This document shows positions 1 through 64,000 of a DNA stretch of 64,000 bases, piece after piece. A model generated the notes under the pieces. It ran no database searches and was not told the DNA's origin. It saw nothing but the letters and a program-made list of their open reading frames with translations. The stretch covers positions 416,001 through 480,000 of the forward strand of contig CAXXYH010000003.1 in the NCBI GenBank assembly GCA_963677925.2. Direction: 5' to 3'. Source of the DNA: Spirochaetia bacterium. GTDB taxonomy: Bacteria; Spirochaetota; Spirochaetia; UBA9216. The translations under genes and the position numbers were made by a program. Numbering within the stretch: position 1 is the stretch's first letter; every line of letters begins with the position of its first letter.

Positions 1-736
1 TAGTCGGGATAATTGCCCCTTTTCTTACTGTTGTAAGGATAAAAAAGCAGTCGGACGGGGGTTCTTCAAGAAGTTTCAGAAGCGAGTTTCTGGAGGCTTC
101 ACCCATAGCATCGGCATTTTCGATAATTACAACCTTCTTTGAATCAGATGAAGTTCTGGCCCAGCTGTTGATTCGGCGTATCATGTCAATTGGAATGTTG
201 TCCGAAGCAAAAGAATCCGCTATTTTTGCCGCCTCATTTATGATCTTATCAATCTTTTTAGAAAGGGCTTCGATATTATCTATTGTACCCTCAACAGGTA
301 TCTCACGAAGCATCTCTTCGCAGGAAGAGGCATTTGATGACACCTGCTTGAATTTACTTTCATTGCCTTCCCAAAGAACGGGATCAAAACGCCGGGTAAG
401 TTTTCTTACTGAACGGATAAACATATACCTGGCAAAGGTATTCTGATTCTGTTTTAGGATATCCCCGCAGGCGGATATTTCATCAGAGAAGTATCTGCTG
501 CCCAGTATCTGCGTATATGGATGGATGAGAAGCCTGTGACTTTCACAGCTGTGACAGCTGCAGCTCCATGAGGCATCCCGTTCACAGGTAAGTACTCTTC
601 CAAGTTCAAGTGCCGTGGAAAGTTTACCTGAGTAATCGTCACCGCTGAAAAGGATGGCGCCTGGAAGTGAAGCTGTCGTGACTGCCCTTGAGAGGTTTTC
701 TACTATTCTTTGCTGGCCGATAATATTTTCAAACAT
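1..736 (-). CDS. holB: DNA polymerase III delta' subunit (partial, runs off left edge)
   Basis: Translated by hand from ATG 736 (absent from the ORF track): MFENIIGQQRIV..AILFSGDDYSGKLSTALELGRVLTC..CSCHSC..KKVVIIENADAMGEASRNSLLKLLEEPP. These are the clamp-loader Zn finger and box motifs. Confidence 0.85.
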   Translation of the reverse strand, partial: MFENIIGQQRIVENLSRAVTTASLPGAILFSGDDYSGKLSTALELGRVLTCERDASWSCSCHSCESHRLLIHPYTQILGSRYFSDEISACGDILKQNQNTFARYMFIRSVRKLTRRFDPVLWEGNESKFKQVSSNASSCEEMLREIPVEGTIDNIEALSKKIDKIINEAAKIADSFASDNIPIDMIRRINSWARTSSDSKKVVIIENADAMGEASRNSLLKLLEEPPSDCFFILTTVRKGAIIPT

Positions 737-742
737 AGACAG

Positions 743-1243
743 CTAAGCTTTTATTGTCTCCTCGATGGCGGAACTTCCGTCATCAATAAACTGCTGAAAA
801 CTGTTGTAATACCAGCTTTCCGCCTTTACTTTCTCCACATTGAAAAGCGGCTGAATATTTATGATAAAAAGCATGATCACCACAAGGGCAAAACCTTCTG
901 CAAGCCCGAAAAAAAGGCCGAGTGATTTATCGAGTTTATCCAGATTAATTTTATTAACAAGTGCATTAAGACCGTTTTCAAAGATCTTGGTAAGAATATA
1001 GGCAACAAGAAAAATCAGCAAAAATGCTATTACCTGATTCCAGTTTGTATGTCCGAATTTCTGACTGATAAACTCTCCTAGGGTACCGGAAAGCAGTGCA
1101 CCAAGAATTATTCCCAGACCGACTGCAGCAAGACTCATGAACTCAGTTACAAATCCCCGGACTATGGCTTTGATAGTCATAAACAGAATGACTATTGTAA
1201 AAAAGATATCTATAGGTAATACGTGAAAACTTCCTATATCCAT
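743..1243 (-). CDS. cvpA: CvpA family (colicin V production) membrane protein
   Basis: IDIFF..RGFVTE..LDKSLGLFFGLAEG pattern with 4 TM segments; adjacent to murG as in other spirochetes. Confidence 0.85.
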   Translation of the reverse strand: MDIGSFHVLPIDIFFTIVILFMTIKAIVRGFVTEFMSLAAVGLGIILGALLSGTLGEFISQKFGHTNWNQVIAFLLIFLVAYILTKIFENGLNALVNKINLDKLDKSLGLFFGLAEGFALVVIMLFIINIQPLFNVEKVKAESWYYNSFQQFIDDGSSAIEETIKA

Positions 1244-2313
1244 TATTCAATCCTTTCTAATATTTTTTTCGCTATTAACACAGCAGGGTCTCCCGCTGAC
1301 ATTGCTCCAGATTTTTCAGACATAACATTTCGCCTTGAATCATTACTCATGATATTTTCTATAAGTTTTAGCAGTTCCCCGGCCTGTACTTCACCCGACA
1401 GGACCTCAGCTGCTCCTGCCTCACTGAATATCTCAGCATTAAGGATCTGATCACCGCGGCTTCCGGCTGTTCCAAGCGGTATCAGAATCATAGGCTTTGA
1501 GAGAGCTGAAAATTCCCAGAGCGCAGAAGCTCCCGCCCTGCTGATTACCAGATCCGCCGCTGCTATTATATCAGGAAGTTCATCTTTTATAAATTCCTTT
1601 GTTATATAGTTTTCCGTTTCGGAAGCCTTATATGTCAGACTTCCCATCTGATGAACTACTGTATATTTTTCTGCAAGCCTGCCTGCAATCTCCTGTATCA
1701 GAAGATTTATCTGCAAGGCGCCCTGGCTGCCTCCGAGAATCAGAATAATCGGCCGCTCCCCTGCTTGGGCCCAGCTCCGGCCTTTGACAGCGTCTGCCTT
1801 TCTTATAGAGCTTCTTACGGGGTTTCCTGCAGTTTCAGTATTTAAACCTGACAGATATTTTGCAGTTACCGGGTAGGCTGTAAGGATTTTCTCTGAAAAT
1901 CTGCTGTTTATCCTTGTGGCAAGACCGGGTGTGACATCGGATTCATGTGAAATAACCGGTATTTTGAGAAAACCGCCGGCGATAACCGGAGGAACACTTA
2001 CAAAACCGCCTTTTGAAAATATCAGCCCGGGTTTAAGCTTTTTGAGGATGCTGACAGATTTAAAAAAACCTGCGGTGATTCTGAAAAGATCGCTGATATT
2101 TTTCAGCGAGAAATACCTGCGGAGCTTTCCTGATGGTACTCCGATAAACCGTACACCGGCCTCTTCAACCAGAGCCTTTTCCATCCCCCCGGAGGACCCC
2201 ATCCATATAACTTCAATTCCGGGGTCTTCCTCCTGAAGCTTCTCAATTACAGCCAAGCCTGGATAAACATGCCCCGCTGTACCTCCGCCGGTGAAAACAA
2301 TAAGCCTGCTCAT
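1243..2313 (-). CDS. murG: Undecaprenyl-PP-MurNAc-pentapeptide N-acetylglucosamine transferase
   Basis: TGGGTAGHVYP, SKGGFVS, GGSQGA, ISRAGA and QILNA motifs. Confidence 0.96.
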   Translation of the reverse strand: MSRLIVFTGGGTAGHVYPGLAVIEKLQEEDPGIEVIWMGSSGGMEKALVEEAGVRFIGVPSGKLRRYFSLKNISDLFRITAGFFKSVSILKKLKPGLIFSKGGFVSVPPVIAGGFLKIPVISHESDVTPGLATRINSRFSEKILTAYPVTAKYLSGLNTETAGNPVRSSIRKADAVKGRSWAQAGERPIILILGGSQGALQINLLIQEIAGRLAEKYTVVHQMGSLTYKASETENYITKEFIKDELPDIIAAADLVISRAGASALWEFSALSKPMILIPLGTAGSRGDQILNAEIFSEAGAAEVLSGEVQAGELLKLIENIMSNDSRRNVMSEKSGAMSAGDPAVLIAKKILERIE

Positions 2314-2362
2314 AAAAAAGAGAATACATGGAATAAAACGATTAATAAAGTAGATTTAAGAT

Positions 2363-3007
2363 CTAAAAGTAATCTGAGAGCTCCATTGCATCTGTCACCA
2401 TTATATCGGGTGAGCTCTGCTTAAGCTGTTCAGAATCCCTAAAGCCCCAGCATACAGCAGCAGATTTTAATCCGGCATTTTTTGCTGTCTGGATGTCAAC
2501 CTCGCTGTCTCCAATAAATAGAGTGTTCTCAATGCTTGAATTCATTTGATTCACCGCTATAAGGGCAGCCTGAGGATCAGGCTTTCCGGCTATATCAGAC
2601 CTTGTGCCCTGGATATATTTGAATTTCCAGCCGGATAAAAGTTTTCCTGTGATTTTCTGAACCAGCTCATCCTCTTTATTTGATAAAATTGACATAGGTA
2701 CACCGAGATCTGCCAGAGCATCAAGAAGCCGGGGTATTCCATTATAGACTGAAGTTCTGTTTATGCAATTATCCCGGTAGTAAGCCATAAGCTGTTTATA
2801 TACCCTGTCCTGTAAATCCGTATCATCAGAACCCAGAGCCTCCCTGACCAGAGACTTTAAGCCGTGACCTACCATTTTTCTGTATTCGGTTTCGGTATAA
2901 GGGGATAATCCGTTTTTTTCCAGAGCAAAATTAACCGAATCTGATATATCTCCCAGTGTATTAAGTAATGTTCCGTCAAGATCAAAAATTACTGCTTTAA
3001 ACTTCAT
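2363..3007 (-). CDS. HAD-IA hydrolase (phosphoglycolate phosphatase-like)
   Basis: FDLDGTL, SNK, KPDP and GDSEVD motifs. Confidence 0.88.
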   Translation of the reverse strand: MKFKAVIFDLDGTLLNTLGDISDSVNFALEKNGLSPYTETEYRKMVGHGLKSLVREALGSDDTDLQDRVYKQLMAYYRDNCINRTSVYNGIPRLLDALADLGVPMSILSNKEDELVQKITGKLLSGWKFKYIQGTRSDIAGKPDPQAALIAVNQMNSSIENTLFIGDSEVDIQTAKNAGLKSAAVCWGFRDSEQLKQSSPDIMVTDAMELSDYF

Positions 3008-3171
3008 ATAATGAACCTAAAACAAAACTTATATACAGGTCAATGAAGCTTGAATTATTTAGTGTATAAAACAGTACAAAAGACTCATATTTCCAATTCA
3101 TGGTTTTAGTAATTTTTTTTCAAATTTTTATTTGAATTTTATCTTATTTTTACACTAAACTTTTATAAGTT

Positions 3172-4317
3172 GTGATTAAAAATATCCGACGCCTTATTAT
3201 AAGTATATTTGTATTTTCCATACCCTTACTAATGACTGCCGCGGAGCCGTCAGCGACTCTGCGAATAGCTTTTCTAACATCAACATCCGAAAATAATACA
3301 TACTGGCCTCAGGTCTACAGAATTCTGGAAACAGCAGCAGAAGATCTGGGTGTTGAAATACTTAAATATGAATTTAATGTCGATGATCGTTTTGCAATAT
3401 TAAAAGACGGAGTTGATGCCTTATCAGCTGAACCTCATGTTGATGCTGCCGTAATAGGCTCTACATTCGGCCAAAGCCAAATACTTCTGGATACAGCGGA
3501 AGCACTTGAAATTCCTGTACTTATTCAGGGGCCGCTGCCTCCTGATGAGCTTTCAGGAATCGGATCAATTCCACGGAGAAAATATAAATACTGGATAGGC
3601 TATTTTTATCAGGATGAGCAGAGGAAAGCCTATCTGCTTACTAAATATCTAATCAGGCAATCTCTTATCAAGGGTCTCAACTCACCCGACGGCTCAGTCA
3701 AAATAATCGGGATCAATGGAGACAACAGCTGGTATGGCTCAGAACTTAGAGAAAAGGGACTTCTACAGGCTGTATCAGAATCTCCCAGCGCCCGCCTTTA
3801 TCAGACAGTACCTACTTTCTGGAGCAGGTCTGACGGTCGGGAAAAGACTTATACCCTCCTGCAGAGGTACCGTGATGTGAATGCAGTATGGGCGGCAAGC
3901 GATCAGCTTGCGATTGGAGCGTCGGATGCGATCTATACATATCAGACTTTACATGACCGGGAACTGCTTACAGGAGGCTGCGACTTATCTTCTGAGGGCC
4001 TGAAGCACATACGTTACGGAAATATCTCATGCACTTTCGGCAGCAGTATGCTCTACTGGGCGGAAATTCTTGTTTATCTTCATGATTATCTTAAAGGTAT
4101 GGATTTTCTATCGGATCCGGGGACAATAATCATTCCGGAAATCATCGGTGCCGATTTTAAAAATTATGACGATATAAACCGCTTATATACCGATTATGCT
4201 GCAATCGATTTTAAAACTTTCTCCAAAATTTTTTATCCTGAGAAAACTAATTATGATTTCTCATTAGGTAATTATTTTAAACTGCTGAACATCACCGGGG
4301 AGCCATATAAAAATTGA
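3172..4317 (+). CDS. Periplasmic sugar-binding-type (type I) protein, probably a sensor partner
   Basis: Signal peptide; RE.G, VWAASDQLAIGA and GGCD motifs of Peripla_BP_4-like proteins; no ABC permease nearby; overlaps the kinase start. Confidence 0.75.
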   Translation: MIKNIRRLIISIFVFSIPLLMTAAEPSATLRIAFLTSTSENNTYWPQVYRILETAAEDLGVEILKYEFNVDDRFAILKDGVDALSAEPHVDAAVIGSTFGQSQILLDTAEALEIPVLIQGPLPPDELSGIGSIPRRKYKYWIGYFYQDEQRKAYLLTKYLIRQSLIKGLNSPDGSVKIIGINGDNSWYGSELREKGLLQAVSESPSARLYQTVPTFWSRSDGREKTYTLLQRYRDVNAVWAASDQLAIGASDAIYTYQTLHDRELLTGGCDLSSEGLKHIRYGNISCTFGSSMLYWAEILVYLHDYLKGMDFLSDPGTIIIPEIIGADFKNYDDINRLYTDYAAIDFKTFSKIFYPEKTNYDFSLGNYFKLLNITGEPYKN

Positions 4318-5654
4318 AAAAAGTAAACAGAAAGTTCAAATTCAGAGGTTTAACAGGTAAAACTACACTCATCATTATTTTCTGCAGTCTGCTGTTTTCA
4401 GTTATTTTCACAGCAATACAGGTCAATCTTGATTACAGAAGAGATTTAAAAAAAATTAAAAATCTGTTTACAATAGTTGAAAACAGCTATCTCCCGACCA
4501 TTAATTACAGTCTTTTCTACCTGGATAACCGGCAGGTCTCGCTTATGCTTGATGGAATAACAAGTATTCCGGAATTCAATTTCCTGGAGATCTCTGAAAT
4601 GAATGGAAATGAATCATTCATCCGCTACTATTCAGGAACCATGCCCAGGTCTGATTATCTGGTAAGAGAGTGGCGCCTGTCTTTTGTTTTTATGGGTGAA
4701 GAGAGAGAACTCGGAATCATGAAGCTGTATGCCTCACTTGAACCAATACAGTCAATCCGGGTACAGAGATTTCTTACAAGTCTCGGCCTGAATCTTATCA
4801 GATCTCTAATACTCGGTGCTCTGATATTTCTCATAATAGACAGACAGGTTTTCAGACATCTCCGATATATTACCTCATTTATCAGTAATATTGAGCTGGA
4901 CAGCCCGCCGGGGAAAATGCTTGTTTTAAATCGGGATAAGAATATAAAAACCGGAAATGATGAACTTGATGATATTACAGCGATATTAAATGAAATGTAT
5001 TCCAGAATATCTTCATCATATTCAATCATAACTAAAGCTCTTGATGACAAAGAGACGCTGTTAAGAGAACTGCATCACCGTACAAAAAACAACATGCAGA
5101 TAATACACTCGATGCTGGCTCTGCAGGCTCAGAGACTGGAAAATAACCCGGATATTCAGGAAATTCTAAAAGAAACTGAAAGCCGTATATCTGCCATGTC
5201 TATGGTTCATACAATGCTTTATCGTTCAAACAACCTTTCCGAAGTAAATCTGAAGTATTACTGCGGAGAATTACTTGAAAAACTGGTTTCAAGCTACAAT
5301 CCGGAGAACAAGAGGATTAGCTACAAAACTGATATAGATGAAATAAATATGAAAATTGATGAATCAATTCAGCTTGGACTTGTAATTGTTGAACTTGTAA
5401 CAAACTCTATAAAACATGCTTTTAGCAATGTTAAAAATCCTGAAATACGATTTTCACTCAGTAAAACCTCCGATACTGCAGTACTCATCACCTATTCAGA
5501 TAACGGTCCGGGATTAAGCATTCCTCCGGCCGAAGCCGGCGGCGTTTCACTTGGTTTAAGACTTCTTGATTCTATTGTAACAAGACAGCTTAACGGCAGC
5601 ATTAATTTTCCGGATGGCGACGGCTTCCACTGTATTATTGAGATTCCGATATAA
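4314..5654 (+). CDS. Membrane sensor histidine kinase (HisKA_2 type)
   Basis: Two TM segments, a periplasmic domain, a HAMP-like DELD segment, ELHHRTKNNMQ H-box, ELVTNSIKHAF N-box, DNGPG and SLGL boxes. Confidence 0.9.
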   Translation: MKKVNRKFKFRGLTGKTTLIIIFCSLLFSVIFTAIQVNLDYRRDLKKIKNLFTIVENSYLPTINYSLFYLDNRQVSLMLDGITSIPEFNFLEISEMNGNESFIRYYSGTMPRSDYLVREWRLSFVFMGEERELGIMKLYASLEPIQSIRVQRFLTSLGLNLIRSLILGALIFLIIDRQVFRHLRYITSFISNIELDSPPGKMLVLNRDKNIKTGNDELDDITAILNEMYSRISSSYSIITKALDDKETLLRELHHRTKNNMQIIHSMLALQAQRLENNPDIQEILKETESRISAMSMVHTMLYRSNNLSEVNLKYYCGELLEKLVSSYNPENKRISYKTDIDEINMKIDESIQLGLVIVELVTNSIKHAFSNVKNPEIRFSLSKTSDTAVLITYSDNGPGLSIPPAEAGGVSLGLRLLDSIVTRQLNGSINFPDGDGFHCIIEIPI

Positions 5655-5711
5655 TGTTTTTCTGCTCAGAGTTTTCTTGATATTGATTATTGCAGATCTT
5701 ATATTAAGCAT

Positions 5712-6902
5712 ATGTTGAAATTGAAAACCATATACGATCATATAATAATCGGCTCAGGAATAGCCGGCACCAGAGCAGCTGAAACAATCAGAACCTTAAA
5801 CAGCGATGCAGATATACTGATGATTTCATCGGAAGCAGGTCATCCTTACAAACGCACAAATATTGATAAACATATCGCGGAGGGATTCAGTGAAACAGAT
5901 TTTCTGCTTCATCCGGAGGAATGGTATTCCGAAAACCGCATAGAATATATCTCAGAAGTTTCTGTCGATTCCATTCAGATTCCGGATAAAAAAGTGATTC
6001 TCAACGGTGATAAAATCATCAGCTTCGGAACCCTTCTGCTTGCCACAGGAGCGAATCCTGTAATTCCAGATTTTATAAAAACAGGCAGTGTTCCCACGTA
6101 CTATATCAGAACAAAGACAGAAACATTAAACTTCATGAGAGAACTCAACAATGCCGAATCGGTCACGATAATCGGAGGAGGCGTTCAGAGTGCCGAAATT
6201 GCAGAGCAGTGCATTCTAAAAGGAAAAGAGGTTAATCTTATCTGCCGGAACAGCCGTCTGTTAAGAAAATATTTCCCTGCAGATTACAGCAGTGAAATAG
6301 AAAATCTTCTTATGGAGAAGGGAGTTAACTTATACCTGTCTATAGATGCTTATAATATTTCCTGGAGCGCTGAATCAGGATATAAAATCGGATTTGGAGA
6401 TAAGCAGCTGCACTCTGACATGCTTGTTACATCCTGCGGAATTGAAGCTGAGGTACGGCTTGCAAAAACTGCCGGAATAAAAACAGACAAAGGCATTGTT
6501 GTTGATGAACACTGTGAAACCAGTGTTCCGGGGATATTTGCAGCCGGAGATTGTGCGCAGTACGGCTCACAGAATCCTGCAGGGCTATGGCATTCTGCAG
6601 AATATATGGGGATAACCGCAGGAAATAATATGTGCGGAAAGAAGGAATCAATAGGCAGTAAAACTTTCAGGCTGAAATGCGAGCTGTTCGGAAGTTTCTT
6701 CTTCAGTCAGAATTATTCTGCCGCAGGCAGCTTGAATTCCGAGTCCTTCAGCGGCCCTTCAATTCAGCAGCGATGGTTTTTTAAAGAATCAGCTGCAGCC
6801 GGAGTAATTATGACCAATGATAAACCAAGGGCCAAGACTTATGAAAGAGCAGTTAACGATGGCTGGAATATTTACAGAATAAAACAGGAGCTGCCTGTAT
6901 AG
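5712..6902 (+). CDS. FAD/NAD(P)-dependent oxidoreductase (rubredoxin/ferredoxin reductase-like)
   Basis: IIGSGIAG, LLLATGA, IIGGG and TSVPGIFAAGDCA motifs. Confidence 0.85.
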   Translation: MLKLKTIYDHIIIGSGIAGTRAAETIRTLNSDADILMISSEAGHPYKRTNIDKHIAEGFSETDFLLHPEEWYSENRIEYISEVSVDSIQIPDKKVILNGDKIISFGTLLLATGANPVIPDFIKTGSVPTYYIRTKTETLNFMRELNNAESVTIIGGGVQSAEIAEQCILKGKEVNLICRNSRLLRKYFPADYSSEIENLLMEKGVNLYLSIDAYNISWSAESGYKIGFGDKQLHSDMLVTSCGIEAEVRLAKTAGIKTDKGIVVDEHCETSVPGIFAAGDCAQYGSQNPAGLWHSAEYMGITAGNNMCGKKESIGSKTFRLKCELFGSFFFSQNYSAAGSLNSESFSGPSIQQRWFFKESAAAGVIMTNDKPRAKTYERAVNDGWNIYRIKQELPV

Positions 6903-6974
6903 CGATATTTCTTACATAAGCGTTCTCTTTTTGCAATTTTTTTGCATTTTTAAGTTCCATATTTGCATTTTTCT

Positions 6975-7003
6975 TTGACAGATCAATTTTTCGGGTTTAT
7001 CCT
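6975..7003 (+). promoter_or_regulatory. sigma70-type promoter of the PTS operon
   Basis: TTGACA-17 bp-TATCCT, preceded by phased TTGCA repeats. Confidence 0.65.
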
Positions 7004-7034
7004 GAACTAAATTATGATTAGAAAAGGAGAAAAT

Positions 7035-8432
7035 ATGGAACTTGGTGCATTACAATCAGTGGTCGATTTTTTTCTCGGCCTCGGAGCATCTGTCCTCCTC
7101 CCGATCATCCTGTTTATACTTTCGATTATATTCGGGGCGAAACCGGGGAAAGCAATAAGATCATCACTGATGTTCGGTGTTGGTTTTATTGGTCTGAATC
7201 TCATTATCGGGTTACTGTCCAGCAATATCGGACCTGTTTCCCAGTCAATGGTAGAGCGTTTCGGTCTGCAGCTTGATATTATTGATGTCGGCTGGCCTGC
7301 CTGTGCGTCTATCGCATTCGGTTCAAAAATTTCCACCCTTATAATTCCTGCAGGAATACTTTTGAACCTTCTGCTCCTTTTTACCCGGGTAACAAAAACC
7401 ATCAACATTGATATCTGGAACTTCTGGCATTTTGCCTTCGTCGGCGGACTTGTACAGTGGGCAACCGGAAATATCTGGTACGGACTTATTTCAGCTCTTA
7501 TTGTTGCAGCCGCTCTGCTGTTTTTTGCGGACTGGACCGCACCTGCTATTCAGCAGACTATGGGTCTTCCGGGAATATCTATTCCTCATGCATTTTCAGC
7601 TGCGCCCGTTCCATTCGCAATCATTATAAACAAAATTATTGATGTGATCCCCGGTATAAAGGATATAAAGGGTGATCCTGACACCGTAAAAAAGAAATTC
7701 GGGCTTATGGGCGAACCTCTCATTATGGGTGTCGTGATTGGTCTCATTCTCTCAGCAGTAGCCTACCTCGGAGTAGGTCCATGGACTGACTGGCTTGGAA
7801 AGATGCTTTCAACCGCTATCTCTCTTGGTGCTGTTATGGTTCTTATGCCTCGAATGGTTTCACTTCTGATGGAAGGTTTAATACCGCTCTCTGATGCAGC
7901 AAGAGATTTTCTTCAGAAAAAAGCCGGTGACAGGGAAATTTATATCGGTCTTGATTCCGCTATCATCGTTGGACATCCAACCGCAATAGCTACCGGACTG
8001 CTGATGGTTCCGATCACTTTGATTCTGGCAATTATACTTCCGGGAAACAAGGTTATTCCTTTCGGCGACCTTGCAGTTATCCCGTTTCTTGTTGCAATGG
8101 TAATTCCTATTGTTAAGGCTAACGTATTCCGATCTGTAGTTGTTTCTACAATTTTTATGATTCCTTCAATATACATAATGAATTATCTTGCTGAAGGTAC
8201 AACAGCCGCTGCAATAGCTGCAGATTTCACCCTTCCTGAAGGTGCAAATCTTATTACATCGATATGTGACGGCGGAAACTGGATTTCAGCACTCTTTCTT
8301 GCTGCATCAAAATATTTCTGGGTCGGCAATATCCTAATAGTAGCTGTAATTGTAGTGCTCTGGGTAATCCTTAAAAAGAAACCTGAAGCCATGCATAAGA
8401 TTGCAGGATACGACGCAGAAAAAACAGAATAA
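7035..8432 (+). CDS. gatC: PTS galactitol-family EIIC component
   Basis: IIDVGWP, NIDIWNFWH, IGLDSAI and PFGDLA motifs; AGGAG RBS before ATG 7035. Confidence 0.92.
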   Translation: MELGALQSVVDFFLGLGASVLLPIILFILSIIFGAKPGKAIRSSLMFGVGFIGLNLIIGLLSSNIGPVSQSMVERFGLQLDIIDVGWPACASIAFGSKISTLIIPAGILLNLLLLFTRVTKTINIDIWNFWHFAFVGGLVQWATGNIWYGLISALIVAAALLFFADWTAPAIQQTMGLPGISIPHAFSAAPVPFAIIINKIIDVIPGIKDIKGDPDTVKKKFGLMGEPLIMGVVIGLILSAVAYLGVGPWTDWLGKMLSTAISLGAVMVLMPRMVSLLMEGLIPLSDAARDFLQKKAGDREIYIGLDSAIIVGHPTAIATGLLMVPITLILAIILPGNKVIPFGDLAVIPFLVAMVIPIVKANVFRSVVVSTIFMIPSIYIMNYLAEGTTAAAIAADFTLPEGANLITSICDGGNWISALFLAASKYFWVGNILIVAVIVVLWVILKKKPEAMHKIAGYDAEKTE

Positions 8433-8440
8433 AAAAATCT

Positions 8441-8458
8441 CCCGCCCTTCGGGGCGGG
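8441..8458 (+). other. Intra-operon GC hairpin with a cUUCGg tetraloop (mRNA stabiliser or weak terminator)
   Basis: CCCGCCC-TTCG-GGGCGGG directly after gatC. Confidence 0.6.
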
Positions 8459-8478
8459 TTTCCAACTGAGGGGTAAAC

Positions 8479-8961
8479 ATGAAAATTGAAGAGATATTAA
8501 AAGAAGACTGCATCCTAGGGAATATTGAAGTCCCCTCCAAAGAAGCCGCACTGGACATAATGGCCAGACATCTGTATGAAAAGGGATATGTGAAGGAATC
8601 ATATATACAGGCAATCCAGGACAGGGAAGCCAGCTACCCTTCGGGCCTTCCGATGGAAATACTCAAGATAGCGATACCTCATACTGATGCAGATCATGTA
8701 AATCAGTCTGTTATCTGTTTTGCCAGACTTAACAAAGAAGTTGAATTTTCTGTTATGGGAGCACCTGAAGAAAAAATACCGGTCAGACTTATTTCGATGT
8801 TTGCACTGAAAGAAAAGAAAAAGATAGGCGACCTGCTTGAAACCCTTATCACAACATATCAGGATAATGATGTTCTGCAAGCCCTTGTTGATTCTTCTGA
8901 TGAATCTGAAATCTACGAAATATTAAAAACCAATGTCGGAAAGAACTTAAAGGCTGAATAA
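8479..8961 (+). CDS. PTS EIIA component (galactitol/fructose family)
   Basis: RE..YPSGL..IAIPHTD phospho-His motif. Confidence 0.92.
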   Translation: MKIEEILKEDCILGNIEVPSKEAALDIMARHLYEKGYVKESYIQAIQDREASYPSGLPMEILKIAIPHTDADHVNQSVICFARLNKEVEFSVMGAPEEKIPVRLISMFALKEKKKIGDLLETLITTYQDNDVLQALVDSSDESEIYEILKTNVGKNLKAE

Positions 8962-10686
8962 ATGAATCTATTTACAGGTAGAAGCGCATCCGGCGGGCTC
9001 TGCACCGGCAGAGCCTTTATATACAGACAACAGACTCTTGAGTTCGAGACATGTACTGTAAAAAATACCGATAAAGAAATTAATCGTCTAAATAAATCCT
9101 TTGATCAGGCATTCGGTGAACTTGCCCGGATTAAGGATTCATTCTCAGATGAGCTGGGTGAAGATTACGGACATATCTTCAGAGCCCAGATGACAATGAT
9201 TGAAGATGACGAGTTTAAGGCTGAAATAGCAGAAATAATAAATAGGCAGCAGATTTGTGCAGAAGCTGCATTGAAAATGATATTTGAAGGATATTCAGAG
9301 GCTTTCAGCTGCATGGATGAGGATGACTATAATAGGCAAAGGCTCGCGGATCTCAATGATGTTTATACAAGGATTCTCCGGAATCTGCTTGGCCTTCCTG
9401 AAAACAGTCTTGCTGAAGTACCTCCTGAATCAATAGTTGTTGCCGAGGATCTAATGCCATCTGATACAGCAAAGATGAACAGGGCCAATACCGCAGGGAT
9501 CATAACTGAAAAAGGCGGAGTAACATCACATGTTGCAATTCTGTCCAAAAGTCTCGGCATACCCGCAGCGGTCGGAGTTTCAGATATTTGCTCCAGGATT
9601 CAGCATGGCGAAGAGGCTTTTCTTGATACAACAGATCCTGAAAAAGCTGTTATATTCACCTCACCTTCTATAGAAGAAAGAAACAGCTTTAACGATAAGC
9701 TCATAAAACAGAGAGAGCATACTGCGCAAATCAGTTTGATGAAAAATCTCAAGCCGGTTACCGAAGATGGAAGAGAAATAATACTATCCGCTAATATAGG
9801 CTCTATAGAAGATTTGGAAAATGCTCTGACCTTCGGGGCAAAAAGTGTGGGACTTCTTCGAACGGAGTTTTTCTTTCTTGATACCACAGTTCTTCCGGAT
9901 GAAGAGAAACAGTTTAATTTTTATAAATCAGCTGCAGAGAAACTTGACGGTGGAATGCTGATAGTACGAACTCTCGATATCGGCGGAGACAAGGAAGTGA
10001 AGTGTTTTGAACTCCCTGAGGAGGAAAATCCATTTCTCGGCTTGCGGGGAATCAGGGTCAGTTTAAAATACCGCGAAATATTTAAAACTCAGCTGAGAGC
10101 AATATTAAGAGCATCGGTATTTGGGAATATTAAAATTATGTTTCCGATGGTCGCCGATCTTTCGGAACTTATTGAAGCTAAAAAACTAATTACAGAAATC
10201 AGAGCCGAGCTGTCTGAGTCCGGAATCAAATTTTCTGAATCAGTTGAAATCGGAACTATGGTTGAAACCCCTGCTGCAGTTCTGCTGTCTGACCTCCTTA
10301 CCAGGGAGGGTGATTTTATAAGCCTCGGAACAAATGACTTAACCCAGTATCTTCTGTGTGCGGATCGTATAAATGAAGATGTGTCATCCTATTACCGAAT
10401 GTTCAGTCCTGCAGTTTTCAGGGCAATCAGACAGACTGCCGAAGCCGCCCATAAAAACGGTAAATGGGCCGGAGTCTGCGGAGAACTTGGAGGTAATGCT
10501 CTGGCAATTCCTCTGCTGGTTGGGCTTGGTATTGATGAATTAAGTATGACTGCTTCAATGATTCCCGAGGCAATATCAATTATTAGAAGTTTAAAATATT
10601 CTGACTGCAAAACTGCGGCAGATAAGGTATTATTAATGACAAGCGAGGATGAGATTAAGGATTATTTAAAATCCCTGATCAGCTAA
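8962..10686 (+). CDS. ptsI: PEP-protein phosphotransferase (PTS enzyme I)
   Basis: GGVTSHVAIL, GLLRTEF, RTLDIGGDK, EENPFLGLRGIR, SLGTNDLTQY and VCGELGG motifs. Confidence 0.96.
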   Translation: MNLFTGRSASGGLCTGRAFIYRQQTLEFETCTVKNTDKEINRLNKSFDQAFGELARIKDSFSDELGEDYGHIFRAQMTMIEDDEFKAEIAEIINRQQICAEAALKMIFEGYSEAFSCMDEDDYNRQRLADLNDVYTRILRNLLGLPENSLAEVPPESIVVAEDLMPSDTAKMNRANTAGIITEKGGVTSHVAILSKSLGIPAAVGVSDICSRIQHGEEAFLDTTDPEKAVIFTSPSIEERNSFNDKLIKQREHTAQISLMKNLKPVTEDGREIILSANIGSIEDLENALTFGAKSVGLLRTEFFFLDTTVLPDEEKQFNFYKSAAEKLDGGMLIVRTLDIGGDKEVKCFELPEEENPFLGLRGIRVSLKYREIFKTQLRAILRASVFGNIKIMFPMVADLSELIEAKKLITEIRAELSESGIKFSESVEIGTMVETPAAVLLSDLLTREGDFISLGTNDLTQYLLCADRINEDVSSYYRMFSPAVFRAIRQTAEAAHKNGKWAGVCGELGGNALAIPLLVGLGIDELSMTASMIPEAISIIRSLKYSDCKTAADKVLLMTSEDEIKDYLKSLIS

Positions 10687-10701
10687 ACCAGGAGGAAAGG
10701 A

Positions 10702-10983
10702 ATGGCTAAAAAGATACTTGTATCCTGCGGAACTGCAGTTGCAACCTCTACAGTAGTGCTTAGAAAGATTGAAGAATTACTTGGACAGAAGGGTATTAAC
10801 CCTACTTTCGTACAGTGCAAGGCCTCAGAAGTACCGTCAAAACTTGACGGTGTTGACCTTATTGTTACAACGACACCGGTCGGGGATGTCGGTGATATAC
10901 CTGTCATTCAGACCCTGTCTTTTTTAACAGGAATCGGTATTGATGCCGACATTGAAAAAATTATATCGTACATCAAGGACTGA
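10702..10983 (+). CDS. PTS EIIB component (galactitol family)
   Basis: ILVSCGTAVATST phospho-Cys motif; LTGIG. Confidence 0.92.
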   Translation: MAKKILVSCGTAVATSTVVLRKIEELLGQKGINPTFVQCKASEVPSKLDGVDLIVTTTPVGDVGDIPVIQTLSFLTGIGIDADIEKIISYIKD

Positions 10984-10985
10984 CA

Positions 10986-11321
10986 ATGATTGAATCTATA
11001 TCAATGGGTAAGCTTCTGTTTAAGGGCAAGGTTTCCAGATCCGACACCATAGTTTACCCGGATCATATGGACACTAAATGGTGGATAAAAAACCGGAACC
11101 GTATTGAAAGCTGTGATCTTGAAGCGGTTATAGCTTACAAACCTGAACTGGTGGTTGTGGGGACCGGTTTTGTCATGCAGCTTACAATCAGCGATGATGC
11201 AGTCAAGACTCTGGAATCTGCAGGCATTGAAGTGTTTGTCGATAAAGTGGAGGCTGCTGCCGAAAAATTCAATGAAAACTGCGGTAAGAAGAAAACCGTA
11301 GGATTATTCCATCTTCTGTAG
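10986..11321 (+). CDS. Mth938-like (DUF498/598) protein
   Basis: SD.IVYPD, PELVVVGTG, GIEV, AAEKFN and GLFHL pattern. Confidence 0.75.
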   Translation: MIESISMGKLLFKGKVSRSDTIVYPDHMDTKWWIKNRNRIESCDLEAVIAYKPELVVVGTGFVMQLTISDDAVKTLESAGIEVFVDKVEAAAEKFNENCGKKKTVGLFHLL

Positions 11322-11328
11322 GGAGCGG

Positions 11329-12096
11329 ATGAAGAACAAAAGGGAAAGACTTAAAGGCATAATAGAGATACTCAGAATTGAGGATAATACTACTCTTGAA
11401 AATCTAGCCCGTAAATTCAAAGTTTCCACAGCAACTATTAGACGTGACATAAAAATACTGGAGAACTCAGGGCAGGTGATGCAGGCAATCGGCGGTGAAA
11501 TATACTTCATTAAAGATTATGCCGGGCCCAGCCGTGAGGATATGCTTGCAACTGCCATAAATGAAAAGGTACAGATAGCAGAATACTGCTCAACTCTTAT
11601 AAATGAGCATGAAACAATACTCATAGCACCGGGAGTTATTACAAATCTTGCCGGCAGAATTTTCGGCGGACTTGATTTCAACTTCAGGGTAATTACCAAT
11701 TCTCTTACCCTGTCGCTTGAGCTTTCCAAGCTTGAAAATATCAGCCTGTTTCTTCTTGGCGGTGAAGTTGAAAAGCAGTATTCCAGCATCAGGAATATCA
11801 ACAGTGATCTTCTCTGCGGGGTTCAGTATGCAGATAAACTGTTTTTGACATCTGACGGAATAGATCCGGAATACGGCCTTACCTACTTCGACTCCTCCAT
11901 GAATCCGCTTATCAGCCGTATGATGGACATTGCAAAGGAAATAATATTCATTGCCGATTCAACCAAATTCGGAAATGTATGTTTCAATTATCTATGTGAT
12001 CTGTCGAAACTGGACCTGGTTATTACTGACAGTAAACTGAATGATAAAATTAAAAAAAATATAGAATCAGAAAAAGTAAAAATAATCTGTGTATAG
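11329..12096 (+). CDS. DeoR/GlpR family transcriptional regulator
   Basis: VSTATIRRDI HTH; VITNS, LGG and ADSTKFG motifs. Confidence 0.92.
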   Translation: MKNKRERLKGIIEILRIEDNTTLENLARKFKVSTATIRRDIKILENSGQVMQAIGGEIYFIKDYAGPSREDMLATAINEKVQIAEYCSTLINEHETILIAPGVITNLAGRIFGGLDFNFRVITNSLTLSLELSKLENISLFLLGGEVEKQYSSIRNINSDLLCGVQYADKLFLTSDGIDPEYGLTYFDSSMNPLISRMMDIAKEIIFIADSTKFGNVCFNYLCDLSKLDLVITDSKLNDKIKKNIESEKVKIICV

Positions 12097-12262
12097 GATA
12101 GTTTATGTTTCTTGAAATATCCAAATCGCTGCTTGGTGAATGGGGAACTGCAATACTTGATTTCTACCTGGCCCATCAGCTGATTATAAATATTTTAATT
12201 ATTTCATACGGTATTATCATGATAATTTTTCGCCGTAAAAAGAAACGCAAGGAGAATGTACA

Positions 12263-12547
12263 ATGAAAGAACTGCTTATTACTGTGAAAAATGATACAGG
12301 CCTTCACTCAAGACCTGCTGATGTCTTTGTAAGAACTGCCAAGCTGTTTGAATCTGCAATTACCGTCTACAAGGGTGAAAAATCTGCAAATGCAAAAACA
12401 ATAATCAAGATAATATTACTTAACGTCTCTCAGGATGATGAAATTAAAATAACAGCCGACGGACCTGATGAAGAACAGGCCCTGGCCGAATTAAAAACAT
12501 TGATAGAATCAGATTTTACCGAAGTAAATGAGGCTGTAAAAATCTGA
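12263..12547 (+). CDS. ptsH: HPr phosphocarrier protein (Thr at the Ser46 position)
   Basis: GLHSRPA His15 motif; NAKTII; GPDEEQA. Confidence 0.9.
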   Translation: MKELLITVKNDTGLHSRPADVFVRTAKLFESAITVYKGEKSANAKTIIKIILLNVSQDDEIKITADGPDEEQALAELKTLIESDFTEVNEAVKI

Positions 12548-12559
12548 TTCATTAAGGCT

Positions 12560-12584
12560 GGGCTGACTGCCTCAATGTCAGCCC
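12560..12584. terminator. Hairpin between convergent ptsH and flavin reductase genes
   Basis: GGGCTGAC-9 nt-GTCAGCCC. Confidence 0.6.
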
Positions 12585-12591
12585 TTCTCTC

Positions 12592-13098
12592 TTACTGATA
12601 TAGATATACCTCTGTTATATGCCCGATATAAAGCGTATGAAAGTCTCCGCCGGGATAAGCCTTTTCAATAATATCCTTATCTATAAAATTTCCAGCCGGC
12701 ATGAAATCCGTATAAACTTTTTTGCTGATAATAGTGTATTCAGCTTCCTCGAACATTAGAACCTCACCCTGAAAAACGGGAGTTAATCCGGTTTCTTTAA
12801 CCTTATCAATATCCCGCCCTGATTTTGAGCCTGCAATCTGAAGAGCTTTTTCATAACCCGGTTTAAGGACAGAAAGAGAAAAAGAATCATGTTTGTCCAT
12901 AAATTCCTTCGTAAAGCGGCTGTCTCTTACATAGGCCTGAACTGCGGGTTTAGACCAGATAACACCAAGCATTCCCCAGCTGACGGTCATAAAATTAAAG
13001 GATGATTCATCTCCTGCAGAAAGAAGCATCCACCTGTTTCCAATATCGTTAAACGGATTTACCTGCAGTTCTTCAGGTTTAATAAGTTTAAATGACAT
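12592..13098 (-). CDS. Flavin reductase-like FMN-binding protein
   Basis: NFMTVSWG, VRDSRFT, GSKSGRDIDK and HTLYIG motifs. Confidence 0.88.
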   Translation of the reverse strand: MSFKLIKPEELQVNPFNDIGNRWMLLSAGDESSFNFMTVSWGMLGVIWSKPAVQAYVRDSRFTKEFMDKHDSFSLSVLKPGYEKALQIAGSKSGRDIDKVKETGLTPVFQGEVLMFEEAEYTIISKKVYTDFMPAGNFIDKDIIEKAYPGGDFHTLYIGHITEVYLYQ

Positions 13099-13165
13099 TT
13101 AAATCTCCTTATTTCTCAACTTAGCACAGAGTTTTTTTTCAATCAATATTTTACACCAAAGGTAG

Positions 13166-13186
13166 TTGCAAACGTCTCGCATTTAC
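13166..13186 (+). promoter_or_regulatory. Putative Zur/Fur-type operator, copy 1
   Basis: TTGCAAACGTCTCGCATTTAC, near-identical to the motif before the znuA-like gene. Confidence 0.55.
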
Positions 13187-13211
13187 TCTATTTTTAGTTC
13201 AAGAGGTATTT

Positions 13212-14145
13212 ATGATCCAGGCATATGCAACTGCGGCCGTCAGCATTTTTCTTGAAGGCCTGTTTTTCCTTTTAATAGGAGTGATAGTTTCAGGATTCAT
13301 TGAAGCATTTGTACCTGATGATTTTTTCAGCAGGTTTCTGCCCCGAAACAGCACTATATCTATTTTTGCGGCAGTATTCATAGGTCTTCTTATTCCGGTT
13401 TGCGAATGCGGAATAGTACCGGTAATTTCACGACTAATCAAAAAAGGAGTACCAGTATATCTGGCTTTGACGCTGATGCTGGCATCACCGCTGATCAATA
13501 TAATTGTAATTACCGGAACCGCGTACGCTTTTTACGATAATCTCTGGATTCCGCTCTTCAGGACTCTCGGAGGAATAATAATTCCTGTAATTGTCGGGTT
13601 TTATCTAAAAACTTCCTATCAGGAATCAGAAATGCTTCTACCCGGTTTCATTGAGATAGGACATGAAAGCAGCTGCCGCTGCGGCAGCTGCGGATCCGGC
13701 AGCGGTTTAAAAGTAAAACCATTTAAAGAAAAGATTTCAGATGCACTTGCACATACTGTGTCGGATTTTTTCAGTACCGGAGGTTATTTCATCTTTGGAA
13801 TTCTTATAACCTCAGTTCTCAGGCTGAATATGAAAGACAGTCCTGCTCCTGTTTTTTAATGATAATTTTCCCCTGTCCAATTTTTTTATGCTGGGACTTC
13901 CCTATGTACTGTCGGTATGCAGCTATACTGACGCCTTTATTGCCAGGTCATTTTCTGATCTGTTTTCAAGTTCTTCAGTGCTGACTTTTCTAATTTTCGG
14001 AGCAATGTTTGACATCAAAACAACATTGATGCTTACGGGAACATTCAAAAAAAGATTTATAATCAAGCTCATTGTAATCACTGCCCTGCTTGTACTATCT
14101 TTCTCTGTTTTTTCAGAAATTATAATCAGGCGGGCAGGTTTATGA
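13212..14145 (+). pseudogene. DUF318/YcgR-type permease, split by one +1 frameshift near 13835-13855
   Basis: PVCECG and ASPLIN motifs in the first frame. The +1 frame continues VLLLFFNDNFPLSNFFMLGLPYVLSVCSYTDAFIA..FGAMFDIK. May be a sequencing artefact. Confidence 0.8.
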
Positions 14146-14894
14146 ACAGAATCAGAAATATAATTTCCGGATTGTCTCAATCTTTGCTTCTGCTTTTTCT
14201 TTGCTTCTCCCTGCTTATGCTTCTGATAACAGGAAAAGACGGGATTCTGGTCAGCCCGATTTACCGAAAGTTTATTTTTATATCGGCAGTAATAATTTTT
14301 GCATTCTTTTTAATTTCACTTAAGAACATCTCCGGCTTTTCTCAGGCATCAGGTTCTTTCGTCAGCAGGATTCTTATGCTTATAATCAGTACAGCCTTCT
14401 ATTTTATCTCTTATGAGAATTTTCAGGAGCGGATATCTTCACTACGTACATTTTCAGTAAAAAATAATTCTGCCTCTGCAGAAGGCAGACAACAATTAGC
14501 AGATAAATCTGTTATAAGTATGGATGATTTAAACTATGTCAGATACATTTATGATATCTACGACAATCCGGCATTGTATGAAGGTAAGAAAATTATTATA
14601 AAAGGTTTCATAATGCGTCCTGATATGCTGGAAGAACCGCTTTTTATCATTGCCCGTCTAAATATGTACTGCTGTGCCGCTGATGCGTCCATTGTAGGTT
14701 TTATATGCATTTTACATCAGTCTGATTTTACATTTGACGAAAAAAAATGGTATGATATAAACGGTACAATGGGACTTAAAAATCTGACTCTTGCTTCCGG
14801 CACTGATATTTATCCGGTAATTTATGTCGATCAAATAACCGAAACAGGTGCAGCCGACAGTCCGTATGTATATCCATTCTATAACGGAGACTAA
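14142..14894 (+). CDS. TIGR03943/DUF1980 (YcgQ-like) putative permease subunit
   Basis: Three TM segments; GKKIIIKGF, ARLNMYCCAADA and PYVYP motifs. Confidence 0.88.
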   Translation: MNRIRNIISGLSQSLLLLFLCFSLLMLLITGKDGILVSPIYRKFIFISAVIIFAFFLISLKNISGFSQASGSFVSRILMLIISTAFYFISYENFQERISSLRTFSVKNNSASAEGRQQLADKSVISMDDLNYVRYIYDIYDNPALYEGKKIIIKGFIMRPDMLEEPLFIIARLNMYCCAADASIVGFICILHQSDFTFDEKKWYDINGTMGLKNLTLASGTDIYPVIYVDQITETGAADSPYVYPFYNGD

Positions 14895-14897
14895 TCT

Positions 14898-15311
14898 ATG
14901 GAATCCTGCGATCCTGTTAAGGTTTTAACAGATAATAAAATTAAAAAGACTAATCAGAGAATTTCAGTTCTTCAACTGATAATAGATTTAAAATCACCTT
15001 TCACTGTTGCCGGTCTTCACAGCCGACTCAAGGAGACTATGGATCTGGCTACTCTGTATCGAATTGTAAGCCTTTTTAAAGAAAATGACATTATTCGTGA
15101 AATTTTAACCGAAAGCGAGGAACGTCTGTATGAACGGTCCTGTATACATAATCCTGTTCATCCGCATCTTGCATGCAGAATTTGCGGACAGATAATCTGT
15201 CTTACGGAAATTCCCCAGAATGTTCTTGACTCAGTTAAAACTCTCTACCATGAACATATAATAGAAGACGCATCGATACAGTTTTCCGGAATCTGCTCTA
15301 ATTGCAAATAA
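14898..15311 (+). CDS. Fur family regulator (Zur-like)
   Basis: TNQR, LATLYR, HPHLACRICG and GICSNC motifs; zinc-uptake context. Confidence 0.88.
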   Translation: MESCDPVKVLTDNKIKKTNQRISVLQLIIDLKSPFTVAGLHSRLKETMDLATLYRIVSLFKENDIIREILTESEERLYERSCIHNPVHPHLACRICGQIICLTEIPQNVLDSVKTLYHEHIIEDASIQFSGICSNCK

Positions 15312-15324
15312 TTCGCTTTTATTC

Positions 15325-15376
15325 TTGACTATTAATATTTTACTCCGTAATATAATTGCAAATGCTTCGCATTTAC
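15325..15376 (+). promoter_or_regulatory. Promoter plus putative Zur operator, copy 2
   Basis: TTGACT-17 bp-TAATAT, then TTGCAAATGCTTCGCATTTAC at 15356-15376. Confidence 0.6.
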
Positions 15377-15387
15377 AGGAGTAAAAT

Positions 15388-16296
15388 ATGAAAAGAGCAC
15401 TAGTAATCTTATTGCTGGTATTATCAGCAGCAGTCGTTTTTGCATCAGGTTCTCAGGAAAGCACTGAGAACACAAAAATATCGGTGTTTACAAGCCTTAT
15501 TCCTCAAAAATTCTTTGTTGAAAAAATAGGCGGAGATAAAGTTGAGGTAAATTACCTTGTAGGTCCCGGTAAAAGTCCGGCAACATATGAACCCACACCT
15601 GATCAGGTAATTAAACTTGGAAAATCCGATTTACTTTTTACTATCGGCGTTCCATTTGAAGCTGCCTTTCTGCCTGCGGTCAGGGACAGCAAAAAACTCC
15701 GAATAGTTGATACATCAGAGGGAATTCAGAAAAGACATCTTGAAGCTCATTCCCATGAAGAAGAAGGTGAAGAACATCATGATGAACATGAGATAGAGCA
15801 TGAAGAAAGTGGAACAGAAGATCCGCATATCTGGCTCTCCCCTTCACTAGTTATTCATCAGTCGGAAATTATCAGGGATGCACTTAAGGATATAGATCCT
15901 GAAAATTCTTCATTCTATGATGATAATTACAACAGCTTTACAGAAGAGCTGCAGAAGGTCAGCACTGATCTTTCTGCAGCTCTTAAACCTTTCAAGGGTG
16001 AGACAATATTTGTTTATCATCCTGCATTCGGATATTTTTGCGATGAATTTAATCTTCACCAGGAAGCTATTGAAACAGGAGGAAAAGAACCATCTGCCGC
16101 TCAGTTAACTGAAATAATTGAGGAAGCAAAAGCTGACGGCGTAAAGATTCTTTTTGTACAGCCTGAATTTGCAATGAAGAGCGCAAAGACTATAGCAGAT
16201 GCAATCGGCGGCGTAGTTATCAGTCTTAATCCGCTTAGTGAAGATTATATTAACAATCTATATTCGATAGCGGATGAAGTAAAGAAAGCTTTCTGA
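15388..16296 (+). CDS. znuA: Zinc ABC transporter substrate-binding protein (ZnuA/AdcA-like)
   Basis: SPATYEPTP, a His/Glu-rich loop, DPHIWLSP and HPAFGYF motifs. Confidence 0.9.
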   Translation: MKRALVILLLVLSAAVVFASGSQESTENTKISVFTSLIPQKFFVEKIGGDKVEVNYLVGPGKSPATYEPTPDQVIKLGKSDLLFTIGVPFEAAFLPAVRDSKKLRIVDTSEGIQKRHLEAHSHEEEGEEHHDEHEIEHEESGTEDPHIWLSPSLVIHQSEIIRDALKDIDPENSSFYDDNYNSFTEELQKVSTDLSAALKPFKGETIFVYHPAFGYFCDEFNLHQEAIETGGKEPSAAQLTEIIEEAKADGVKILFVQPEFAMKSAKTIADAIGGVVISLNPLSEDYINNLYSIADEVKKAF

Positions 16297-16319
16297 ATAA
16301 TAAAAAATTATGCCCCAGT

Positions 16320-16358
16320 ACCGGATTCTGTTTTTAACACCGAATCCGGTTTATTTTT
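16320..16358 (+). terminator. Rho-independent terminator after znuA
   Basis: ACCGGATTC-loop-GAATCCGGT followed by TTATTTTT. Confidence 0.7.
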
Positions 16359-16445
16359 GTATAAATATTCATAAATATATCTTTTACATATATAGACTTA
16401 TTTCAATATATATAAATATTTTAAATGTTTATGAAAATTTATGTT

Positions 16446-16467
16446 AAAATTAGGCATTCCTAACTTT
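16446..16467. promoter_or_regulatory. Putative DtxR/MntR-family operator upstream of feoAB
   Basis: AAAATTAGG-CATT-CCTAACTTT inverted repeat overlapping a TGnTAAAAT extended -10. Confidence 0.55.
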
Positions 16468-16538
16468 ATAATTATTGACAACTTTCTTTTGGTTTGCTAA
16501 AGATATATAGAGCATTAATAATTCCGGAGGTTTATACC

Positions 16539-16796
16539 GTGACTTTATCAAAAGGTAATACAGGTGTTGTTTACAAAATCACATCTGTTGAAACTCAGCA
16601 GGATGAATTATCTGAATTTCTATTCAGTCTGGGATGTTATCCAGATGAGAAAATAACAATAATTTCAAAACTGGCATCCAACCTCGTAATAAATGTTAAA
16701 GATGCCAGATACAGCATCGATGATGAACTTGCCAAGGCCATCTCAATTGAAGAACTCTGCACATCAAAGCCGGAACTCATTGAGTTTCCGGCATAA
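16539..16796 (+). CDS. feoA: Ferrous iron transport protein A
   Basis: FLFSLGCYP..INVKDARYSID; GGAGG RBS before GTG 16539. Confidence 0.9.
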   Translation: MTLSKGNTGVVYKITSVETQQDELSEFLFSLGCYPDEKITIISKLASNLVINVKDARYSIDDELAKAISIEELCTSKPELIEFPA

Positions 16797-16820
16797 AAAT
16801 ATATTCCTGGAGGAAAAAAA

Positions 16821-18824
16821 ATGAAGATCGCCCTTACCGGTAATCCTAACAGTGGTAAAACTACACTGTTCAATGCCATAACCGGAAAAATTGAACATGT
16901 AGGTAACTGGCCCGGAGTAACAGTAGAGAAGAAAGAAGGTATTATTAAATCGTCATTAGCTTCGCGTGACAAAGCACTTACTGTCGTAGATTTACCCGGA
17001 GCTTATTCAATGTCTCCCTACACGAATGAAGAAAGCATAACAAAGGACTTTATTAATAATGAGAGTCCTGATGCAATCATAAATATTGTGGATGCAACAA
17101 ATCTAAACCGCAGTTTATTTTTTACAACACAGCTTATTGAATTGGGTATTCCTGTTGTTATAGCCCTTAACAAAAGTGACTTAAACCGTCAGAAAGGAAT
17201 AATTATTGACACTCAAATGCTGAGTGAACTAATAAAATGCCCTGTAGTAGAAACTGTAGCGACAAAAAATTCCGGAAATGGACTGCCTGAACTTATTAAT
17301 TCTATTGAACTTATTTTCAGTAATAATTATAAGCAAGCATCTTTGGCGATAAAAGGTTCTAAAAGTGCAGCGACAGCAGATGATTTTGAAAAGGTTGATA
17401 AAAACCGTTACATTGCTGTAAATGAAATAACTGCACAAGTAGAACGAAGAAAAATCGATTCGAGCAGTCAAACCTTTCAGGATAAAGCCGACAGAATAAT
17501 TGCACATAAATGGCTTGGTATTCCAATTTTCGCCGCGGTTATCTGGTTTGTTTTTTCAGTTTCACAATCCTGGATAGGGCCATTGCTTGCTGATTTTTTT
17601 GTAGGCTGGATCGATGCATTTTACGGAGCAGTTGAAGGTGTGATAGGAGAAGACGTAAACCCTGTTCTTTCATCTCTGCTTCTGGACGGAATTATCGGAG
17701 GAGTCGGCGCAGTAGTCGGATTTCTTCCTCTCATTATGGTTCTGTTCTTTATGCTGGCTTTACTTGAAGACTGCGGTTACATGGCAAGGGTTGCCGTAAT
17801 TATGGACAGATTCTTCAAAAAAATCGGACTTTCCGGTAAATCCATCATTCCAATGATAGTCAGTACCGGATGCGCTATTCCTGGAATAATGGCCACAAGG
17901 ACTATTAAAAATGAAAGACAGAGGCGTACAACAGCAATGCTCGCTCCTTTCATGCCATGCGGAGCCAAACTTCCTATTATTGCCTTATTCGCAGGAGTAT
18001 TTTTCGGGGATAATGCATGGGTTGGAGCATCGATGTATTTTCTTGCCATAGGCGTAATTATTCTGAGTGGTCTCATAATTAGAAAGATAACCGGCGATAC
18101 TTCGAAATCATACTTTATTATGGAACTTCCAGAATACAGGCTTCCGAGTCTTAAAAGAGCAGCATTATCCATGCTTGATCGTGCAAAGTCATTTATTATA
18201 AAAGCGGGCACTATAATTCTTGTATGTAATGCAGTTGTCCAGCTTCTTCAGACTTTTAACTGGCAGTTTCAGGTTATAGGCGAATCTGCGGCAGATACAA
18301 GTATACTCGCATATCTGGCTTCTCCGCTTGCTTTCATATTTATTCCCCTGGGCTTTGGACTTTGGCAGTTTGCTGCAGCAGCAATAACAGGTTTTATTGC
18401 GAAGGAAAATGTCGTAGGGACATTGGCTGTAACTTTTGCAATTACCAACTTTATCGATGTAGAAGAACTGGCTCTCATAGGCGGCAGTGCCGATGTAATG
18501 AGTATTTTCGGTATAGGTGCTGTAGGAGCACTTTCATATCTTGTTTTCAACCTGTTCACACCTCCATGCTTTGCTGCCATAGGGTCTATGAACTCTGAGC
18601 TGGAATCAAAAAAATGGCTGTTCGGAGCTATAGGATTTCAGCTTGGTACAGGCTACGTACTCTCATTCCTTGTGTACCAGATTGGTACACTGATTACGAC
18701 AGGTGCTTTAGGAGCCGGATTTTTGGGCGGATTAATCGCTGTCGCTGCCATAGTCGGAACAGTGCTGTACATGATGTTCATGAAACCCGGTGATTCATAT
18801 AATTTTGCGGGAAGGACGGCATAA
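16821..18824 (+). CDS. feoB: Ferrous iron transport protein B
   Basis: GNPNSGKTT, GNWPGVTVEKK, DLPG and NKSD GTPase motifs; LEDCGYMAR, PFMPCGAK and FTPPC. Confidence 0.96.
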   Translation: MKIALTGNPNSGKTTLFNAITGKIEHVGNWPGVTVEKKEGIIKSSLASRDKALTVVDLPGAYSMSPYTNEESITKDFINNESPDAIINIVDATNLNRSLFFTTQLIELGIPVVIALNKSDLNRQKGIIIDTQMLSELIKCPVVETVATKNSGNGLPELINSIELIFSNNYKQASLAIKGSKSAATADDFEKVDKNRYIAVNEITAQVERRKIDSSSQTFQDKADRIIAHKWLGIPIFAAVIWFVFSVSQSWIGPLLADFFVGWIDAFYGAVEGVIGEDVNPVLSSLLLDGIIGGVGAVVGFLPLIMVLFFMLALLEDCGYMARVAVIMDRFFKKIGLSGKSIIPMIVSTGCAIPGIMATRTIKNERQRRTTAMLAPFMPCGAKLPIIALFAGVFFGDNAWVGASMYFLAIGVIILSGLIIRKITGDTSKSYFIMELPEYRLPSLKRAALSMLDRAKSFIIKAGTIILVCNAVVQLLQTFNWQFQVIGESAADTSILAYLASPLAFIFIPLGFGLWQFAAAAITGFIAKENVVGTLAVTFAITNFIDVEELALIGGSADVMSIFGIGAVGALSYLVFNLFTPPCFAAIGSMNSELESKKWLFGAIGFQLGTGYVLSFLVYQIGTLITTGALGAGFLGGLIAVAAIVGTVLYMMFMKPGDSYNFAGRTA

Positions 18825-18831
18825 ATTGAAC

Positions 18832-18975
18832 ATGACTAATTTAATAGTATCGCTCATACTTGCTGCAATTATTTTTTCAGCAGTATTCAGGATAATAAAA
18901 GGCAGAAAGAAAGGTGCTTCATGCCCCGGATGCGGCGGATGCTCATTTTCTGAATCCTGTGCTGATAAAAAATAA
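18832..18975 (+). CDS. FeoB-associated Cys-rich membrane protein
   Basis: Single TM segment followed by CPGCGGC..C; directly downstream of feoB. Confidence 0.85.
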   Translation: MTNLIVSLILAAIIFSAVFRIIKGRKKGASCPGCGGCSFSESCADKK

Positions 18976-18981
18976 TGGAAA

Positions 18982-19020
18982 CCGGCTGTACTTTGTGATG
19001 CCTGTACAGCCGGATCTTTT
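18982..19020. terminator. Hairpin terminator after the feo operon
   Basis: CCGGCTGTAC-loop-GTACAGCCGG then ATCTTTT. Confidence 0.65.
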
Positions 19021-19032
19021 AAATTTATACAT

Positions 19033-19746
19033 CTAATAATTTATCAAAGTCCACATGTATAAATAATATAAAATCAGTATGATAATCAGAAATGTTAGAA
19101 GTGTGCTGAACCCCGCCCTGCTTTTCTTATCAAATCCTGCACCCATCCGGATAAGAACAAGTGAATCGGAAATACTCAGAATAAGTCCTGCCCGGCCCAG
19201 ATTTGATAAGCCGCCAACTGCATCGGAAAGAGCCCCCGATAAAAGAATTACAAGACCTGCAGAATATATCAGCATTTGATTTCTCAGTTCACCGCCGGGT
19301 TTAAAAGTCCTGATACTTACAAAAAGCATCAATCCGATTATCAGTATAGAAAAACCAATTGATACAGCAAACCTTGACCAGCCGTTCTGCACCAGTAATA
19401 CAATACCGATAAAAATATTGACAAGAAGGAACAGTATTGCTGCAATCAGAACAATTACCGAAACACCTGCACCTGCACTTTCTCCCTCATGCGTCTCAAC
19501 TACACTCGAACCTTCTATGCCTATTTCTCCAAGACCCATAGCAAGTAATATTATGCAGGGGATTACCTGAAAACTGCCGTATTCAGCAATAACTATTAGA
19601 AATCCACCGAATAATAATACAGGCGTCGAGATCTTCTTTATATAAAAAAGAAAAAGACTCGAATCCCGAAAGAAATACATCAGCTGTATTATTAAGTTAA
19701 AAGCAGCAAATGCTATCCATACTATACGTAATACATTCATAATCAC
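19033..19746 (-). CDS. Polytopic membrane protein, possibly YhhN/lysoplasmalogenase-like
   Basis: About 8 TM segments; K..TP near the N-terminus and ISDSLV near the C-terminus resemble YhhN. The family call is weak. Confidence 0.5.
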   Translation of the reverse strand: MIMNVLRIVWIAFAAFNLIIQLMYFFRDSSLFLFYIKKISTPVLLFGGFLIVIAEYGSFQVIPCIILLAMGLGEIGIEGSSVVETHEGESAGAGVSVIVLIAAILFLLVNIFIGIVLLVQNGWSRFAVSIGFSILIIGLMLFVSIRTFKPGGELRNQMLIYSAGLVILLSGALSDAVGGLSNLGRAGLILSISDSLVLIRMGAGFDKKSRAGFSTLLTFLIIILILYYLYMWTLINY

Positions 19747-19877
19747 TAATCATAACAGAATATTTTACAATCAGCCACATTTCATTTGACTGATATATTC
19801 CTTAGTATTATTATAATATTAGTTACACCTTACTTATTTAGTGATGTATAACTACTGACTGATTATAAGGAGAGTTT

Positions 19878-21257
19878 ATGGGACTTTTAATAAAGAATGG
19901 AACAATAATAGAACATGATGGAAGAAGAAAGGCTGATATATACTGCGAAAATGATACTGTAACCAGCATAGGTAAAGATTTGGATACGGCACCCGGCACT
20001 GAAGTATTTGACGCAGAAGGGAAATACGTGTTCCCGGGTTTTATAGATCCGCATGTACACATACACCTCCCCTTCATGGGTACATTTGCCAAGGACACTC
20101 ATACAACAGGTTCAAAAGCAGCCCTGATGGGAGGAACAACCTCCTTCATAGAAATGTGCTGCCCAAACAGATCAATGGATCTTGTAGATGGATATGAGGA
20201 ATGGAAACAGAAAGCTGCAGACAACGCCTTCTGTGATTACACATTTCACATGGCTGTTCCCAAATGGGAAGATGGTAAAACGGATGCTCAGCTTGATAAG
20301 ATCATTGCTGACGGAACGACATCCTTTAAAATATTTCTGGCCTACAAGGATTTCTTTGGAGTTTATGATGATGAACTTTTCAAACTTCTCACATATGCAG
20401 CAAAACATGGAATTATTACCACTGCACATACAGAGAATGCAGAAGTTGTTGCACAGATGCAGGCAAGACTGCTTGCAGAAGGTAAAACGGGACCTGAATA
20501 TCATGAACCCAGCCGCCCCGACTATGTTGAAGCATCAGGAGTAAATCATTTTGCAACCTTCCTTGAGCTGACAGGTGCTGAAGGATATGTTGTTCACTTA
20601 TCCAATGAAAAAGCGCTGAAAGAAGCGATGAAAGCACGTCATCGCGGAGTAAAACTTGGAGTTGAAGCAGTAATTCCTCACCTGATTCTGGACCGGAGCT
20701 ATCCTGAACGTCCTGGATTTGAAGGTTCAAAATATATTATGAGTCCTCCGCTTCGCGGAAAATCTGATCAAGCCGCACTTTGGAACGGACTTAATACCGG
20801 GCTCGTGGATACCGTAGCCACCGACCACGCCCCCTTTGATTATGCAGCTCAGAAGATTATGGGTGAAAACGATTTTACAAAAATTCCAAACGGAATTCCG
20901 GCAATTGAAGATCGAATCAACCTTCTCTATACCTACGGCGTTTCAAGAGGAAATATGTCTCTTGAACGTTTTGTCGAAGTAGGTTCTACAAATGCAGCAA
21001 AGTTTTTTGGTTTATATCCAAGGAAAGGAACTCTCAGACCGGGATCTGATGCAGATATTGTTGTTTATAATCCTGATGCAAAGGGAGTTTTCAGTGTTAA
21101 GACCCAGAGCATGAATGTTGATTACAACGGTTTTGAAGGAATGGAACGTGACGGAGCGCCCGAACTTGTTACAGTCAGAGGCAAGGTTCAGGTAAAAGAC
21201 GGTTCTTTTACCGGAGAAAAAGGATGGGGCAAATTACTCAGACGAGGAACCAGATAA
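19878..21257 (+). CDS. hydA: Dihydropyrimidinase / D-hydantoinase
   Basis: PGFIDPHVH, TSFKIFLAYK, HTEN, VVHLS, MSPPLR, ATDHAPF and IPNG motifs. Confidence 0.93.
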   Translation: MGLLIKNGTIIEHDGRRKADIYCENDTVTSIGKDLDTAPGTEVFDAEGKYVFPGFIDPHVHIHLPFMGTFAKDTHTTGSKAALMGGTTSFIEMCCPNRSMDLVDGYEEWKQKAADNAFCDYTFHMAVPKWEDGKTDAQLDKIIADGTTSFKIFLAYKDFFGVYDDELFKLLTYAAKHGIITTAHTENAEVVAQMQARLLAEGKTGPEYHEPSRPDYVEASGVNHFATFLELTGAEGYVVHLSNEKALKEAMKARHRGVKLGVEAVIPHLILDRSYPERPGFEGSKYIMSPPLRGKSDQAALWNGLNTGLVDTVATDHAPFDYAAQKIMGENDFTKIPNGIPAIEDRINLLYTYGVSRGNMSLERFVEVGSTNAAKFFGLYPRKGTLRPGSDADIVVYNPDAKGVFSVKTQSMNVDYNGFEGMERDGAPELVTVRGKVQVKDGSFTGEKGWGKLLRRGTR

Positions 21258-21315
21258 ATTATTTAGGGAATTGACAGCATAAACGCTGTGTTAACTTAAT
21301 AGCTTCTTCTTTTGG

Positions 21316-21348
21316 ACTGCAGTAAATAATTTACTGCAGTTCTTTTTT
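21316..21348 (+). terminator. Rho-independent terminator after hydA
   Basis: ACTGCAGTAAA-TAA-TTTACTGCAGT followed by TCTTTTTT. Confidence 0.75.
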
Positions 21349-21351
21349 ATC

Positions 21352-21404
21352 TTGACCATATTGAATAGGGATGTTAACTTATTAATGAAAATGATTTTCA
21401 TTAA
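21352..21404 (+). promoter_or_regulatory. Promoter plus perfect Fur-box-like palindrome
   Basis: TTGACC-17 bp-TAACTT, then TTAATGAAAAT-G-ATTTTCATTAA at 21382-21404. Confidence 0.7.
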
Positions 21405-21409
21405 AGGAA

Positions 21410-21880
21410 ATGATGATGAGACATGGACACGGCAGAGGCCGAAGATGGGGCCAGCAGCTTGAATGCAGGGGATTCAGAGTTACTGCAGCAAGAGAATTGA
21501 TTCTTGAAATACTTTCAGATACTGATTCGCATTTGAGCGCGGAAGAAATCTATTTTACGGCACGTGAAGAAAATCCTTCTGTCGGACTGACAACAGTATA
21601 CCGCAGTCTTGAGCTTCTTCAGCAGAACGGTATCGTGAACAAATTTGACTTCGGCGATGGAAGGGCAAAATTTGAACTGACAGAAGAGTTCAGTAGTAAA
21701 CCTCATCACCATCACCTCATATGCAGAAAATGCGGAAGAATAGTCGATTACACCGACTTTAATGAGGATGAAAAACTATATGTGAGCAAGGCTGAAGATG
21801 GACTTCAGTCCAGATACGGATTCGATATTGACAGCCATATTATCAGGTTTTATGGAACCTGTCCTGAATGTAAAAAATAG
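21410..21880 (+). CDS. Fur family transcriptional regulator
   Basis: HLSAEEIY, GLTTVYRSL, HHHHLICRKCG and GTCPEC motifs. Confidence 0.93.
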   Translation: MMMRHGHGRGRRWGQQLECRGFRVTAARELILEILSDTDSHLSAEEIYFTAREENPSVGLTTVYRSLELLQQNGIVNKFDFGDGRAKFELTEEFSSKPHHHHLICRKCGRIVDYTDFNEDEKLYVSKAEDGLQSRYGFDIDSHIIRFYGTCPECKK

Positions 21881-21897
21881 TTTTTTTACATTCTTAA

Positions 21898-21912
21898 TGA
21901 TAATGGTTATCA
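21898..21912. promoter_or_regulatory. Fur box upstream of the DUF5320 gene
   Basis: TGATAATGGTTATCA, one mismatch to the 7-1-7 consensus TGATAATnATTATCA. Confidence 0.65.
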
Positions 21913-21947
21913 ATTTCAAAATATCAAAATTTATACGGAGGTATAAT

Positions 21948-22355
21948 ATGCCAAGAGGCGATCGTAGAGGACCTGACGGAAGTGGTCCAATGACAGGAAG
22001 AGGAATGGGATTTTGTGCAGGAAATGAAGCACCTGGATATATGAGCGATGGATTCGGGGGCGGCAGAGGTACAGGATTCGGAAAAGGACGCGGAGCAGGA
22101 ATGGGACGCGGTTATGGAAGAACGGCAAAAGGATGGAACTGCGGAGGAGGCAGAGGCGGGCATGGAGCACGTGGCTTCAGATTCGAACAGAACGGCTATC
22201 AGGCATACGGAGCCGTACTGCCGCAGCCCTTCTCCATCGGCGAAGCTGATGAGCTTAGAATGTTAAAACGTCAGGCAGAAGACATGAAGCAGTACATTGA
22301 AAACGTGAACAGCAGAATAGCCGAACTTGAGAAAGACGCGTCAAAGCAGGATTAA
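21948..22355 (+). CDS. DUF5320 family Gly/Arg-rich protein
   Basis: MPRGDRRGPDGSGPMTGRGMGFCAG start, GRG repeats and a C-terminal coiled coil; GGAGG RBS before ATG 21948. Confidence 0.85.
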   Translation: MPRGDRRGPDGSGPMTGRGMGFCAGNEAPGYMSDGFGGGRGTGFGKGRGAGMGRGYGRTAKGWNCGGGRGGHGARGFRFEQNGYQAYGAVLPQPFSIGEADELRMLKRQAEDMKQYIENVNSRIAELEKDASKQD

Positions 22356-22368
22356 TTGCACTGATTAT

Positions 22369-23376
22369 TCAAGAAAGTCTTTGATCTAAAACCCATTTAA
22401 GAAATCCGGAGTGAATCTCCCATGAGGAGCTTCCATAGCCTCCGGCGGCAAGCCAGGCTGATTTGATATTACGTTTCTCAAGAAACTGATATACAGCCTG
22501 GTCACGGGATAAGAGCTGTTCTTTTGTAAGCGCCAGCGGTGCTGATGAAGGCAGCTCATCCTTTTCAAAGGGATCCACACCTGCAACAACAATTGCAAGA
22601 TCAGGAAGGCCTGATTTCTCAAGAGTTTCAAGACCTTCCAGAAGCCGTGGAATATAATATTCATCCGCACCCTTCTCTATTGGAATATCAACATCGCCGG
22701 GAATCCAGGCAGGATTTAATTGACCGTTACCCAGGTATTTTTTTCCGTCCAGGGGCCATCCATTTGCCATATGAATACTCAGAGTCTTAATTTCAGGAGT
22801 GCTTGAAAAAATATCTGCAGTGCCGTCGCCCCTGTGAGCATCTGTATCAATAATCCATATTACATCAGCCAGGCCTTCAGCGCGGGCCTTTGCAGCCGCG
22901 GCAGCTACATCATTTACAGGGCAGAAACCATGTCCGAAATCGGGGTGACCATGATGCATGACTCCGCCTAAATAATAACAAAAACCTTTTGAAACTGCGG
23001 TATTTACAGCTAAGTATGAACCTGAGAGAACCTTTAGAATATCGTCACGCATTCCGCTGAGCGGTTTCTGAGCATTGGCAGGATTATATCGGTTATAATT
23101 TCCTTCAGAATCAATAAGCTCATAAGCTTCCATCAGACGCTGTTCGAGCCTGATGTCATACAGTCCTTCCACATAGTCTGCACTATGTACGCGGAGAAGG
23201 TCTTCTCTTCCGATTACTTCCGGAATTTCTTCAATCAGCCATTGTTCACGTATTGATTCAAAACGAGGTTCAGCCAGAATACTCTCTATTGTACGGCTCA
23301 TTCTGCTGTCGAGAGAGGGAATTTCAATTCCATATTTTATTTAGCTGATTTTTGCTTTTTCATTGTAAATTATCAT
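22369..23376 (-). pseudogene. Histone deacetylase (HDAC/AcuC) family protein with an in-frame TAA at codon 12
   Basis: MHHGH, GFC, DTDAHRGDG, SIH, GVDP and GGY motifs. The frame from ATG 23376 reads MIIYNEKAKIS*IKYGIEIPSLDSRMSRT. It could still be expressed from ATG 23301. Confidence 0.7.
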
Positions 23377-23592
23377 AAAAATACCTTAGTGAATTATACA
23401 TCCTATAGAACTCAAATAAATGAAATGTTCTCATATTTTAATATAAATTCTCAATATATATTATCAGTACTGATATAACCCGATATGTTTTATTGATGCA
23501 GGGAGAATCATATGATAAAATCGATTAACTTTTTTAATCATAATAAGTTACTGTAATTTTTAATAAATCATATTATTTATAGTGAGGCAATT

Positions 23593-25119
23593 TTGAAAAA
23601 GCATCTTCTTTCCGCAATATTTATTATATTGTCACTGCAGTTCCTACCGGCGGAGGATCTTCCTCTGCTAGCGGTGCCTAATATTACAGCTGTTGGAGTT
23701 TCTGAAACTCTTGCGACAACCAGCCGAAACATGGTTGAAACAGCGCTTATAAAAACAGGGAAATTTACTGTCCTTTCTTATTCAGATATGGAAGAGATAC
23801 TCGACGCTCAGGCGTTCAGTCTTTCAGGCTGTACCGATGAATCCTGCGCCATTGAAATAGGTGAACTGCTTGCAGCAGACAACATAGTTGTCGGAGACCT
23901 TTCTGCCGTAGGCGAAGAGATGGTGCTGTCAATAAGACTGGTGAATGTTACAACCAGCCGGACGGCAAGCGGAGAGGTAATTCCAATCAGGAATCTGGAA
24001 GATATGCAGGAAGCAATTTTCCAGGGAGCATACTCTCTGGCCGGAATGAAATATGTCGGCGGATCTGCTGTTGTTGAAACCGGTTCTGTTTATGTTAAAT
24101 CTCCTCCGGGAATGAAGGCTGAAATTTTTATCGATGGAAAATCATATGGTGACTCACCTGCCTTCATTGAAAACCTGCCGTTCGGAGTCCATATTCTTGA
24201 GGCTAAGGCCGATGATTACAGTTATCAATCGGAAATCAGCATAGCCTCTAAAGATATAATGGAAATTACTCCGGACATCAGTCTTTTAAAAGGCAATCTG
24301 TTTCTCACCATAGTCCCTCCCTCAGCGGAAGGCTTTAAGATAGCTATAAACGGTGAAGAAGGAACAGACGGCTTAAACAGGGACATTCCTGTGGGCTCAT
24401 GTGATATCAGAATCAGCGGAAACGGATGGTACTATACCGGAAGTACAGAAATACTGCAGGATAAAACTGAAAGGCTGGTTGTGAAGCTGCAGGAAGCCGG
24501 CAGCATTCAGTTTTTCGGTCCTGCCGGTATAGAGGTTAGTGTAAAGTCAGTAAGTGGAGAAGTATTTCCGGTTCAAGATATCAGTAAGTCCCTGAACCTT
24601 CCAACAGGAAAATATACATACACGATTAGCCATGAAGACTATAAACCTGTAACAGATACTTTTTCGCTTAAGTTTCAGCAGGAACAAAAAGTAAATCCTG
24701 AATATGAGTTTAATGAACAGGCAGTGCTTAGACAGCGAATAGCTGAACTTGAGGACCAGAAAGTATCCGTATTAAAAAAGCGTAAAGCAATTTCCACCAT
24801 AGGATGGGTATTTACAGGACTTGGGACTGCAGGTCTTGGCCTTAGCGGAAGCATGGAAGGACTGATACAATACGGTGCAATGCAGCTTGAGGCTATCTAT
24901 CCTGAATACTCTGCATCTACAGATACTGAAGAGATTCAAAGTCTGGGTGAAGAGATATCAAACTGGAAAAACAACATCCCCACCTACCGGACAATCAGAA
25001 ACTATTCTCTGATGGGAGGCGGAGGTTCTCTTTTAGTCGGCGGTATAGTCTTTATGTTTATGCCCAGGGTTAAACCGATTGAAAAAGAAATTGCCGAACT
25101 TGAAGGAATGCTCAAATGA
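23593..25119 (+). CDS. PEGA-domain protein with an N-terminal CsgG/TolB-N-like domain and C-terminal membrane segments
   Basis: Signal peptide; QAFSLSGCTDESCAIEIGELL; VKSPPG..IFIDGK..G.SP..LPFGVH PEGA pattern. Confidence 0.75.
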   Translation: MKKHLLSAIFIILSLQFLPAEDLPLLAVPNITAVGVSETLATTSRNMVETALIKTGKFTVLSYSDMEEILDAQAFSLSGCTDESCAIEIGELLAADNIVVGDLSAVGEEMVLSIRLVNVTTSRTASGEVIPIRNLEDMQEAIFQGAYSLAGMKYVGGSAVVETGSVYVKSPPGMKAEIFIDGKSYGDSPAFIENLPFGVHILEAKADDYSYQSEISIASKDIMEITPDISLLKGNLFLTIVPPSAEGFKIAINGEEGTDGLNRDIPVGSCDIRISGNGWYYTGSTEILQDKTERLVVKLQEAGSIQFFGPAGIEVSVKSVSGEVFPVQDISKSLNLPTGKYTYTISHEDYKPVTDTFSLKFQQEQKVNPEYEFNEQAVLRQRIAELEDQKVSVLKKRKAISTIGWVFTGLGTAGLGLSGSMEGLIQYGAMQLEAIYPEYSASTDTEEIQSLGEEISNWKNNIPTYRTIRNYSLMGGGGSLLVGGIVFMFMPRVKPIEKEIAELEGMLK

Positions 25120-26270
25120 AAAAAATATTTATACTCATAATACTTTCACTGCTTTTAATCTTTGCCTGTGATCTATATGATCCTTCGACAGTTGATTCAA
25201 TACTTGAGAGTACTTTTCGGGACAATCCTCTGGACAGCAATTTCTGGGAAAAAAGAGCAAGTTACGGCAATGATGACTGGGGTGTAACTGATGGACCTGT
25301 TACCTTCTGTATAGATGACAAATACTATGTAGGTCTGGGGACAGACTGGGTATCTGTCGAAACAGCTTTCAGCTGGGTTTACACCGAGACAGCCTATGAT
25401 TTTAAAAAACTATCGGTATACGATCCTGATACCGATTCATGGAGTTTGTGCGCTGAATACCCCGGAGATAATTCCAGGAACGGTTTTGCTACTGTTTATA
25501 ATAATGAAGCCTATGTTGCTTTTACTGAACATTATGACAGCGATCTTGAAGAAACGATATATCCGGTAGAATTCTGGAAATATACACCGTCAACTGATAC
25601 ATGGACTGAGCTGGCATCACTACCGGACGGTACTAAATTATATTCCGATTTTCATACGGCTTATAACGGCAAACTGTATACAAGCAACTATACAACCGTA
25701 TATATATATGACGTGGTTCTTGACAGCTGGTCTTCAGAAACCCACTCATACTATAATTCCCCACAGGGAAACAATTCATTTATCAGCTCAATTGAATCTG
25801 AATATGTATATTCGATCTCTACATTAGATGAAAACTATGAAGAAATTACTATTACAGACGATGGGGAAACTTATACTATTTATGACTATGATAACTTTTA
25901 TTACAGCATATCAAGTTATTCACTTGTATCAGATTCATCATCAACCACTTTATATTCATCTATTTATTCAGACTATTACCCGGCCTTTTATGAAGATACC
26001 TGGTGGGCTGATGAAACAGTTACGTACAACACCTATACCGGGTGTGCCACTTTCCTTATTGATGATTACATTTATCTTTGTTCAAATCAGAGAACTGGTA
26101 CTTTCATGGTGCGGCTTCCGGCAGACGGAAGCGGCGCGCCGGAAACCCTGGACTGGCCTGAGGACTTTCAGACTGACAGCTTGAATTACAACACGACCTA
26201 CCCCATTGTAGGTGAAGACAGACTATTTGTTCTTGATGAAGACTGTAACTTCTACATGTACAAACCATAG
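25116..26270 (+). CDS. Kelch-repeat (beta-propeller) lipoprotein
   Basis: Lipobox LIFAC; YVGLG, YDPDTDSW, YTPSTDTW and YDVVLDSW Kelch repeats. Confidence 0.75.
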   Translation: MKKIFILIILSLLLIFACDLYDPSTVDSILESTFRDNPLDSNFWEKRASYGNDDWGVTDGPVTFCIDDKYYVGLGTDWVSVETAFSWVYTETAYDFKKLSVYDPDTDSWSLCAEYPGDNSRNGFATVYNNEAYVAFTEHYDSDLEETIYPVEFWKYTPSTDTWTELASLPDGTKLYSDFHTAYNGKLYTSNYTTVYIYDVVLDSWSSETHSYYNSPQGNNSFISSIESEYVYSISTLDENYEEITITDDGETYTIYDYDNFYYSISSYSLVSDSSSTTLYSSIYSDYYPAFYEDTWWADETVTYNTYTGCATFLIDDYIYLCSNQRTGTFMVRLPADGSGAPETLDWPEDFQTDSLNYNTTYPIVGEDRLFVLDEDCNFYMYKP

Positions 26271-26288
26271 AACTCAAACCCCGTAGTT

Positions 26289-27053
26289 CTATATCTTACC
26301 AAGGCGCCTTGATATTTCGTCGGCAGTCTGCTTTACCGCCCTGCCGATGAAATCAGGGTCAGCCTCTGTTTTACTGACATTCCAGGCCGTACTGATTGCG
26401 GCAATTATTTTATTGCGGTAGTCATAGACCGGCGCACCCACACAGCGAACTCCGCTCTGATGCTCCTCAATATCCTCGGACCAGCCGCGTTTTTTCATTC
26501 GCCTTATTTTATGCTGCAGACGAATCGGATCGGTTTCTGTTTTCCTTGTAACCTTTTTCAATTCAATACTTGAAAGTATACTTTCAAGATTATCATCGTC
26601 TTCATCAAAAAGAAGAGATCTCCCCAGCGATGTACAGTGAATAGGAACACGCTTTCCTATTATTGAATAACGTCTGAGACTGTTGAACTGCTCAACTTTA
26701 TCTATGTAAACCACTTCGGTTTCTTCACGTACAGCAAGAAAAACTGTCTGGCCGGTAAGATCCGAGAGCTGCCGTAAATATGGTTCAGCCTCAGTCTTAA
26801 GCTCAATGCTGTTTAGAAGATGACTTGAGAGCATTATAAAGCCCAGTCCAAGCCTGTAATATTTATCTGACTTCTCGACATATCCCCGATCGATAAGTGA
26901 TTTCAGTATCCGGTAGACCGTTGACTTATGCAGCTCCAGCTGTTCCGAGAGTTCCGTAAGCCGAAGGCCTTTTCTTTCAAGAGAAAGGGCTTCCAGAATA
27001 TCGAAGGCACGCGAAATTGACTGTACTGATGATTCGTTTCTTTGTTCCGCCAT
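26289..27053 (-). CDS. IclR family regulator (KdgR-like)
   Basis: VQSISRAFDILE, LHKSTVYRIL, HCTSLG and GVRCVGAPV motifs; divergent from kdgK. Confidence 0.9.
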   Translation of the reverse strand: MAEQRNESSVQSISRAFDILEALSLERKGLRLTELSEQLELHKSTVYRILKSLIDRGYVEKSDKYYRLGLGFIMLSSHLLNSIELKTEAEPYLRQLSDLTGQTVFLAVREETEVVYIDKVEQFNSLRRYSIIGKRVPIHCTSLGRSLLFDEDDDNLESILSSIELKKVTRKTETDPIRLQHKIRRMKKRGWSEDIEEHQSGVRCVGAPVYDYRNKIIAAISTAWNVSKTEADPDFIGRAVKQTADEISRRLGKI

Positions 27054-27098
27054 ATGAAACTTTAGTTTATATTATGAACCTTTCAAAAGCAAGTCTGA

Positions 27099-27127
27099 TT
27101 GACAGCTATAGCCTCCGATTTTATACT
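27099..27127 (+). promoter_or_regulatory. sigma70 promoter of kdgK
   Basis: TTGACA-17 bp-TATACT. Confidence 0.7.
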
Positions 27128-27170
27128 GATTTTATTAAAACCAAAGAAAATTAATTACACAGGAGTTTTT

Positions 27171-28271
27171 ATGAACAAACTGAATATAAAACCAGCCTCT
27201 GAATGCCGCTGGGATGCAGCAGCACTCGGTGAAATAATGCTTAGATTCGATCCGGGTGACGGAAGAATTCGAAATACCCGTGAGTTCAGAGTATGGGAAG
27301 GCGGAGGCGAATACAATGTAATCCGCGGACTTCATAAATGCTTCAAACTCAGAACAACAGTAGTAACAGGTATACCTGATAATGATCTGGGTCTTCTGTT
27401 GGAAGATCTTATCTGTCAGGGCGGCGTTGATTATTCATATTCAAAAACCTTCCCCTACGACGGCATGGGAATCAACTACCGGCAGGGACTTAACTTTGTT
27501 GAAAAAGGCTTCGGAGTTAGAGGCGCATTGGGAGTTTCAGACAGAGCTCATACCGCCGCATCTTCAATTAAAGCCGGCGAAATAGACTGGAAGGCACTTT
27601 TTGATAAAGAAGGCGTAAGATGGTTTCATACCGGAGGAATCTATGCAGCCCTTTCCGAGGATGCTGCTGAGCTCACAATAGAAGCAATGAAGGCCGCAAA
27701 GGCTGCCGGGACTGTAGTAAGTTATGACCTCAACTATCGTCCGTCCCTGTGGAAAGCAAACGGTGGGCAGCAGAAGGCTCAGGAAATAAACCGTGAAATT
27801 GCAAAATATGTTGATGTAATGATAGGAAATGAAGAAGACTTTTCAGCAGCACTCGGCTTTGAACTTAAGAGCGCAGAGAAAGGATTTAAGGGCCTTGATA
27901 TTGAGAACTACAAGGACATGATGAGAACCGTTGCTTCCGAGTATCCTAATTTCTGCGCTATAGCAACAACTCTCAGAGATGTAAAATCAGCCACGGTGAA
28001 CGACTGGAGTGCAGTCCTTTATACTGACGATGAGTTTTATTATTCAATTGAAAGACCGGCACTTGAAATATACGACAGAGTCGGCGGCGGCGATTCATTT
28101 GCATCCGGATTGGTATATGGATTTCTTCAGGGATTTGATCCTGAGAAGTGTGTGAACTTCGGAGCCGCACATGGTGCACTTGCAATGACAACCCCCGGAG
28201 ATACCTCTATGGCATCGCTTAAAGAAGTAGAAAAACTTGCAGGCGGGGGAAACGCACGGGTAGATAGATAG
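27171..28271 (+). CDS. kdgK: 2-keto-3-deoxygluconate kinase (PfkB family)
   Basis: GEIMLR, GGGEYNV, DLNYRPSLW, GNEED and DRVGGGDSF motifs; AGGAG RBS. Confidence 0.88.
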   Translation: MNKLNIKPASECRWDAAALGEIMLRFDPGDGRIRNTREFRVWEGGGEYNVIRGLHKCFKLRTTVVTGIPDNDLGLLLEDLICQGGVDYSYSKTFPYDGMGINYRQGLNFVEKGFGVRGALGVSDRAHTAASSIKAGEIDWKALFDKEGVRWFHTGGIYAALSEDAAELTIEAMKAAKAAGTVVSYDLNYRPSLWKANGGQQKAQEINREIAKYVDVMIGNEEDFSAALGFELKSAEKGFKGLDIENYKDMMRTVASEYPNFCAIATTLRDVKSATVNDWSAVLYTDDEFYYSIERPALEIYDRVGGGDSFASGLVYGFLQGFDPEKCVNFGAAHGALAMTTPGDTSMASLKEVEKLAGGGNARVDR

Positions 28272-28329
28272 TATCTGCATAATGTCCAATTGCAGGTTTT
28301 TTCTTAATTCATATTTTTCAAATAATTCT

Positions 28330-28364
28330 GCCCTGTGATATAACAGCTCACAGGGCTTCTTTTC
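28330..28364. terminator. Terminator hairpin between convergent genes
   Basis: GCCCTGTGA-loop-TCACAGGGC followed by TTCTTTTC. Confidence 0.7.
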
Positions 28365-29786
28365 TTAATAAGAATCTAAAAGCTGGATAAGATATGGATA
28401 TCCATTATTGATATCTGAATTGCTATCCCATTTTTCAGTAAAATCCCAGCCCTCGGCAATAAAGTTAGTTTCATCCTGCATTAAAATTGTAATCATCGAC
28501 ATTCCGATATCAGTCCAACTGTTACCCGAGCCCCCTGCGTCAATATAACCAGAGGTTTGAGCGTCATAAAAACAGGCTGTCACAATGCCGGTGTTTTGCC
28601 CTACCAGCCCACCGATAAAAGCAGAACCTGAAACAAAGCCTGTTGAATAACAGTTGGATACATCTATTGAAACATTAGTACCGATGAGACCTCCTGTATT
28701 GGTAATTCCTTCAACCGCTCCCATTGCATAGCTGTCGGTCACTGTTCCAGCTGATACAAGTCCAGCAAGTCCGCCGGTATCAGTGTCTCCTGAAACATTT
28801 CCGGTTGCGTAACAGGCTGTTATCTCACTTATATCTGAATCGCATAGCCCTACAAGTCCTCCGACCTGTATCAATCCTTCGACATTTCCGGTTGAAAAGC
28901 TGCGATAAATCTTGCCGGGGTTATTACCGACCAGACCTCCTCCACACTGCGCTTTTGAGATTACAGCTGTATCAGAACTGCAGCGAATGATTAGACCTTC
29001 GTTATATCCTGTTAACCCACCTATATCAATTTGACCTTCGACACTTCCTGAGACTTTGCAATCTGTAATAACGCCCATATTCCAGCCTGTCAGACAACCG
29101 CTTCCGCAACCCACATTCAAATTTACATCAGTTAGATTTAATCCATATATATGACCAGTTGAATAGGAGAAAAGACCCTTATAATGTTCATCTATGTCCT
29201 TATCAATTTTTAAATTTGATATAGTATGCCCGTTTCCGCTGAAAGAACCTGAAAAAACAAGTGCAGTAGGGTCAGAGCTGTAGCAAATGGGGGTCCATTC
29301 TACATTATCAAGATTAATATCTTTTGCAAGCAGATATGCACCATCGGGATTGCTGCTTATATTCAGCAGTTCATCTGCAGTAGTAATAATGCTGTATTCA
29401 TCTGTTTCCCCGTCAAGTGATGGTGAAATATAAAGAGTATAATCAGCAGATTTATAGCCTGCAGTATCTACCGTATTGAAAGTGATGGTGTAAATGTAGT
29501 AATAGCCGGCAAGATCACTGATAACAAAACTTTCTTCTCCGGCACTTATTGTTCCGCTGAATGTATCAGTGTCACTGGAAACATTATACATAATGTAATT
29601 AAAATCATCCGCCTCCGGATCTGTCCATGTAAAAGATATTGAACTATCAGTTGTGGAAAGACTGACAAGCGAAAACATTTCAGGCGCAATTATAGCCGCT
29701 GTTTCAATACTCTCATCACATGAAAAGAAAAGTAAAAATGATACTGACAGAACAATGATAAAAATTGGAATAGTAAACTTTTTCAT
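28365..29786 (-). CDS. GLUG-motif surface lipoprotein with an N-terminal FN3-like domain
   Basis: Lipobox FFSC; FSGSFSGNGHTISNL; repeated GGLVG.N / Y.TG.V.G units; INNGYPYL end. Confidence 0.82.
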   Translation of the reverse strand: MKKFTIPIFIIVLSVSFLLFFSCDESIETAAIIAPEMFSLVSLSTTDSSISFTWTDPEADDFNYIMYNVSSDTDTFSGTISAGEESFVISDLAGYYYIYTITFNTVDTAGYKSADYTLYISPSLDGETDEYSIITTADELLNISSNPDGAYLLAKDINLDNVEWTPICYSSDPTALVFSGSFSGNGHTISNLKIDKDIDEHYKGLFSYSTGHIYGLNLTDVNLNVGCGSGCLTGWNMGVITDCKVSGSVEGQIDIGGLTGYNEGLIIRCSSDTAVISKAQCGGGLVGNNPGKIYRSFSTGNVEGLIQVGGLVGLCDSDISEITACYATGNVSGDTDTGGLAGLVSAGTVTDSYAMGAVEGITNTGGLIGTNVSIDVSNCYSTGFVSGSAFIGGLVGQNTGIVTACFYDAQTSGYIDAGGSGNSWTDIGMSMITILMQDETNFIAEGWDFTEKWDSNSDINNGYPYLIQLLDSY

Positions 29787-29891
29787 ATATCACCTCTGAA
29801 ATTTTTATTTCAGCAAGCAATATAGATCAAAATGAAAAGCAGATCGTCCCGCTGGATACAGCGGGACTTTTTTCTAACATTTGAATAAGCT

Positions 29892-31964
29892 TTAATGCTG
29901 CAGGCTGTCGTATGCGCTGATAAAGCCGGCAGCTGACCATGCCTGAAAGGCTTTTCCCATTGGTCGGCCGGTTTGGCCATGTACCCACTCATTGAATTCC
30001 CATTCATACCGGGCACCCTTCTCGTTTACCTGAGCAAGTCTGAAAAGTTCATTTTGAGCGAGGTTACGCATACCAAGGCTGCTGATGAACTGCACCCAGT
30101 ATGAACCGATAAACGGCCATATGCCGCCGTTATGATAGTGATGCGGAAGGTTAAGCAAATTTACTGTATAATACTGCCGCCAGCCCGGATCTCCGGCATT
30201 TACCGGCGGATACAGGTTTGCAACCGGAGAGGGTTCATTTACACCGACACCCCACATAAAACTGAAGGCAGTCCGAGCCTTCTCCAGTGATATTACATTA
30301 AATAGAGCAGCAAGAATATTCGCGTAGACATCGCATCTCCAGTCGAATCCAAAGGGTGTAATTTCTGCAAGAAGGTACTGTGTATCACCAAGTGAATACT
30401 GCTGATCAGCAAATGTTTTTATAGTATCACTGTGGATACTTGGCCAGAATTTTCTATTAATAGTCTGCTTTATTGACTGTGACTTTCTGAGATAGAAACC
30501 GGCTTTTTCATAATCACCTGTAAGCTCGGCTATTCTTCCGGCACAAAGATTACAGTAGAACCACAGTACTTCATCGTAGAGTACATTGTAACTTCTGCCG
30601 AAAAGGTCCATCCAGTCTCCTGCTTCCGGAACTTCGATAAGGTCATCGGCATTACTGTCATGAGCCCAGAGCCAGTCCAGAATTTTAAAGATCACATCCT
30701 TCCAGGCTCTAAGATAAGTATAATCCCTGGCTTTCCTTATATAATGGTAAAAGGCAATTACAAGCCAGAGTCCGCTGTCAATTGAGGCAATTCCGCCGAC
30801 TCCTGAATAGTCCGGGGTCAAATCATCAATACGTACATTGCTTGGAACCTGACCTGATTTTTTAACATTTTCAAGCAGAGTATCAAGAGTTCGGCGCTGA
30901 GCATGCTCAATTTCTTCATCCTCAAGGCTCAATGAGTTCATGACTGTAATAGCTCCATCACGAGCCCAAATACTTTTGTAATTTGCATCAGTAGCCTCAA
31001 AAGAATTATATTCAAGGCTGCATGCAGAAAAACCATGAGCGGTTATATTTTTCTTCAGAGCATCCACGGCCCTGGAATATGCAGTTTCAATATAATCAAC
31101 CTGATTATCATCAAGTTGATTAAATGTTTCCGAACGTACTACGCCGCGAATTGAAGGAGCGTATTTCCTGTGTTCTATATCTATGCCGCTTTCATCTTCG
31201 ATTTCATCGATTACACCATAATGTATCAAGCCGTCAAGAATTCCATCAGCAATTGTTTCTATAGAAATATAAGTATCAAGTTCAACCGTAGCAGCGAAAA
31301 GTTCAGGCTGTGAGTTTTCAACAACAATTCCCTTAACACCTGGGACAAAAAACATTGAAGAATCATTACCCGTATCACCGCCTACAATAACTTCTTCACC
31401 CTTTATATTCAGATTTTCCATTAACCACTTAAGAGCATTTCCCTTGTTCGCGTACTCAGGAAGAACATCCAGATCTCTGGAACTTGAATAAACAAGATTT
31501 ACACGTAAACCCGCTTTTTCAAGCATCTGCTTAATTTCATCTATACGCTCCTTTGCTGCGTCATGAATATACCATGAGGATTTAAAAGCATCCTGAAATT
31601 TTTCCGGCTGACGGGTCAGATCAATTTCTGCTGAAAGAATTTCTTCTACAAGTTTTCCGTCCCATCCGCTTGTGAGAGTATTATTAAATTCTTTCAGAAC
31701 GGTCTCTACTCCCGCATCATAGATAAGTGTTCCAACCCCGCATATACAGTAATCAGGTTTTGGAAGGTCACTTGAAGCTATGAGATCAAGAGTACTTTTA
31801 AGCAGCCTTCCGGAATTATAGCAAAGCAGAGGGCGCTTCTCTTCAGGGAGCTTTTCATAAGTCAGTTTGAATCTCAGCGTTGCATCAGGTTTTCCGATAA
31901 GAGTTCCATCCAGATCAAAGGACATAAGTTTAATATTTGTATCAGTATCATTAAAGGTTTTCAT
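29892..31964 (-). CDS. Fusion of a mannosylfructose/sucrose-phosphate phosphatase (HAD-IIB) and a GH100/GDE-like glycoside hydrolase
   Basis: N-terminal: FDLDGT, YNSGR, KSSW, YSSSRDLDVLP..NKG, GDTGND. C-terminal: WARD, DSGLW, DWMD, YHNGGIWP, FNEW, QAWSA. Confidence 0.85.
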   Translation of the reverse strand: MKTFNDTDTNIKLMSFDLDGTLIGKPDATLRFKLTYEKLPEEKRPLLCYNSGRLLKSTLDLIASSDLPKPDYCICGVGTLIYDAGVETVLKEFNNTLTSGWDGKLVEEILSAEIDLTRQPEKFQDAFKSSWYIHDAAKERIDEIKQMLEKAGLRVNLVYSSSRDLDVLPEYANKGNALKWLMENLNIKGEEVIVGGDTGNDSSMFFVPGVKGIVVENSQPELFAATVELDTYISIETIADGILDGLIHYGVIDEIEDESGIDIEHRKYAPSIRGVVRSETFNQLDDNQVDYIETAYSRAVDALKKNITAHGFSACSLEYNSFEATDANYKSIWARDGAITVMNSLSLEDEEIEHAQRRTLDTLLENVKKSGQVPSNVRIDDLTPDYSGVGGIASIDSGLWLVIAFYHYIRKARDYTYLRAWKDVIFKILDWLWAHDSNADDLIEVPEAGDWMDLFGRSYNVLYDEVLWFYCNLCAGRIAELTGDYEKAGFYLRKSQSIKQTINRKFWPSIHSDTIKTFADQQYSLGDTQYLLAEITPFGFDWRCDVYANILAALFNVISLEKARTAFSFMWGVGVNEPSPVANLYPPVNAGDPGWRQYYTVNLLNLPHHYHNGGIWPFIGSYWVQFISSLGMRNLAQNELFRLAQVNEKGARYEWEFNEWVHGQTGRPMGKAFQAWSAAGFISAYDSLQH

Positions 31965-31978
31965 CTTTCCTCAGTTTA

Positions 31979-33337
31979 TCAGTTCAGTACAGTGCTTCTG
32001 CTCTCTTTAAAATCATTTGATTCTACAAATTCTATAAGCTGGTTAACTATCTCTGTCCAGCTGAATTTACCTCGTGCCACCCTGCTGCCTTCAGATGATA
32101 GAAGGTACGCAAGAGCATCATGCTTAAGAATGGTATGCATATCCATAGCAAGGTCTTCAGGCTCAAAGGGATCAGATTTCAGACCATGTATGCCGTCTTT
32201 TATTACTTTGCACAATCCTCCATGTGCAGTAACTATAGTCGGCGTCCCGCAGGCCATTGCTTCAACTGCTGTCATACCGAAAGGTTCATAGCGGCTGGAC
32301 AGAACAAATATATCTGCGGCCCGGTAACAGTCCGCCATCATATCATCCGGTATATAACCGGTAAAATGGACTCTGTCGGTTATTCCATATTTTTCAGCTC
32401 TTTCAATCAGATCGCTGTAGATTGCTTCTTCGGTCTCGGAACGCTCTTCATGTCCGACAGCCAGATAAAGGTGAGCATCAGGATCACGTTTGGCAAATAT
32501 TGAGAAACCATCCATAAGCAGGTCCAGCCCCTTGTTGTGAGCCAGTCTTGAAATTGCAAGAATGCATGTTTCCGGTAAACCCCATCTTTTCTTTAATTAT
32601 TGCTTTCGATGCATCTCCCATAGGGAAAAAACTTGTTATCGTCATATCCGGGCGGAATCATAGTGACTTTCTGTTCCGGAAGTTCATATTCGTTTATCAG
32701 CATTTCCTGCTGTATAGGAGTGGTAGCAACCAGGCCGCTGCAGTCATTAAAAATGGTCTCTTCATATTTGGTTCGATCTTCAAAATTATATATTTTTTCA
32801 AATTCAGCTTCACTTTTATCGAAATCTTTCTCCATATTATTCTTCTTCCAGATTCCGACTGAATGCGGTGTATGGATATGCGGAATAGACAGTTCTTTTC
32901 TTAAAATCTCCCCTGCAAGACCCGCATCCCAGTAGTGACTATTTATAAATTTATATTGGTGTTTATTTGTAATTATCCAGTTCTGCAGATTATCTGCAAA
33001 CTCAGGGATATGTTCATATAAATATTCTTTAGGGATAAAATCATTCCCTCCGCATGGTATCCGCACAACACGGACACGTTCATCAACCTCATCTATTTCC
33101 GGCTGGTCTTCAAATCGTCTGGTAAAAATGATCAACATGATACCCCAGTCTGCCGAGAACTTTTGACAGCTCAAGGACATAAACAACCTGGCCTCCAGTG
33201 TCGGGAGCACCAAGCGGCGGCTCTGCAGCGACATATCCATGTGATGAGATCATCATTATTCTGTCTGAAATCTGTTTTTCGGGGTCCTCGCTTTCCGGTG
33301 ACTCAAAAGGCGTCCCGATTGTAAAATCGTTGTTCAT
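31979..33337 (-). pseudogene. mfpsA: GT4 mannosylfructose-phosphate synthase (MfpsA/SPS-like), interrupted by three +1 frameshifts
   Basis: Pieces join as ISSHGYVAAEPPLGAPDTGGQVVYVLEL / FTRRFEDQPE..INSHYWDAG..HTPHS..IPPGYDD / FFPMGDASK / ILAISRLAHNKG..SRYEPFGMTAVEAMACG. Shifts near 33130, 32625 and 32565-32597. Confidence 0.8.
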
Positions 33338-33525
33338 ATTATCTCCTAAACTTAATAAAATATTAGTATTTATTTATATCTATAAATATTTACAGATATT
33401 TATTTCAACATACATAAATATAAGTTAATAATATACAGCGATTTACTCAAGTGTTATAGTAGCGAATAAGCTTACTTTTATTTAGAATTCTAAATATATA
33501 TGGATTTTATTTTAAATAATATATA

Positions 33526-33930
33526 TCAGGCGCCATGAGATATCAAAAATTCTGAATATTTTTTGTCGGTTCCCTTTATATGACTCTGAAGCCATCCTGC
33601 AAGAAAGTTCAGAATATCTATTGATAATGTTCTTTTGCCGCTCTTAAAATCTTCATTGAACACACTGATTTTCTCTACAAAATCGCGGTGTTCCGAGATA
33701 TGTTCAGCTGCATCGGGATAATTATAAGACTTGAAAAGGTTTTCTTCTGTTTTAAAGTGTGTTTGGGTATATTTGATTAATCGCTGAATGATTGGACTCA
33801 TAATATCGTTACCCTTACCGGCTTTCATTGCATCAGTAAGTTCGTTCAGCATCTTTACCAGATTAATATGCTGTTCATCAATTTCAGCAATTCCTACACT
33901 AAATGAATCATTCCAGTTAATTAAAGACAT
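33526..33930 (-). CDS. Bacteriohemerythrin
   Basis: WNDSFSVGIAEIDEQH, HFKTEE, H...H and WLQSHI..TD motifs. Confidence 0.93.
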   Translation of the reverse strand: MSLINWNDSFSVGIAEIDEQHINLVKMLNELTDAMKAGKGNDIMSPIIQRLIKYTQTHFKTEENLFKSYNYPDAAEHISEHRDFVEKISVFNEDFKSGKRTLSIDILNFLAGWLQSHIKGTDKKYSEFLISHGA

Positions 33931-34018
33931 CTACACCTCCATTAGTTCTATACAGTCTAAAGAACATAGAGGTCAAAATCAAATAATCAGAGTAAAGTTA
34001 CTATAGATATATCAGCCT

Positions 34019-34972
34019 CTAGTAGCCTTTTTCAAAATCCACAGTAAAGTTCAGCGGTTTACCGGAAATATAATTTTTAAGGTTTCCAAAAATAACATCA
34101 AAAACACGATCCCGATAAGCATCTGACAGGTAAGAATTGTGAGGGGTTATTATAATATCAGCAGCATCCCATAATGGACTGTCTGCAGCCAGCGGTTCCT
34201 GTTTAAATACATCAAGAGCAGCCCCCCTGAGAACTCCTTCTTTCAGTTTAGCAAGAAGGTCTTCTTCATTGACTACAGAACCTCTTGAAATATTTATAAA
34301 GCAGGCATCTTTTTTCAACAGCGACAATGTTTTCTTGTTAATTAAATTCTCAGTCTCGGAAGTCGCAGGAATAGCAGAAACGAGAATATCACATTCAGGA
34401 AGAAGATTAGCAAGCTGAGCGAGACTGCAGCAGCGATCGAAGCCGGCAACAGCCCTCCCGCTTCTGTTGATTCCTGTAATCTCAACTCCGAAAGCCTTCA
34501 GTCTTGAAGCCGCTTCAACTGCAATCCCTCCAGTACCAAGAAAGATTATGTTCTTACCTGCAAGCTCAGATATATTCCGGTCTTCATTCCATATTTTTTT
34601 TCTCATATTATTATACATGGTAGAAGAGTTTTTAAGCAGCATGAGAATCATTGTGATAATCCATTCGGCTATTGGAATAGATGTAGCATTGCCGTTATTA
34701 GCAACAATAATACCGGCTTTTTTTATTTTTTCCCGGGGTGCCTGGTTGATTCCCTTACTGACTAGTTGAATAAATTTAAGCTTCTCAAGATTACTGATAT
34801 CAACTTTGTCAAATGGATCATAACAGATAAGAACTTCAGTGTTTCCGGGTATTTCATTTCCTGTTATTTTATCTTCATTTATATAAGCGACTTCATAACC
34901 TTCCAGCTCTATTTTACGGAAGTTTTCTCTTCCATATGGAAATGTAAATACCACTAGCGGTTTATTCTGCAT
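34019..34972 (-). CDS. D-isomer-specific 2-hydroxyacid dehydrogenase
   Basis: GTGGIA, INISRG, ALDVFKQEPL and ITPHNS motifs. Confidence 0.9.
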   Translation of the reverse strand: MQNKPLVVFTFPYGRENFRKIELEGYEVAYINEDKITGNEIPGNTEVLICYDPFDKVDISNLEKLKFIQLVSKGINQAPREKIKKAGIIVANNGNATSIPIAEWIITMILMLLKNSSTMYNNMRKKIWNEDRNISELAGKNIIFLGTGGIAVEAASRLKAFGVEITGINRSGRAVAGFDRCCSLAQLANLLPECDILVSAIPATSETENLINKKTLSLLKKDACFINISRGSVVNEEDLLAKLKEGVLRGAALDVFKQEPLAADSPLWDAADIIITPHNSYLSDAYRDRVFDVIFGNLKNYISGKPLNFTVDFEKGY

Positions 34973-36146
34973 TATTACTCCCGAAGTTCAAAATTTTGTT
35001 AAAATAATCTGCAAACCTTTCAGCTCCTGCAGTCATGGTTTCAGCTGAATTGGCAAAAGCAAGTCTAATCCAGCCTTCCGCCTCATTACCGAATGCTGTG
35101 CCCGGAACTGTCAGGACCCCGCCTTCAGAAAGAAGTTTCAATGAAAAGTCTCTCGAATTGATTCCTGTTTTTCTAATATCGGCCATTATTCCGAGAGAGC
35201 CTCCGGACTTAATATAATCAAGATTTTCGATAGAGTCGAATTTATCACAGATAATATTACGCCGGCGCTCGTATTCCCTGCGCATCTGCTCAACACAATC
35301 CTGAGAACCCTTAAGTGCTGCAGCTCCGGCATGCTGAATGAATATCGGCAGACATGAGATAAGCGCCTGCTGCATTTTATAAAATCCTGAAACTAAATTA
35401 CTGCTTCCGAGAATATACCCAAGACGCCAGCCGGTCATGGCATATGTTTTAGACAGACTGTTTGCGATTAAGACCCTGCCTCTTAATTGAGGATGCTGCA
35501 TAGGGCTGTAATGAGTTTTTCCGTCGAAGACTATCTTTTCATATACCTCATCTGAAATAATCAGAACATTGCAGCCTTCAAGCGCGTGTGCAAGCCTCTC
35601 ACAGTATTCAAAATCGATTAACGTCCCTGACGGATTATTCGGATAATTTAGAATTACAGCTTTTGTTCTTGCAGTTACAGCTTCAGCAATTTCATCAGGA
35701 TTCATTAGAAATCCGTTTTCAGAAGAAGCCCTGATACGAATTACGCGGCCTCCGAACATTCTCACCTGCCCTTCGTAGCTGGTGTAGCTTGGATCGGACA
35801 CTATGACCTCATCTCCGCTGTCAAGAATTCCTGCAAGAATAATAAACATTGCTTCGACGCTTCCTGCAGTAGCCATGACATTATCGGGAGTAAAATCGAA
35901 ACCGAACTGATCGATATACTTTGCGGCTACTGCCTCTCTCAGCTCAACAAGTCCGGATTCTGTGGAATATTTGGTATTCCCGTCACGAAGTGATTTTACA
36001 GCTGCCTCCACTATATGTTCAGGAGTAGCAAGATCCGGATCCCCGTTACACATGTTAACAGCATCCGGATATTTCCGGTACATATCAAGCATTTCACGTA
36101 TGCCTGAAGCCGGCCATGTTTTAAGTAGTGTAGAAAATTGTTTCAT
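34962..36146 (-). CDS. PLP-dependent aminotransferase class I/II
   Basis: GDPD, NYPNNPSG, SDEVYE and SLSKTYAMTGWRLG motifs. Confidence 0.92.
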   Translation of the reverse strand: MKQFSTLLKTWPASGIREMLDMYRKYPDAVNMCNGDPDLATPEHIVEAAVKSLRDGNTKYSTESGLVELREAVAAKYIDQFGFDFTPDNVMATAGSVEAMFIILAGILDSGDEVIVSDPSYTSYEGQVRMFGGRVIRIRASSENGFLMNPDEIAEAVTARTKAVILNYPNNPSGTLIDFEYCERLAHALEGCNVLIISDEVYEKIVFDGKTHYSPMQHPQLRGRVLIANSLSKTYAMTGWRLGYILGSSNLVSGFYKMQQALISCLPIFIQHAGAAALKGSQDCVEQMRREYERRRNIICDKFDSIENLDYIKSGGSLGIMADIRKTGINSRDFSLKLLSEGGVLTVPGTAFGNEAEGWIRLAFANSAETMTAGAERFADYFNKILNFGSNNAE

Positions 36147-36200
36147 ATTAATCCAATTAACAGTTTTTATCTTGATTAGAGTGTTGAATGGTTATAGATT

Positions 36201-36239
36201 ATTAGCCGGTATTCAGTTACAGCTGAATACCGGTCTAAT
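36201..36239. other. Long intra-cluster hairpin after the ECF S-component gene
   Basis: ATTAGCCGGTATTCAG-TTACAG-CTGAATACCGGTCTAAT. Confidence 0.6.
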
Positions 36240-36252
36240 AATATCCGGCAGA

Positions 36253-36876
36253 TTAAATATCTGCAGCTTCTGCGACTTTATCTTCCTTAATATACTGTTC
36301 ACCGTATTTAAGTTTTGACAGGTATCTGCTGGATATTCTTTTAACAATAAGAACAGCAACAATGAGACTGAGAATCTTGTCTGCGCTTTCTGTAATAAAG
36401 TGGGTAGAAAATACAGCAGTCCAGATCTTGGTTCCTGTAGCGAGGAATCCTGCAGTGATCATTGAAGTTGCATGTCCTGTCATTCCACCAAAAAGTATTA
36501 CAGTGATGGGAGCGGCAGTACATGTAGCTACAAGAGCAATAATTACACCTGAAATACCAATCTTCCACCATTTGCCCATCATGCCTTTGGCAGAAAGCAG
36601 AGCAGCGAAGATACCGATTGCCATGTTTACAACTGAGTAAGGCAGGTATACAGGGTTAAAGATTGCATTAATAGCATTGGTCAGAAAACCAGTTATGATA
36701 GCAATCCAGGGACCAGCAACAATACCTACAAGTATTGTTCCGATTACATCAAGAAACACAGGGAGTCTCAGCAGCTGGGCAAGCTGAAATCCTACAATGT
36801 TGATAGCAACACATACTGGAATAAGCAGCAGTGAAACCAGGGTGAAGTCATCCTTGAAACTTCTTTTCTTTTCCAT
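36253..36876 (-). CDS. ECF transporter substrate-specific S component
   Basis: About 6 TM segments; IPVCVAINIVG, PVFLDVIGT..GPW and E..DK motifs. Confidence 0.85.
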   Translation of the reverse strand: MEKKRSFKDDFTLVSLLLIPVCVAINIVGFQLAQLLRLPVFLDVIGTILVGIVAGPWIAIITGFLTNAINAIFNPVYLPYSVVNMAIGIFAALLSAKGMMGKWWKIGISGVIIALVATCTAAPITVILFGGMTGHATSMITAGFLATGTKIWTAVFSTHFITESADKILSLIVAVLIVKRISSRYLSKLKYGEQYIKEDKVAEAADI

Positions 36877-36929
36877 TTAATTTCTCCTCGTTATATATTT
36901 AATGCCCGTATGGACATCTATAACCATAA

Positions 36930-37877
36930 TTATTTGAATTTCGCTATCGATTTGATAACCAGATCGATAAACTTTTCTCTGTCAATTTTAAAAGCCACCT
37001 CTGCATTTGCAGGCTTTTTTGTCACGCCGTTAAAATCAACAACTGTACTGCCCAGAGTCGGTCCGTCGTTTGTATCGATTTCAACATGACAGTCAACCAT
37101 TCTGAAAATTGAAGGATCGACAATATAAGCCATGCAGCAGGCATCATGAAGGTGTACACCTTCTACCCAGTCCTCATCTGCCAGAAAATATCTGGTAGCC
37201 TTGGTGATAAAGAAATCAAGCAGATCGGCGAATATTTCTCCGGATTTTGTGCCAAGGTTCCGGAGTGACTTAATTTCATCAGGCATCATACTGGCCCGGT
37301 TTGTTACATCAAGTCCGAACATTGAAACTTTTACACCGCTTTTAAAAACTATGTCTGCAGCTTCAGGATCTACTAGAATATTAAACTCTGCAGCCGGAGT
37401 TATATTTCCTCCGAAACAGGCACCGCCCATAATGATTATCCGTTCAAGTTTTTCTTTTAATTCCGGATAAGCAAGAAGAAAAATAGCGACATTAGTAAGC
37501 GGACCTGTTGCAACCAGAGTAATTGGTTCCGGATGATTCCGGATAATATCTGCAGTAAAATCCCAGGCTTTCCCCTTGAATGCTGCTGTTGTCGGTTCCG
37601 GAAGTTCAGCACCATCAAGACCGGAATCACCGTGAATGTCGGCAGCAATCCGCAAATTTCTTGTCAGCGGTTTTGAAGCGCCGGGACATACAGTAATATC
37701 TTCTCTTTCCGCAAGTGCAAGAAGTTTTCTTGCGTTGTTGAATGTTTTTTCAGGGAGCTGATTACCTGCACAGGTAGTTATGCCCTTAACTTCTATTGCA
37801 TCATTTGCAAGGGCAATGAATAATGCTACAGCATCATCATGCCCCGGATCACAGTCAAAAATTATCGGTATTGCCAT
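36930..37877 (-). CDS. Nucleoside hydrolase (IU-NH / Rih family)
   Basis: DCDPGHDD, HGDSGL, TGPLTN, AEFN..DPEAA, GLDVT and LHD motifs. Confidence 0.94.
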   Translation of the reverse strand: MAIPIIFDCDPGHDDAVALFIALANDAIEVKGITTCAGNQLPEKTFNNARKLLALAEREDITVCPGASKPLTRNLRIAADIHGDSGLDGAELPEPTTAAFKGKAWDFTADIIRNHPEPITLVATGPLTNVAIFLLAYPELKEKLERIIIMGGACFGGNITPAAEFNILVDPEAADIVFKSGVKVSMFGLDVTNRASMMPDEIKSLRNLGTKSGEIFADLLDFFITKATRYFLADEDWVEGVHLHDACCMAYIVDPSIFRMVDCHVEIDTNDGPTLGSTVVDFNGVTKKPANAEVAFKIDREKFIDLVIKSIAKFK

Positions 37878-38698
37878 TATGCTTCCTTTAATCCTGTTTC
37901 ATTTTTTACAGCACTGATCATTTCAGTAACATCAAGAACGTTACCGGGCAGCCCCATTCGATATGCAACCCTACTGACATAGGGCTGTTTCAGCATGCTC
38001 TGTTTTAAAACATCGTGGTTCCAGAATGTTGCCCTTCTGTCTGAATCAGAGATAATTTTTTTGTTGGCCATTACAACGACTCTTTCAAAGTTCTTAACGA
38101 CAAACTCCATATCGTGTGTAATTGTAATTACCGTTTTACCCTGCTCCTTCAGGAATTTAAGTACATCTGCAAGAACTTCCATACCATAGAGGTCCTGTCC
38201 GGCTGTCGGTTCATCAAGAATGAGAACATCCGGATCATTTGCCATTATCGCTGCAATCGTTACAAACTTTCTTGTGGAGTAAGGAAGGTTATATGGATTT
38301 TCATTTAAATACGGACGTATCTTGGTAACATCAACAGCTGTGCGGACACGATTCTTAATCTCTTCGATCTGAAGTTTCATATACTTGGGACCAAAGGCAA
38401 CCTCGCTGTAAATAGAATCGTTAAAAATCTGATCATCCGGATTCTGGAAGATATACCCTACTTTTGAGGAAAGCTGAGCAACGGTATGATCATTAGTGTT
38501 CCATCCGTCAATTACAACTTCACCTTCCTGCGGTTTTAAAAGTCCATTCATCAGCTTAACAGTAGTTGTCTTCCCTGCACCGTTCTGACCGACTATTGCC
38601 AGGAATTCACCTTTGGCTACTTCAAGATTGATATTCTCAATCGCAGTAAAATCATTTGGATATGTAAAAGTTACATTCTTCAGTTCAATAAAACTCAC
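37877..38698 (-). CDS. ECF transporter ATPase (second copy)
   Basis: GQNGAGKTT, FQNPDDQ, LDEPTAGQD and THDM motifs; GTG start at 38698. Confidence 0.9.
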   Translation of the reverse strand: MSFIELKNVTFTYPNDFTAIENINLEVAKGEFLAIVGQNGAGKTTTVKLMNGLLKPQEGEVVIDGWNTNDHTVAQLSSKVGYIFQNPDDQIFNDSIYSEVAFGPKYMKLQIEEIKNRVRTAVDVTKIRPYLNENPYNLPYSTRKFVTIAAIMANDPDVLILDEPTAGQDLYGMEVLADVLKFLKEQGKTVITITHDMEFVVKNFERVVVMANKKIISDSDRRATFWNHDVLKQSMLKQPYVSRVAYRMGLPGNVLDVTEMISAVKNETGLKEA

Positions 38699-39555
38699 AG
38701 TACAGCCTCTTTTGTCAGTATTTTTTCCATCACGTTTATGCATTCATCTTCCGTGATCGCTACATCATCTACAGGCAGACCGCTGTTTTTGAGTGCAAGA
38801 CAAAGCTGTGCAAACTGTGGAATGGCAGTATTATGCTCAAGAACATTCTCGCTGGAGAGAACCTCCTTAGCAGGTCCGTCCATTACAATCTCACCATCAT
38901 CAAGAAGAATAATATGATCAGAGTACTCAGCAACCAGCTCAATCTTGTGTTCAACAAGTATGATGGTTTTACCCATTTCTTTCATAAGCTTGATAGTCTG
39001 AAAGACCTCTTCAGTACCGATAGGATCAAGCTGTGACGTAGGTTCATCAATTACAAGGACATCAGGTTCCATAACAAGGATTGATGCAAGAGCTACACGC
39101 TGCTTCTGTCCGCCGGAAAGAGCAAAGGGGTCTTTGTCTTTTAAGTATTCAATCTGCAGAAACTCGAACATCTTTTCTACACGCGCCTTAATTTCCTCAG
39201 GATCAACACCGAGGTTTTCAAGTCCGTATGCTACTTCTTCAAAAACTGTACCTTTAATACCGCTTATCTGAATAAAGGGATTCTGAAAGACATAGCCGAT
39301 TTTCATAGCAAGCTCACCCATACTCAGCTCACTCATGTCCTGACCGTCAAGAATAATCTCACCGTTCAGCTCACCCTTGTAAAAGTTGGGCACAAATCCC
39401 CTTAATGCGCTGCATAATGTTGTTTTACCACTTCCGTTACAGCCGATAATTGAACAGAACTCACCTTTTTCAATTGAAAAATTCAGGTTCTTGAGAACAT
39501 CGCCCTTGCTGGTCGGATATTTGTATGAAAGGTTTTTAACTTCTATAAGAGCCAT
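38695..39555 (-). CDS. ECF transporter ATPase
   Basis: GCNGSGKTT, FQNP, LSGGQKQR and DEPTSQLDP motifs. Confidence 0.92.
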   Translation of the reverse strand: MALIEVKNLSYKYPTSKGDVLKNLNFSIEKGEFCSIIGCNGSGKTTLCSALRGFVPNFYKGELNGEIILDGQDMSELSMGELAMKIGYVFQNPFIQISGIKGTVFEEVAYGLENLGVDPEEIKARVEKMFEFLQIEYLKDKDPFALSGGQKQRVALASILVMEPDVLVIDEPTSQLDPIGTEEVFQTIKLMKEMGKTIILVEHKIELVAEYSDHIILLDDGEIVMDGPAKEVLSSENVLEHNTAIPQFAQLCLALKNSGLPVDDVAITEDECINVMEKILTKEAVL

Positions 39556-40298
39556 AATGCAATCCTCCCTGCGATAAGTCCTATAAGAATAATAAGCATG
39601 ACAATTTTGAGCGGCTTGTCGGCTCTTGTAAGTTCGATTTTATGAATCCTCGTTTTCTTGACCGGAGCTGTAAAAGCCCTTGATTCAAGTGTGATGGCTC
39701 TTTCTTCAGTATTGGCTATTGATGACAGAACCAGCGGCCCTAGCATCGGTATAAAGGCCTTTATTCTGACCATCAGACTGCCTTCGGTTTCAACACCTCT
39801 GGCCCTCTGGGCATCCATAATAACCGTTGACTGTTTTTTCATTTCAGGAATCATCTGCAGTGTTGCAAGAATGACGTAGGTTGCAGTCGGTGAAAAACCA
39901 TTCTGCTCAAGAGCAAGAACGAAATCTTTCACTTCGGTGATCCTGAAAAAGAGAACGAAAGAACAGGCTATTGCAAGAACCCTCGAAGACATCTTGAACC
40001 CGAACTGGATTCCTTCATTAGTAATTCTGAAGATTCCCTTTCTCCATACTTCATCCACTCCAGGATAAAAGAACATCTGCATTACAAGAATCAGGATTAC
40101 CAGAATCAGAATTGATTTCCTTGAAAACTTAAGATAATCCCTCAGGCAGCCTGCCATTGCAGCAATTACCGCCGCTATTAAAAAGCAGGAATAGGCATAA
40201 ATGTAGCTCGGAATAATTACTGAAGACACAGCTATCAGCAGGGCGAGATACAGCTTGGTTGTCGGATAAAGCTGAAGAACAGCATTATTTTTACTCAT
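39543..40298 (-). CDS. ECF transporter transmembrane T component
   Basis: AQRARG and ESRAF Arg motifs; start at ATG 40298. Confidence 0.9.
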   Translation of the reverse strand: MSKNNAVLQLYPTTKLYLALLIAVSSVIIPSYIYAYSCFLIAAVIAAMAGCLRDYLKFSRKSILILVILILVMQMFFYPGVDEVWRKGIFRITNEGIQFGFKMSSRVLAIACSFVLFFRITEVKDFVLALEQNGFSPTATYVILATLQMIPEMKKQSTVIMDAQRARGVETEGSLMVRIKAFIPMLGPLVLSSIANTEERAITLESRAFTAPVKKTRIHKIELTRADKPLKIVMLIILIGLIAGRIALWLL

Positions 40299-41115
40299 CA
40301 GTCCCCTCTTTTTTATACTTCTCTGCTGTTTGCCAGCATGTAGTAAATTCAACATTTTCAAAAGATTTTATATGCTTAATAAGATTATCCAGAACTTTCA
40401 TTCTTGCCGGGCGTCCAATCACCTGCGGGTGGCAGGTAAGAATGAAACAGATGTCTGAATTTTCTTCTTCCATAAACTCTTCATACAGGGCATCAAATTC
40501 AGCAATCCAGAATTCCTGCACAGCAGAAACCGGCTGTATCGCCTTACCCGGAATTCTTACCGTGTAAAGCCAGAAGGCTGCATCATCGAGTACCCAGTGA
40601 ATTGGAAGTTCAACGATATTCGTCTTGCGCTCAAACACCTGAAGATGCCCTATACGGTCTGTATGCATCATATTGCTTGAATACTCAAATCCTATATCAA
40701 GAAGGATATCCAGTGTATTTTCACTGAACTCCCATGCTGGAGATCTATAACCTTTAGGCTTCTTTCCAGTCAGCTTTTCAAGAATCTCATTGGTTCTTGT
40801 AAGCTCTTCCTTTTCTGCATCAGCAGAAGGAAGTTTGTCCGGATATGTATGGCTGTAACTGTGATTGCAGATCTCGTGTCCGGCTGTATCTATTTTCTTT
40901 ATCTGCCCGGGATACCTTTCAGCAATAATTCCGGGAACAAAAAATGTAGCAGGGACTTCATTTCTTTCAAGAACTTTCATTATTCTAGGAAGCCCTTCAA
41001 TAATTCCGTAAGTTCCAAGAGAGCGGGTAACAGGAAGATGATCAAGCTCACGGGAAGCCCAGAGTGATTCTCCGTCGACATCAAAGGTAAGCATTACGGG
41101 CATTTTTTTCTTCAT
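40291..41115 (-). CDS. CE4 polysaccharide deacetylase family, PuuE/HpPgdA-like
   Basis: TFDVD, ATFFVPG, HSYSH, YRSP, ELPIHW..DD and CHPQVIGRPAR motifs; no signal peptide. Confidence 0.85.
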   Translation of the reverse strand: MKKKMPVMLTFDVDGESLWASRELDHLPVTRSLGTYGIIEGLPRIMKVLERNEVPATFFVPGIIAERYPGQIKKIDTAGHEICNHSYSHTYPDKLPSADAEKEELTRTNEILEKLTGKKPKGYRSPAWEFSENTLDILLDIGFEYSSNMMHTDRIGHLQVFERKTNIVELPIHWVLDDAAFWLYTVRIPGKAIQPVSAVQEFWIAEFDALYEEFMEEENSDICFILTCHPQVIGRPARMKVLDNLIKHIKSFENVEFTTCWQTAEKYKKEGTDE

Positions 41116-41136
41116 AATATTCTTCTCCCTAAAATC

Positions 41137-42312
41137 TTATTTTTTCAGAAACTCTATTGCAGAGAGGGCATAAATCTCAACAGACTGGGCAAGACGCTTT
41201 ATCTCTACTTTTTCATCTGCAGTATGAGATTCATTTGCCGGACCGGGGCCGAGAATTACAACAGGGATACCGGCGTGAAAGATATGTGACGCATCGGTAC
41301 AGCCGCCCTTTCCCCTGTATTTGGGATCGGTTCCTGTTACCTTTTTAAAGGCCTCTTCTATGGTAGTAACAACTGCATCTGAAGCTTCAGTTATAAATGG
41401 ATCCCAGCCCTTGTTGATAAGACTTAATTCAGTTGTGAAACCCTCAGTTTCTGCCTCATCAAGAGCCGCCTGAATCTCGGATGTAATTGATTCTTCGGTT
41501 TCACCCGGAAGCATTCTGCGGTCGATTGTAAGAATGCATTCTTCAGGGATAATATTGGTCTGCCGGCCGCCGCTGATAATTGTGAAAGAAAGACTCGGCT
41601 GCTTAACCTGGTCTTCGAAAATTTCATTATAGTAGTCAAACTTGATTTTCTTTACCGATTCAATTACTTTTGCCGAATGCTCAACCGCATTCTTTCCTAC
41701 ATGCGGCCGGCCGGCATGACAGGCGGAGCCCGATATCTTGATTTCAAACCATCTCAAGCCCCGCTGTGCGTTTTCAATATAAAAATCTGTCGGCTCTGAC
41801 GATACAGCACCATCGTAACGGTTACCAAGTTTTTCAAGAAGCATCCTTGTACCGTTTTTACTGCCAGTTTCTTCATCTCCGATACCCCAGAACTCAATCT
41901 CACCATCCAGTTCTATACCGTTATCCTTGATAGCCTTCATAGCCGACATCATTGATGCGACTCCGCTTTTCATATCTGAAGCGCCGCGTCCGATTATAAA
42001 ACCGTCTTTTTCTACGGCTTGAAAAGGATCTACCGTCCAGTTCAATCCCGCAGGGACTACATCAAAGTGTCCGTTCCACAGAATTTTTCTGCCGCCTTTT
42101 TTACCGTATCTGGCAACAACATTGGCGACACCTTCACTTTTCACGATTTCGGCATCAATATCATTCGACAAAAACCATGAGAGTATAAATTCTGCACATT
42201 CATCCACATGTCCCGGAGGATTAACGCTTTTTATTCTGATAAGCTGTTTCGTAAGTTCTCTTACTTCTTCTGCATCTATTTTAAGTTCAATCATTTTAGT
42301 TTCCTGTTTCAT
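41137..42312 (-). CDS. M20A metallopeptidase (ArgE/DapE family amidohydrolase)
   Basis: NGHFDVVP, GRGASDMKSG, DEETG, EPT and HTADE motifs. Confidence 0.92.
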   Translation of the reverse strand: MKQETKMIELKIDAEEVRELTKQLIRIKSVNPPGHVDECAEFILSWFLSNDIDAEIVKSEGVANVVARYGKKGGRKILWNGHFDVVPAGLNWTVDPFQAVEKDGFIIGRGASDMKSGVASMMSAMKAIKDNGIELDGEIEFWGIGDEETGSKNGTRMLLEKLGNRYDGAVSSEPTDFYIENAQRGLRWFEIKISGSACHAGRPHVGKNAVEHSAKVIESVKKIKFDYYNEIFEDQVKQPSLSFTIISGGRQTNIIPEECILTIDRRMLPGETEESITSEIQAALDEAETEGFTTELSLINKGWDPFITEASDAVVTTIEEAFKKVTGTDPKYRGKGGCTDASHIFHAGIPVVILGPGPANESHTADEKVEIKRLAQSVEIYALSAIEFLKK

Positions 42313-42962
42313 TTCATCATTTTAAGAACACTTGCAACCCTGCGGCCAAGCATTTTTGCGCTTTTCATTCCAAGTTCATCATCAAGTACAGCATCCCTTG
42401 ACTTGCCCCGCTGCGGATATGTAGTTCCTGCAGCACCAAGATAGCAGCCGGGTGTGGGTTCCGGGCCTGTTCCTACAACAATCATATTCTGTATGAAATA
42501 GTAGTAATGGATAGCCTGAATAGTAAATTCCTCACCGCCGTTTCTATTTCCGCCGACAGCAATTGCACCCCCGATTTTATTGCTTAATGCATTCTGATAT
42601 GAACTTTTGCCATATCTAAGCAGGCCTTCGGTTCTATCCATAAATGCTTTTACCTGTGCAGTCATTGAACCGAAGTAAACCGGACTTCCTATGATCAGTG
42701 CGTCACATTCTTTAAGTTTTGGATAGATTTCTTCCATTCCGTCTGTAATGGGAAGACAGGGCTTATCTTTCTCAGCGGCTTTTTCATTACAGCAGGCAAA
42801 ACATGAAATACATGGCTTAATTTCATAATCACGCAGGTAAATTGTTTCAGTCCTGACTCCGTCTTCAAGAGCAGCTTCATCAAGAGCAGTTTTAAGCATA
42901 ATATCCAGATTAGCCCCCTTCCTGGGGCTTCCTGAAATTCCTAATATAAGTTTCTCACTCAT
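42309..42962 (-). CDS. Flavodoxin-fold iron-sulfur flavoprotein (Isf-like)
   Basis: SGSPRK, CISCFAC..C, GSPVYFG and RNGGEE motifs. Confidence 0.88.
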   Translation of the reverse strand: MSEKLILGISGSPRKGANLDIMLKTALDEAALEDGVRTETIYLRDYEIKPCISCFACCNEKAAEKDKPCLPITDGMEEIYPKLKECDALIIGSPVYFGSMTAQVKAFMDRTEGLLRYGKSSYQNALSNKIGGAIAVGGNRNGGEEFTIQAIHYYYFIQNMIVVGTGPEPTPGCYLGAAGTTYPQRGKSRDAVLDDELGMKSAKMLGRRVASVLKMMK

Positions 42963-42972
42963 TAAATAATCC

Positions 42973-44253
42973 TTATTTTAAAAGTGCTACAACGCCGGAG
43001 CTAAGCCCGGGTACAAAAGTAATAACAAGCAGTGTAATTAAAAGTCCAATAATAAAAGGCAGAGCCTTCGAAACTATTTTGTCCATTGGTATTCCTGTCA
43101 TTCCCGATGCTACAAAAAGATTCAGTGCAACAGGAGGTGTAACAAAACCAACTTCAAGGTTAACAGTCATCATTATTCCAAGATGTATAGGATCTATTCC
43201 CAGAGGCTGCAGAACCGCAAGCAGAATAGGAGCGAATACAATTATTGCAGACATGGTATCAAGAACCATTCCTGCAAGAAGCAGAAAGACGTTAATTATC
43301 AATAGAATAACAATCAGATTGTCCGTTACCGAAAGCAGCAGATCACTTATCATTCCAGGTATCCCGAGCATGGCAAGCACTCCGCCCAAAGCCGCAGCCG
43401 GAGCAAAAGTCAGCATAATACCGCCGATGAATGAAGCGTTTTCGTTAAAGATTTTAAGCAGATCCTTCCACTTAAGTTCCTTATGAACAAACATTCCTAT
43501 GATAATTCCATATACAATCGCAACTACCGCTGCTTCTGTCGGAGTAAAGATTCCGCCGTAGATTCCTCCAAGAATAATCACAGGCATAATCAAAGCCCAC
43601 TTGGCCTCCCATAACGCGGCAAGAATTTCTTTAACTGATGACTTCTCACCGCTGCCCTTATATCCCTTTTTCCAGGAAACTATTTTAGCGATGACAATTA
43701 AAACACCAGCTTCTACAATTGCGGGAACGACGCCTGCAAGAAAAAGATCTCCAATTGATGTGTTTGTTGCACAGCCGTAAACAACCAGCGGTATGCTTGG
43801 CGGGACGATTACCCCGAGACTTCCCGATACAGCGACAAGACCAGTTGACCAGGTCCGATCGTATCCGGCTTTCTGCATATGCGGAATCATTATTGTTCCG
43901 ATTGCAGCCACAGTCGCAGGGGCTGAACCTGATATTGCTCCAAAAAACAGGCAGGCAAGAATTACGACCGTCCCAAGTCCGCCGGTTGTTCCGCCGCTGA
44001 ATTTATTTGCAGCGTTTATCAGCCGCCTCGAGAGTCCGCCCTTCTCCATAATAGCGCCTGCAAGAATAAAGCAGGGAACTGCAAGCAGAGGAAGCGAATC
44101 AAGGCCTGAATACATTGACTGGGCAATGAATTTTAAGCTTGTCACATCAAAAAGAAATGCAACCGATATCATTCCTATAGCGAAACAGATTCCTATCGGA
44201 ACTCCTATTACAAGAAAAAGAACTGCCAGGCCGGCTAGTACCATAGTTTCCAT
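42973..44253 (-). CDS. dctM: TRAP transporter large permease
   Basis: LLAVPCFILAG, SGSAPA, VPPSIP, FTPTEAA and TPPV motifs. Confidence 0.93.
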   Translation of the reverse strand: METMVLAGLAVLFLVIGVPIGICFAIGMISVAFLFDVTSLKFIAQSMYSGLDSLPLLAVPCFILAGAIMEKGGLSRRLINAANKFSGGTTGGLGTVVILACLFFGAISGSAPATVAAIGTIMIPHMQKAGYDRTWSTGLVAVSGSLGVIVPPSIPLVVYGCATNTSIGDLFLAGVVPAIVEAGVLIVIAKIVSWKKGYKGSGEKSSVKEILAALWEAKWALIMPVIILGGIYGGIFTPTEAAVVAIVYGIIIGMFVHKELKWKDLLKIFNENASFIGGIMLTFAPAAALGGVLAMLGIPGMISDLLLSVTDNLIVILLIINVFLLLAGMVLDTMSAIIVFAPILLAVLQPLGIDPIHLGIMMTVNLEVGFVTPPVALNLFVASGMTGIPMDKIVSKALPFIIGLLITLLVITFVPGLSSGVVALLK

Positions 44254-44745
44254 TTAACTCTCCTGCAGTCCACTTTTAGATTCACGGATAATCTTCACTG
44301 TATCCTCAATCAGACGGATAGTGATTGCAGCAAACGAAATAGGTAGAACCGAATAAATCGCCCACTTCGGAATTTCTGTGATTGCAGTAGTCATTCCGAA
44401 TCTTTTAAGATTAGCCACAACGCCTATCAGTCCGTAAATAATAAAAACATTTGTTATCATAAAAACTATATTGGCAATTACAGCCAAAACAGTCTGTGCT
44501 TTCGGTTTTAATAAATTTGTAACTACTTCTATCTTTAAATGCTGTCTTCTTCTGGTTGCGCCTATGGCGCCCAGGTAAACTGACAATATAAAAAGTACGA
44601 TTGCAATTTCCTCAGTAAAGGAAATTGAGTTTCTGAATACATATCGTGAAACAACCTGAAGGAACAGCAGAACTACCATTACAGCAGAAAAAGATGCGGC
44701 TACTATATATTCAATATTCCCTAAAAACCATTTTAATCTTTTCAC
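44254..44745 (-). CDS. dctQ: TRAP transporter small permease
   Basis: QVVSRYVF, TEE and HLKIE motifs; 4 TM segments. Confidence 0.9.
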   Translation of the reverse strand: MKRLKWFLGNIEYIVAASFSAVMVVLLFLQVVSRYVFRNSISFTEEIAIVLFILSVYLGAIGATRRRQHLKIEVVTNLLKPKAQTVLAVIANIVFMITNVFIIYGLIGVVANLKRFGMTTAITEIPKWAIYSVLPISFAAITIRLIEDTVKIIRESKSGLQES

Positions 44746-44777
44746 AAGATTCTCCTGTTCTTAATTCCCAAATATTT

Positions 44778-44800
44778 GCCGGCAGGAATATCCTGCCGGC
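44778..44800. other. Hairpin between dctP and dctQ (mRNA stabiliser or partial terminator)
   Basis: GCCGGCAGGA-ATA-TCCTGCCGGC. Confidence 0.6.
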
Positions 44801-44809
44801 TTCAAAAAT

Positions 44810-45910
44810 CTATTTAAGTCCGGCAGCGGTAATAATGCTGTCGAAATATTCAACGCCGATTGACTCTTCCATTTCGGGCCATGCAGTCATTGCCTTTTCC
44901 TGGAACACTTTCAGTTCAGCTTCTGAAAGTTCATACACTTCAAGGATTCCCTTAAGCTTAAGAAGATATTCAGCTTCTGCGTTTTTTACTTCGTTAAGAG
45001 TAAAAGCTGCCGCCTCTGCTGAAGCCTTGTCAAAGGCTGCCTTAACATCAGCAGGAAGCCCCTGGTAGAAATCTTCGTTTACAGCCATAGTTCCCACTGC
45101 TGAAAGGTGGTTTGTGATAGTCAGGTACTTCTGAACTTCTGCAAACTTGTAGTCGTAGATAGTTGAAAGCGGGTTTTCCTGACCGTCAACAACCTTCTGC
45201 TGAAGAGAGGTGAAGAGCTCACCGAAAGAAATCGGAGTCGGTGAACATCCGAGAGCCTTCATACCGGCAATGTGAAGCGGGTTGTTCTGAACCCGGATCT
45301 TAAGACCCTTCATATCATCCGGAGTCTTAACTGCATTCTTACTGTTTGTAAGCTGTCTCATACCAATAGGAGCATAGTAAAGAGGTCTGAGGTTCGTATC
45401 TTCAAGGCATTTCTCAGTCATTATGTCACCTACTTCACCGCCAAGAAGTTCCATTGCGTTATCCATGGAAGTGAAAAGGTAAGGAACGTCAAAGGGCTGG
45501 AAAGCATTTGTAAGCTCGGCAAAACTTCCAAGGGGCCAGTCGGTCATTTCAAAAGATTCATTCTGAAGACCGCCAAGTATTGCATCGGTACTTGTACCAA
45601 GAGTTCCGCCGAGATAGTACTGAATCTCAACCTTATCACCGAGTTCTGTTTTTAGAACCTCAAAGAATTTCTTGAAACCTCTCATATAGGGGTGATCATC
45701 AAGGTTCCGGCTTGTTGAAGCGTATCTGAGGACAATTTTGTCCGGATTATCTGATTCTGCAGTAATGAAGTCGGTTACTGACATAGTTTCACCGGCTGCT
45801 TTTGCCTCGCTGCCTTCAGCAGATGCTGTTTCAACTTTTGCCTTCACACAACCGCTGAAAATCAATGCCGCTGCAACTATTGCTGCAAATAAAATATTTT
45901 TTTTCTTCAT
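44810..45910 (-). CDS. dctP: TRAP substrate-binding lipoprotein
   Basis: Lipobox FSGC; GLKIRV (carboxylate-binding Arg); ELFTSLQQKVVDGQENP. Confidence 0.92.
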   Translation of the reverse strand: MKKKNILFAAIVAAALIFSGCVKAKVETASAEGSEAKAAGETMSVTDFITAESDNPDKIVLRYASTSRNLDDHPYMRGFKKFFEVLKTELGDKVEIQYYLGGTLGTSTDAILGGLQNESFEMTDWPLGSFAELTNAFQPFDVPYLFTSMDNAMELLGGEVGDIMTEKCLEDTNLRPLYYAPIGMRQLTNSKNAVKTPDDMKGLKIRVQNNPLHIAGMKALGCSPTPISFGELFTSLQQKVVDGQENPLSTIYDYKFAEVQKYLTITNHLSAVGTMAVNEDFYQGLPADVKAAFDKASAEAAAFTLNEVKNAEAEYLLKLKGILEVYELSEAELKVFQEKAMTAWPEMEESIGVEYFDSIITAAGLK

Positions 45911-46015
45911 CTTGTATTCCTCCAAGTTAAATTATTAAAAAAGTAAATACTTCTGTTTCCTAATTTATAAGTTCCGCTCTTCTCCTCCTAAATTTAGGTT
46001 AGTTATATAATCTGC

Positions 46016-47944
46016 TCATGCATGAAGCTTTTCTGCCAGCCAGCCAAGATTTAAATCATACAGCTTGCCCCTGGACGGAATGCCTTTATCATCCCACCCT
46101 CTCATCTCAAAAAGATCTTTTATGCCGTCGGCCAGATTCTTTTTATCTACCGCATAATAATTGGAATGTTCATTTGCAAGATCTTCATGGCTCCTCTGTG
46201 AAAGAGCATCTTCACTTGCTGCAGAACCGTGCAGTATATTAAAGGCACGTCCCATATTTTCAGCTCGTTCTCCGGCTTTCATAATTTCGTAAAGGCTTGT
46301 ATATTCCCAGCCTGTTGAAGCACGTAAAAGTTCAACAACCGTATTAAGGCTTATTACTCCTCGTGGAGCAAATACAAGTATGCACATACCCGCACAATTC
46401 TGAAAGCTGGTCCATTCTGAAACAGTTTTAACATTACGGGCCTTTTTCCAGGAAACTTCTGCAGGACTTATGGGTTCGTAAATCCCGATACCGCTTAGTT
46501 TATCCAGAACTATTCCAGGATTTGATATCATTGTGTCATGAACTGTGTACATGTGGTCGGTAGCATTGGCTGCAGTAGAGTATGCAAATGCAAGACCGGT
46601 TTTTGTCCGTGCATCGTGAAGAGCGTATTCCTGCTTTCTGCTCGTATTAAGATAGGCTTTGCTGCCTTTCCCAATCTTCTCAGCAGCTCTGAATGAACCT
46701 TCAGCAAGCAGAGATGAAAAGTTATCGGCCCGCATGGCTATTCTTTCAAGGAGAGTTAATACTGCGTACGAGTTTCCGAATTCAAGTCTAAGTCCATTGG
46801 TAAATTCTGTATCAATCAATCCGTTTTCAAAACATTCCATTGCAAAAGCAATAGTTCCGCTGACAGAAATAGTGTCCATGCCGAAACGGTTGCAAAGCTC
46901 ATTGGCTTTTGAGATAAGTTTTAGATCGGCCATCATGCAGTTTGCACCGAATCCTGCAATTGTTTCATATTCAGGACCGCCGAAAGCCGGATCAATCGAA
47001 AGTGAATCGTCGCTGACATCTACAACACGCTTACATCTTACAGGACAGGCAAAACAGCCTTCCCGCTTGCTCATGATAGTCTCTGCAAGTTTCTGCCCGG
47101 TAATTTCTTCTGCGTGTGCATTCTCACCGTATCTAAAATTCCTTGACGGAAACATACCTGCAGCATTAAGTGTGGAGATGCCGCCCGATGTGCCGAAGTC
47201 AAACAGTCCACGGCTTAAGGGTTCATTCTTGTAAACAGCCAGATATTCTTTTCTTAAATCAGATATCTTTTCAGGATTTGCGGTTTTTATCTCTCCGCTG
47301 CCCTTTACTGCAATTGCCCTGAGATTCTTTGAACCCATAACCGCGCCCATTCCATTGCGTCCGTTATAATGTTTTAGATTATTGGTTATACAGGCGTACT
47401 TAACCAGATTTTCACCTGCAGGGCCAATCTGAAGAACAGAGGCTTTCTGTTCACCAAGCTCATCTCTTATCAGCTGCTGAACCGTACCGGTTTCTTTGCC
47501 CCAGAGATCAGCTGCATCATTAATCTCAATATCAGAGTCGGCAATGCTGAGGTAAACCGGTTTTTCCGCTTTTCCTTCTATAATAACCGCATCCCATCCG
47601 GCCTTTTTAAGTTCTGGGCCCCAGAAACCGCCCGCTTCCGACTGGCCGAAACCGCCGGTAAGGGGTGATTTTGCTCCTACGGTATACCTGGGTGTTCCTG
47701 CAATTGGTATACCTGTTAAAACACCAGTAGCAAAAATCAATTTATTTTCAGCACCTAATGCATCTGCATCAGGAGATACTTCATTTAAAAGATAATGAGC
47801 AATAATACCCTTCCCGCCCATATACATTCTGTAAAAGGTCTGATCAGGAGTTTCTATTGTTATCTCTGAAGTACTCAGATTAACTCTGAGTATCTTTCCC
47901 GTATATCCGTAAATTTTATTCTCTTCCATCATAAAAAAAATCAT
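46016..47944 (-). CDS. aor: Aldehyde:ferredoxin oxidoreductase (tungsten/molybdopterin AOR family)
   Basis: GKILRVNLS, KSPLTG, GRNGMGAVMGSKNL, CFACPVRC, GPEYET and DTIS motifs; the start may be 47932. Confidence 0.93.
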   Translation of the reverse strand: MIFFMMEENKIYGYTGKILRVNLSTSEITIETPDQTFYRMYMGGKGIIAHYLLNEVSPDADALGAENKLIFATGVLTGIPIAGTPRYTVGAKSPLTGGFGQSEAGGFWGPELKKAGWDAVIIEGKAEKPVYLSIADSDIEINDAADLWGKETGTVQQLIRDELGEQKASVLQIGPAGENLVKYACITNNLKHYNGRNGMGAVMGSKNLRAIAVKGSGEIKTANPEKISDLRKEYLAVYKNEPLSRGLFDFGTSGGISTLNAAGMFPSRNFRYGENAHAEEITGQKLAETIMSKREGCFACPVRCKRVVDVSDDSLSIDPAFGGPEYETIAGFGANCMMADLKLISKANELCNRFGMDTISVSGTIAFAMECFENGLIDTEFTNGLRLEFGNSYAVLTLLERIAMRADNFSSLLAEGSFRAAEKIGKGSKAYLNTSRKQEYALHDARTKTGLAFAYSTAANATDHMYTVHDTMISNPGIVLDKLSGIGIYEPISPAEVSWKKARNVKTVSEWTSFQNCAGMCILVFAPRGVISLNTVVELLRASTGWEYTSLYEIMKAGERAENMGRAFNILHGSAASEDALSQRSHEDLANEHSNYYAVDKKNLADGIKDLFEMRGWDDKGIPSRGKLYDLNLGWLAEKLHA

Positions 47945-48186
47945 CCACCGCCAAAAATCGGAAAAACTTCCACGAAGTCTCCATCAGTTAAATTAACTGT
48001 ATCGTTAATATTTCTGTTTAAACCGTTAACTCTGATTAAAGCGGTATAATCTTTTTTTACGCCGCATTTCATAAGCAGGTCCTGAACAGAAAAAACATCA
48101 TCTGTTTCAAGTTCCAGAATTCCCTCCCTGTTTCCGGAAAGGAATATAAAAAATGAATAAAGCTTAACCCTTATCTTCACTGACAT
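47941..48186 (-). CDS. MoaD/ThiS family sulfur carrier
   Basis: VNG..L.DGD.V..FP..GGG with the C-terminal GG; next to aor. Confidence 0.85.
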   Translation of the reverse strand: MSVKIRVKLYSFFIFLSGNREGILELETDDVFSVQDLLMKCGVKKDYTALIRVNGLNRNINDTVNLTDGDFVEVFPIFGGG

Positions 48187-49429
48187 CCTTCAGCAATGGT
48201 ATTGTAGCTCCAGCATCGGGCATCACAAGAACCGAGGCTCTCTCACCCATTTTACCGACAGCAGCATCGAGTGCCGCCTGCAGTGACTTAAAAGGGATAA
48301 AGTTAATAGACTTTACAGTTTCATCACCCAGATCACTGACCATAAATATTTCCGCCTTCTGCAGTATCATGGCAATGGCCGCAGCCTTGTGGCCGCCTAG
48401 TACAAAATTGGATTCAATTTCAGCCAGCATTTCAGAAGGTGTTTTATCCTTCATCCATGATTCAAAGGTTTTCTCGCCAAAACCCTCAGCAGCTGATGCG
48501 GCAAGAATAATTATTCCGCCGTCTTTTACAGCATATTTGGCATTATCAAGGCCCTTTTGAGCCTGATAAAGATTTATATCTTTCGGATATCCGCCCGGAG
48601 ACGCAATTACAATATCAGCCTTTGAAGCAAACTCAACACCGTTCATCCGGTCAAGATACCTGCAGCCGTTTCTGTGAGCCTCAAGATAATGACCTGCAAC
48701 TGCTTTAACAATCTCTTTCTTATTATCAAGAATCACGTTTAAAATAAAATCAATTTTGATAAACTCACCAACCTGGTCTATATCCTGTCTTACAGGATTA
48801 TCATCAAGCCGGCCCGCTGCAGCATTCTTATTTGTCATATTAGAATGGTTGGCCTGAATAGCCGCATGACTGGAGACTCCGGGCATCAGAGCTTTTGCTC
48901 CGCCGGAATATCCTGCAAAATAATGGAACTCAATATTACCCACACAGATAAGCCTGTCCGCTTCCGCTACCGGTCTGAATATATCTACAGGTGTTCCGTT
49001 CCTGCACGCTCCGAGATTAATACAGAGGTCCATTTCTGAATCAAGCAGGTTTATTCCGCTTGAATAAACATCATCACCGGTCAGGTATTTCTTTTCATCT
49101 TCAGTATGTCTGCGGTGACTTCCCAGTGCAAAAACAATGGTAATATCACTGTCACTGACTCCTGCACTGTGAAGACGTTTAACAAGTTCGGGTATAACAA
49201 GTCTTCCCGGAAAGGGCCTTGTTATATCACTTGTAACAATCACAACAGACTCACCAGGTTTAACTATATCCTCAAGTCTTTCAGATCCTGCCGGATTATC
49301 AAGGGCATAATTAATTTCATCAGCTCCGCTTCTATCATGCACTATTTCATTGGGAATCAATGTTCCCGCATAATTTTTTTCAGGTATATCAACAGAGATA
49401 GTTTTTTTGCCGTATTTAAACTCAAACAT
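48164..49429 (-). CDS. larA: LarA-family nickel-pincer 2-hydroxyacid racemase/epimerase
   Basis: SDITRP, ALGSHR, HYFAGYSGGAK, NH and YQAQK motifs. Confidence 0.9.
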   Translation of the reverse strand: MFEFKYGKKTISVDIPEKNYAGTLIPNEIVHDRSGADEINYALDNPAGSERLEDIVKPGESVVIVTSDITRPFPGRLVIPELVKRLHSAGVSDSDITIVFALGSHRRHTEDEKKYLTGDDVYSSGINLLDSEMDLCINLGACRNGTPVDIFRPVAEADRLICVGNIEFHYFAGYSGGAKALMPGVSSHAAIQANHSNMTNKNAAAGRLDDNPVRQDIDQVGEFIKIDFILNVILDNKKEIVKAVAGHYLEAHRNGCRYLDRMNGVEFASKADIVIASPGGYPKDINLYQAQKGLDNAKYAVKDGGIIILAASAAEGFGEKTFESWMKDKTPSEMLAEIESNFVLGGHKAAAIAMILQKAEIFMVSDLGDETVKSINFIPFKSLQAALDAAVGKMGERASVLVMPDAGATIPLLKDVSEDKG

Positions 49430-50792
49430 CAGCCCAGACCTCCTCATCGGAAGGCATTACCGCTCCGTCTATCACTGTTGAAATTCGTGTAATATTCATT
49501 AAGTGTGTGTAATTAAAATTATCAGAGATAATATTGTTTCCCCATGTGCCGCATCCGAAGATAGTAGTTGGAACAAGACCATTCAGATAGCTTCCGCCGC
49601 TCATGGTAGCTCCGACCTGATTTACAAGCAGCCGGCTTACATTCAGGTTCTCACCGGCATATCTGACATGTTCATCATTTCCGGAATGTATAACAACAGA
49701 ATGTCCCATACCTTCAGCTTCTATATTCTCAGCCGCGATTGCAACCGCCTCTTCAAATGTTTCGTATCTTTTAAGTCCAATTACCGGAAACAGCTTCTCT
49801 CTGCAGAAAAGTTCCTCTTCTCCGGTGCTGTAGACTTCAATAACTATAAGCCGAACAGTCTCTTCGAGTTCAATTCCTGCATCAGAAGCAAGCTTTGATA
49901 CAGGCTGTCCGACTACCTCGCTTGAAACATTTCCGTCTTCATCGAATATCAGGTTCCTGAGTCTCAAGGCTTCATCAGAATTTCTGACGAAGTACGCGCC
50001 CTGAGACTCAAGTTCTTTTACTGTTTCAGCAAAATCATCATTATGAACGAGAATCATCTGCTCAGCAGAACTGATAATTCCGTTGTCAAAAATCCTTCCG
50101 TTTATTATTTTCTCAACCGATTCGCTTATACTGACGCCCCTGTCTATTATGCACTGCGCATTTCCTGCACCGACACCGAATGCAGGTTTTCCGCAGGAAT
50201 ATGCAGCCTTTACTGTTGTCGATCCTCCGATGGCAACAACAACATCAACTGAACTCATAAGTTCACTGCTTTTCAGCACATTAGGATCTTCTATTGTCTG
50301 TATAAGATTTTCGGGTGCTCCGAGAGTCTTAAGGTTCATATTAATAAGTTCAGCAGCATATGCGGCGCATTTTTTCGCACGCGGATGAGGAGCGATAATT
50401 ATGGAATTACGCGCTTTTACTGCAAACATTGCAATACACATAGGTGTTGTTATGGGATTGGTGCATGGTGTTACCGCTCCCACAACACCCATAGGTTTTG
50501 CTATCTTTATAATTCCGTTTACAGCATCTTCTTCCACAGACCCTACAGATTTTTTACCCTTAAGATTGTGCCAAAGCATGCTTGCAGTCCTGCGGTTCTT
50601 TTCAACTTTATCGCCGTAAACTCCCATGGAGGTTTCATCAACTGCCATGCTTGCCAGAACTTCCGCATTATCAAAAACAGTTTTTGCAATAGCTTTTACG
50701 ATTTCATCTATGTATTTCTGTGAGAATGTTTCTATTTTTTTCTGTGCGGCCGAAGCTTTCTGCACCATATCTGAAATTACATCAAATTCCAT
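49422..50792 (-). CDS. CoA-acylating aldehyde dehydrogenase family (succinate-semialdehyde DH-like); catalytic Cys reads as Ser
   Basis: PMGVVGAVTPCTNP, PHPRA, GKPAFGVGAGN, FDNGIISSAEQ, EKLFP and GCGTWGNN motifs. Confidence 0.85.
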   Translation of the reverse strand: MEFDVISDMVQKASAAQKKIETFSQKYIDEIVKAIAKTVFDNAEVLASMAVDETSMGVYGDKVEKNRRTASMLWHNLKGKKSVGSVEEDAVNGIIKIAKPMGVVGAVTPCTNPITTPMCIAMFAVKARNSIIIAPHPRAKKCAAYAAELINMNLKTLGAPENLIQTIEDPNVLKSSELMSSVDVVVAIGGSTTVKAAYSCGKPAFGVGAGNAQCIIDRGVSISESVEKIINGRIFDNGIISSAEQMILVHNDDFAETVKELESQGAYFVRNSDEALRLRNLIFDEDGNVSSEVVGQPVSKLASDAGIELEETVRLIVIEVYSTGEEELFCREKLFPVIGLKRYETFEEAVAIAAENIEAEGMGHSVVIHSGNDEHVRYAGENLNVSRLLVNQVGATMSGGSYLNGLVPTTIFGCGTWGNNIISDNFNYTHLMNITRISTVIDGAVMPSDEEVWADV

Positions 50793-50811
50793 CTCAAGCT
50801 ATTCCTTCTCG

Positions 50812-52161
50812 CTACTCTGTAACTGCTTTTATTGCTTTCTCAAGGATTTCCAGACCAACTTTAAGCTGCTCATCGGTAACAACAAGCGGCATAAGAGCTC
50901 TTACGATCTGATTATATGAGCCGGCAGCCTTGAGAACCAAGCCGGCCTTCCTGCACTCGGCAAGTATTTTATTTGCAGTTTCAGGATCCGGTTCTTTAGA
51001 AATCCTGTCTTTTACAAATTCAAGTGAAACCATTGCTCCGGTTACTCGGTAAGTTCCGATTGCCTTATACTTTTCAAACCAGTCTTTGAATGCAGCTTCG
51101 CATTTTTCGCCGATTGCCATGGCCTTGGAAGCATAGTCGTCTCTTTTTAGTATTTCGATTACTTTTAAAGAAGATGCACAGGCCACAGGATTTCCGCCGT
51201 ATGTACCGCCGATTTCACCTGCAGTCAAAGATTCCATAATCTCTTCTCTTGCTGTAACAGCGCTTATCGGAAGTCCTCCGCCCATAGCCTTTGCTGTAAT
51301 AAGAATATCAGGATAAACACCTGCCTCTTCCCAGTACTCTGTCGCAAACATTTTTCCTGTTCGGCAGTAACCGGTCTGAACTTCATCTGCTATAAGAAGT
51401 ATTCCGTATTCATCACAAAGCTGTCTGAGACCCTTTATGTACTCGATAGGAGGTACAATAAAACCGCCTTCGCCCTGGATAGGTTCGATAATTACAGCAG
51501 CAACTTTCTGAGGAAGGATGTAGTCAACAAACATATACCGCAGTTTTTCCAGATAATAATCAGCAAGCTGCTCTTCAGCGATACCCGGTTCAGCCCGGTA
51601 AGTATTAGGGAATTCAGCGCGGTGAACACCCGGTGCAAGCGGCATAAAACCGGCCTTGTATACCTGGCCGCTGGTGAGGGTCATAGCCATAAAGGTTCTG
51701 CCGTGGAAACATCCTGAATATGCGATTATATCAGTACGTCCGCTGAACTTTCTTGCAATCTTTATAGCGTTATCAACTGCCTCGGAACCGCTGTTGAAAA
51801 ATGCAGTTCTTTTCTTGAAATTTCCCGGAGTAATGTCATTTATAAGTTCTGCAAGCTCAATATACTCCGAATAGTGCAGTGTATTTATCTGCGGATGAAA
51901 GTATCTTCCAGCCTGCTCCTGTACAGCCTTGACCACCTCTTCATTGCTGTATCCGATATTCAGAGCGCCGATTCCTCCGACCCAGTCCATTATGATATTA
52001 CCGTCAAGGTCGACTATCATAGCCCCCTCGCCTCTGTCAATTACAAAGGGCGCTGCACATCCGATTGATGATGGAATGGCTTTATTTCTTCTTTCAATTA
52101 CTGCCTTTGATTTGGGTCCCGGCAGTTCAGTAACTATTTTTGGTAAAGATTCTCTAAGCAA
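50812..52161 (-). CDS. gabT: Class III aminotransferase (4-aminobutyrate transaminase-like)
   Basis: NSGSEAVDNA, FHGRT, EPIQGEGG, DEVQTG, AKAMGGG and GGTYGGNP motifs; TTG start with GGAG RBS. Confidence 0.88.
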   Translation of the reverse strand: MLRESLPKIVTELPGPKSKAVIERRNKAIPSSIGCAAPFVIDRGEGAMIVDLDGNIIMDWVGGIGALNIGYSNEEVVKAVQEQAGRYFHPQINTLHYSEYIELAELINDITPGNFKKRTAFFNSGSEAVDNAIKIARKFSGRTDIIAYSGCFHGRTFMAMTLTSGQVYKAGFMPLAPGVHRAEFPNTYRAEPGIAEEQLADYYLEKLRYMFVDYILPQKVAAVIIEPIQGEGGFIVPPIEYIKGLRQLCDEYGILLIADEVQTGYCRTGKMFATEYWEEAGVYPDILITAKAMGGGLPISAVTAREEIMESLTAGEIGGTYGGNPVACASSLKVIEILKRDDYASKAMAIGEKCEAAFKDWFEKYKAIGTYRVTGAMVSLEFVKDRISKEPDPETANKILAECRKAGLVLKAAGSYNQIVRALMPLVVTDEQLKVGLEILEKAIKAVTE

Positions 52162-52194
52162 TTAATTTCTCCAAATTATTATTCTGCAATTTAA

Positions 52195-52212
52195 TTGCAT
52201 TTTTTGTGCCAA
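52195..52212 (-). promoter_or_regulatory. sigma54 (-24/-12) promoter of the gabT-led cluster
   Basis: Minus strand TTGGCACAAAAAATGCAA, an exact GG-N10-GC spacing, about 35 bp upstream of gabT and next to a bEBP gene. Confidence 0.85.
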
Positions 52213-52274
52213 AAAACCACCATTACAGGTATTTTTATTTGAATTGGCTTAATTTTGCTGATATTTCCTTTGAT

Positions 52275-52335
52275 TTTTGCATTTTTGTAAAATATTTTAA
52301 ATTTTTGAAGGATTGATAAAACTACATTTTTGTAG
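52275..52335. promoter_or_regulatory. Two candidate upstream activator sequences
   Basis: TTTTGCATTTTTGTAAAA (52275-52292) and CTACATTTTTGTAG (52322-52335), sharing the core CATTTTTGTA. Confidence 0.5.
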
Positions 52336-52433
52336 GAGATAATTTATTTAGTTTAAAAGTATTAAGTTTGTAATACTCTATTAAAATTATTATTATTTTA
52401 TGGTATTCTTGATACATCATCGGAGGGATTTTT

Positions 52434-54104
52434 TTGACTGAAAGAATAGATATAAACCTGTTTATCGAACCGGCAATACTGCTGGATGCTGATTATCAGC
52501 TCATAAAAACTAATCAGGCTTTTACCAGTTTTTTCAGCCGGGGCAACACTCTTGAGCAGGCGATAAAACTTATAAAAACAAGAGATGAAAAAAAAAATCA
52601 GGACTTTCTGCTTTTCATCTACGAAGATAAAGAGTTTATAATACATGTCTACAGTCTTTCAGATCAGCAACAGCTGCTCTGCCTGATTTCTGATTCAGCC
52701 CATATTGAAGACGCAGCCTTCTCTCTCTCATCAATTCAGTCAATGAAAGACGAGTTCCTCAACATGCTCAGTGTACTTCATGACGACTTTGTAATAATCG
52801 ACCGCTATGGAGTAATTGTCAGCGCAATGCCTAATTTTGAGACAATGTACGGTATTTCAAGGCAGGAAGCTATCGGGAAAACAATTTTTGAAATGGAAGA
52901 AAAAAAGATTTTTAATCCTTCCGTAGCTATACGAGTATTTAAATCGGGAAATACAGAGACCCTCCTGCAGCTTACCGGAGCAGGAAAATATCTCATGTGT
53001 ACCGCCATCCCGATAAAAGATAAAGATGGAAATATTGAAAAAGTCGTCAGTTATACACGTGATATTACAAAATATCAGACACTTAAGGATGAATTTGAAA
53101 ACCTCGAGGATACTTTAAAATTATACAGTGCCGAAATTGACCGTCTGCGAAAGGATCGTGATCCGGTTCCTTCTATAATAGGCCGCTCACAGGTAATCAA
53201 AAATATATCGGCTACACTTCTCAAAATTTCACGGTTTGATGCCAACGTACTTTTTCTTGGAGAATCAGGTGTAGGCAAAACAATGTTTGCCAAGATTATG
53301 CATTCCCAAAGCGGCAGAAGTGAAGGCCCGTTTATTGAAATAAACTGCGGAGCGATCCCCGAAAGTCTGCTTGAATCGGAACTATTCGGCTATGAAAAGG
53401 GCGCATTCAGCGGAGCCAGCAAAGAAGGTAAACCAGGACTGATTGAACTTGCAAATGAGGGTACTCTCTTTCTTGATGAAATTGGAGACCTTCCGCTTCA
53501 TATGCAGGTAAAGCTTTTAAAAGCCATACAGGAAAAGAAGATAATGCGGCTGGGCGGAGCAAATCTGAAGGAAGTAGATTTCAGACTTATCGCCGCTACA
53601 AATAAAAACCTGGAAGAACTTGTTAAGGACGGCTCATTCAGGGAAGATCTGTATTACCGGCTTAATGTAATAACCATCAAGATCCCCGGCCTGCGAGACA
53701 GGAAGGAAGATATTTTTTCACTGGCTAATCATTTTGTTGAAGTTATCGGAAAGAAATACGGACTCACAAGAACTCTTTCAGGAACCGTAATTGACTATCT
53801 TGTTGAATACGACTGGCCGGGTAATATCAGAGAACTTGAGAATCTGATAGAAAGAATGATACTAACATCCGATGACTATATGATAAGCGAGGAACAGCTG
53901 CCGACAAAAATTAAGGCCAGTATCTTTCATACAACAAGCAGCAGCAGTTCACTCAAAGATATTCTTGAATCGGTTGAGCGCAGACTCATAATTGATGCGT
54001 ACAAAAAACACGGAACCTCAACCGGAGTAGCCGCCGAATTGAATATAAGTCAGCCTTCAGCTTCTAACAAGATCAACAAATATATAAAAGAGACAGAAGG
54101 CTAA
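52434..54104 (+). CDS. PAS-domain sigma54-dependent transcriptional activator (RocR-like bEBP)
   Basis: PAS region; GESGVGKT, ESELFGYEKGAFSGA, FLDEIG, FREDLYYRLN and WPGNIRELEN motifs; C-terminal HTH. Confidence 0.93.
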   Translation: MTERIDINLFIEPAILLDADYQLIKTNQAFTSFFSRGNTLEQAIKLIKTRDEKKNQDFLLFIYEDKEFIIHVYSLSDQQQLLCLISDSAHIEDAAFSLSSIQSMKDEFLNMLSVLHDDFVIIDRYGVIVSAMPNFETMYGISRQEAIGKTIFEMEEKKIFNPSVAIRVFKSGNTETLLQLTGAGKYLMCTAIPIKDKDGNIEKVVSYTRDITKYQTLKDEFENLEDTLKLYSAEIDRLRKDRDPVPSIIGRSQVIKNISATLLKISRFDANVLFLGESGVGKTMFAKIMHSQSGRSEGPFIEINCGAIPESLLESELFGYEKGAFSGASKEGKPGLIELANEGTLFLDEIGDLPLHMQVKLLKAIQEKKIMRLGGANLKEVDFRLIAATNKNLEELVKDGSFREDLYYRLNVITIKIPGLRDRKEDIFSLANHFVEVIGKKYGLTRTLSGTVIDYLVEYDWPGNIRELENLIERMILTSDDYMISEEQLPTKIKASIFHTTSSSSSLKDILESVERRLIIDAYKKHGTSTGVAAELNISQPSASNKINKYIKETEG

Positions 54105-55561
54105 AAAAGTTCTGCCAGCCTTCTGCCTGCAATATTATAAAGAGTCAAAACTGCCAGAGTCCTCTGGTTAAGAAGCATTTCCTTCTGGTTCAGCTGCTCA
54201 TTGTAATCAAGCTCAACTGCCTTTACTGCAAGCGAAGTTGAGAGCCCCGCTTCCTGCCGGCTTTTTTCTCTTTCCAGCAGATCAAGATCATACACAAGTT
54301 CAGTCTCAATTAATTCAAGCTGCCTGTCTATATTCTTTATTGAATCCAGACCGCCCTCAAATGAAAGACTTACCTGTCTCAGAGCATCTTCAAACAGGTA
54401 GCGGGCAGCTTCTATTTCCGCCTTATCAGATTCTCTTCTTTTTTTATTTTCACCCCAGTCTATCAGGCCGAATGAAAGGGCTACTGTAAGCTGAGTGTTT
54501 AATTCTGCTTCACCAAGATTATCATATGCCTCAGAAATATCTTCGGCAGGATCTGTACTTCCAGGATTTATTAATGCGGTAACTTCAAATACGGGCTCAG
54601 TACCGTCAGGGAAAATTGCAGATTGAATTTCCAGTATTCTTTTCAGTTCTGATGCAGCCTGCACCTGTACAGATCCGCTGAACAGCGCTGCTTCAAGTTC
54701 TGCCAGAACAGTCCTGTCGGCTTCGATCAAAGGAAGAACAGGCATCTTTACCAGCTCACTTCCTGTAATATTTTTTATATCACGTAAAGCCGCCTCATAC
54801 TGGTAAAGAAGCTCTCTGCTGATATCTTCCAGTCTTCTAAGCGACAGTTCTTCGGCAATAAAATCCAGCCTGCTTATTTTCCCTGAAGCTTCATCTTCAG
54901 CTGCAAGCTTAAGAGAATCAGCCGAGATAGCTATCCGCTGTTCAATTATTTCAAGTGACATTTCAATGGACAGGGCCTTAACAACTGCAGAATAAACCGA
55001 TATTACAAGAGCATTTTCAGTATTAAGCACCGACCGGCTTTCTGAATTAACGCTTAGAACATTTAATTCCCTCGCAAGTTTAATTGAGTCAAACCGTATC
55101 ATGGATTTGGAACTCCGATCGGTAAACAGCGGCTGGCGGAAATACAATCCGGCTGAGGGGCTCATGAAATAACTGAGCTCTTCATCATCTGCCGGTGAAG
55201 AAATAATGAGGCTGCCGCTTCCGCTTAGATTAAGCAGGCCTCCTCCGGGAAGGAGTGTATCCAGAGCAAGACCTGCGCCGGCGGTATGCTTTCGTTTTCT
55301 CTCTACCGGATATGAATAATAATCTTCACCCAGACTGTATTTGTAGAGGGGGTTATTGCTGTCGGTTGTAAATGACAGGCCTGGAAGTGTAGACAGATTT
55401 TCAGCCGCTGCCCCTGCCAAAACCGAACTGTATGAGGCCTGTGCTGCTTTAAGCTTATTATCAGAAGCAAGTGCAGCATCTATAAGATCATTAAAATCAC
55501 TTCCATAAACATATGACCATGAACTTAGTATTACAAACAGAAATATAAGTTTATTTCTCAT
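54101..55561 (-). CDS. TolC family outer membrane efflux protein
   Basis: Signal peptide; helical OEP repeat pattern (G..S.LD, LIDWG); downstream of the RND gene. Confidence 0.8.
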   Translation of the reverse strand: MRNKLIFLFVILSSWSYVYGSDFNDLIDAALASDNKLKAAQASYSSVLAGAAAENLSTLPGLSFTTDSNNPLYKYSLGEDYYSYPVERKRKHTAGAGLALDTLLPGGGLLNLSGSGSLIISSPADDEELSYFMSPSAGLYFRQPLFTDRSSKSMIRFDSIKLARELNVLSVNSESRSVLNTENALVISVYSAVVKALSIEMSLEIIEQRIAISADSLKLAAEDEASGKISRLDFIAEELSLRRLEDISRELLYQYEAALRDIKNITGSELVKMPVLPLIEADRTVLAELEAALFSGSVQVQAASELKRILEIQSAIFPDGTEPVFEVTALINPGSTDPAEDISEAYDNLGEAELNTQLTVALSFGLIDWGENKKRRESDKAEIEAARYLFEDALRQVSLSFEGGLDSIKNIDRQLELIETELVYDLDLLEREKSRQEAGLSTSLAVKAVELDYNEQLNQKEMLLNQRTLAVLTLYNIAGRRLAELF

Positions 55562-58500
55562 TTTTTATTCTCCTTTTACGGTCGTACAGGAAACCGTAGA
55601 ATGACGGTATAAACAGAAGAGCAGTAGCAGTCGAAAAAATCAGACCGAAAACAATGGTAGTTGCCATAGGTCCCCATACGACCGACTTTCCTCCAAGACC
55701 GAGCGCAGTCGGGAGAAGTCCGGCTATTGTTGTTAAAGATGTAAGCATAATCGGACGCAGCCTTGTAGCAGCCGCCTCCACTACAGCATCCCCGGTATTC
55801 ACCCCGGAGGCCTTTAGCTCGTTTATAAAGCTTATCAGGACTATCGAATCATTTACTGCAATTCCTGCAAGTGCAACACCGGCATATAAAACAGTGGTTG
55901 AAAATGGTGTTCCGGAGAAAAACAGGTAAAGTATAACTCCGGCAAATGCAAATGGGACTGTCAGCAATATCAATACAGGCTGTGTGTAGGAATTAAACTG
56001 TGCACCGAGAATTAAATAAATCAGAAAGGCGCCGATAAGAAAGAGCCTGAGGATATTGAGGATAAGATTAGAAAGTTCTGCGAACTCCCCTCCTACCTTC
56101 AGTTCAATTTCCGGATAAACAGGCGATATTTCTGTATTGAAAAAATCTTCAATCGATGTGTTTATATCAGGAACGGCATCATCATTGTAAGCGTCTGCAG
56201 AAATGGTAATCTCTCTTCTTCCGTCAACACGCTTTATCGATGAAAAGCCTTCCTCCTGCTCGACATAGCCGATGGATGTAAAAGGCACAAGGACTCCAGA
56301 AGATGAAGGAATTTTCATCTGATTAACCAGTCTGAATTCTACAGGTCTTTCAAGCTTGTATCTTACAACCACATCAGTTTCTTTATTTCTTCTGAAAATA
56401 GTTGTTGCTGTAACTCCATCAAACGAAGCTCTGACAAAGTTTCCCACATCTGCTACAGAAACACCCAAAGCGCTGGCGCGTTCACTGTCAATTTTAAGTC
56501 TGATTTCGGGCTTCCCGTTCTGAAGATTATCTTCGATATTAACAAGAGCATTATATGACCTTAATTTCTCCTGTATCAGTGTAGATACGGTTTTAAGATC
56601 TTCATAATCATCCCCTTCAAACCTGATGGTAAAAGCCTGCTCAACCGGCGGACCGTTAGCCGCTTTACGGTAAATCACCTTTTCAGGCCCGGGAACTTTT
56701 TTCAGTATATCTTTAACTTCTTCTATGATTTCAGGTATTGAACGAGTACGGCCGTCTTTTACCTCTTCAAGATCGACAGTAATCTGAGCCACGTTGTTAC
56801 CGTTTAAGTTTCCGGAGCTCCCGCCTGAATAACCTGCAGATGAAGTTATTGAAGTTATTTCACCATTGCCGATAAGCGGAAATAATTCGGCTTCCATTTC
56901 CGAAACAACATCAAGGGTTTTCTCGAGCCGAGTTCCGGGGGCCATTTCAATATTCACATAAAACAAGCTGTAATCTTCGGCACTGAAAAGATCCTGGTTA
57001 AGTCCGGGCACCAGAGCAAATGATGCAAGCATCATTATAATAAAGATTATTACAGTTAATCCCCTGTGCCGGTATACAGATGAAATAATTTTCTTATAAC
57101 GATTGCGTACCGGAACAAACCAGTCTTTAAGTTTTTTAGTTTTTGCAGAGGGCCAGTCTGCATAATGACTGGGAATAAAGACTATTGCCTCGAATGTGGA
57201 GGCGATAAGGGCTATGGAAACAGTTAGAGGAATAATCCGAAGAAACCGGCCTATGGTTCCGGGAAGTATCATCAAAGGAAGAAATGCAGCGACAGTAGTG
57301 CCAGTTGCCGCGATTACAGGAATTACGACCTGGTTTACACCTTTAATTGCAGCCTCGCGTCTGTCTAGACCGTCCTGCTGAAGCCGGTAGCTGTTCTCAA
57401 TTATGACTATGGCATGATCGACAATCATACCGAGAACCAGAACAAGGCCAAATAGAGTATTCGTGTTAAAAGTCTCACCGAGATAATCGAGTATCAGAAA
57501 CGTGATAGCAAAAGTGACAGGAATTCCCAAAGCAGTCATAAGAGCATTTCTCAAGCCTATAAAGACAATGAGTATGATTACCAGAAGAACAAGCCCTAGC
57601 ATTGCATTATTCAGCAGAACACCTATACTGTCTTTAATTTGAATGGTGGAATCATTCTGGAGCTGTATTTTTACACCGGGATATTCCTCGTAGGAAAATT
57701 CTGCAACGGCGGTTTTTACTCCTGCAACAATCGAAGAGGCATCACCGCCTGCAACTTTTGCCACCTTTAAAAGAACTGCATCTTCTCCATTAAACCTCAC
57801 ATATTCACCTGAATCGGAAAAGACAGATTTAACTTCTGCTAAATCACCTACCCTGATTACACCGCTTGAGTCGCTTGTCCTCACAATAAGTTTCTCAAAA
57901 CTCTCCGATGTATCAGCCTCTGCAACGGTTCGAACAAGGTATTCTCTTCCGCTTGTTTCAAGATCTCCGCCTGGGTAGTTTCCGGTATTTGACTGAATTG
58001 TTCTTACTATCTGACTGATAGTTATTCCTAAGGATTCCAATCTTGATTTATCAGCATCAACAAATATTTTCCTCTCACGTTCGCCGACCGTACTTACAGA
58101 TGAGACCTGTGAAATTTTTTCAATTTCTGAAGAGAGAATCTCCGAGGCTTCTACTATTACCGGATAGGGAAGTTTTCCATAGACAGCTACTTCAATTACA
58201 GGCAGGAAGTCAGCAGATGAGAACTCATCAATAATTGCCGGCAGAGTTCCGTCCGGTAAAGAAATCCTTGAAAACCTTGTCTGAACATCCTGTACATACC
58301 GTCCAAACTCATCATTTGTGATTCCGTCATCAAATTCTACTCTTACTGTGCTTAAACCTTCGCTGCTTACAGACTGTATGCGCTTCAGATCCTTTAAGCC
58401 GTCCATCTCATTCTCTATTTTTACAGTAACAGAAGATTCAACATCTTCAGCCGAAACGCCTGGATATGGCACTATGATATTCACCCAGTAAAAAGGAACT

Positions 58501-58616
58501 TCTGCAAACTGTTCCTGAGGCAGTTGAAGCATACTGAAAGTTCCTAATATTATGAGGGTTATCATAAGAATAGTTAGAAGAACCGGGTTTTTAACCGAAA
58601 ACTTTCCTATATTCAT
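55551..58616 (-). CDS. RND efflux transporter permease (AcrB/AcrD/AcrF family)
   Basis: YPGVSAEDVE, GMIVDHAIVIIEN and RLRPIMLTSLTT motifs; 1021 aa. Confidence 0.95.
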   Translation of the reverse strand: MNIGKFSVKNPVLLTILMITLIILGTFSMLQLPQEQFAEVPFYWVNIIVPYPGVSAEDVESSVTVKIENEMDGLKDLKRIQSVSSEGLSTVRVEFDDGITNDEFGRYVQDVQTRFSRISLPDGTLPAIIDEFSSADFLPVIEVAVYGKLPYPVIVEASEILSSEIEKISQVSSVSTVGERERKIFVDADKSRLESLGITISQIVRTIQSNTGNYPGGDLETSGREYLVRTVAEADTSESFEKLIVRTSDSSGVIRVGDLAEVKSVFSDSGEYVRFNGEDAVLLKVAKVAGGDASSIVAGVKTAVAEFSYEEYPGVKIQLQNDSTIQIKDSIGVLLNNAMLGLVLLVIILIVFIGLRNALMTALGIPVTFAITFLILDYLGETFNTNTLFGLVLVLGMIVDHAIVIIENSYRLQQDGLDRREAAIKGVNQVVIPVIAATGTTVAAFLPLMILPGTIGRFLRIIPLTVSIALIASTFEAIVFIPSHYADWPSAKTKKLKDWFVPVRNRYKKIISSVYRHRGLTVIIFIIMMLASFALVPGLNQDLFSAEDYSLFYVNIEMAPGTRLEKTLDVVSEMEAELFPLIGNGEITSITSSAGYSGGSSGNLNGNNVAQITVDLEEVKDGRTRSIPEIIEEVKDILKKVPGPEKVIYRKAANGPPVEQAFTIRFEGDDYEDLKTVSTLIQEKLRSYNALVNIEDNLQNGKPEIRLKIDSERASALGVSVADVGNFVRASFDGVTATTIFRRNKETDVVVRYKLERPVEFRLVNQMKIPSSSGVLVPFTSIGYVEQEEGFSSIKRVDGRREITISADAYNDDAVPDINTSIEDFFNTEISPVYPEIELKVGGEFAELSNLILNILRLFLIGAFLIYLILGAQFNSYTQPVLILLTVPFAFAGVILYLFFSGTPFSTTVLYAGVALAGIAVNDSIVLISFINELKASGVNTGDAVVEAAATRLRPIMLTSLTTIAGLLPTALGLGGKSVVWGPMATTIVFGLIFSTATALLFIPSFYGFLYDRKRRIKNEK

Positions 58617-58627
58617 AGTCGTCTCCC

Positions 58628-59692
58628 TTAGTTCCTAAGTCTGAAAATAACAGGATATCCGTCTGCAAGACTCTTTATTCCGGTTACAAGAACTGTTTCT
58701 CCCTGCACGAGTCCCGATCTGATTTCTATCCGGTCGCCGGCAAGCTTACCGGGTTCTACTTCTGTAAGTCGTGCCCTTCCATGCTGTTCTACATATACAA
58801 AACTGCTGCCTCCGAAATTGACCACGGCTGCAGAAGGTATTACAAGGCTGTCTTCAACTTCAGGATTAATACTGACTACTGCGGGCATACCTGAACGAAT
58901 TCTTGTTCCGTATGGATTATCCGCCGAGACTATAACTTTGAAGCTGCCGGTGGCTCTGTCACTGCTGAGTGCAACAGCCTCTACTTCAGAATCTATTTCA
59001 AGTCCGTCCACCATGATTACTGCAGGGGCACCTTCTGATATATTTCCTACATCATCATCACTTACAAAAACATCGACCTTAACACCTGAAAGATCAACAA
59101 CAACACCTATAGGACTTCCCGTAGAAAGATAGCTGCCTTCTTCCAGGCTGCTGTTAAGATCTGCAAGATATCCTTCTAAAGGAGCAGTAATTGAAGTATT
59201 TTCGTAATTTTTTCGAGCCTGCTCCAGCCTGGCTTCTGCGCCTGTATAAGCACTTTTTGCCTTTATATATTCTGCATTACTTGCATTGCCGTTACGGTAT
59301 GCCCGCTCAACAGCATCATAGTCAATCTTTATACTTTCTAAATCCTGCTCTGCCTGCCTTAAATTGAGAACAGCTATTGAATCATCAATAGTTATAATTG
59401 GTGCTCCTGCTTTAAGATAATCACCGATACCGGCCTTCAGGGCGGTAATCTTACCAGAAGTTTCTGCTACAACCGAGGCTTCCTTCACTCCCCTTAAAAG
59501 CCCGGAGGCGTCAACTGATGAAACCAGCTTTCCGTAATCAGCGTTGTATGCCTCAACCGAAACAGGGTCCGGTTCTGCAGGTATTGGACTTGATGTACTG
59601 ACATCGTCCGCTTTTCCCGGGGAACATGAAAGAGCAAAAAATGAAGTTATACTAATTACTGCAGATACAATGATAATTCTGGAACTTTTCAT
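58628..59692 (-). CDS. RND periplasmic adaptor (membrane fusion lipoprotein)
   Basis: Lipobox ALSC; ETSGKI, ITAPLEG, IPSAAV and GLVQGE motifs; AGGAG RBS before ATG 59692. Confidence 0.9.
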   Translation of the reverse strand: MKSSRIIIVSAVISITSFFALSCSPGKADDVSTSSPIPAEPDPVSVEAYNADYGKLVSSVDASGLLRGVKEASVVAETSGKITALKAGIGDYLKAGAPIITIDDSIAVLNLRQAEQDLESIKIDYDAVERAYRNGNASNAEYIKAKSAYTGAEARLEQARKNYENTSITAPLEGYLADLNSSLEEGSYLSTGSPIGVVVDLSGVKVDVFVSDDDVGNISEGAPAVIMVDGLEIDSEVEAVALSSDRATGSFKVIVSADNPYGTRIRSGMPAVVSINPEVEDSLVIPSAAVVNFGGSSFVYVEQHGRARLTEVEPGKLAGDRIEIRSGLVQGETVLVTGIKSLADGYPVIFRLRN

Positions 59693-59720
59693 ATAATTCT
59701 CCTTATATAATAAAAGTAAT

Positions 59721-59787
59721 ATCACATAACGTGTTTGTAAAGAACTTTTATAAAAACTTTTTCTTTTACTTAATCACATTTTGTGTT
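59721..59787. promoter_or_regulatory. Two copies of a candidate operator ATCACATnnnGTGTT in the divergent intergenic region
   Basis: ATCACATAACGTGTT (59721-59735) and ATCACATTTTGTGTT (59773-59787). Confidence 0.6.
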
Positions 59788-59798
59788 ATTTTATTATT

Positions 59799-60680
59799 AT
59801 GAAACAGACTCAGGAATTATCCGACAGGCTCAGACTGTACAGAAAAAGAAAGGGAATCACACAAAAAGAACTTGCATCAGAAATTGGTATTGTTCAAACT
59901 GCTGTAGCCAACTATGAAACCGGAAAACGAAATCCCGATCTTGAGACATTGATAAAACTTGCAGATTTTTTTGAAACAAGTCTGGATGAGTTTACAGGCA
60001 GAGACTTCAATAATTCTCAGACAACATTTCAGGCCTTTAACTACCGTAAATCTGCTGAACTCTTAAAAGAAACTGATAAATTTCTTAACATATGTCTTAG
60101 CTCCAGAATGGAAGCAGGAAATTTCTGTCTTAATCTTCTCAACAGTAAACTTTATACCGAAGAGCAGATATTCCTTGATTTACTTATACCATCTCTGCAA
60201 AAAACAGGTGACGGATGGAATGAAGGAATATACGGAGTAGAAGAAGAGCATTTAATAAGTGAGACAATCCTTGAGTGCATTATTTCTGTACACACGCACA
60301 CCCCCCACTCCTTACCTCTTAAAGGAACTATATGCAGCATGACTCCAAGCGGAGAGCAGCACACACTTGGACTTCGAATAGCAAGCTATCTGCTTGAGCA
60401 TGCGGGATGGAAAAATCAATTTCTTGGAGCTCAGGTTCCTGCAGGGGCATTAATTGATTATTTAAGAGAAAAACAAACAGACATTCTTCTGATTTCCGTG
60501 ACTCTGAATGAAAATATTGACTCTGCCGCAGGTATTATCAAAGCCGTAAGGCGTGAATTCGGATCAAGAATTAGAATTGCAGCCGGCGGCGCGGCTGTTT
60601 CGTCTTTGCCCGAAGAAGCTTCAAAAGCTTCAGATCTTGTTTCCGATGATATAGTTGAAATAATCAATTGGGCAAACTAA
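59799..60680 (+). CDS. XRE-HTH plus cobalamin-binding domain transcriptional regulator
   Basis: TQKELA..ANYETGKRNPD (XRE); GDGW-x9-EH; GEQHTLG, FLGAQVP, ISVT and AAGG (B12-binding Rossmann domain). Confidence 0.87.
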   Translation: MKQTQELSDRLRLYRKRKGITQKELASEIGIVQTAVANYETGKRNPDLETLIKLADFFETSLDEFTGRDFNNSQTTFQAFNYRKSAELLKETDKFLNICLSSRMEAGNFCLNLLNSKLYTEEQIFLDLLIPSLQKTGDGWNEGIYGVEEEHLISETILECIISVHTHTPHSLPLKGTICSMTPSGEQHTLGLRIASYLLEHAGWKNQFLGAQVPAGALIDYLREKQTDILLISVTLNENIDSAAGIIKAVRREFGSRIRIAAGGAAVSSLPEEASKASDLVSDDIVEIINWAN

Positions 60681-60818
60681 ACAGTAAACATACATAGATT
60701 TAGAACTTATCAACACATAATATTTACATTTTTAATGCTTATTTGTAAGTTTTATGTTTACATAACTCTGTATTTATCGTACAAACATTAATATATACAC
60801 TCAAAGGGAGAAGTAAAA

Positions 60819-62666
60819 ATGATGAGCTCATATTCAGGCCTAAGGACTGTTCCAGCAAGAAAATATGAATTAATCGACGTGAAAGACCCGCAGCTTTATC
60901 GTGAACAGTTCCCCTATACTGAAGTGCCTAAAATTCTTTTCGATGGCACAACAGTTCCCCTGGATTTTCCGGAAGATATATGGATAACCGACACAACCTT
61001 CCGCGACGGGCAGCAGGCCCGTTCTCCCTATACACCGGTACAGATAAAAGAAATCTTTTCCATGCTGCACAAGCTGGCTGGAGATTCCGGAATAATCAGG
61101 CAGAGCGAGTTCTTCCTTTATAGCCATCGTGACCGTGAGGCTGTGGAAGCCTGTCTTTCACTTGGTTATAAATTTCCTGAAATTACCGGATGGATAAGAG
61201 CTAACGCTGAAGATTTCAAACTTGTAAAATCAATCGGCCTTAAGGAAACCGGAATTCTAACATCGGTATCCGATTATCATATATTCCTGAAGCTTAAAAA
61301 AAACCGGGCCCGTACAATGGATGAATATCTCGGCATAGTCAAGGCGGCTCTTTCAGAGGGAATAATTCCCCGGTGTCATTTTGAGGATGTTACTCGCTCG
61401 GATATATACGGGTTCTGCATACCATTTGCTCAGGAACTTAAAAGGCTGTCTGATGAAAGCGGTACACCTGTAAAGATAAGATTATGCGATACTATGGGAT
61501 ACGGTCTTTCATACCAGGGAACAGTACTGCCGCGAAGTATACCAAAGCTGCTGTATGCGTTTCGCAGGGACGCAGATTATCCGTCAGAATGGCTGGAATG
61601 GCATGGGCACAACGATTTTCACAAGGTGCATACAAACGCTGCAACAGCCTGGCTATACGGAGCATCATCATTAAATGCATCTCTGCTCGGTTACGGCGAA
61701 AGAACAGGAAATCCGCCTCTTGAAGCCGCGGTTATTGAATATATTGGATTGAAAGGCAGCAGCAGCGAACTTGATACGAGGGTAATAACTGAAATTGCCG
61801 AGTACTATCGAAATACAATCAAGGCTGTAATTCCCACTAATTACCCCTTCATTGGAGAAGAATTCAATACAACAAGAGCCGGTGTACATGCAGATGGAAT
61901 TTTAAAGAATGAAGAAATTTATAACATTTTTGATACTGGCAGACTACTTAACCGTCCGCTTAAACTGATGATAACAGATAAAGCCGGAGCTGCCGGGATT
62001 GCCGCCTGGCTTACCGATTATGTAAAATTTGAGAATACACTCGAAACGGTAGAAGTAAGCAAACGACATCCCGGCGTAAAAAGGATTTACGAATGGGTTA
62101 TGGAACAGTATGCTCAGGGCCGTACAACAAGTATATCAACCGATGAAATGATAGCTCAGGCAAAACACCATATTCCGTCCCTTTTTGAATCAGACTTTCA
62201 GAAAGTTAAGAAGGCTGCAGTTCTCAAGGCTACAAGAATCGCAGAAAAGATTTCAGGTTCCCCTGAAGTGCTCTCTATGAATGCAGATACAATGGAAAAA
62301 TATCTTAACAACATTGCAAAGGAAGAAGGGTCAATACAGCTTCTTTCCATTATCAATACAGACGGCCAAAGACTGTCTCAGGTATATACACAGCGCGGAG
62401 ATAAAGGCAGCTTCCGTAATCTGATGAATAAAAACTTTACTGAGAAAGACTGGTTTCAGAGTGTTCTTGATAAGAAAGAACGTTTCGTGTCGGATTTGTT
62501 TTTTTCAAAATACACAGGCCGTATGATTATTACGATAGCCGAGCCGATACTTAATCCGGAAGGAAACGTGGCGGCAGTTGTTGATGTTGATTTTATATTT
62601 GATGAACTTGTCAAACTGCTAAGCAATATTCCTGATGAAATACTGGAAAGAAGAAAATCATTCTAG
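60819..62666 (+). CDS. Re-citrate synthase-like DRE-TIM enzyme with a C-terminal Cache/PDC-like extension
   Basis: ITDTTFRDGQQ, IRQSEFFLY, SVSDYHIF, HFEDVTR, CDTMG, HGHND, GERTGN and TRAGVHADG motifs; tail with KDWFQ..VSDLFFSKYTGRMIITIA. Confidence 0.8.
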   Translation: MMSSYSGLRTVPARKYELIDVKDPQLYREQFPYTEVPKILFDGTTVPLDFPEDIWITDTTFRDGQQARSPYTPVQIKEIFSMLHKLAGDSGIIRQSEFFLYSHRDREAVEACLSLGYKFPEITGWIRANAEDFKLVKSIGLKETGILTSVSDYHIFLKLKKNRARTMDEYLGIVKAALSEGIIPRCHFEDVTRSDIYGFCIPFAQELKRLSDESGTPVKIRLCDTMGYGLSYQGTVLPRSIPKLLYAFRRDADYPSEWLEWHGHNDFHKVHTNAATAWLYGASSLNASLLGYGERTGNPPLEAAVIEYIGLKGSSSELDTRVITEIAEYYRNTIKAVIPTNYPFIGEEFNTTRAGVHADGILKNEEIYNIFDTGRLLNRPLKLMITDKAGAAGIAAWLTDYVKFENTLETVEVSKRHPGVKRIYEWVMEQYAQGRTTSISTDEMIAQAKHHIPSLFESDFQKVKKAAVLKATRIAEKISGSPEVLSMNADTMEKYLNNIAKEEGSIQLLSIINTDGQRLSQVYTQRGDKGSFRNLMNKNFTEKDWFQSVLDKKERFVSDLFFSKYTGRMIITIAEPILNPEGNVAAVVDVDFIFDELVKLLSNIPDEILERRKSF

Positions 62667-62699
62667 GACAATTGCCCGGGTTTCCTGTTTCTGGAAGCC

Positions 62700-64000
62700 C
62701 TACTCCTGATAGATTTTAATTAATTCTTTCTTTATTTTATCTACACCGGCAGAAAGTACGGCGGTTCTGAACTCTATATTTTCCAAAAATGAGATGGTAA
62801 TAGCAGAGAGCATTTTTCGTTCACTGTCAGGACATGGATCAGGAGCGAACATAAAAATCATCCGTTTATCATTTTCTTTACTGAATCTGATTACTCCTGC
62901 AGCTGGTTCTGACACTGTCTTTGATTTACAGTGAATTATTCTTATGTTCCATTCATCAACGACAAGTTCACCAAGTTCTTCACGCTTTTTTATGTCTCTT
63001 GTCAGACCGCGGCAGTCAGTAACTGAATCCTTAAGAAATCTCGGCAGCTTTCTGATAATCTGTTCAAAATTCGAAGATTCTTCCATTTCAACAATTCTGA
63101 ATGAATTAATAAATCTTACGATCCTGCTGAATGAGGGAAATCCTGATTCAGCTTTAAACTCTTCAAATTTAACAGGAGCATCCATGTTACGGCTGCTTTT
63201 CATCACTTCCCCTGCAGCCTTTTCAATACTTGAGATTAGTGTCTCACGATTAATCGGCAGCGATACCGGTATAACCGGAATATCCAGACCGCTTATAGGA
63301 AATGTAGAAATTACAAGTTCAATACCATTTGCATCAAGATATTCCTGCCGTATCTTAAACACTGCAGTAGCTTCAACAATATTTATATGATCTATCTCTC
63401 TGGTTAGCAGCGACTTTAAATACGAGGCAAGACCGATTCCCTCAAAGCAGCAGATAAGACAGCGTACTTTCTTATCAGGCAGATCCGCTCTGGTGAATAT
63501 CATCGAATGAAAATAAAGAAGAATATAATCGATGACTTTTGAATCGGCTTCAAGACCAAAAAATTCTCTAAGCAGATTATCAAGGATCAATCCCTTCTTT
63601 TTTCTATCCCATTTTTCAGAGGAAGTCTCCCCCCACTCGCCATGCCAGAACGGAATACCGTTTTTCAATCTGAGTATAAGAGAAGCGGAGGCAATTTTTA
63701 AAACCGACTCAAGATTATCATTCAGATAATACTGCCTGCTGTCCAGTATCCCGTATTCAGATATCAGTTTTTGTGTAAATCCGGTTACTGCATCAGTAAT
63801 CATTCCGTTGAAATGTTTATCTGAATTCAGAACATTTATATCGCCGGGTTCAAGAACCTGCATTAAAAGACCAAGAAAATTATATTCCTGCTCCGGCAGA
63901 CTGCCGCTGAATATCCGTGAAGTAAGCTTTCCAAGCACAGTTTCCGATAGATTCCTGAAATATGGAGAACATTCTGAAAAATTAGAATCCGTTATTAGGG
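62700..64000 (-). CDS. PRD/BglG-LicR/MtlR-type PTS-regulated transcription regulator (partial, starts beyond right edge)
   Basis: PRD-like YILLYFH, EIIB-like CCFEGIGLASYL and EIIA-like KKREELG..IIHC; the frame is open to the window end. Confidence 0.75.
   Translation of the reverse strand, partial: LITDSNFSECSPYFRNLSETVLGKLTSRIFSGSLPEQEYNFLGLLMQVLEPGDINVLNSDKHFNGMITDAVTGFTQKLISEYGILDSRQYYLNDNLESVLKIASASLILRLKNGIPFWHGEWGETSSEKWDRKKKGLILDNLLREFFGLEADSKVIDYILLYFHSMIFTRADLPDKKVRCLICCFEGIGLASYLKSLLTREIDHINIVEATAVFKIRQEYLDANGIELVISTFPISGLDIPVIPVSLPINRETLISSIEKAAGEVMKSSRNMDAPVKFEEFKAESGFPSFSRIVRFINSFRIVEMEESSNFEQIIRKLPRFLKDSVTDCRGLTRDIKKREELGELVVDEWNIRIIHCKSKTVSEPAAGVIRFSKENDKRMIFMFAPDPCPDSERKMLSAITISFLENIEFRTAVLSAGVDKIKKELIKIYQE

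Follow-up and report, generated by a model that had tools for sequence, protein, structure and literature searches.

An 18-gene predicted operon under sigma54 control in a Spirochaetia bacterium, a mosaic of exchangeable modules around a conserved core

Gene content and promoter

The window (the whole stretch of DNA analysed, 64,000 nt) contains on its minus strand, at positions 34019-52161, 18 co-oriented ORFs that overlap at most junctions, the extremes being a 71-nt overlap and a 106-nt gap. Families were assigned by Pfam and NCBIfam profile searches and by the best PDB relatives according to bit score. In the order of reading the features are as follows.

52434..54104, plus: sigma54 enhancer-binding activator (PAS, AAA+, HTH), divergent from the operon
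52196..52211, minus: predicted -24/-12 sigma54 promoter TGGCAC-N5-aTGCA (1 mismatch versus consensus)
50812..52161, minus: class III aminotransferase (AT3), GabT-like (Aminotran_3, 390 bits)
49422..50792, minus: CoA-acylating aldehyde dehydrogenase (ALDH), SucD-like (PDB 8cei, 471.7 bits)
48164..49447, minus: LarA homolog, malate racemase (Mar2/LarAH6) type (NF052593, 548.4 bits, cut-off 500)
47941..48186, minus: MoaD/ThiS-like small protein, 81 aa (weak family scores, C-terminal ...FGGG)
46016..47944, minus: aldehyde:ferredoxin oxidoreductase (AOR) family enzyme (AFOR_N 261 bits, AFOR_C 343 bits)
44810..45925, minus: TRAP solute-binding lipoprotein DctP (DctP 240 bits, lipobox-like FSGC)
44254..44745, minus: TRAP small permease DctQ (DctQ 106 bits)
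42973..44253, minus: TRAP large permease DctM (DctM 373 bits)
42309..42962, minus: Isf-type iron-sulfur flavoprotein, FMN_red fold with Cys cluster (FMN_red 107.7 bits)
41137..42312, minus: M20 metallohydrolase (M20a), ArgE/DapE deacylase type (TIGR01910 287 bits, cut-off 217.6)
40291..41115, minus: CE4 amidohydrolase, HpPgdA/PuuE small-molecule clade, metal-dependent type (Polysacc_deac_1 88.5 bits)
39543..40361, minus: ECF T component (CbiQ 75 bits)
38695..39555, minus: ECF ATPase A (TIGR04520 248 bits, below cut-off 315)
37877..38743, minus: ECF ATPase A' (TIGR04521 231 bits, below cut-off 330)
36930..37877, minus: RihA-like (pyrimidine-type) ribonucleoside hydrolase (NH) (IU_nuc_hydro 336 bits)
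36253..36876, minus: ECF S component, CD3073-like family (NF045596 113 bits versus cut-off 180, weak)
34962..36146, minus: class I aminotransferase (AT1), aspartate-aminotransferase-like (Aminotran_1_2 217 bits)
34019..34972, minus: D-isomer-specific 2-hydroxyacid dehydrogenase (2HADH) (2-Hacid_dh_C 173 bits)

The predicted promoter lies 34 nt upstream of the TTG start of the first gene at 52161, and a relative with ~77% identity (G010) keeps it as TGGCAC-N5-gTGCA. According to motif counts with at most 2 mismatches, the whole window has no excess of sigma54 motifs (22 found versus 30 expected), and the promoter is therefore credited for its position and conservation. The genome of the operon encodes rpoN, and no convincing internal terminators were detected in the cluster (15 found versus 15.8 expected). 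As for the activator, it matches Sigma54_activat (227.5 bits), PAS_9, and HTH_50, carries Walker A at residue 276 and GAFSGA at residue 323, and has orthologs at the equivalent position in G001, G010, and G044 (95%, 72%, and 76%, respectively). Its PAS-AAA+-HTH architecture is that of Bacillus thuringiensis GabR, an activator of gabT that responds to GABA or succinate semialdehyde (PMC4279683). Judged from sequence, the 18 genes are predicted to form one operon under sigma54/PAS-activator control; ORF coordinates, together with promoter position and conservation, bear out the description of 18 co-oriented, mostly abutting genes behind one -24/-12 promoter given in an earlier note on this DNA.

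Families of the encoded proteins

The top NCBIfam models for AT3 are GABA transaminases, every one below its cut-off, with 441-484 bits on GabT models versus ~250 on diaminobutyrate transaminase models. Its closest PDB structure is GabT 4ffc (347 bits) and its best solved relatives are all GabT, so the class III GabT-like assignment of the note holds. Regarding the ALDH, the family was named correctly and the type is corrected to CoA-acylating SucD-like, since 8cei, a succinate-semialdehyde dehydrogenase (acetylating), scores 471.7 bits versus 296.7 for acetaldehyde dehydrogenase. The predicted reaction converts succinate semialdehyde to succinyl-CoA, and SucD-like orthologs (~50% identity) adjoin succinyl-CoA-ligase-like genes in other spirochaetes. 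Because the ALDH is SucD-like, the amine arm formerly proposed as transaminase then AOR is replaced by GabT then SucD, with AOR optional. Neither a glutamate decarboxylase nor a succinyl-CoA synthetase beta subunit was detected in genome G000, and both results weigh against the route preferred below.

LarA scores 398 bits against PDB 6d6z (Mar2), and the alignment shows that the four ligands of the nickel-pincer cofactor (His, His, Lys, and His) are conserved. For the claimed nickel-pincer racemase, LarA family membership stands (NF052593 above cut-off); LarB, LarC, and LarE were not detected in the genome carrying the operon, and the racemase may hence not function in the way supposed. The MoaD-like protein ends in GGG and has weak matches (TIGR01687 26.3 bits, ThiS E=6e-4), and its gene shares 4 nt with the start of AOR. 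Both AFOR domains place the next product in the AOR family, with CxxCxxxC at residue 297 and a metal that is not determinable from sequence. The TRAP genes are confirmed by Pfam DctP, DctQ, and DctM; the closest PDB structure to DctP is 4p47 (no ligand), followed by pantoate and erythronate binders.

The Isf assignment is supported by the FMN_red fold and an Isf-type Cys cluster, in which C51, C54, C57, and C69 are invariant across 19 orthologs. M20a is indeed an M20 amidohydrolase, of ArgE/DapE type as TIGR01910 is above cut-off, with DapE 7uoi as the closest PDB structure (135.8 bits). As for the enzyme described as a PuuE-like CE4 hydrolase, the CE4 family is retained and identity with PuuE is rejected: the Asp-His-His metal triad is intact (D12, D14, H85, H89, and H229 are invariant in 28 sequences), 3qbu and 3rxz score ~140 bits versus 71 for PuuE, and the AF2 model (pLDDT 91) has TM values of 0.87-0.89 to 3rxz/3qbu versus 0.83 to PuuE. 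In PMC3084791, HpPgdA is described as an enzyme with a closed pocket for which no substrate is known.

Profiles agree with the families proposed for ECF T/A/A', nucleoside hydrolase, AT1, and 2HADH; ECF T probably starts downstream of the TTG listed for it. The hydrolase reaches 386 bits on the RihA model (cut-off 433) and 309 bits against PDB RihA 4wr2, in an alignment that matches both the DxDxxxDD motif and the HLHD histidine. The proposed S component remains a weak match; in other spirochaetes, its homologs (43-48%) neighbour ECF T/A/A' genes and a nucleoside hydrolase, phosphorylase, or PfkB kinase. AT1 scores ~300-314 bits on aspartate aminotransferase models, below their cut-offs. The 2HADH gene overlaps that of AT1 by 11 nt, and the closest PDB structure to its product is 3hg7 (158.7 bits).

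Distribution in other genomes

Three spirochaete architectures have GabT-like, SucD-like, Isf, M20, and CE4 genes in common. G010 is arranged as R/AT3-SucD-LarA-MoaD-AOR-DctPQM-Isf-M20-CE4-2HADH, without ECF and hydrolase, and G044 as R/AT3-SucD-Isf-M20-CE4-EcfT-A-A'-NH-EcfS-AT1-2HADH, without LarA, AOR, and TRAP in the cluster. One exchangeable block thus comprises TRAP with malate racemase, MoaD, and AOR, the other the ECF transporter with RihA-like hydrolase and AT1; G000 and G001 carry both, and 2HADH usually accompanies the core. The operon is a mosaic of exchangeable modules around a conserved core. Dividing the operon into gabT-aor-TRAP and ECF-hydrolase halves is rejected, as G010 and G044 each keep GabT-SucD-Isf-M20-CE4 while the blocks come and go. 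LarA, MoaD, and AOR are confined to the closest relatives, being absent from the G044 cluster, from the Treponema loci, and from every Firmicutes locus. Clusters unrelated to this one, with genes for 2-oxoacid dehydrogenase and malic enzyme and with succinyl-CoA-ligase-like genes, also carry LarA and SucD. The related genomes compared are not independent, and the four spirochaete clusters (CE4 identity at least 85%) may be one horizontally moved unit.

Among 34 loci from other anaerobes (CE4 identity at least 46%), Isf with at least 40% identity is present in 26, AT1 in 13, DctPQM in 9, M20a in 6, SucD-like in 4, and AT3 in 3; the CE4-Isf loci mostly have no GabT, SucD, or nucleoside hydrolase. 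When 33 of these loci were clustered de novo, a second M20 type emerged in 17 and an AGCS amino-acid carrier in 13, along with 2-oxoacid:ferredoxin oxidoreductase with butyrate kinase and PduL near CE4. The nucleoside link suggested earlier is upheld by a RihA-like hydrolase beside CE4/M20 in four lineages: G000/G001, G044, Treponema UBA4873 (other gene order, 37-41% identity), and Bathyarchaeia (NH/CE4-Isf-M20 in two MAGs). GabT/SucD-type genes lie near CE4 in Firmicutes too (L033, L036, and L081); in most Firmicutes CE4-Isf loci, AT1 and 2-oxoacid oxidoreductase replace them, which points to an alpha-amino acid product there. No Isf was found within 10 kb of two Treponema CE4/M20/AT3 loci, and the role of Isf may thus be no more than that of an electron carrier.

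Alternative explanations and proposed route

That the promoter is the sole thing shared by functionally independent modules with no common substrate seems unlikely. These modules would be GabR-type GABA use (GabT-SucD), malate racemase/AOR, the TRAP importer, CE4/M20/Isf deacylation, nucleoside-scavenging ECF/hydrolase, and the aminotransferase/dehydrogenase pair. Between G000, G010, and G044, blocks indeed come and go as units, ECF with hydrolase stands alone in other spirochaetes, LarA-SucD recurs elsewhere, and most of the 26 CE4-Isf loci have no GabT, SucD, or hydrolase; however, hydrolase-CE4 adjacency persists in four lineages despite differing gene orders, Firmicutes also have GabT/SucD-type genes near CE4, and overlapping junctions span the block boundaries with no internal terminator signal. 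A non-canonical reductive pyrimidine route is likewise doubtful. Uridine, cytidine, or ribothymidine would enter via ECF and be cleaved by the RihA-like hydrolase, Isf would reduce uracil or thymine, CE4 would open the dihydropyrimidine, M20 would take off the carbamoyl group, and the GabT-like and SucD-like enzymes would convert beta-alanine or beta-aminoisobutyrate to malonyl- or methylmalonyl-CoA. This order (reduce, hydrolyse, hydrolyse, transaminate) mirrors PydA-C logic, and the hydrolase type and the NH-CE4-Isf-M20 unit of Bathyarchaeia fit it. Some beta-alanine synthases are of M20 type, and beta-alanine and beta-aminoisobutyrate are further substrates of animal GABA transaminase; we know of no flavodoxin-fold uracil reductase, however. 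An orotate/dihydroorotate variant, leading through aspartate, oxaloacetate, and D-malate to L-malate, would suit AT1, 2HADH, and the racemase. PuuE-clade relatives hydrolyse six-membered cyclic imides (PMC11424739), whereas the metal chemistry of this CE4 is deacetylase-type. Moreover, ALDH and AT3 best match the C4 enzymes SucD and GabT, M20a is ArgE/DapE-type, not carbamoylase-type, among the best 25 of 56 NCBIfam matches, two dihydropyrimidinase genes above cut-off already exist in the genome (one beside a DHO_dh-family gene), and the transporter types TRAP, AGCS, and LIV point to carboxylates or compounds resembling amino acids.

It is improbable that the cells import an ectoine-type solute or an N-acetylated diamino acid by TRAP and catabolise it anaerobically. 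Ring opening or deacetylation by CE4 and M20 would give 2,4-diaminobutyrate, transamination aspartate semialdehyde, and AOR or ALDH aspartate, followed by oxaloacetate, D-malate, and L-malate. TRAP importers for ectoine exist, M20a is of a suitable type, AT1, 2HADH, and the racemase would be accounted for, and three Clostridia CE4 operons, which also have a LIV-type ABC transporter, include a cupin of the ectoine synthase family (PF06339, 133.8 bits). Solitary EctC proteins without a role known to that source are described in PMC5924519. Nevertheless, no EctC-family match above cut-off occurs in G000, G001, G010, G044, or G007, AT3 prefers GabT over diaminobutyrate models, ALDH is SucD-like, many CE4 loci belong, judging by record titles, to gut or rumen MAGs, and Isf and ECF/nucleoside hydrolase are left unexplained. 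Improbable too is the interpretation of the earlier note, in which the compound degraded is a modified nucleoside whose side chain is an amino acid or amine (for example acp3U or t6A), the amine arm using transaminase and AOR and the amino-acid arm aminotransferase, dehydrogenase, and racemase. No enzyme indicates a particular modified base, AOR, LarA, and MoaD are not core, and modified nucleosides are scarce as growth substrates, even if the nucleoside module is genuine and repeatedly associated with CE4/M20, amino-acid-type transporters occur near CE4 elsewhere, and omega- and alpha-aminotransferases are both present.

No described pathway matching the operon was found among the titles of the matches listed in the literature searched, and within that literature the sigma54-driven catabolic cluster is, as noted earlier, without a described counterpart. 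For the observed gene content, order, promoter, families, module exchange, and cross-lineage co-localisation, we tentatively prefer oxidation of a single substrate through a GABA-type amine, inferring its chemical steps and single-substrate logic. Against this route, the modules also occur separately (ECF with NH, LarA with SucD), and no heterocycle giving GABA after one reduction and two hydrolyses is obvious to us. The substrate would enter either through TRAP, as a free carboxylate, or through the ECF transporter, as a pyrimidine-type riboside from which the RihA-like hydrolase would take off ribose. Isf may supply or remove two electrons, CE4 would hydrolyse a ring or exocyclic amide, as its family suggests, and M20 would remove the remaining acyl or carbamoyl group to yield a GABA-type omega-amino acid. 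This would be transaminated by the GabT-like enzyme to a semialdehyde, which would go to succinyl-CoA (SucD-like) or to the acid (AOR-family); Isf could be fed by reduced ferredoxin. AT1 and 2HADH, with malate racemase where present, could recycle the amino acceptor, and the same enzymes and racemase could handle an aspartate/oxaloacetate/malate side stream. On this tentative reading, the operon would allow an N-acyl compound or nitrogen-containing ring, taken up as such or in the form of a pyrimidine-type riboside, to be oxidised via a GABA-type amine to succinyl-CoA or succinate.

Operon structure and promoter

The cluster consists of 18 co-oriented ORFs, neighboring ones overlapping by up to 71 nt or being separated by up to 106 nt. 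The elements of the operon and of the region 3′ of it are as follows.

52161 to 34019, minus strand: the 18 operon ORFs, in order of transcription
52196-52211: sigma54 -24/-12 element TGGCACaaaaaaTGCA (TGGCAC-N5-aTGCA), with a single mismatch, 34 nt 5′ of the first start codon
33526-33930, minus strand: hemerythrin-domain gene, co-oriented, 88 nt 3′ of the last operon gene
31979-32515 and 32593-33240, minus strand: GT4 glycosyltransferase split into N- and C-terminal ORFs, with the same two pieces in the same-genus relative (G001), which could reflect a frameshift common to both or a truly split gene
29892-31964, minus strand: 690-aa fusion of a sucrose-6F-phosphate phosphohydrolase domain and an invertase/GDE_C-like domain

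The promoter is called because it is suitably placed, deviates by one mismatch only, and recurs as TGGCAC-N5-gTGCA in a relative with ~77% identity (G010), and not because of motif count: 22 matches with ≤2 mismatches were observed across the window versus 30 expected, which is not above chance. GG-N10-GC, the -24/-12 signature, is found upstream of the first operon gene. The genome encodes rpoN (408 bits, above the cut-off), and the divergent regulator carries PAS, AAA+, and HTH domains, with 227.5 bits for Sigma54_activat and a GAFTGA-type loop (GAFSGA) at residue 323. Terminator-like sites occur only at chance level (15 observed, 15.8 expected). Judged by its sequence features, the 18-gene cluster is a real operon of the sigma54 type, with co-transcription predicted. 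The hemerythrin gene, conserved only in the same-genus relative, probably lies outside the pathway.

A related arrangement is described for the GabR-controlled gab cluster of Bacillus thuringiensis. There too, a sigma54 activator with PAS, AAA+, and HTH domains is divergent from genes that start with a GabT-like one and have a -24/-12 promoter, and GABA or succinate semialdehyde is the signal with which GabR activates gabT (PMC4279683). The aldehyde step, however, would be of the CoA-acylating SucD type here and is catalyzed by an NAD(P)-dependent succinate-semialdehyde dehydrogenase there, and the present operon has sixteen further genes.

Enzyme and transporter families

Every family named in the earlier note is supported by Pfam and NCBIfam, with some refinements. 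The best solved relatives of the first gene product, a class III aminotransferase (AT3), are all GABA transaminases (347 bits to 4ffc). The following protein, initially listed as a plain aldehyde dehydrogenase, turns out to have a CoA-acylating succinate-semialdehyde dehydrogenase as its best solved relative (8cei, acetylating, 471.7 bits over the full length, versus 296.7 for acetaldehyde dehydrogenase), and passes no NCBIfam equivalog cut-off. By homology, the amine arm would thus be of the GABA type, GabT followed by SucD.

LarA scores 548 bits against the malate racemase LarAH6 equivalog NF052593 (cut-off 500) and can be aligned from end to end with Mar2 (6d6z, 398 bits), keeping the His, His, Lys, and His that bind the pincer cofactor. 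Malate racemase activity is described for Mar2 (LarAH6) of Thermoanaerobacterium thermosaccharolyticum (PMC7583248). In contrast to this close agreement with Mar2, searches of the 99.6%-complete host genome detected none of larB, larC, and larE: PF01969 and TIGR00299 have no match, the best scores for TIGR00268 and NF033503 are 32 and 38.7 bits, respectively, and tblastn with the larC, larE, and larB genes of a relative (G006) gives no match. The designation as a nickel-pincer racemase therefore holds for the family and the cofactor residues, whereas the cofactor supply behind this step is only presumed. LarA is matched in 26 of 41 relatives and LarC in 12, with 17 genomes having LarA without LarC; the host genome has 3 LarA matches and no LarB, LarC, or LarE, and a single-contig genome (G007) has 5 LarA matches and no LarC match. 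A separate, different cluster was also observed, in which LarA orthologs (~50% identity) lie beside a SucD-like dehydrogenase (loci L016, L017, L020, and L022 of genomes G007, G024, G012, and G031, respectively). Annotation of three of these loci (L016, L017, and L022) also showed a 2-oxoacid dehydrogenase complex and alpha/beta genes resembling those of succinyl-CoA ligase, accompanied in some of the three by malic enzyme, Zn-ADH, or AOR.

In the operon, an 81-aa ORF is weakly MoaD/ThiS-like and ends in GGG, and AOR has AFOR_N and AFOR_C domains with a 4Fe-4S motif, W and Mo not being distinguishable from sequence. The M20 protein passes the ArgE/DapE subfamily model. The Isf protein scores 107.7 bits for FMN_red and has a compact N-terminal cluster of C51, C54, C57, and C69, invariant in 19 orthologs; we take such a cluster in combination with the FMN_red fold to mark an iron-sulfur flavoprotein.

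The carbohydrate esterase family 4 (CE4) protein has invariant D12, D14, H85, H89, and H229 (Asp-x-Asp, His-x3-His, and a distal His). It had been called PuuE-like, a label we drop: the Asp-His-His triad is retained, the TIGR03212 score is 81.5 versus a cut-off of 424.6, and the PDB scores are ~140 bits to Helicobacter HpPgdA (HP0310) and 3rxz and 71 to PuuE. Likewise, the AF2 model (pLDDT 91) has TM-scores of 0.87-0.89 to 3rxz and 3qbu (HpPgdA), 0.83 to PuuE types, and ~0.6 or lower to true polysaccharide deacetylases. The PuuE triad is described as Glu-His-Trp and metal-independent, and PuuE-clade enzymes as able to hydrolyze glutarimides (PMC11424739). For HpPgdA, PMC3084791 describes metal and catalytic residues D12, D14, H86, H90, and H247, a closed pocket, and inactivity on GlcNAc, chitotriose, N-acetyl-polyamines, N-acetyl-D-Ala dipeptides, and allantoin. 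CE4 resembles it in fold (TM 0.89 to 3qbu) and in the Asp-His-His triad, but no function can be transferred since HpPgdA is described there as lacking a known substrate (PMC3084791). From the match of the modeled fold to HpPgdA, we infer that CE4 is probably of the closed small-molecule type.

Among the transporters, the TRAP genes for DctP, DctQ, and DctM lie together in the operon. Nothing can be inferred by homology on the DctP ligand: the best solved relative (4p47) has none, and those ranking next have pantoate, erythronate, KDG, or isethionate as ligands. ECF T, A, and A′ are clear, and the S component scores 113 versus a cut-off of 180 for the CD3073-like NCBIfam model and 27.7 versus 30.7 for Pfam. 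The nucleoside hydrolase reaches 386 bits for the RihA model (cut-off 433) and 309 bits for RihA 4wr2, with the N-terminal Asp cluster and the catalytic His aligned. As in dedicated (group I) vitamin transporters of the ECF type, a single operon holds the genes for T, A, A′, and a putative S component, here together with a nucleoside hydrolase. Queuosine salvage involves an IU-type hydrolase. In contrast to both systems, the present set has a CD3073-like S component below the cut-off, a RihA-like hydrolase, and a catabolic rather than salvage context.

In other spirochaetes, ECF S homologs (43-48% identity) stand beside T/A/A′ and a nucleoside hydrolase, nucleoside phosphorylase, amidohydrolase, or PfkB kinase. 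Because its homologs keep such company, the ECF and hydrolase module appears to be a nucleoside importer with its hydrolase in its own right, and these neighborhoods suggest that CD3073-like S components with T/A/A′ form an ECF-type nucleoside importer family. Examples of such CD3073-like S genes with T/A/A′ are loci L147, L151, and L148 (genomes G101, G123, and G054, respectively); in G054, the neighbor is a B12-binding radical SAM gene.

Gene clusters in related genomes

The same-genus relative (~95% protein identity) carries the complete cluster together with its flanks and is uninformative. In the same-family relative G010 (60-91%), the regulator is followed by AT3-SucD-LarA-MoaD-AOR-DctPQM-Isf-M20-CE4, a homolog of the D-2-hydroxyacid dehydrogenase (2HADH), and the contig end; the block of ECF, nucleoside hydrolase (NH), S component, and class I aminotransferase (AT1) is absent from this locus, in which the contig ends after 2HADH. 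In G044, from a different family, the order after the regulator is AT3-SucD-Isf-M20-CE4-EcfT-A-A′-NH-EcfS-AT1-2HADH, with LarA, MoaD, AOR, and the operon-type TRAP missing and a different TRAP (31-36%) beyond the regulator. LarA is thus part of the cluster only in the host, same-genus, and same-family versions. Most G044 genes are 76-88% identical and SucD, AT1, and 2HADH 54-57%, a split that points to horizontal transfer in which some genes were replaced. The G044 cluster spans loci L144/L145 (G044:C1, ~2899900-2913600), where an Fe-ADH gene follows 2HADH at the position of hemerythrin in the host genome. Its product is indistinguishable from generic alcohol dehydrogenases (best match methanol dehydrogenase, 196.7 bits).

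Read together, these architectures show a mosaic: GabT-SucD and Isf-M20-CE4 form its core, and two further blocks are exchangeable. The interpretation in the earlier note holds in part, the cluster being a catabolic mosaic arranged around the conserved CE4-Isf-M20 module. Among 301 sampled Spirochaetia genomes, CE4 (E ≤1e-40) is present in 6 and ECF S (E ≤1e-10) in 29. The low CE4 count, together with the architectures of the relatives, indicates that the cluster is rare, patchy, and probably horizontally moved.

More distant genomes combine the same parts. In Treponema UBA4873, M20-AT3(53%)-AT1-like-CE4(56%)-EcfS(39%)-EcfT-EcfA(41%)-EcfA′(40%)-NH(37%) lie on one strand, and its sister UBA1793 shares the initial M20, AT3, AT1-like, and CE4 genes but has neither ECF nor hydrolase. 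In two Bathyarchaeia MAGs, CE4 (40-41%), Isf (49-50%), and the operon-type M20 (40%, above the TIGR01910 cut-off) follow one another, and a gene for a RihA-like hydrolase is divergent from them. An IU-type hydrolase thus adjoins CE4 in four lineages: the host genus (G000/G001), G044, Treponema, and Bathyarchaeia.

Neighborhoods of CE4 homologs

Among 1380 candidates, 953 CE4 homologs have E ≤1e-20. The genome scan gave 310 pattern matches, of which 224 were confirmed as relatives; from these, 80 loci were chosen, and neighborhoods (10 kb on each side, several ending at contig edges) were counted for the 34 loci with CE4 identity of at least 46%. Isf with at least 40% identity is the most frequent neighbor (26 of 34 loci; 29 for any match), followed by AT1 at the same threshold (13), DctP/Q/M (9), the operon's M20 at ≥40% (6), SucD-like (4), and AT3 (3). 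LarA, MoaD, and AOR each occur in 2 of these loci, both from close relatives; the hydrolase and ECF S are also found in 2 each. De novo clustering, which covered 33 of the 34 loci with six CE4 genes dropped by the ORF filter, adds a glutamate-carboxypeptidase-like M20 (17/33), an AGCS amino-acid carrier (13/33), VorB-like 2-oxoacid:ferredoxin oxidoreductase (OFOR; 12/33), butyrate kinase (6/33), and PduL (6/33). The typical Firmicutes operon is CE4-AT1-AGCS-Isf-P-loop-OFOR-ButK-PduL-M20. Distant CE4 relatives (37-49%) lie beside di-/oligopeptide ABC transporters, M20 and M28 peptidases, and Amidohydro_3.

The P-loop NTPase of the Firmicutes operons was considered as a partner of CE4 and rejected, as it belongs with the 2-oxoacid oxidoreductase instead. 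In the host genome (G000:C4:2087349-2089317), a CbiA/MinD-like P-loop NTPase likewise lies directly 5′ of a VorB-like oxidoreductase alpha subunit, and the pair looks like a conserved unit.

In three Clostridia CE4 loci, a cupin of the ectoine synthase family is accompanied by a LIV-type ABC system. The cupin (PF06339, 133.8 bits, L050:17880-18266; the same gene in L052 and L058) lies inside CE4-AT1-Isf-OFOR operons, a catabolic setting for a “solitary EctC”.

Possible substrates and alternative explanations

All enzyme families of the cluster are known, and their combination corresponds to no described pathway. We found no paper joining a polysaccharide deacetylase with an iron-sulfur flavoprotein, on CD3073, or on an ECF S component with a nucleoside hydrolase; among the matches listed for PuuE, M20, and anaerobic literature, none was relevant by title. 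In the proposed scheme, the core would unmask, then transaminate, and then oxidize its substrate, with TRAP as the entry for the free carboxylate and ECF with the hydrolase as an alternative entry for the riboside. Tentatively, and with more doubt than confidence, we propose that CE4-Isf-M20 is an unrecognized module, widespread in anaerobes (Clostridia, Spirochaetia, and Bathyarchaeia), that reductively opens a nucleobase-like heterocycle derived from a riboside. Against the scheme of unmasking, transamination, and oxidation through a GABA-type arm, the host genome has no detectable succinyl-CoA synthetase beta subunit to complete the SucD arm and no detectable glutamate decarboxylase. No candidate compound meeting all constraints could be named.

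Reductive pyrimidine catabolism shares the formal logic of nucleoside hydrolysis, reduction, ring hydrolysis, decarbamoylation, transamination, and aldehyde oxidation. However, none of the 18 genes belongs to the dihydropyrimidine dehydrogenase, dihydropyrimidinase, or beta-ureidopropionase families, and the downstream enzymes look C4-specific. Moreover, two canonical dihydropyrimidinases/D-hydantoinases (TIGR02033) lie elsewhere in the genome: one at 19878-21257 of the window, plus strand (516 bits, cut-off 393), standing alone and flanked by a Fur-family regulator and a 237-aa gene of unknown type, and another at C3:289566-290969, which has genes for an Xdh-like Mo-enzyme, an amidohydrolase, and a DHO_dh-family protein as neighbors. 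Ordinary pyrimidines are weakened as the substrate by the C4-like downstream enzymes, by the two dihydropyrimidinases, and by the setting of the second of these. The same is true of ectoine or diaminobutyrate, as no EctC-family match above the cut-off is present in any of the five genomes searched and the GabT and SucD matches speak against it. A supra-operon of independent modules is a viable explanation, since each block also occurs alone.

Biological significance

The module exchange over three spirochaete architectures illustrates well how an operon can be put together from alternative blocks for uptake and add-on functions, and the LarA-without-LarBCE pattern (17 of the 26 LarA-positive relatives without a LarC match) bears on the source of the nickel-pincer cofactor. 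Conservation of CE4-Isf-M20 also provides a testable genomic context for the HpPgdA-type clade, whose Helicobacter member is described as having no known substrate (PMC3084791). If the proposed heterocycle-opening role is true, this orphan clade gets its first physiological substrate, and the module is fed by the first ECF-type nucleoside importer, drains into GABA-type intermediates, and in this lineage is joined to a LarA racemase working without the known LarBCE cofactor pathway. Solving the cluster would assign a function to an uncharacterized ECF S family and would show how strict anaerobes obtain ATP as well as nitrogen and carbon from a common nitrogenous compound that may derive from nucleosides.
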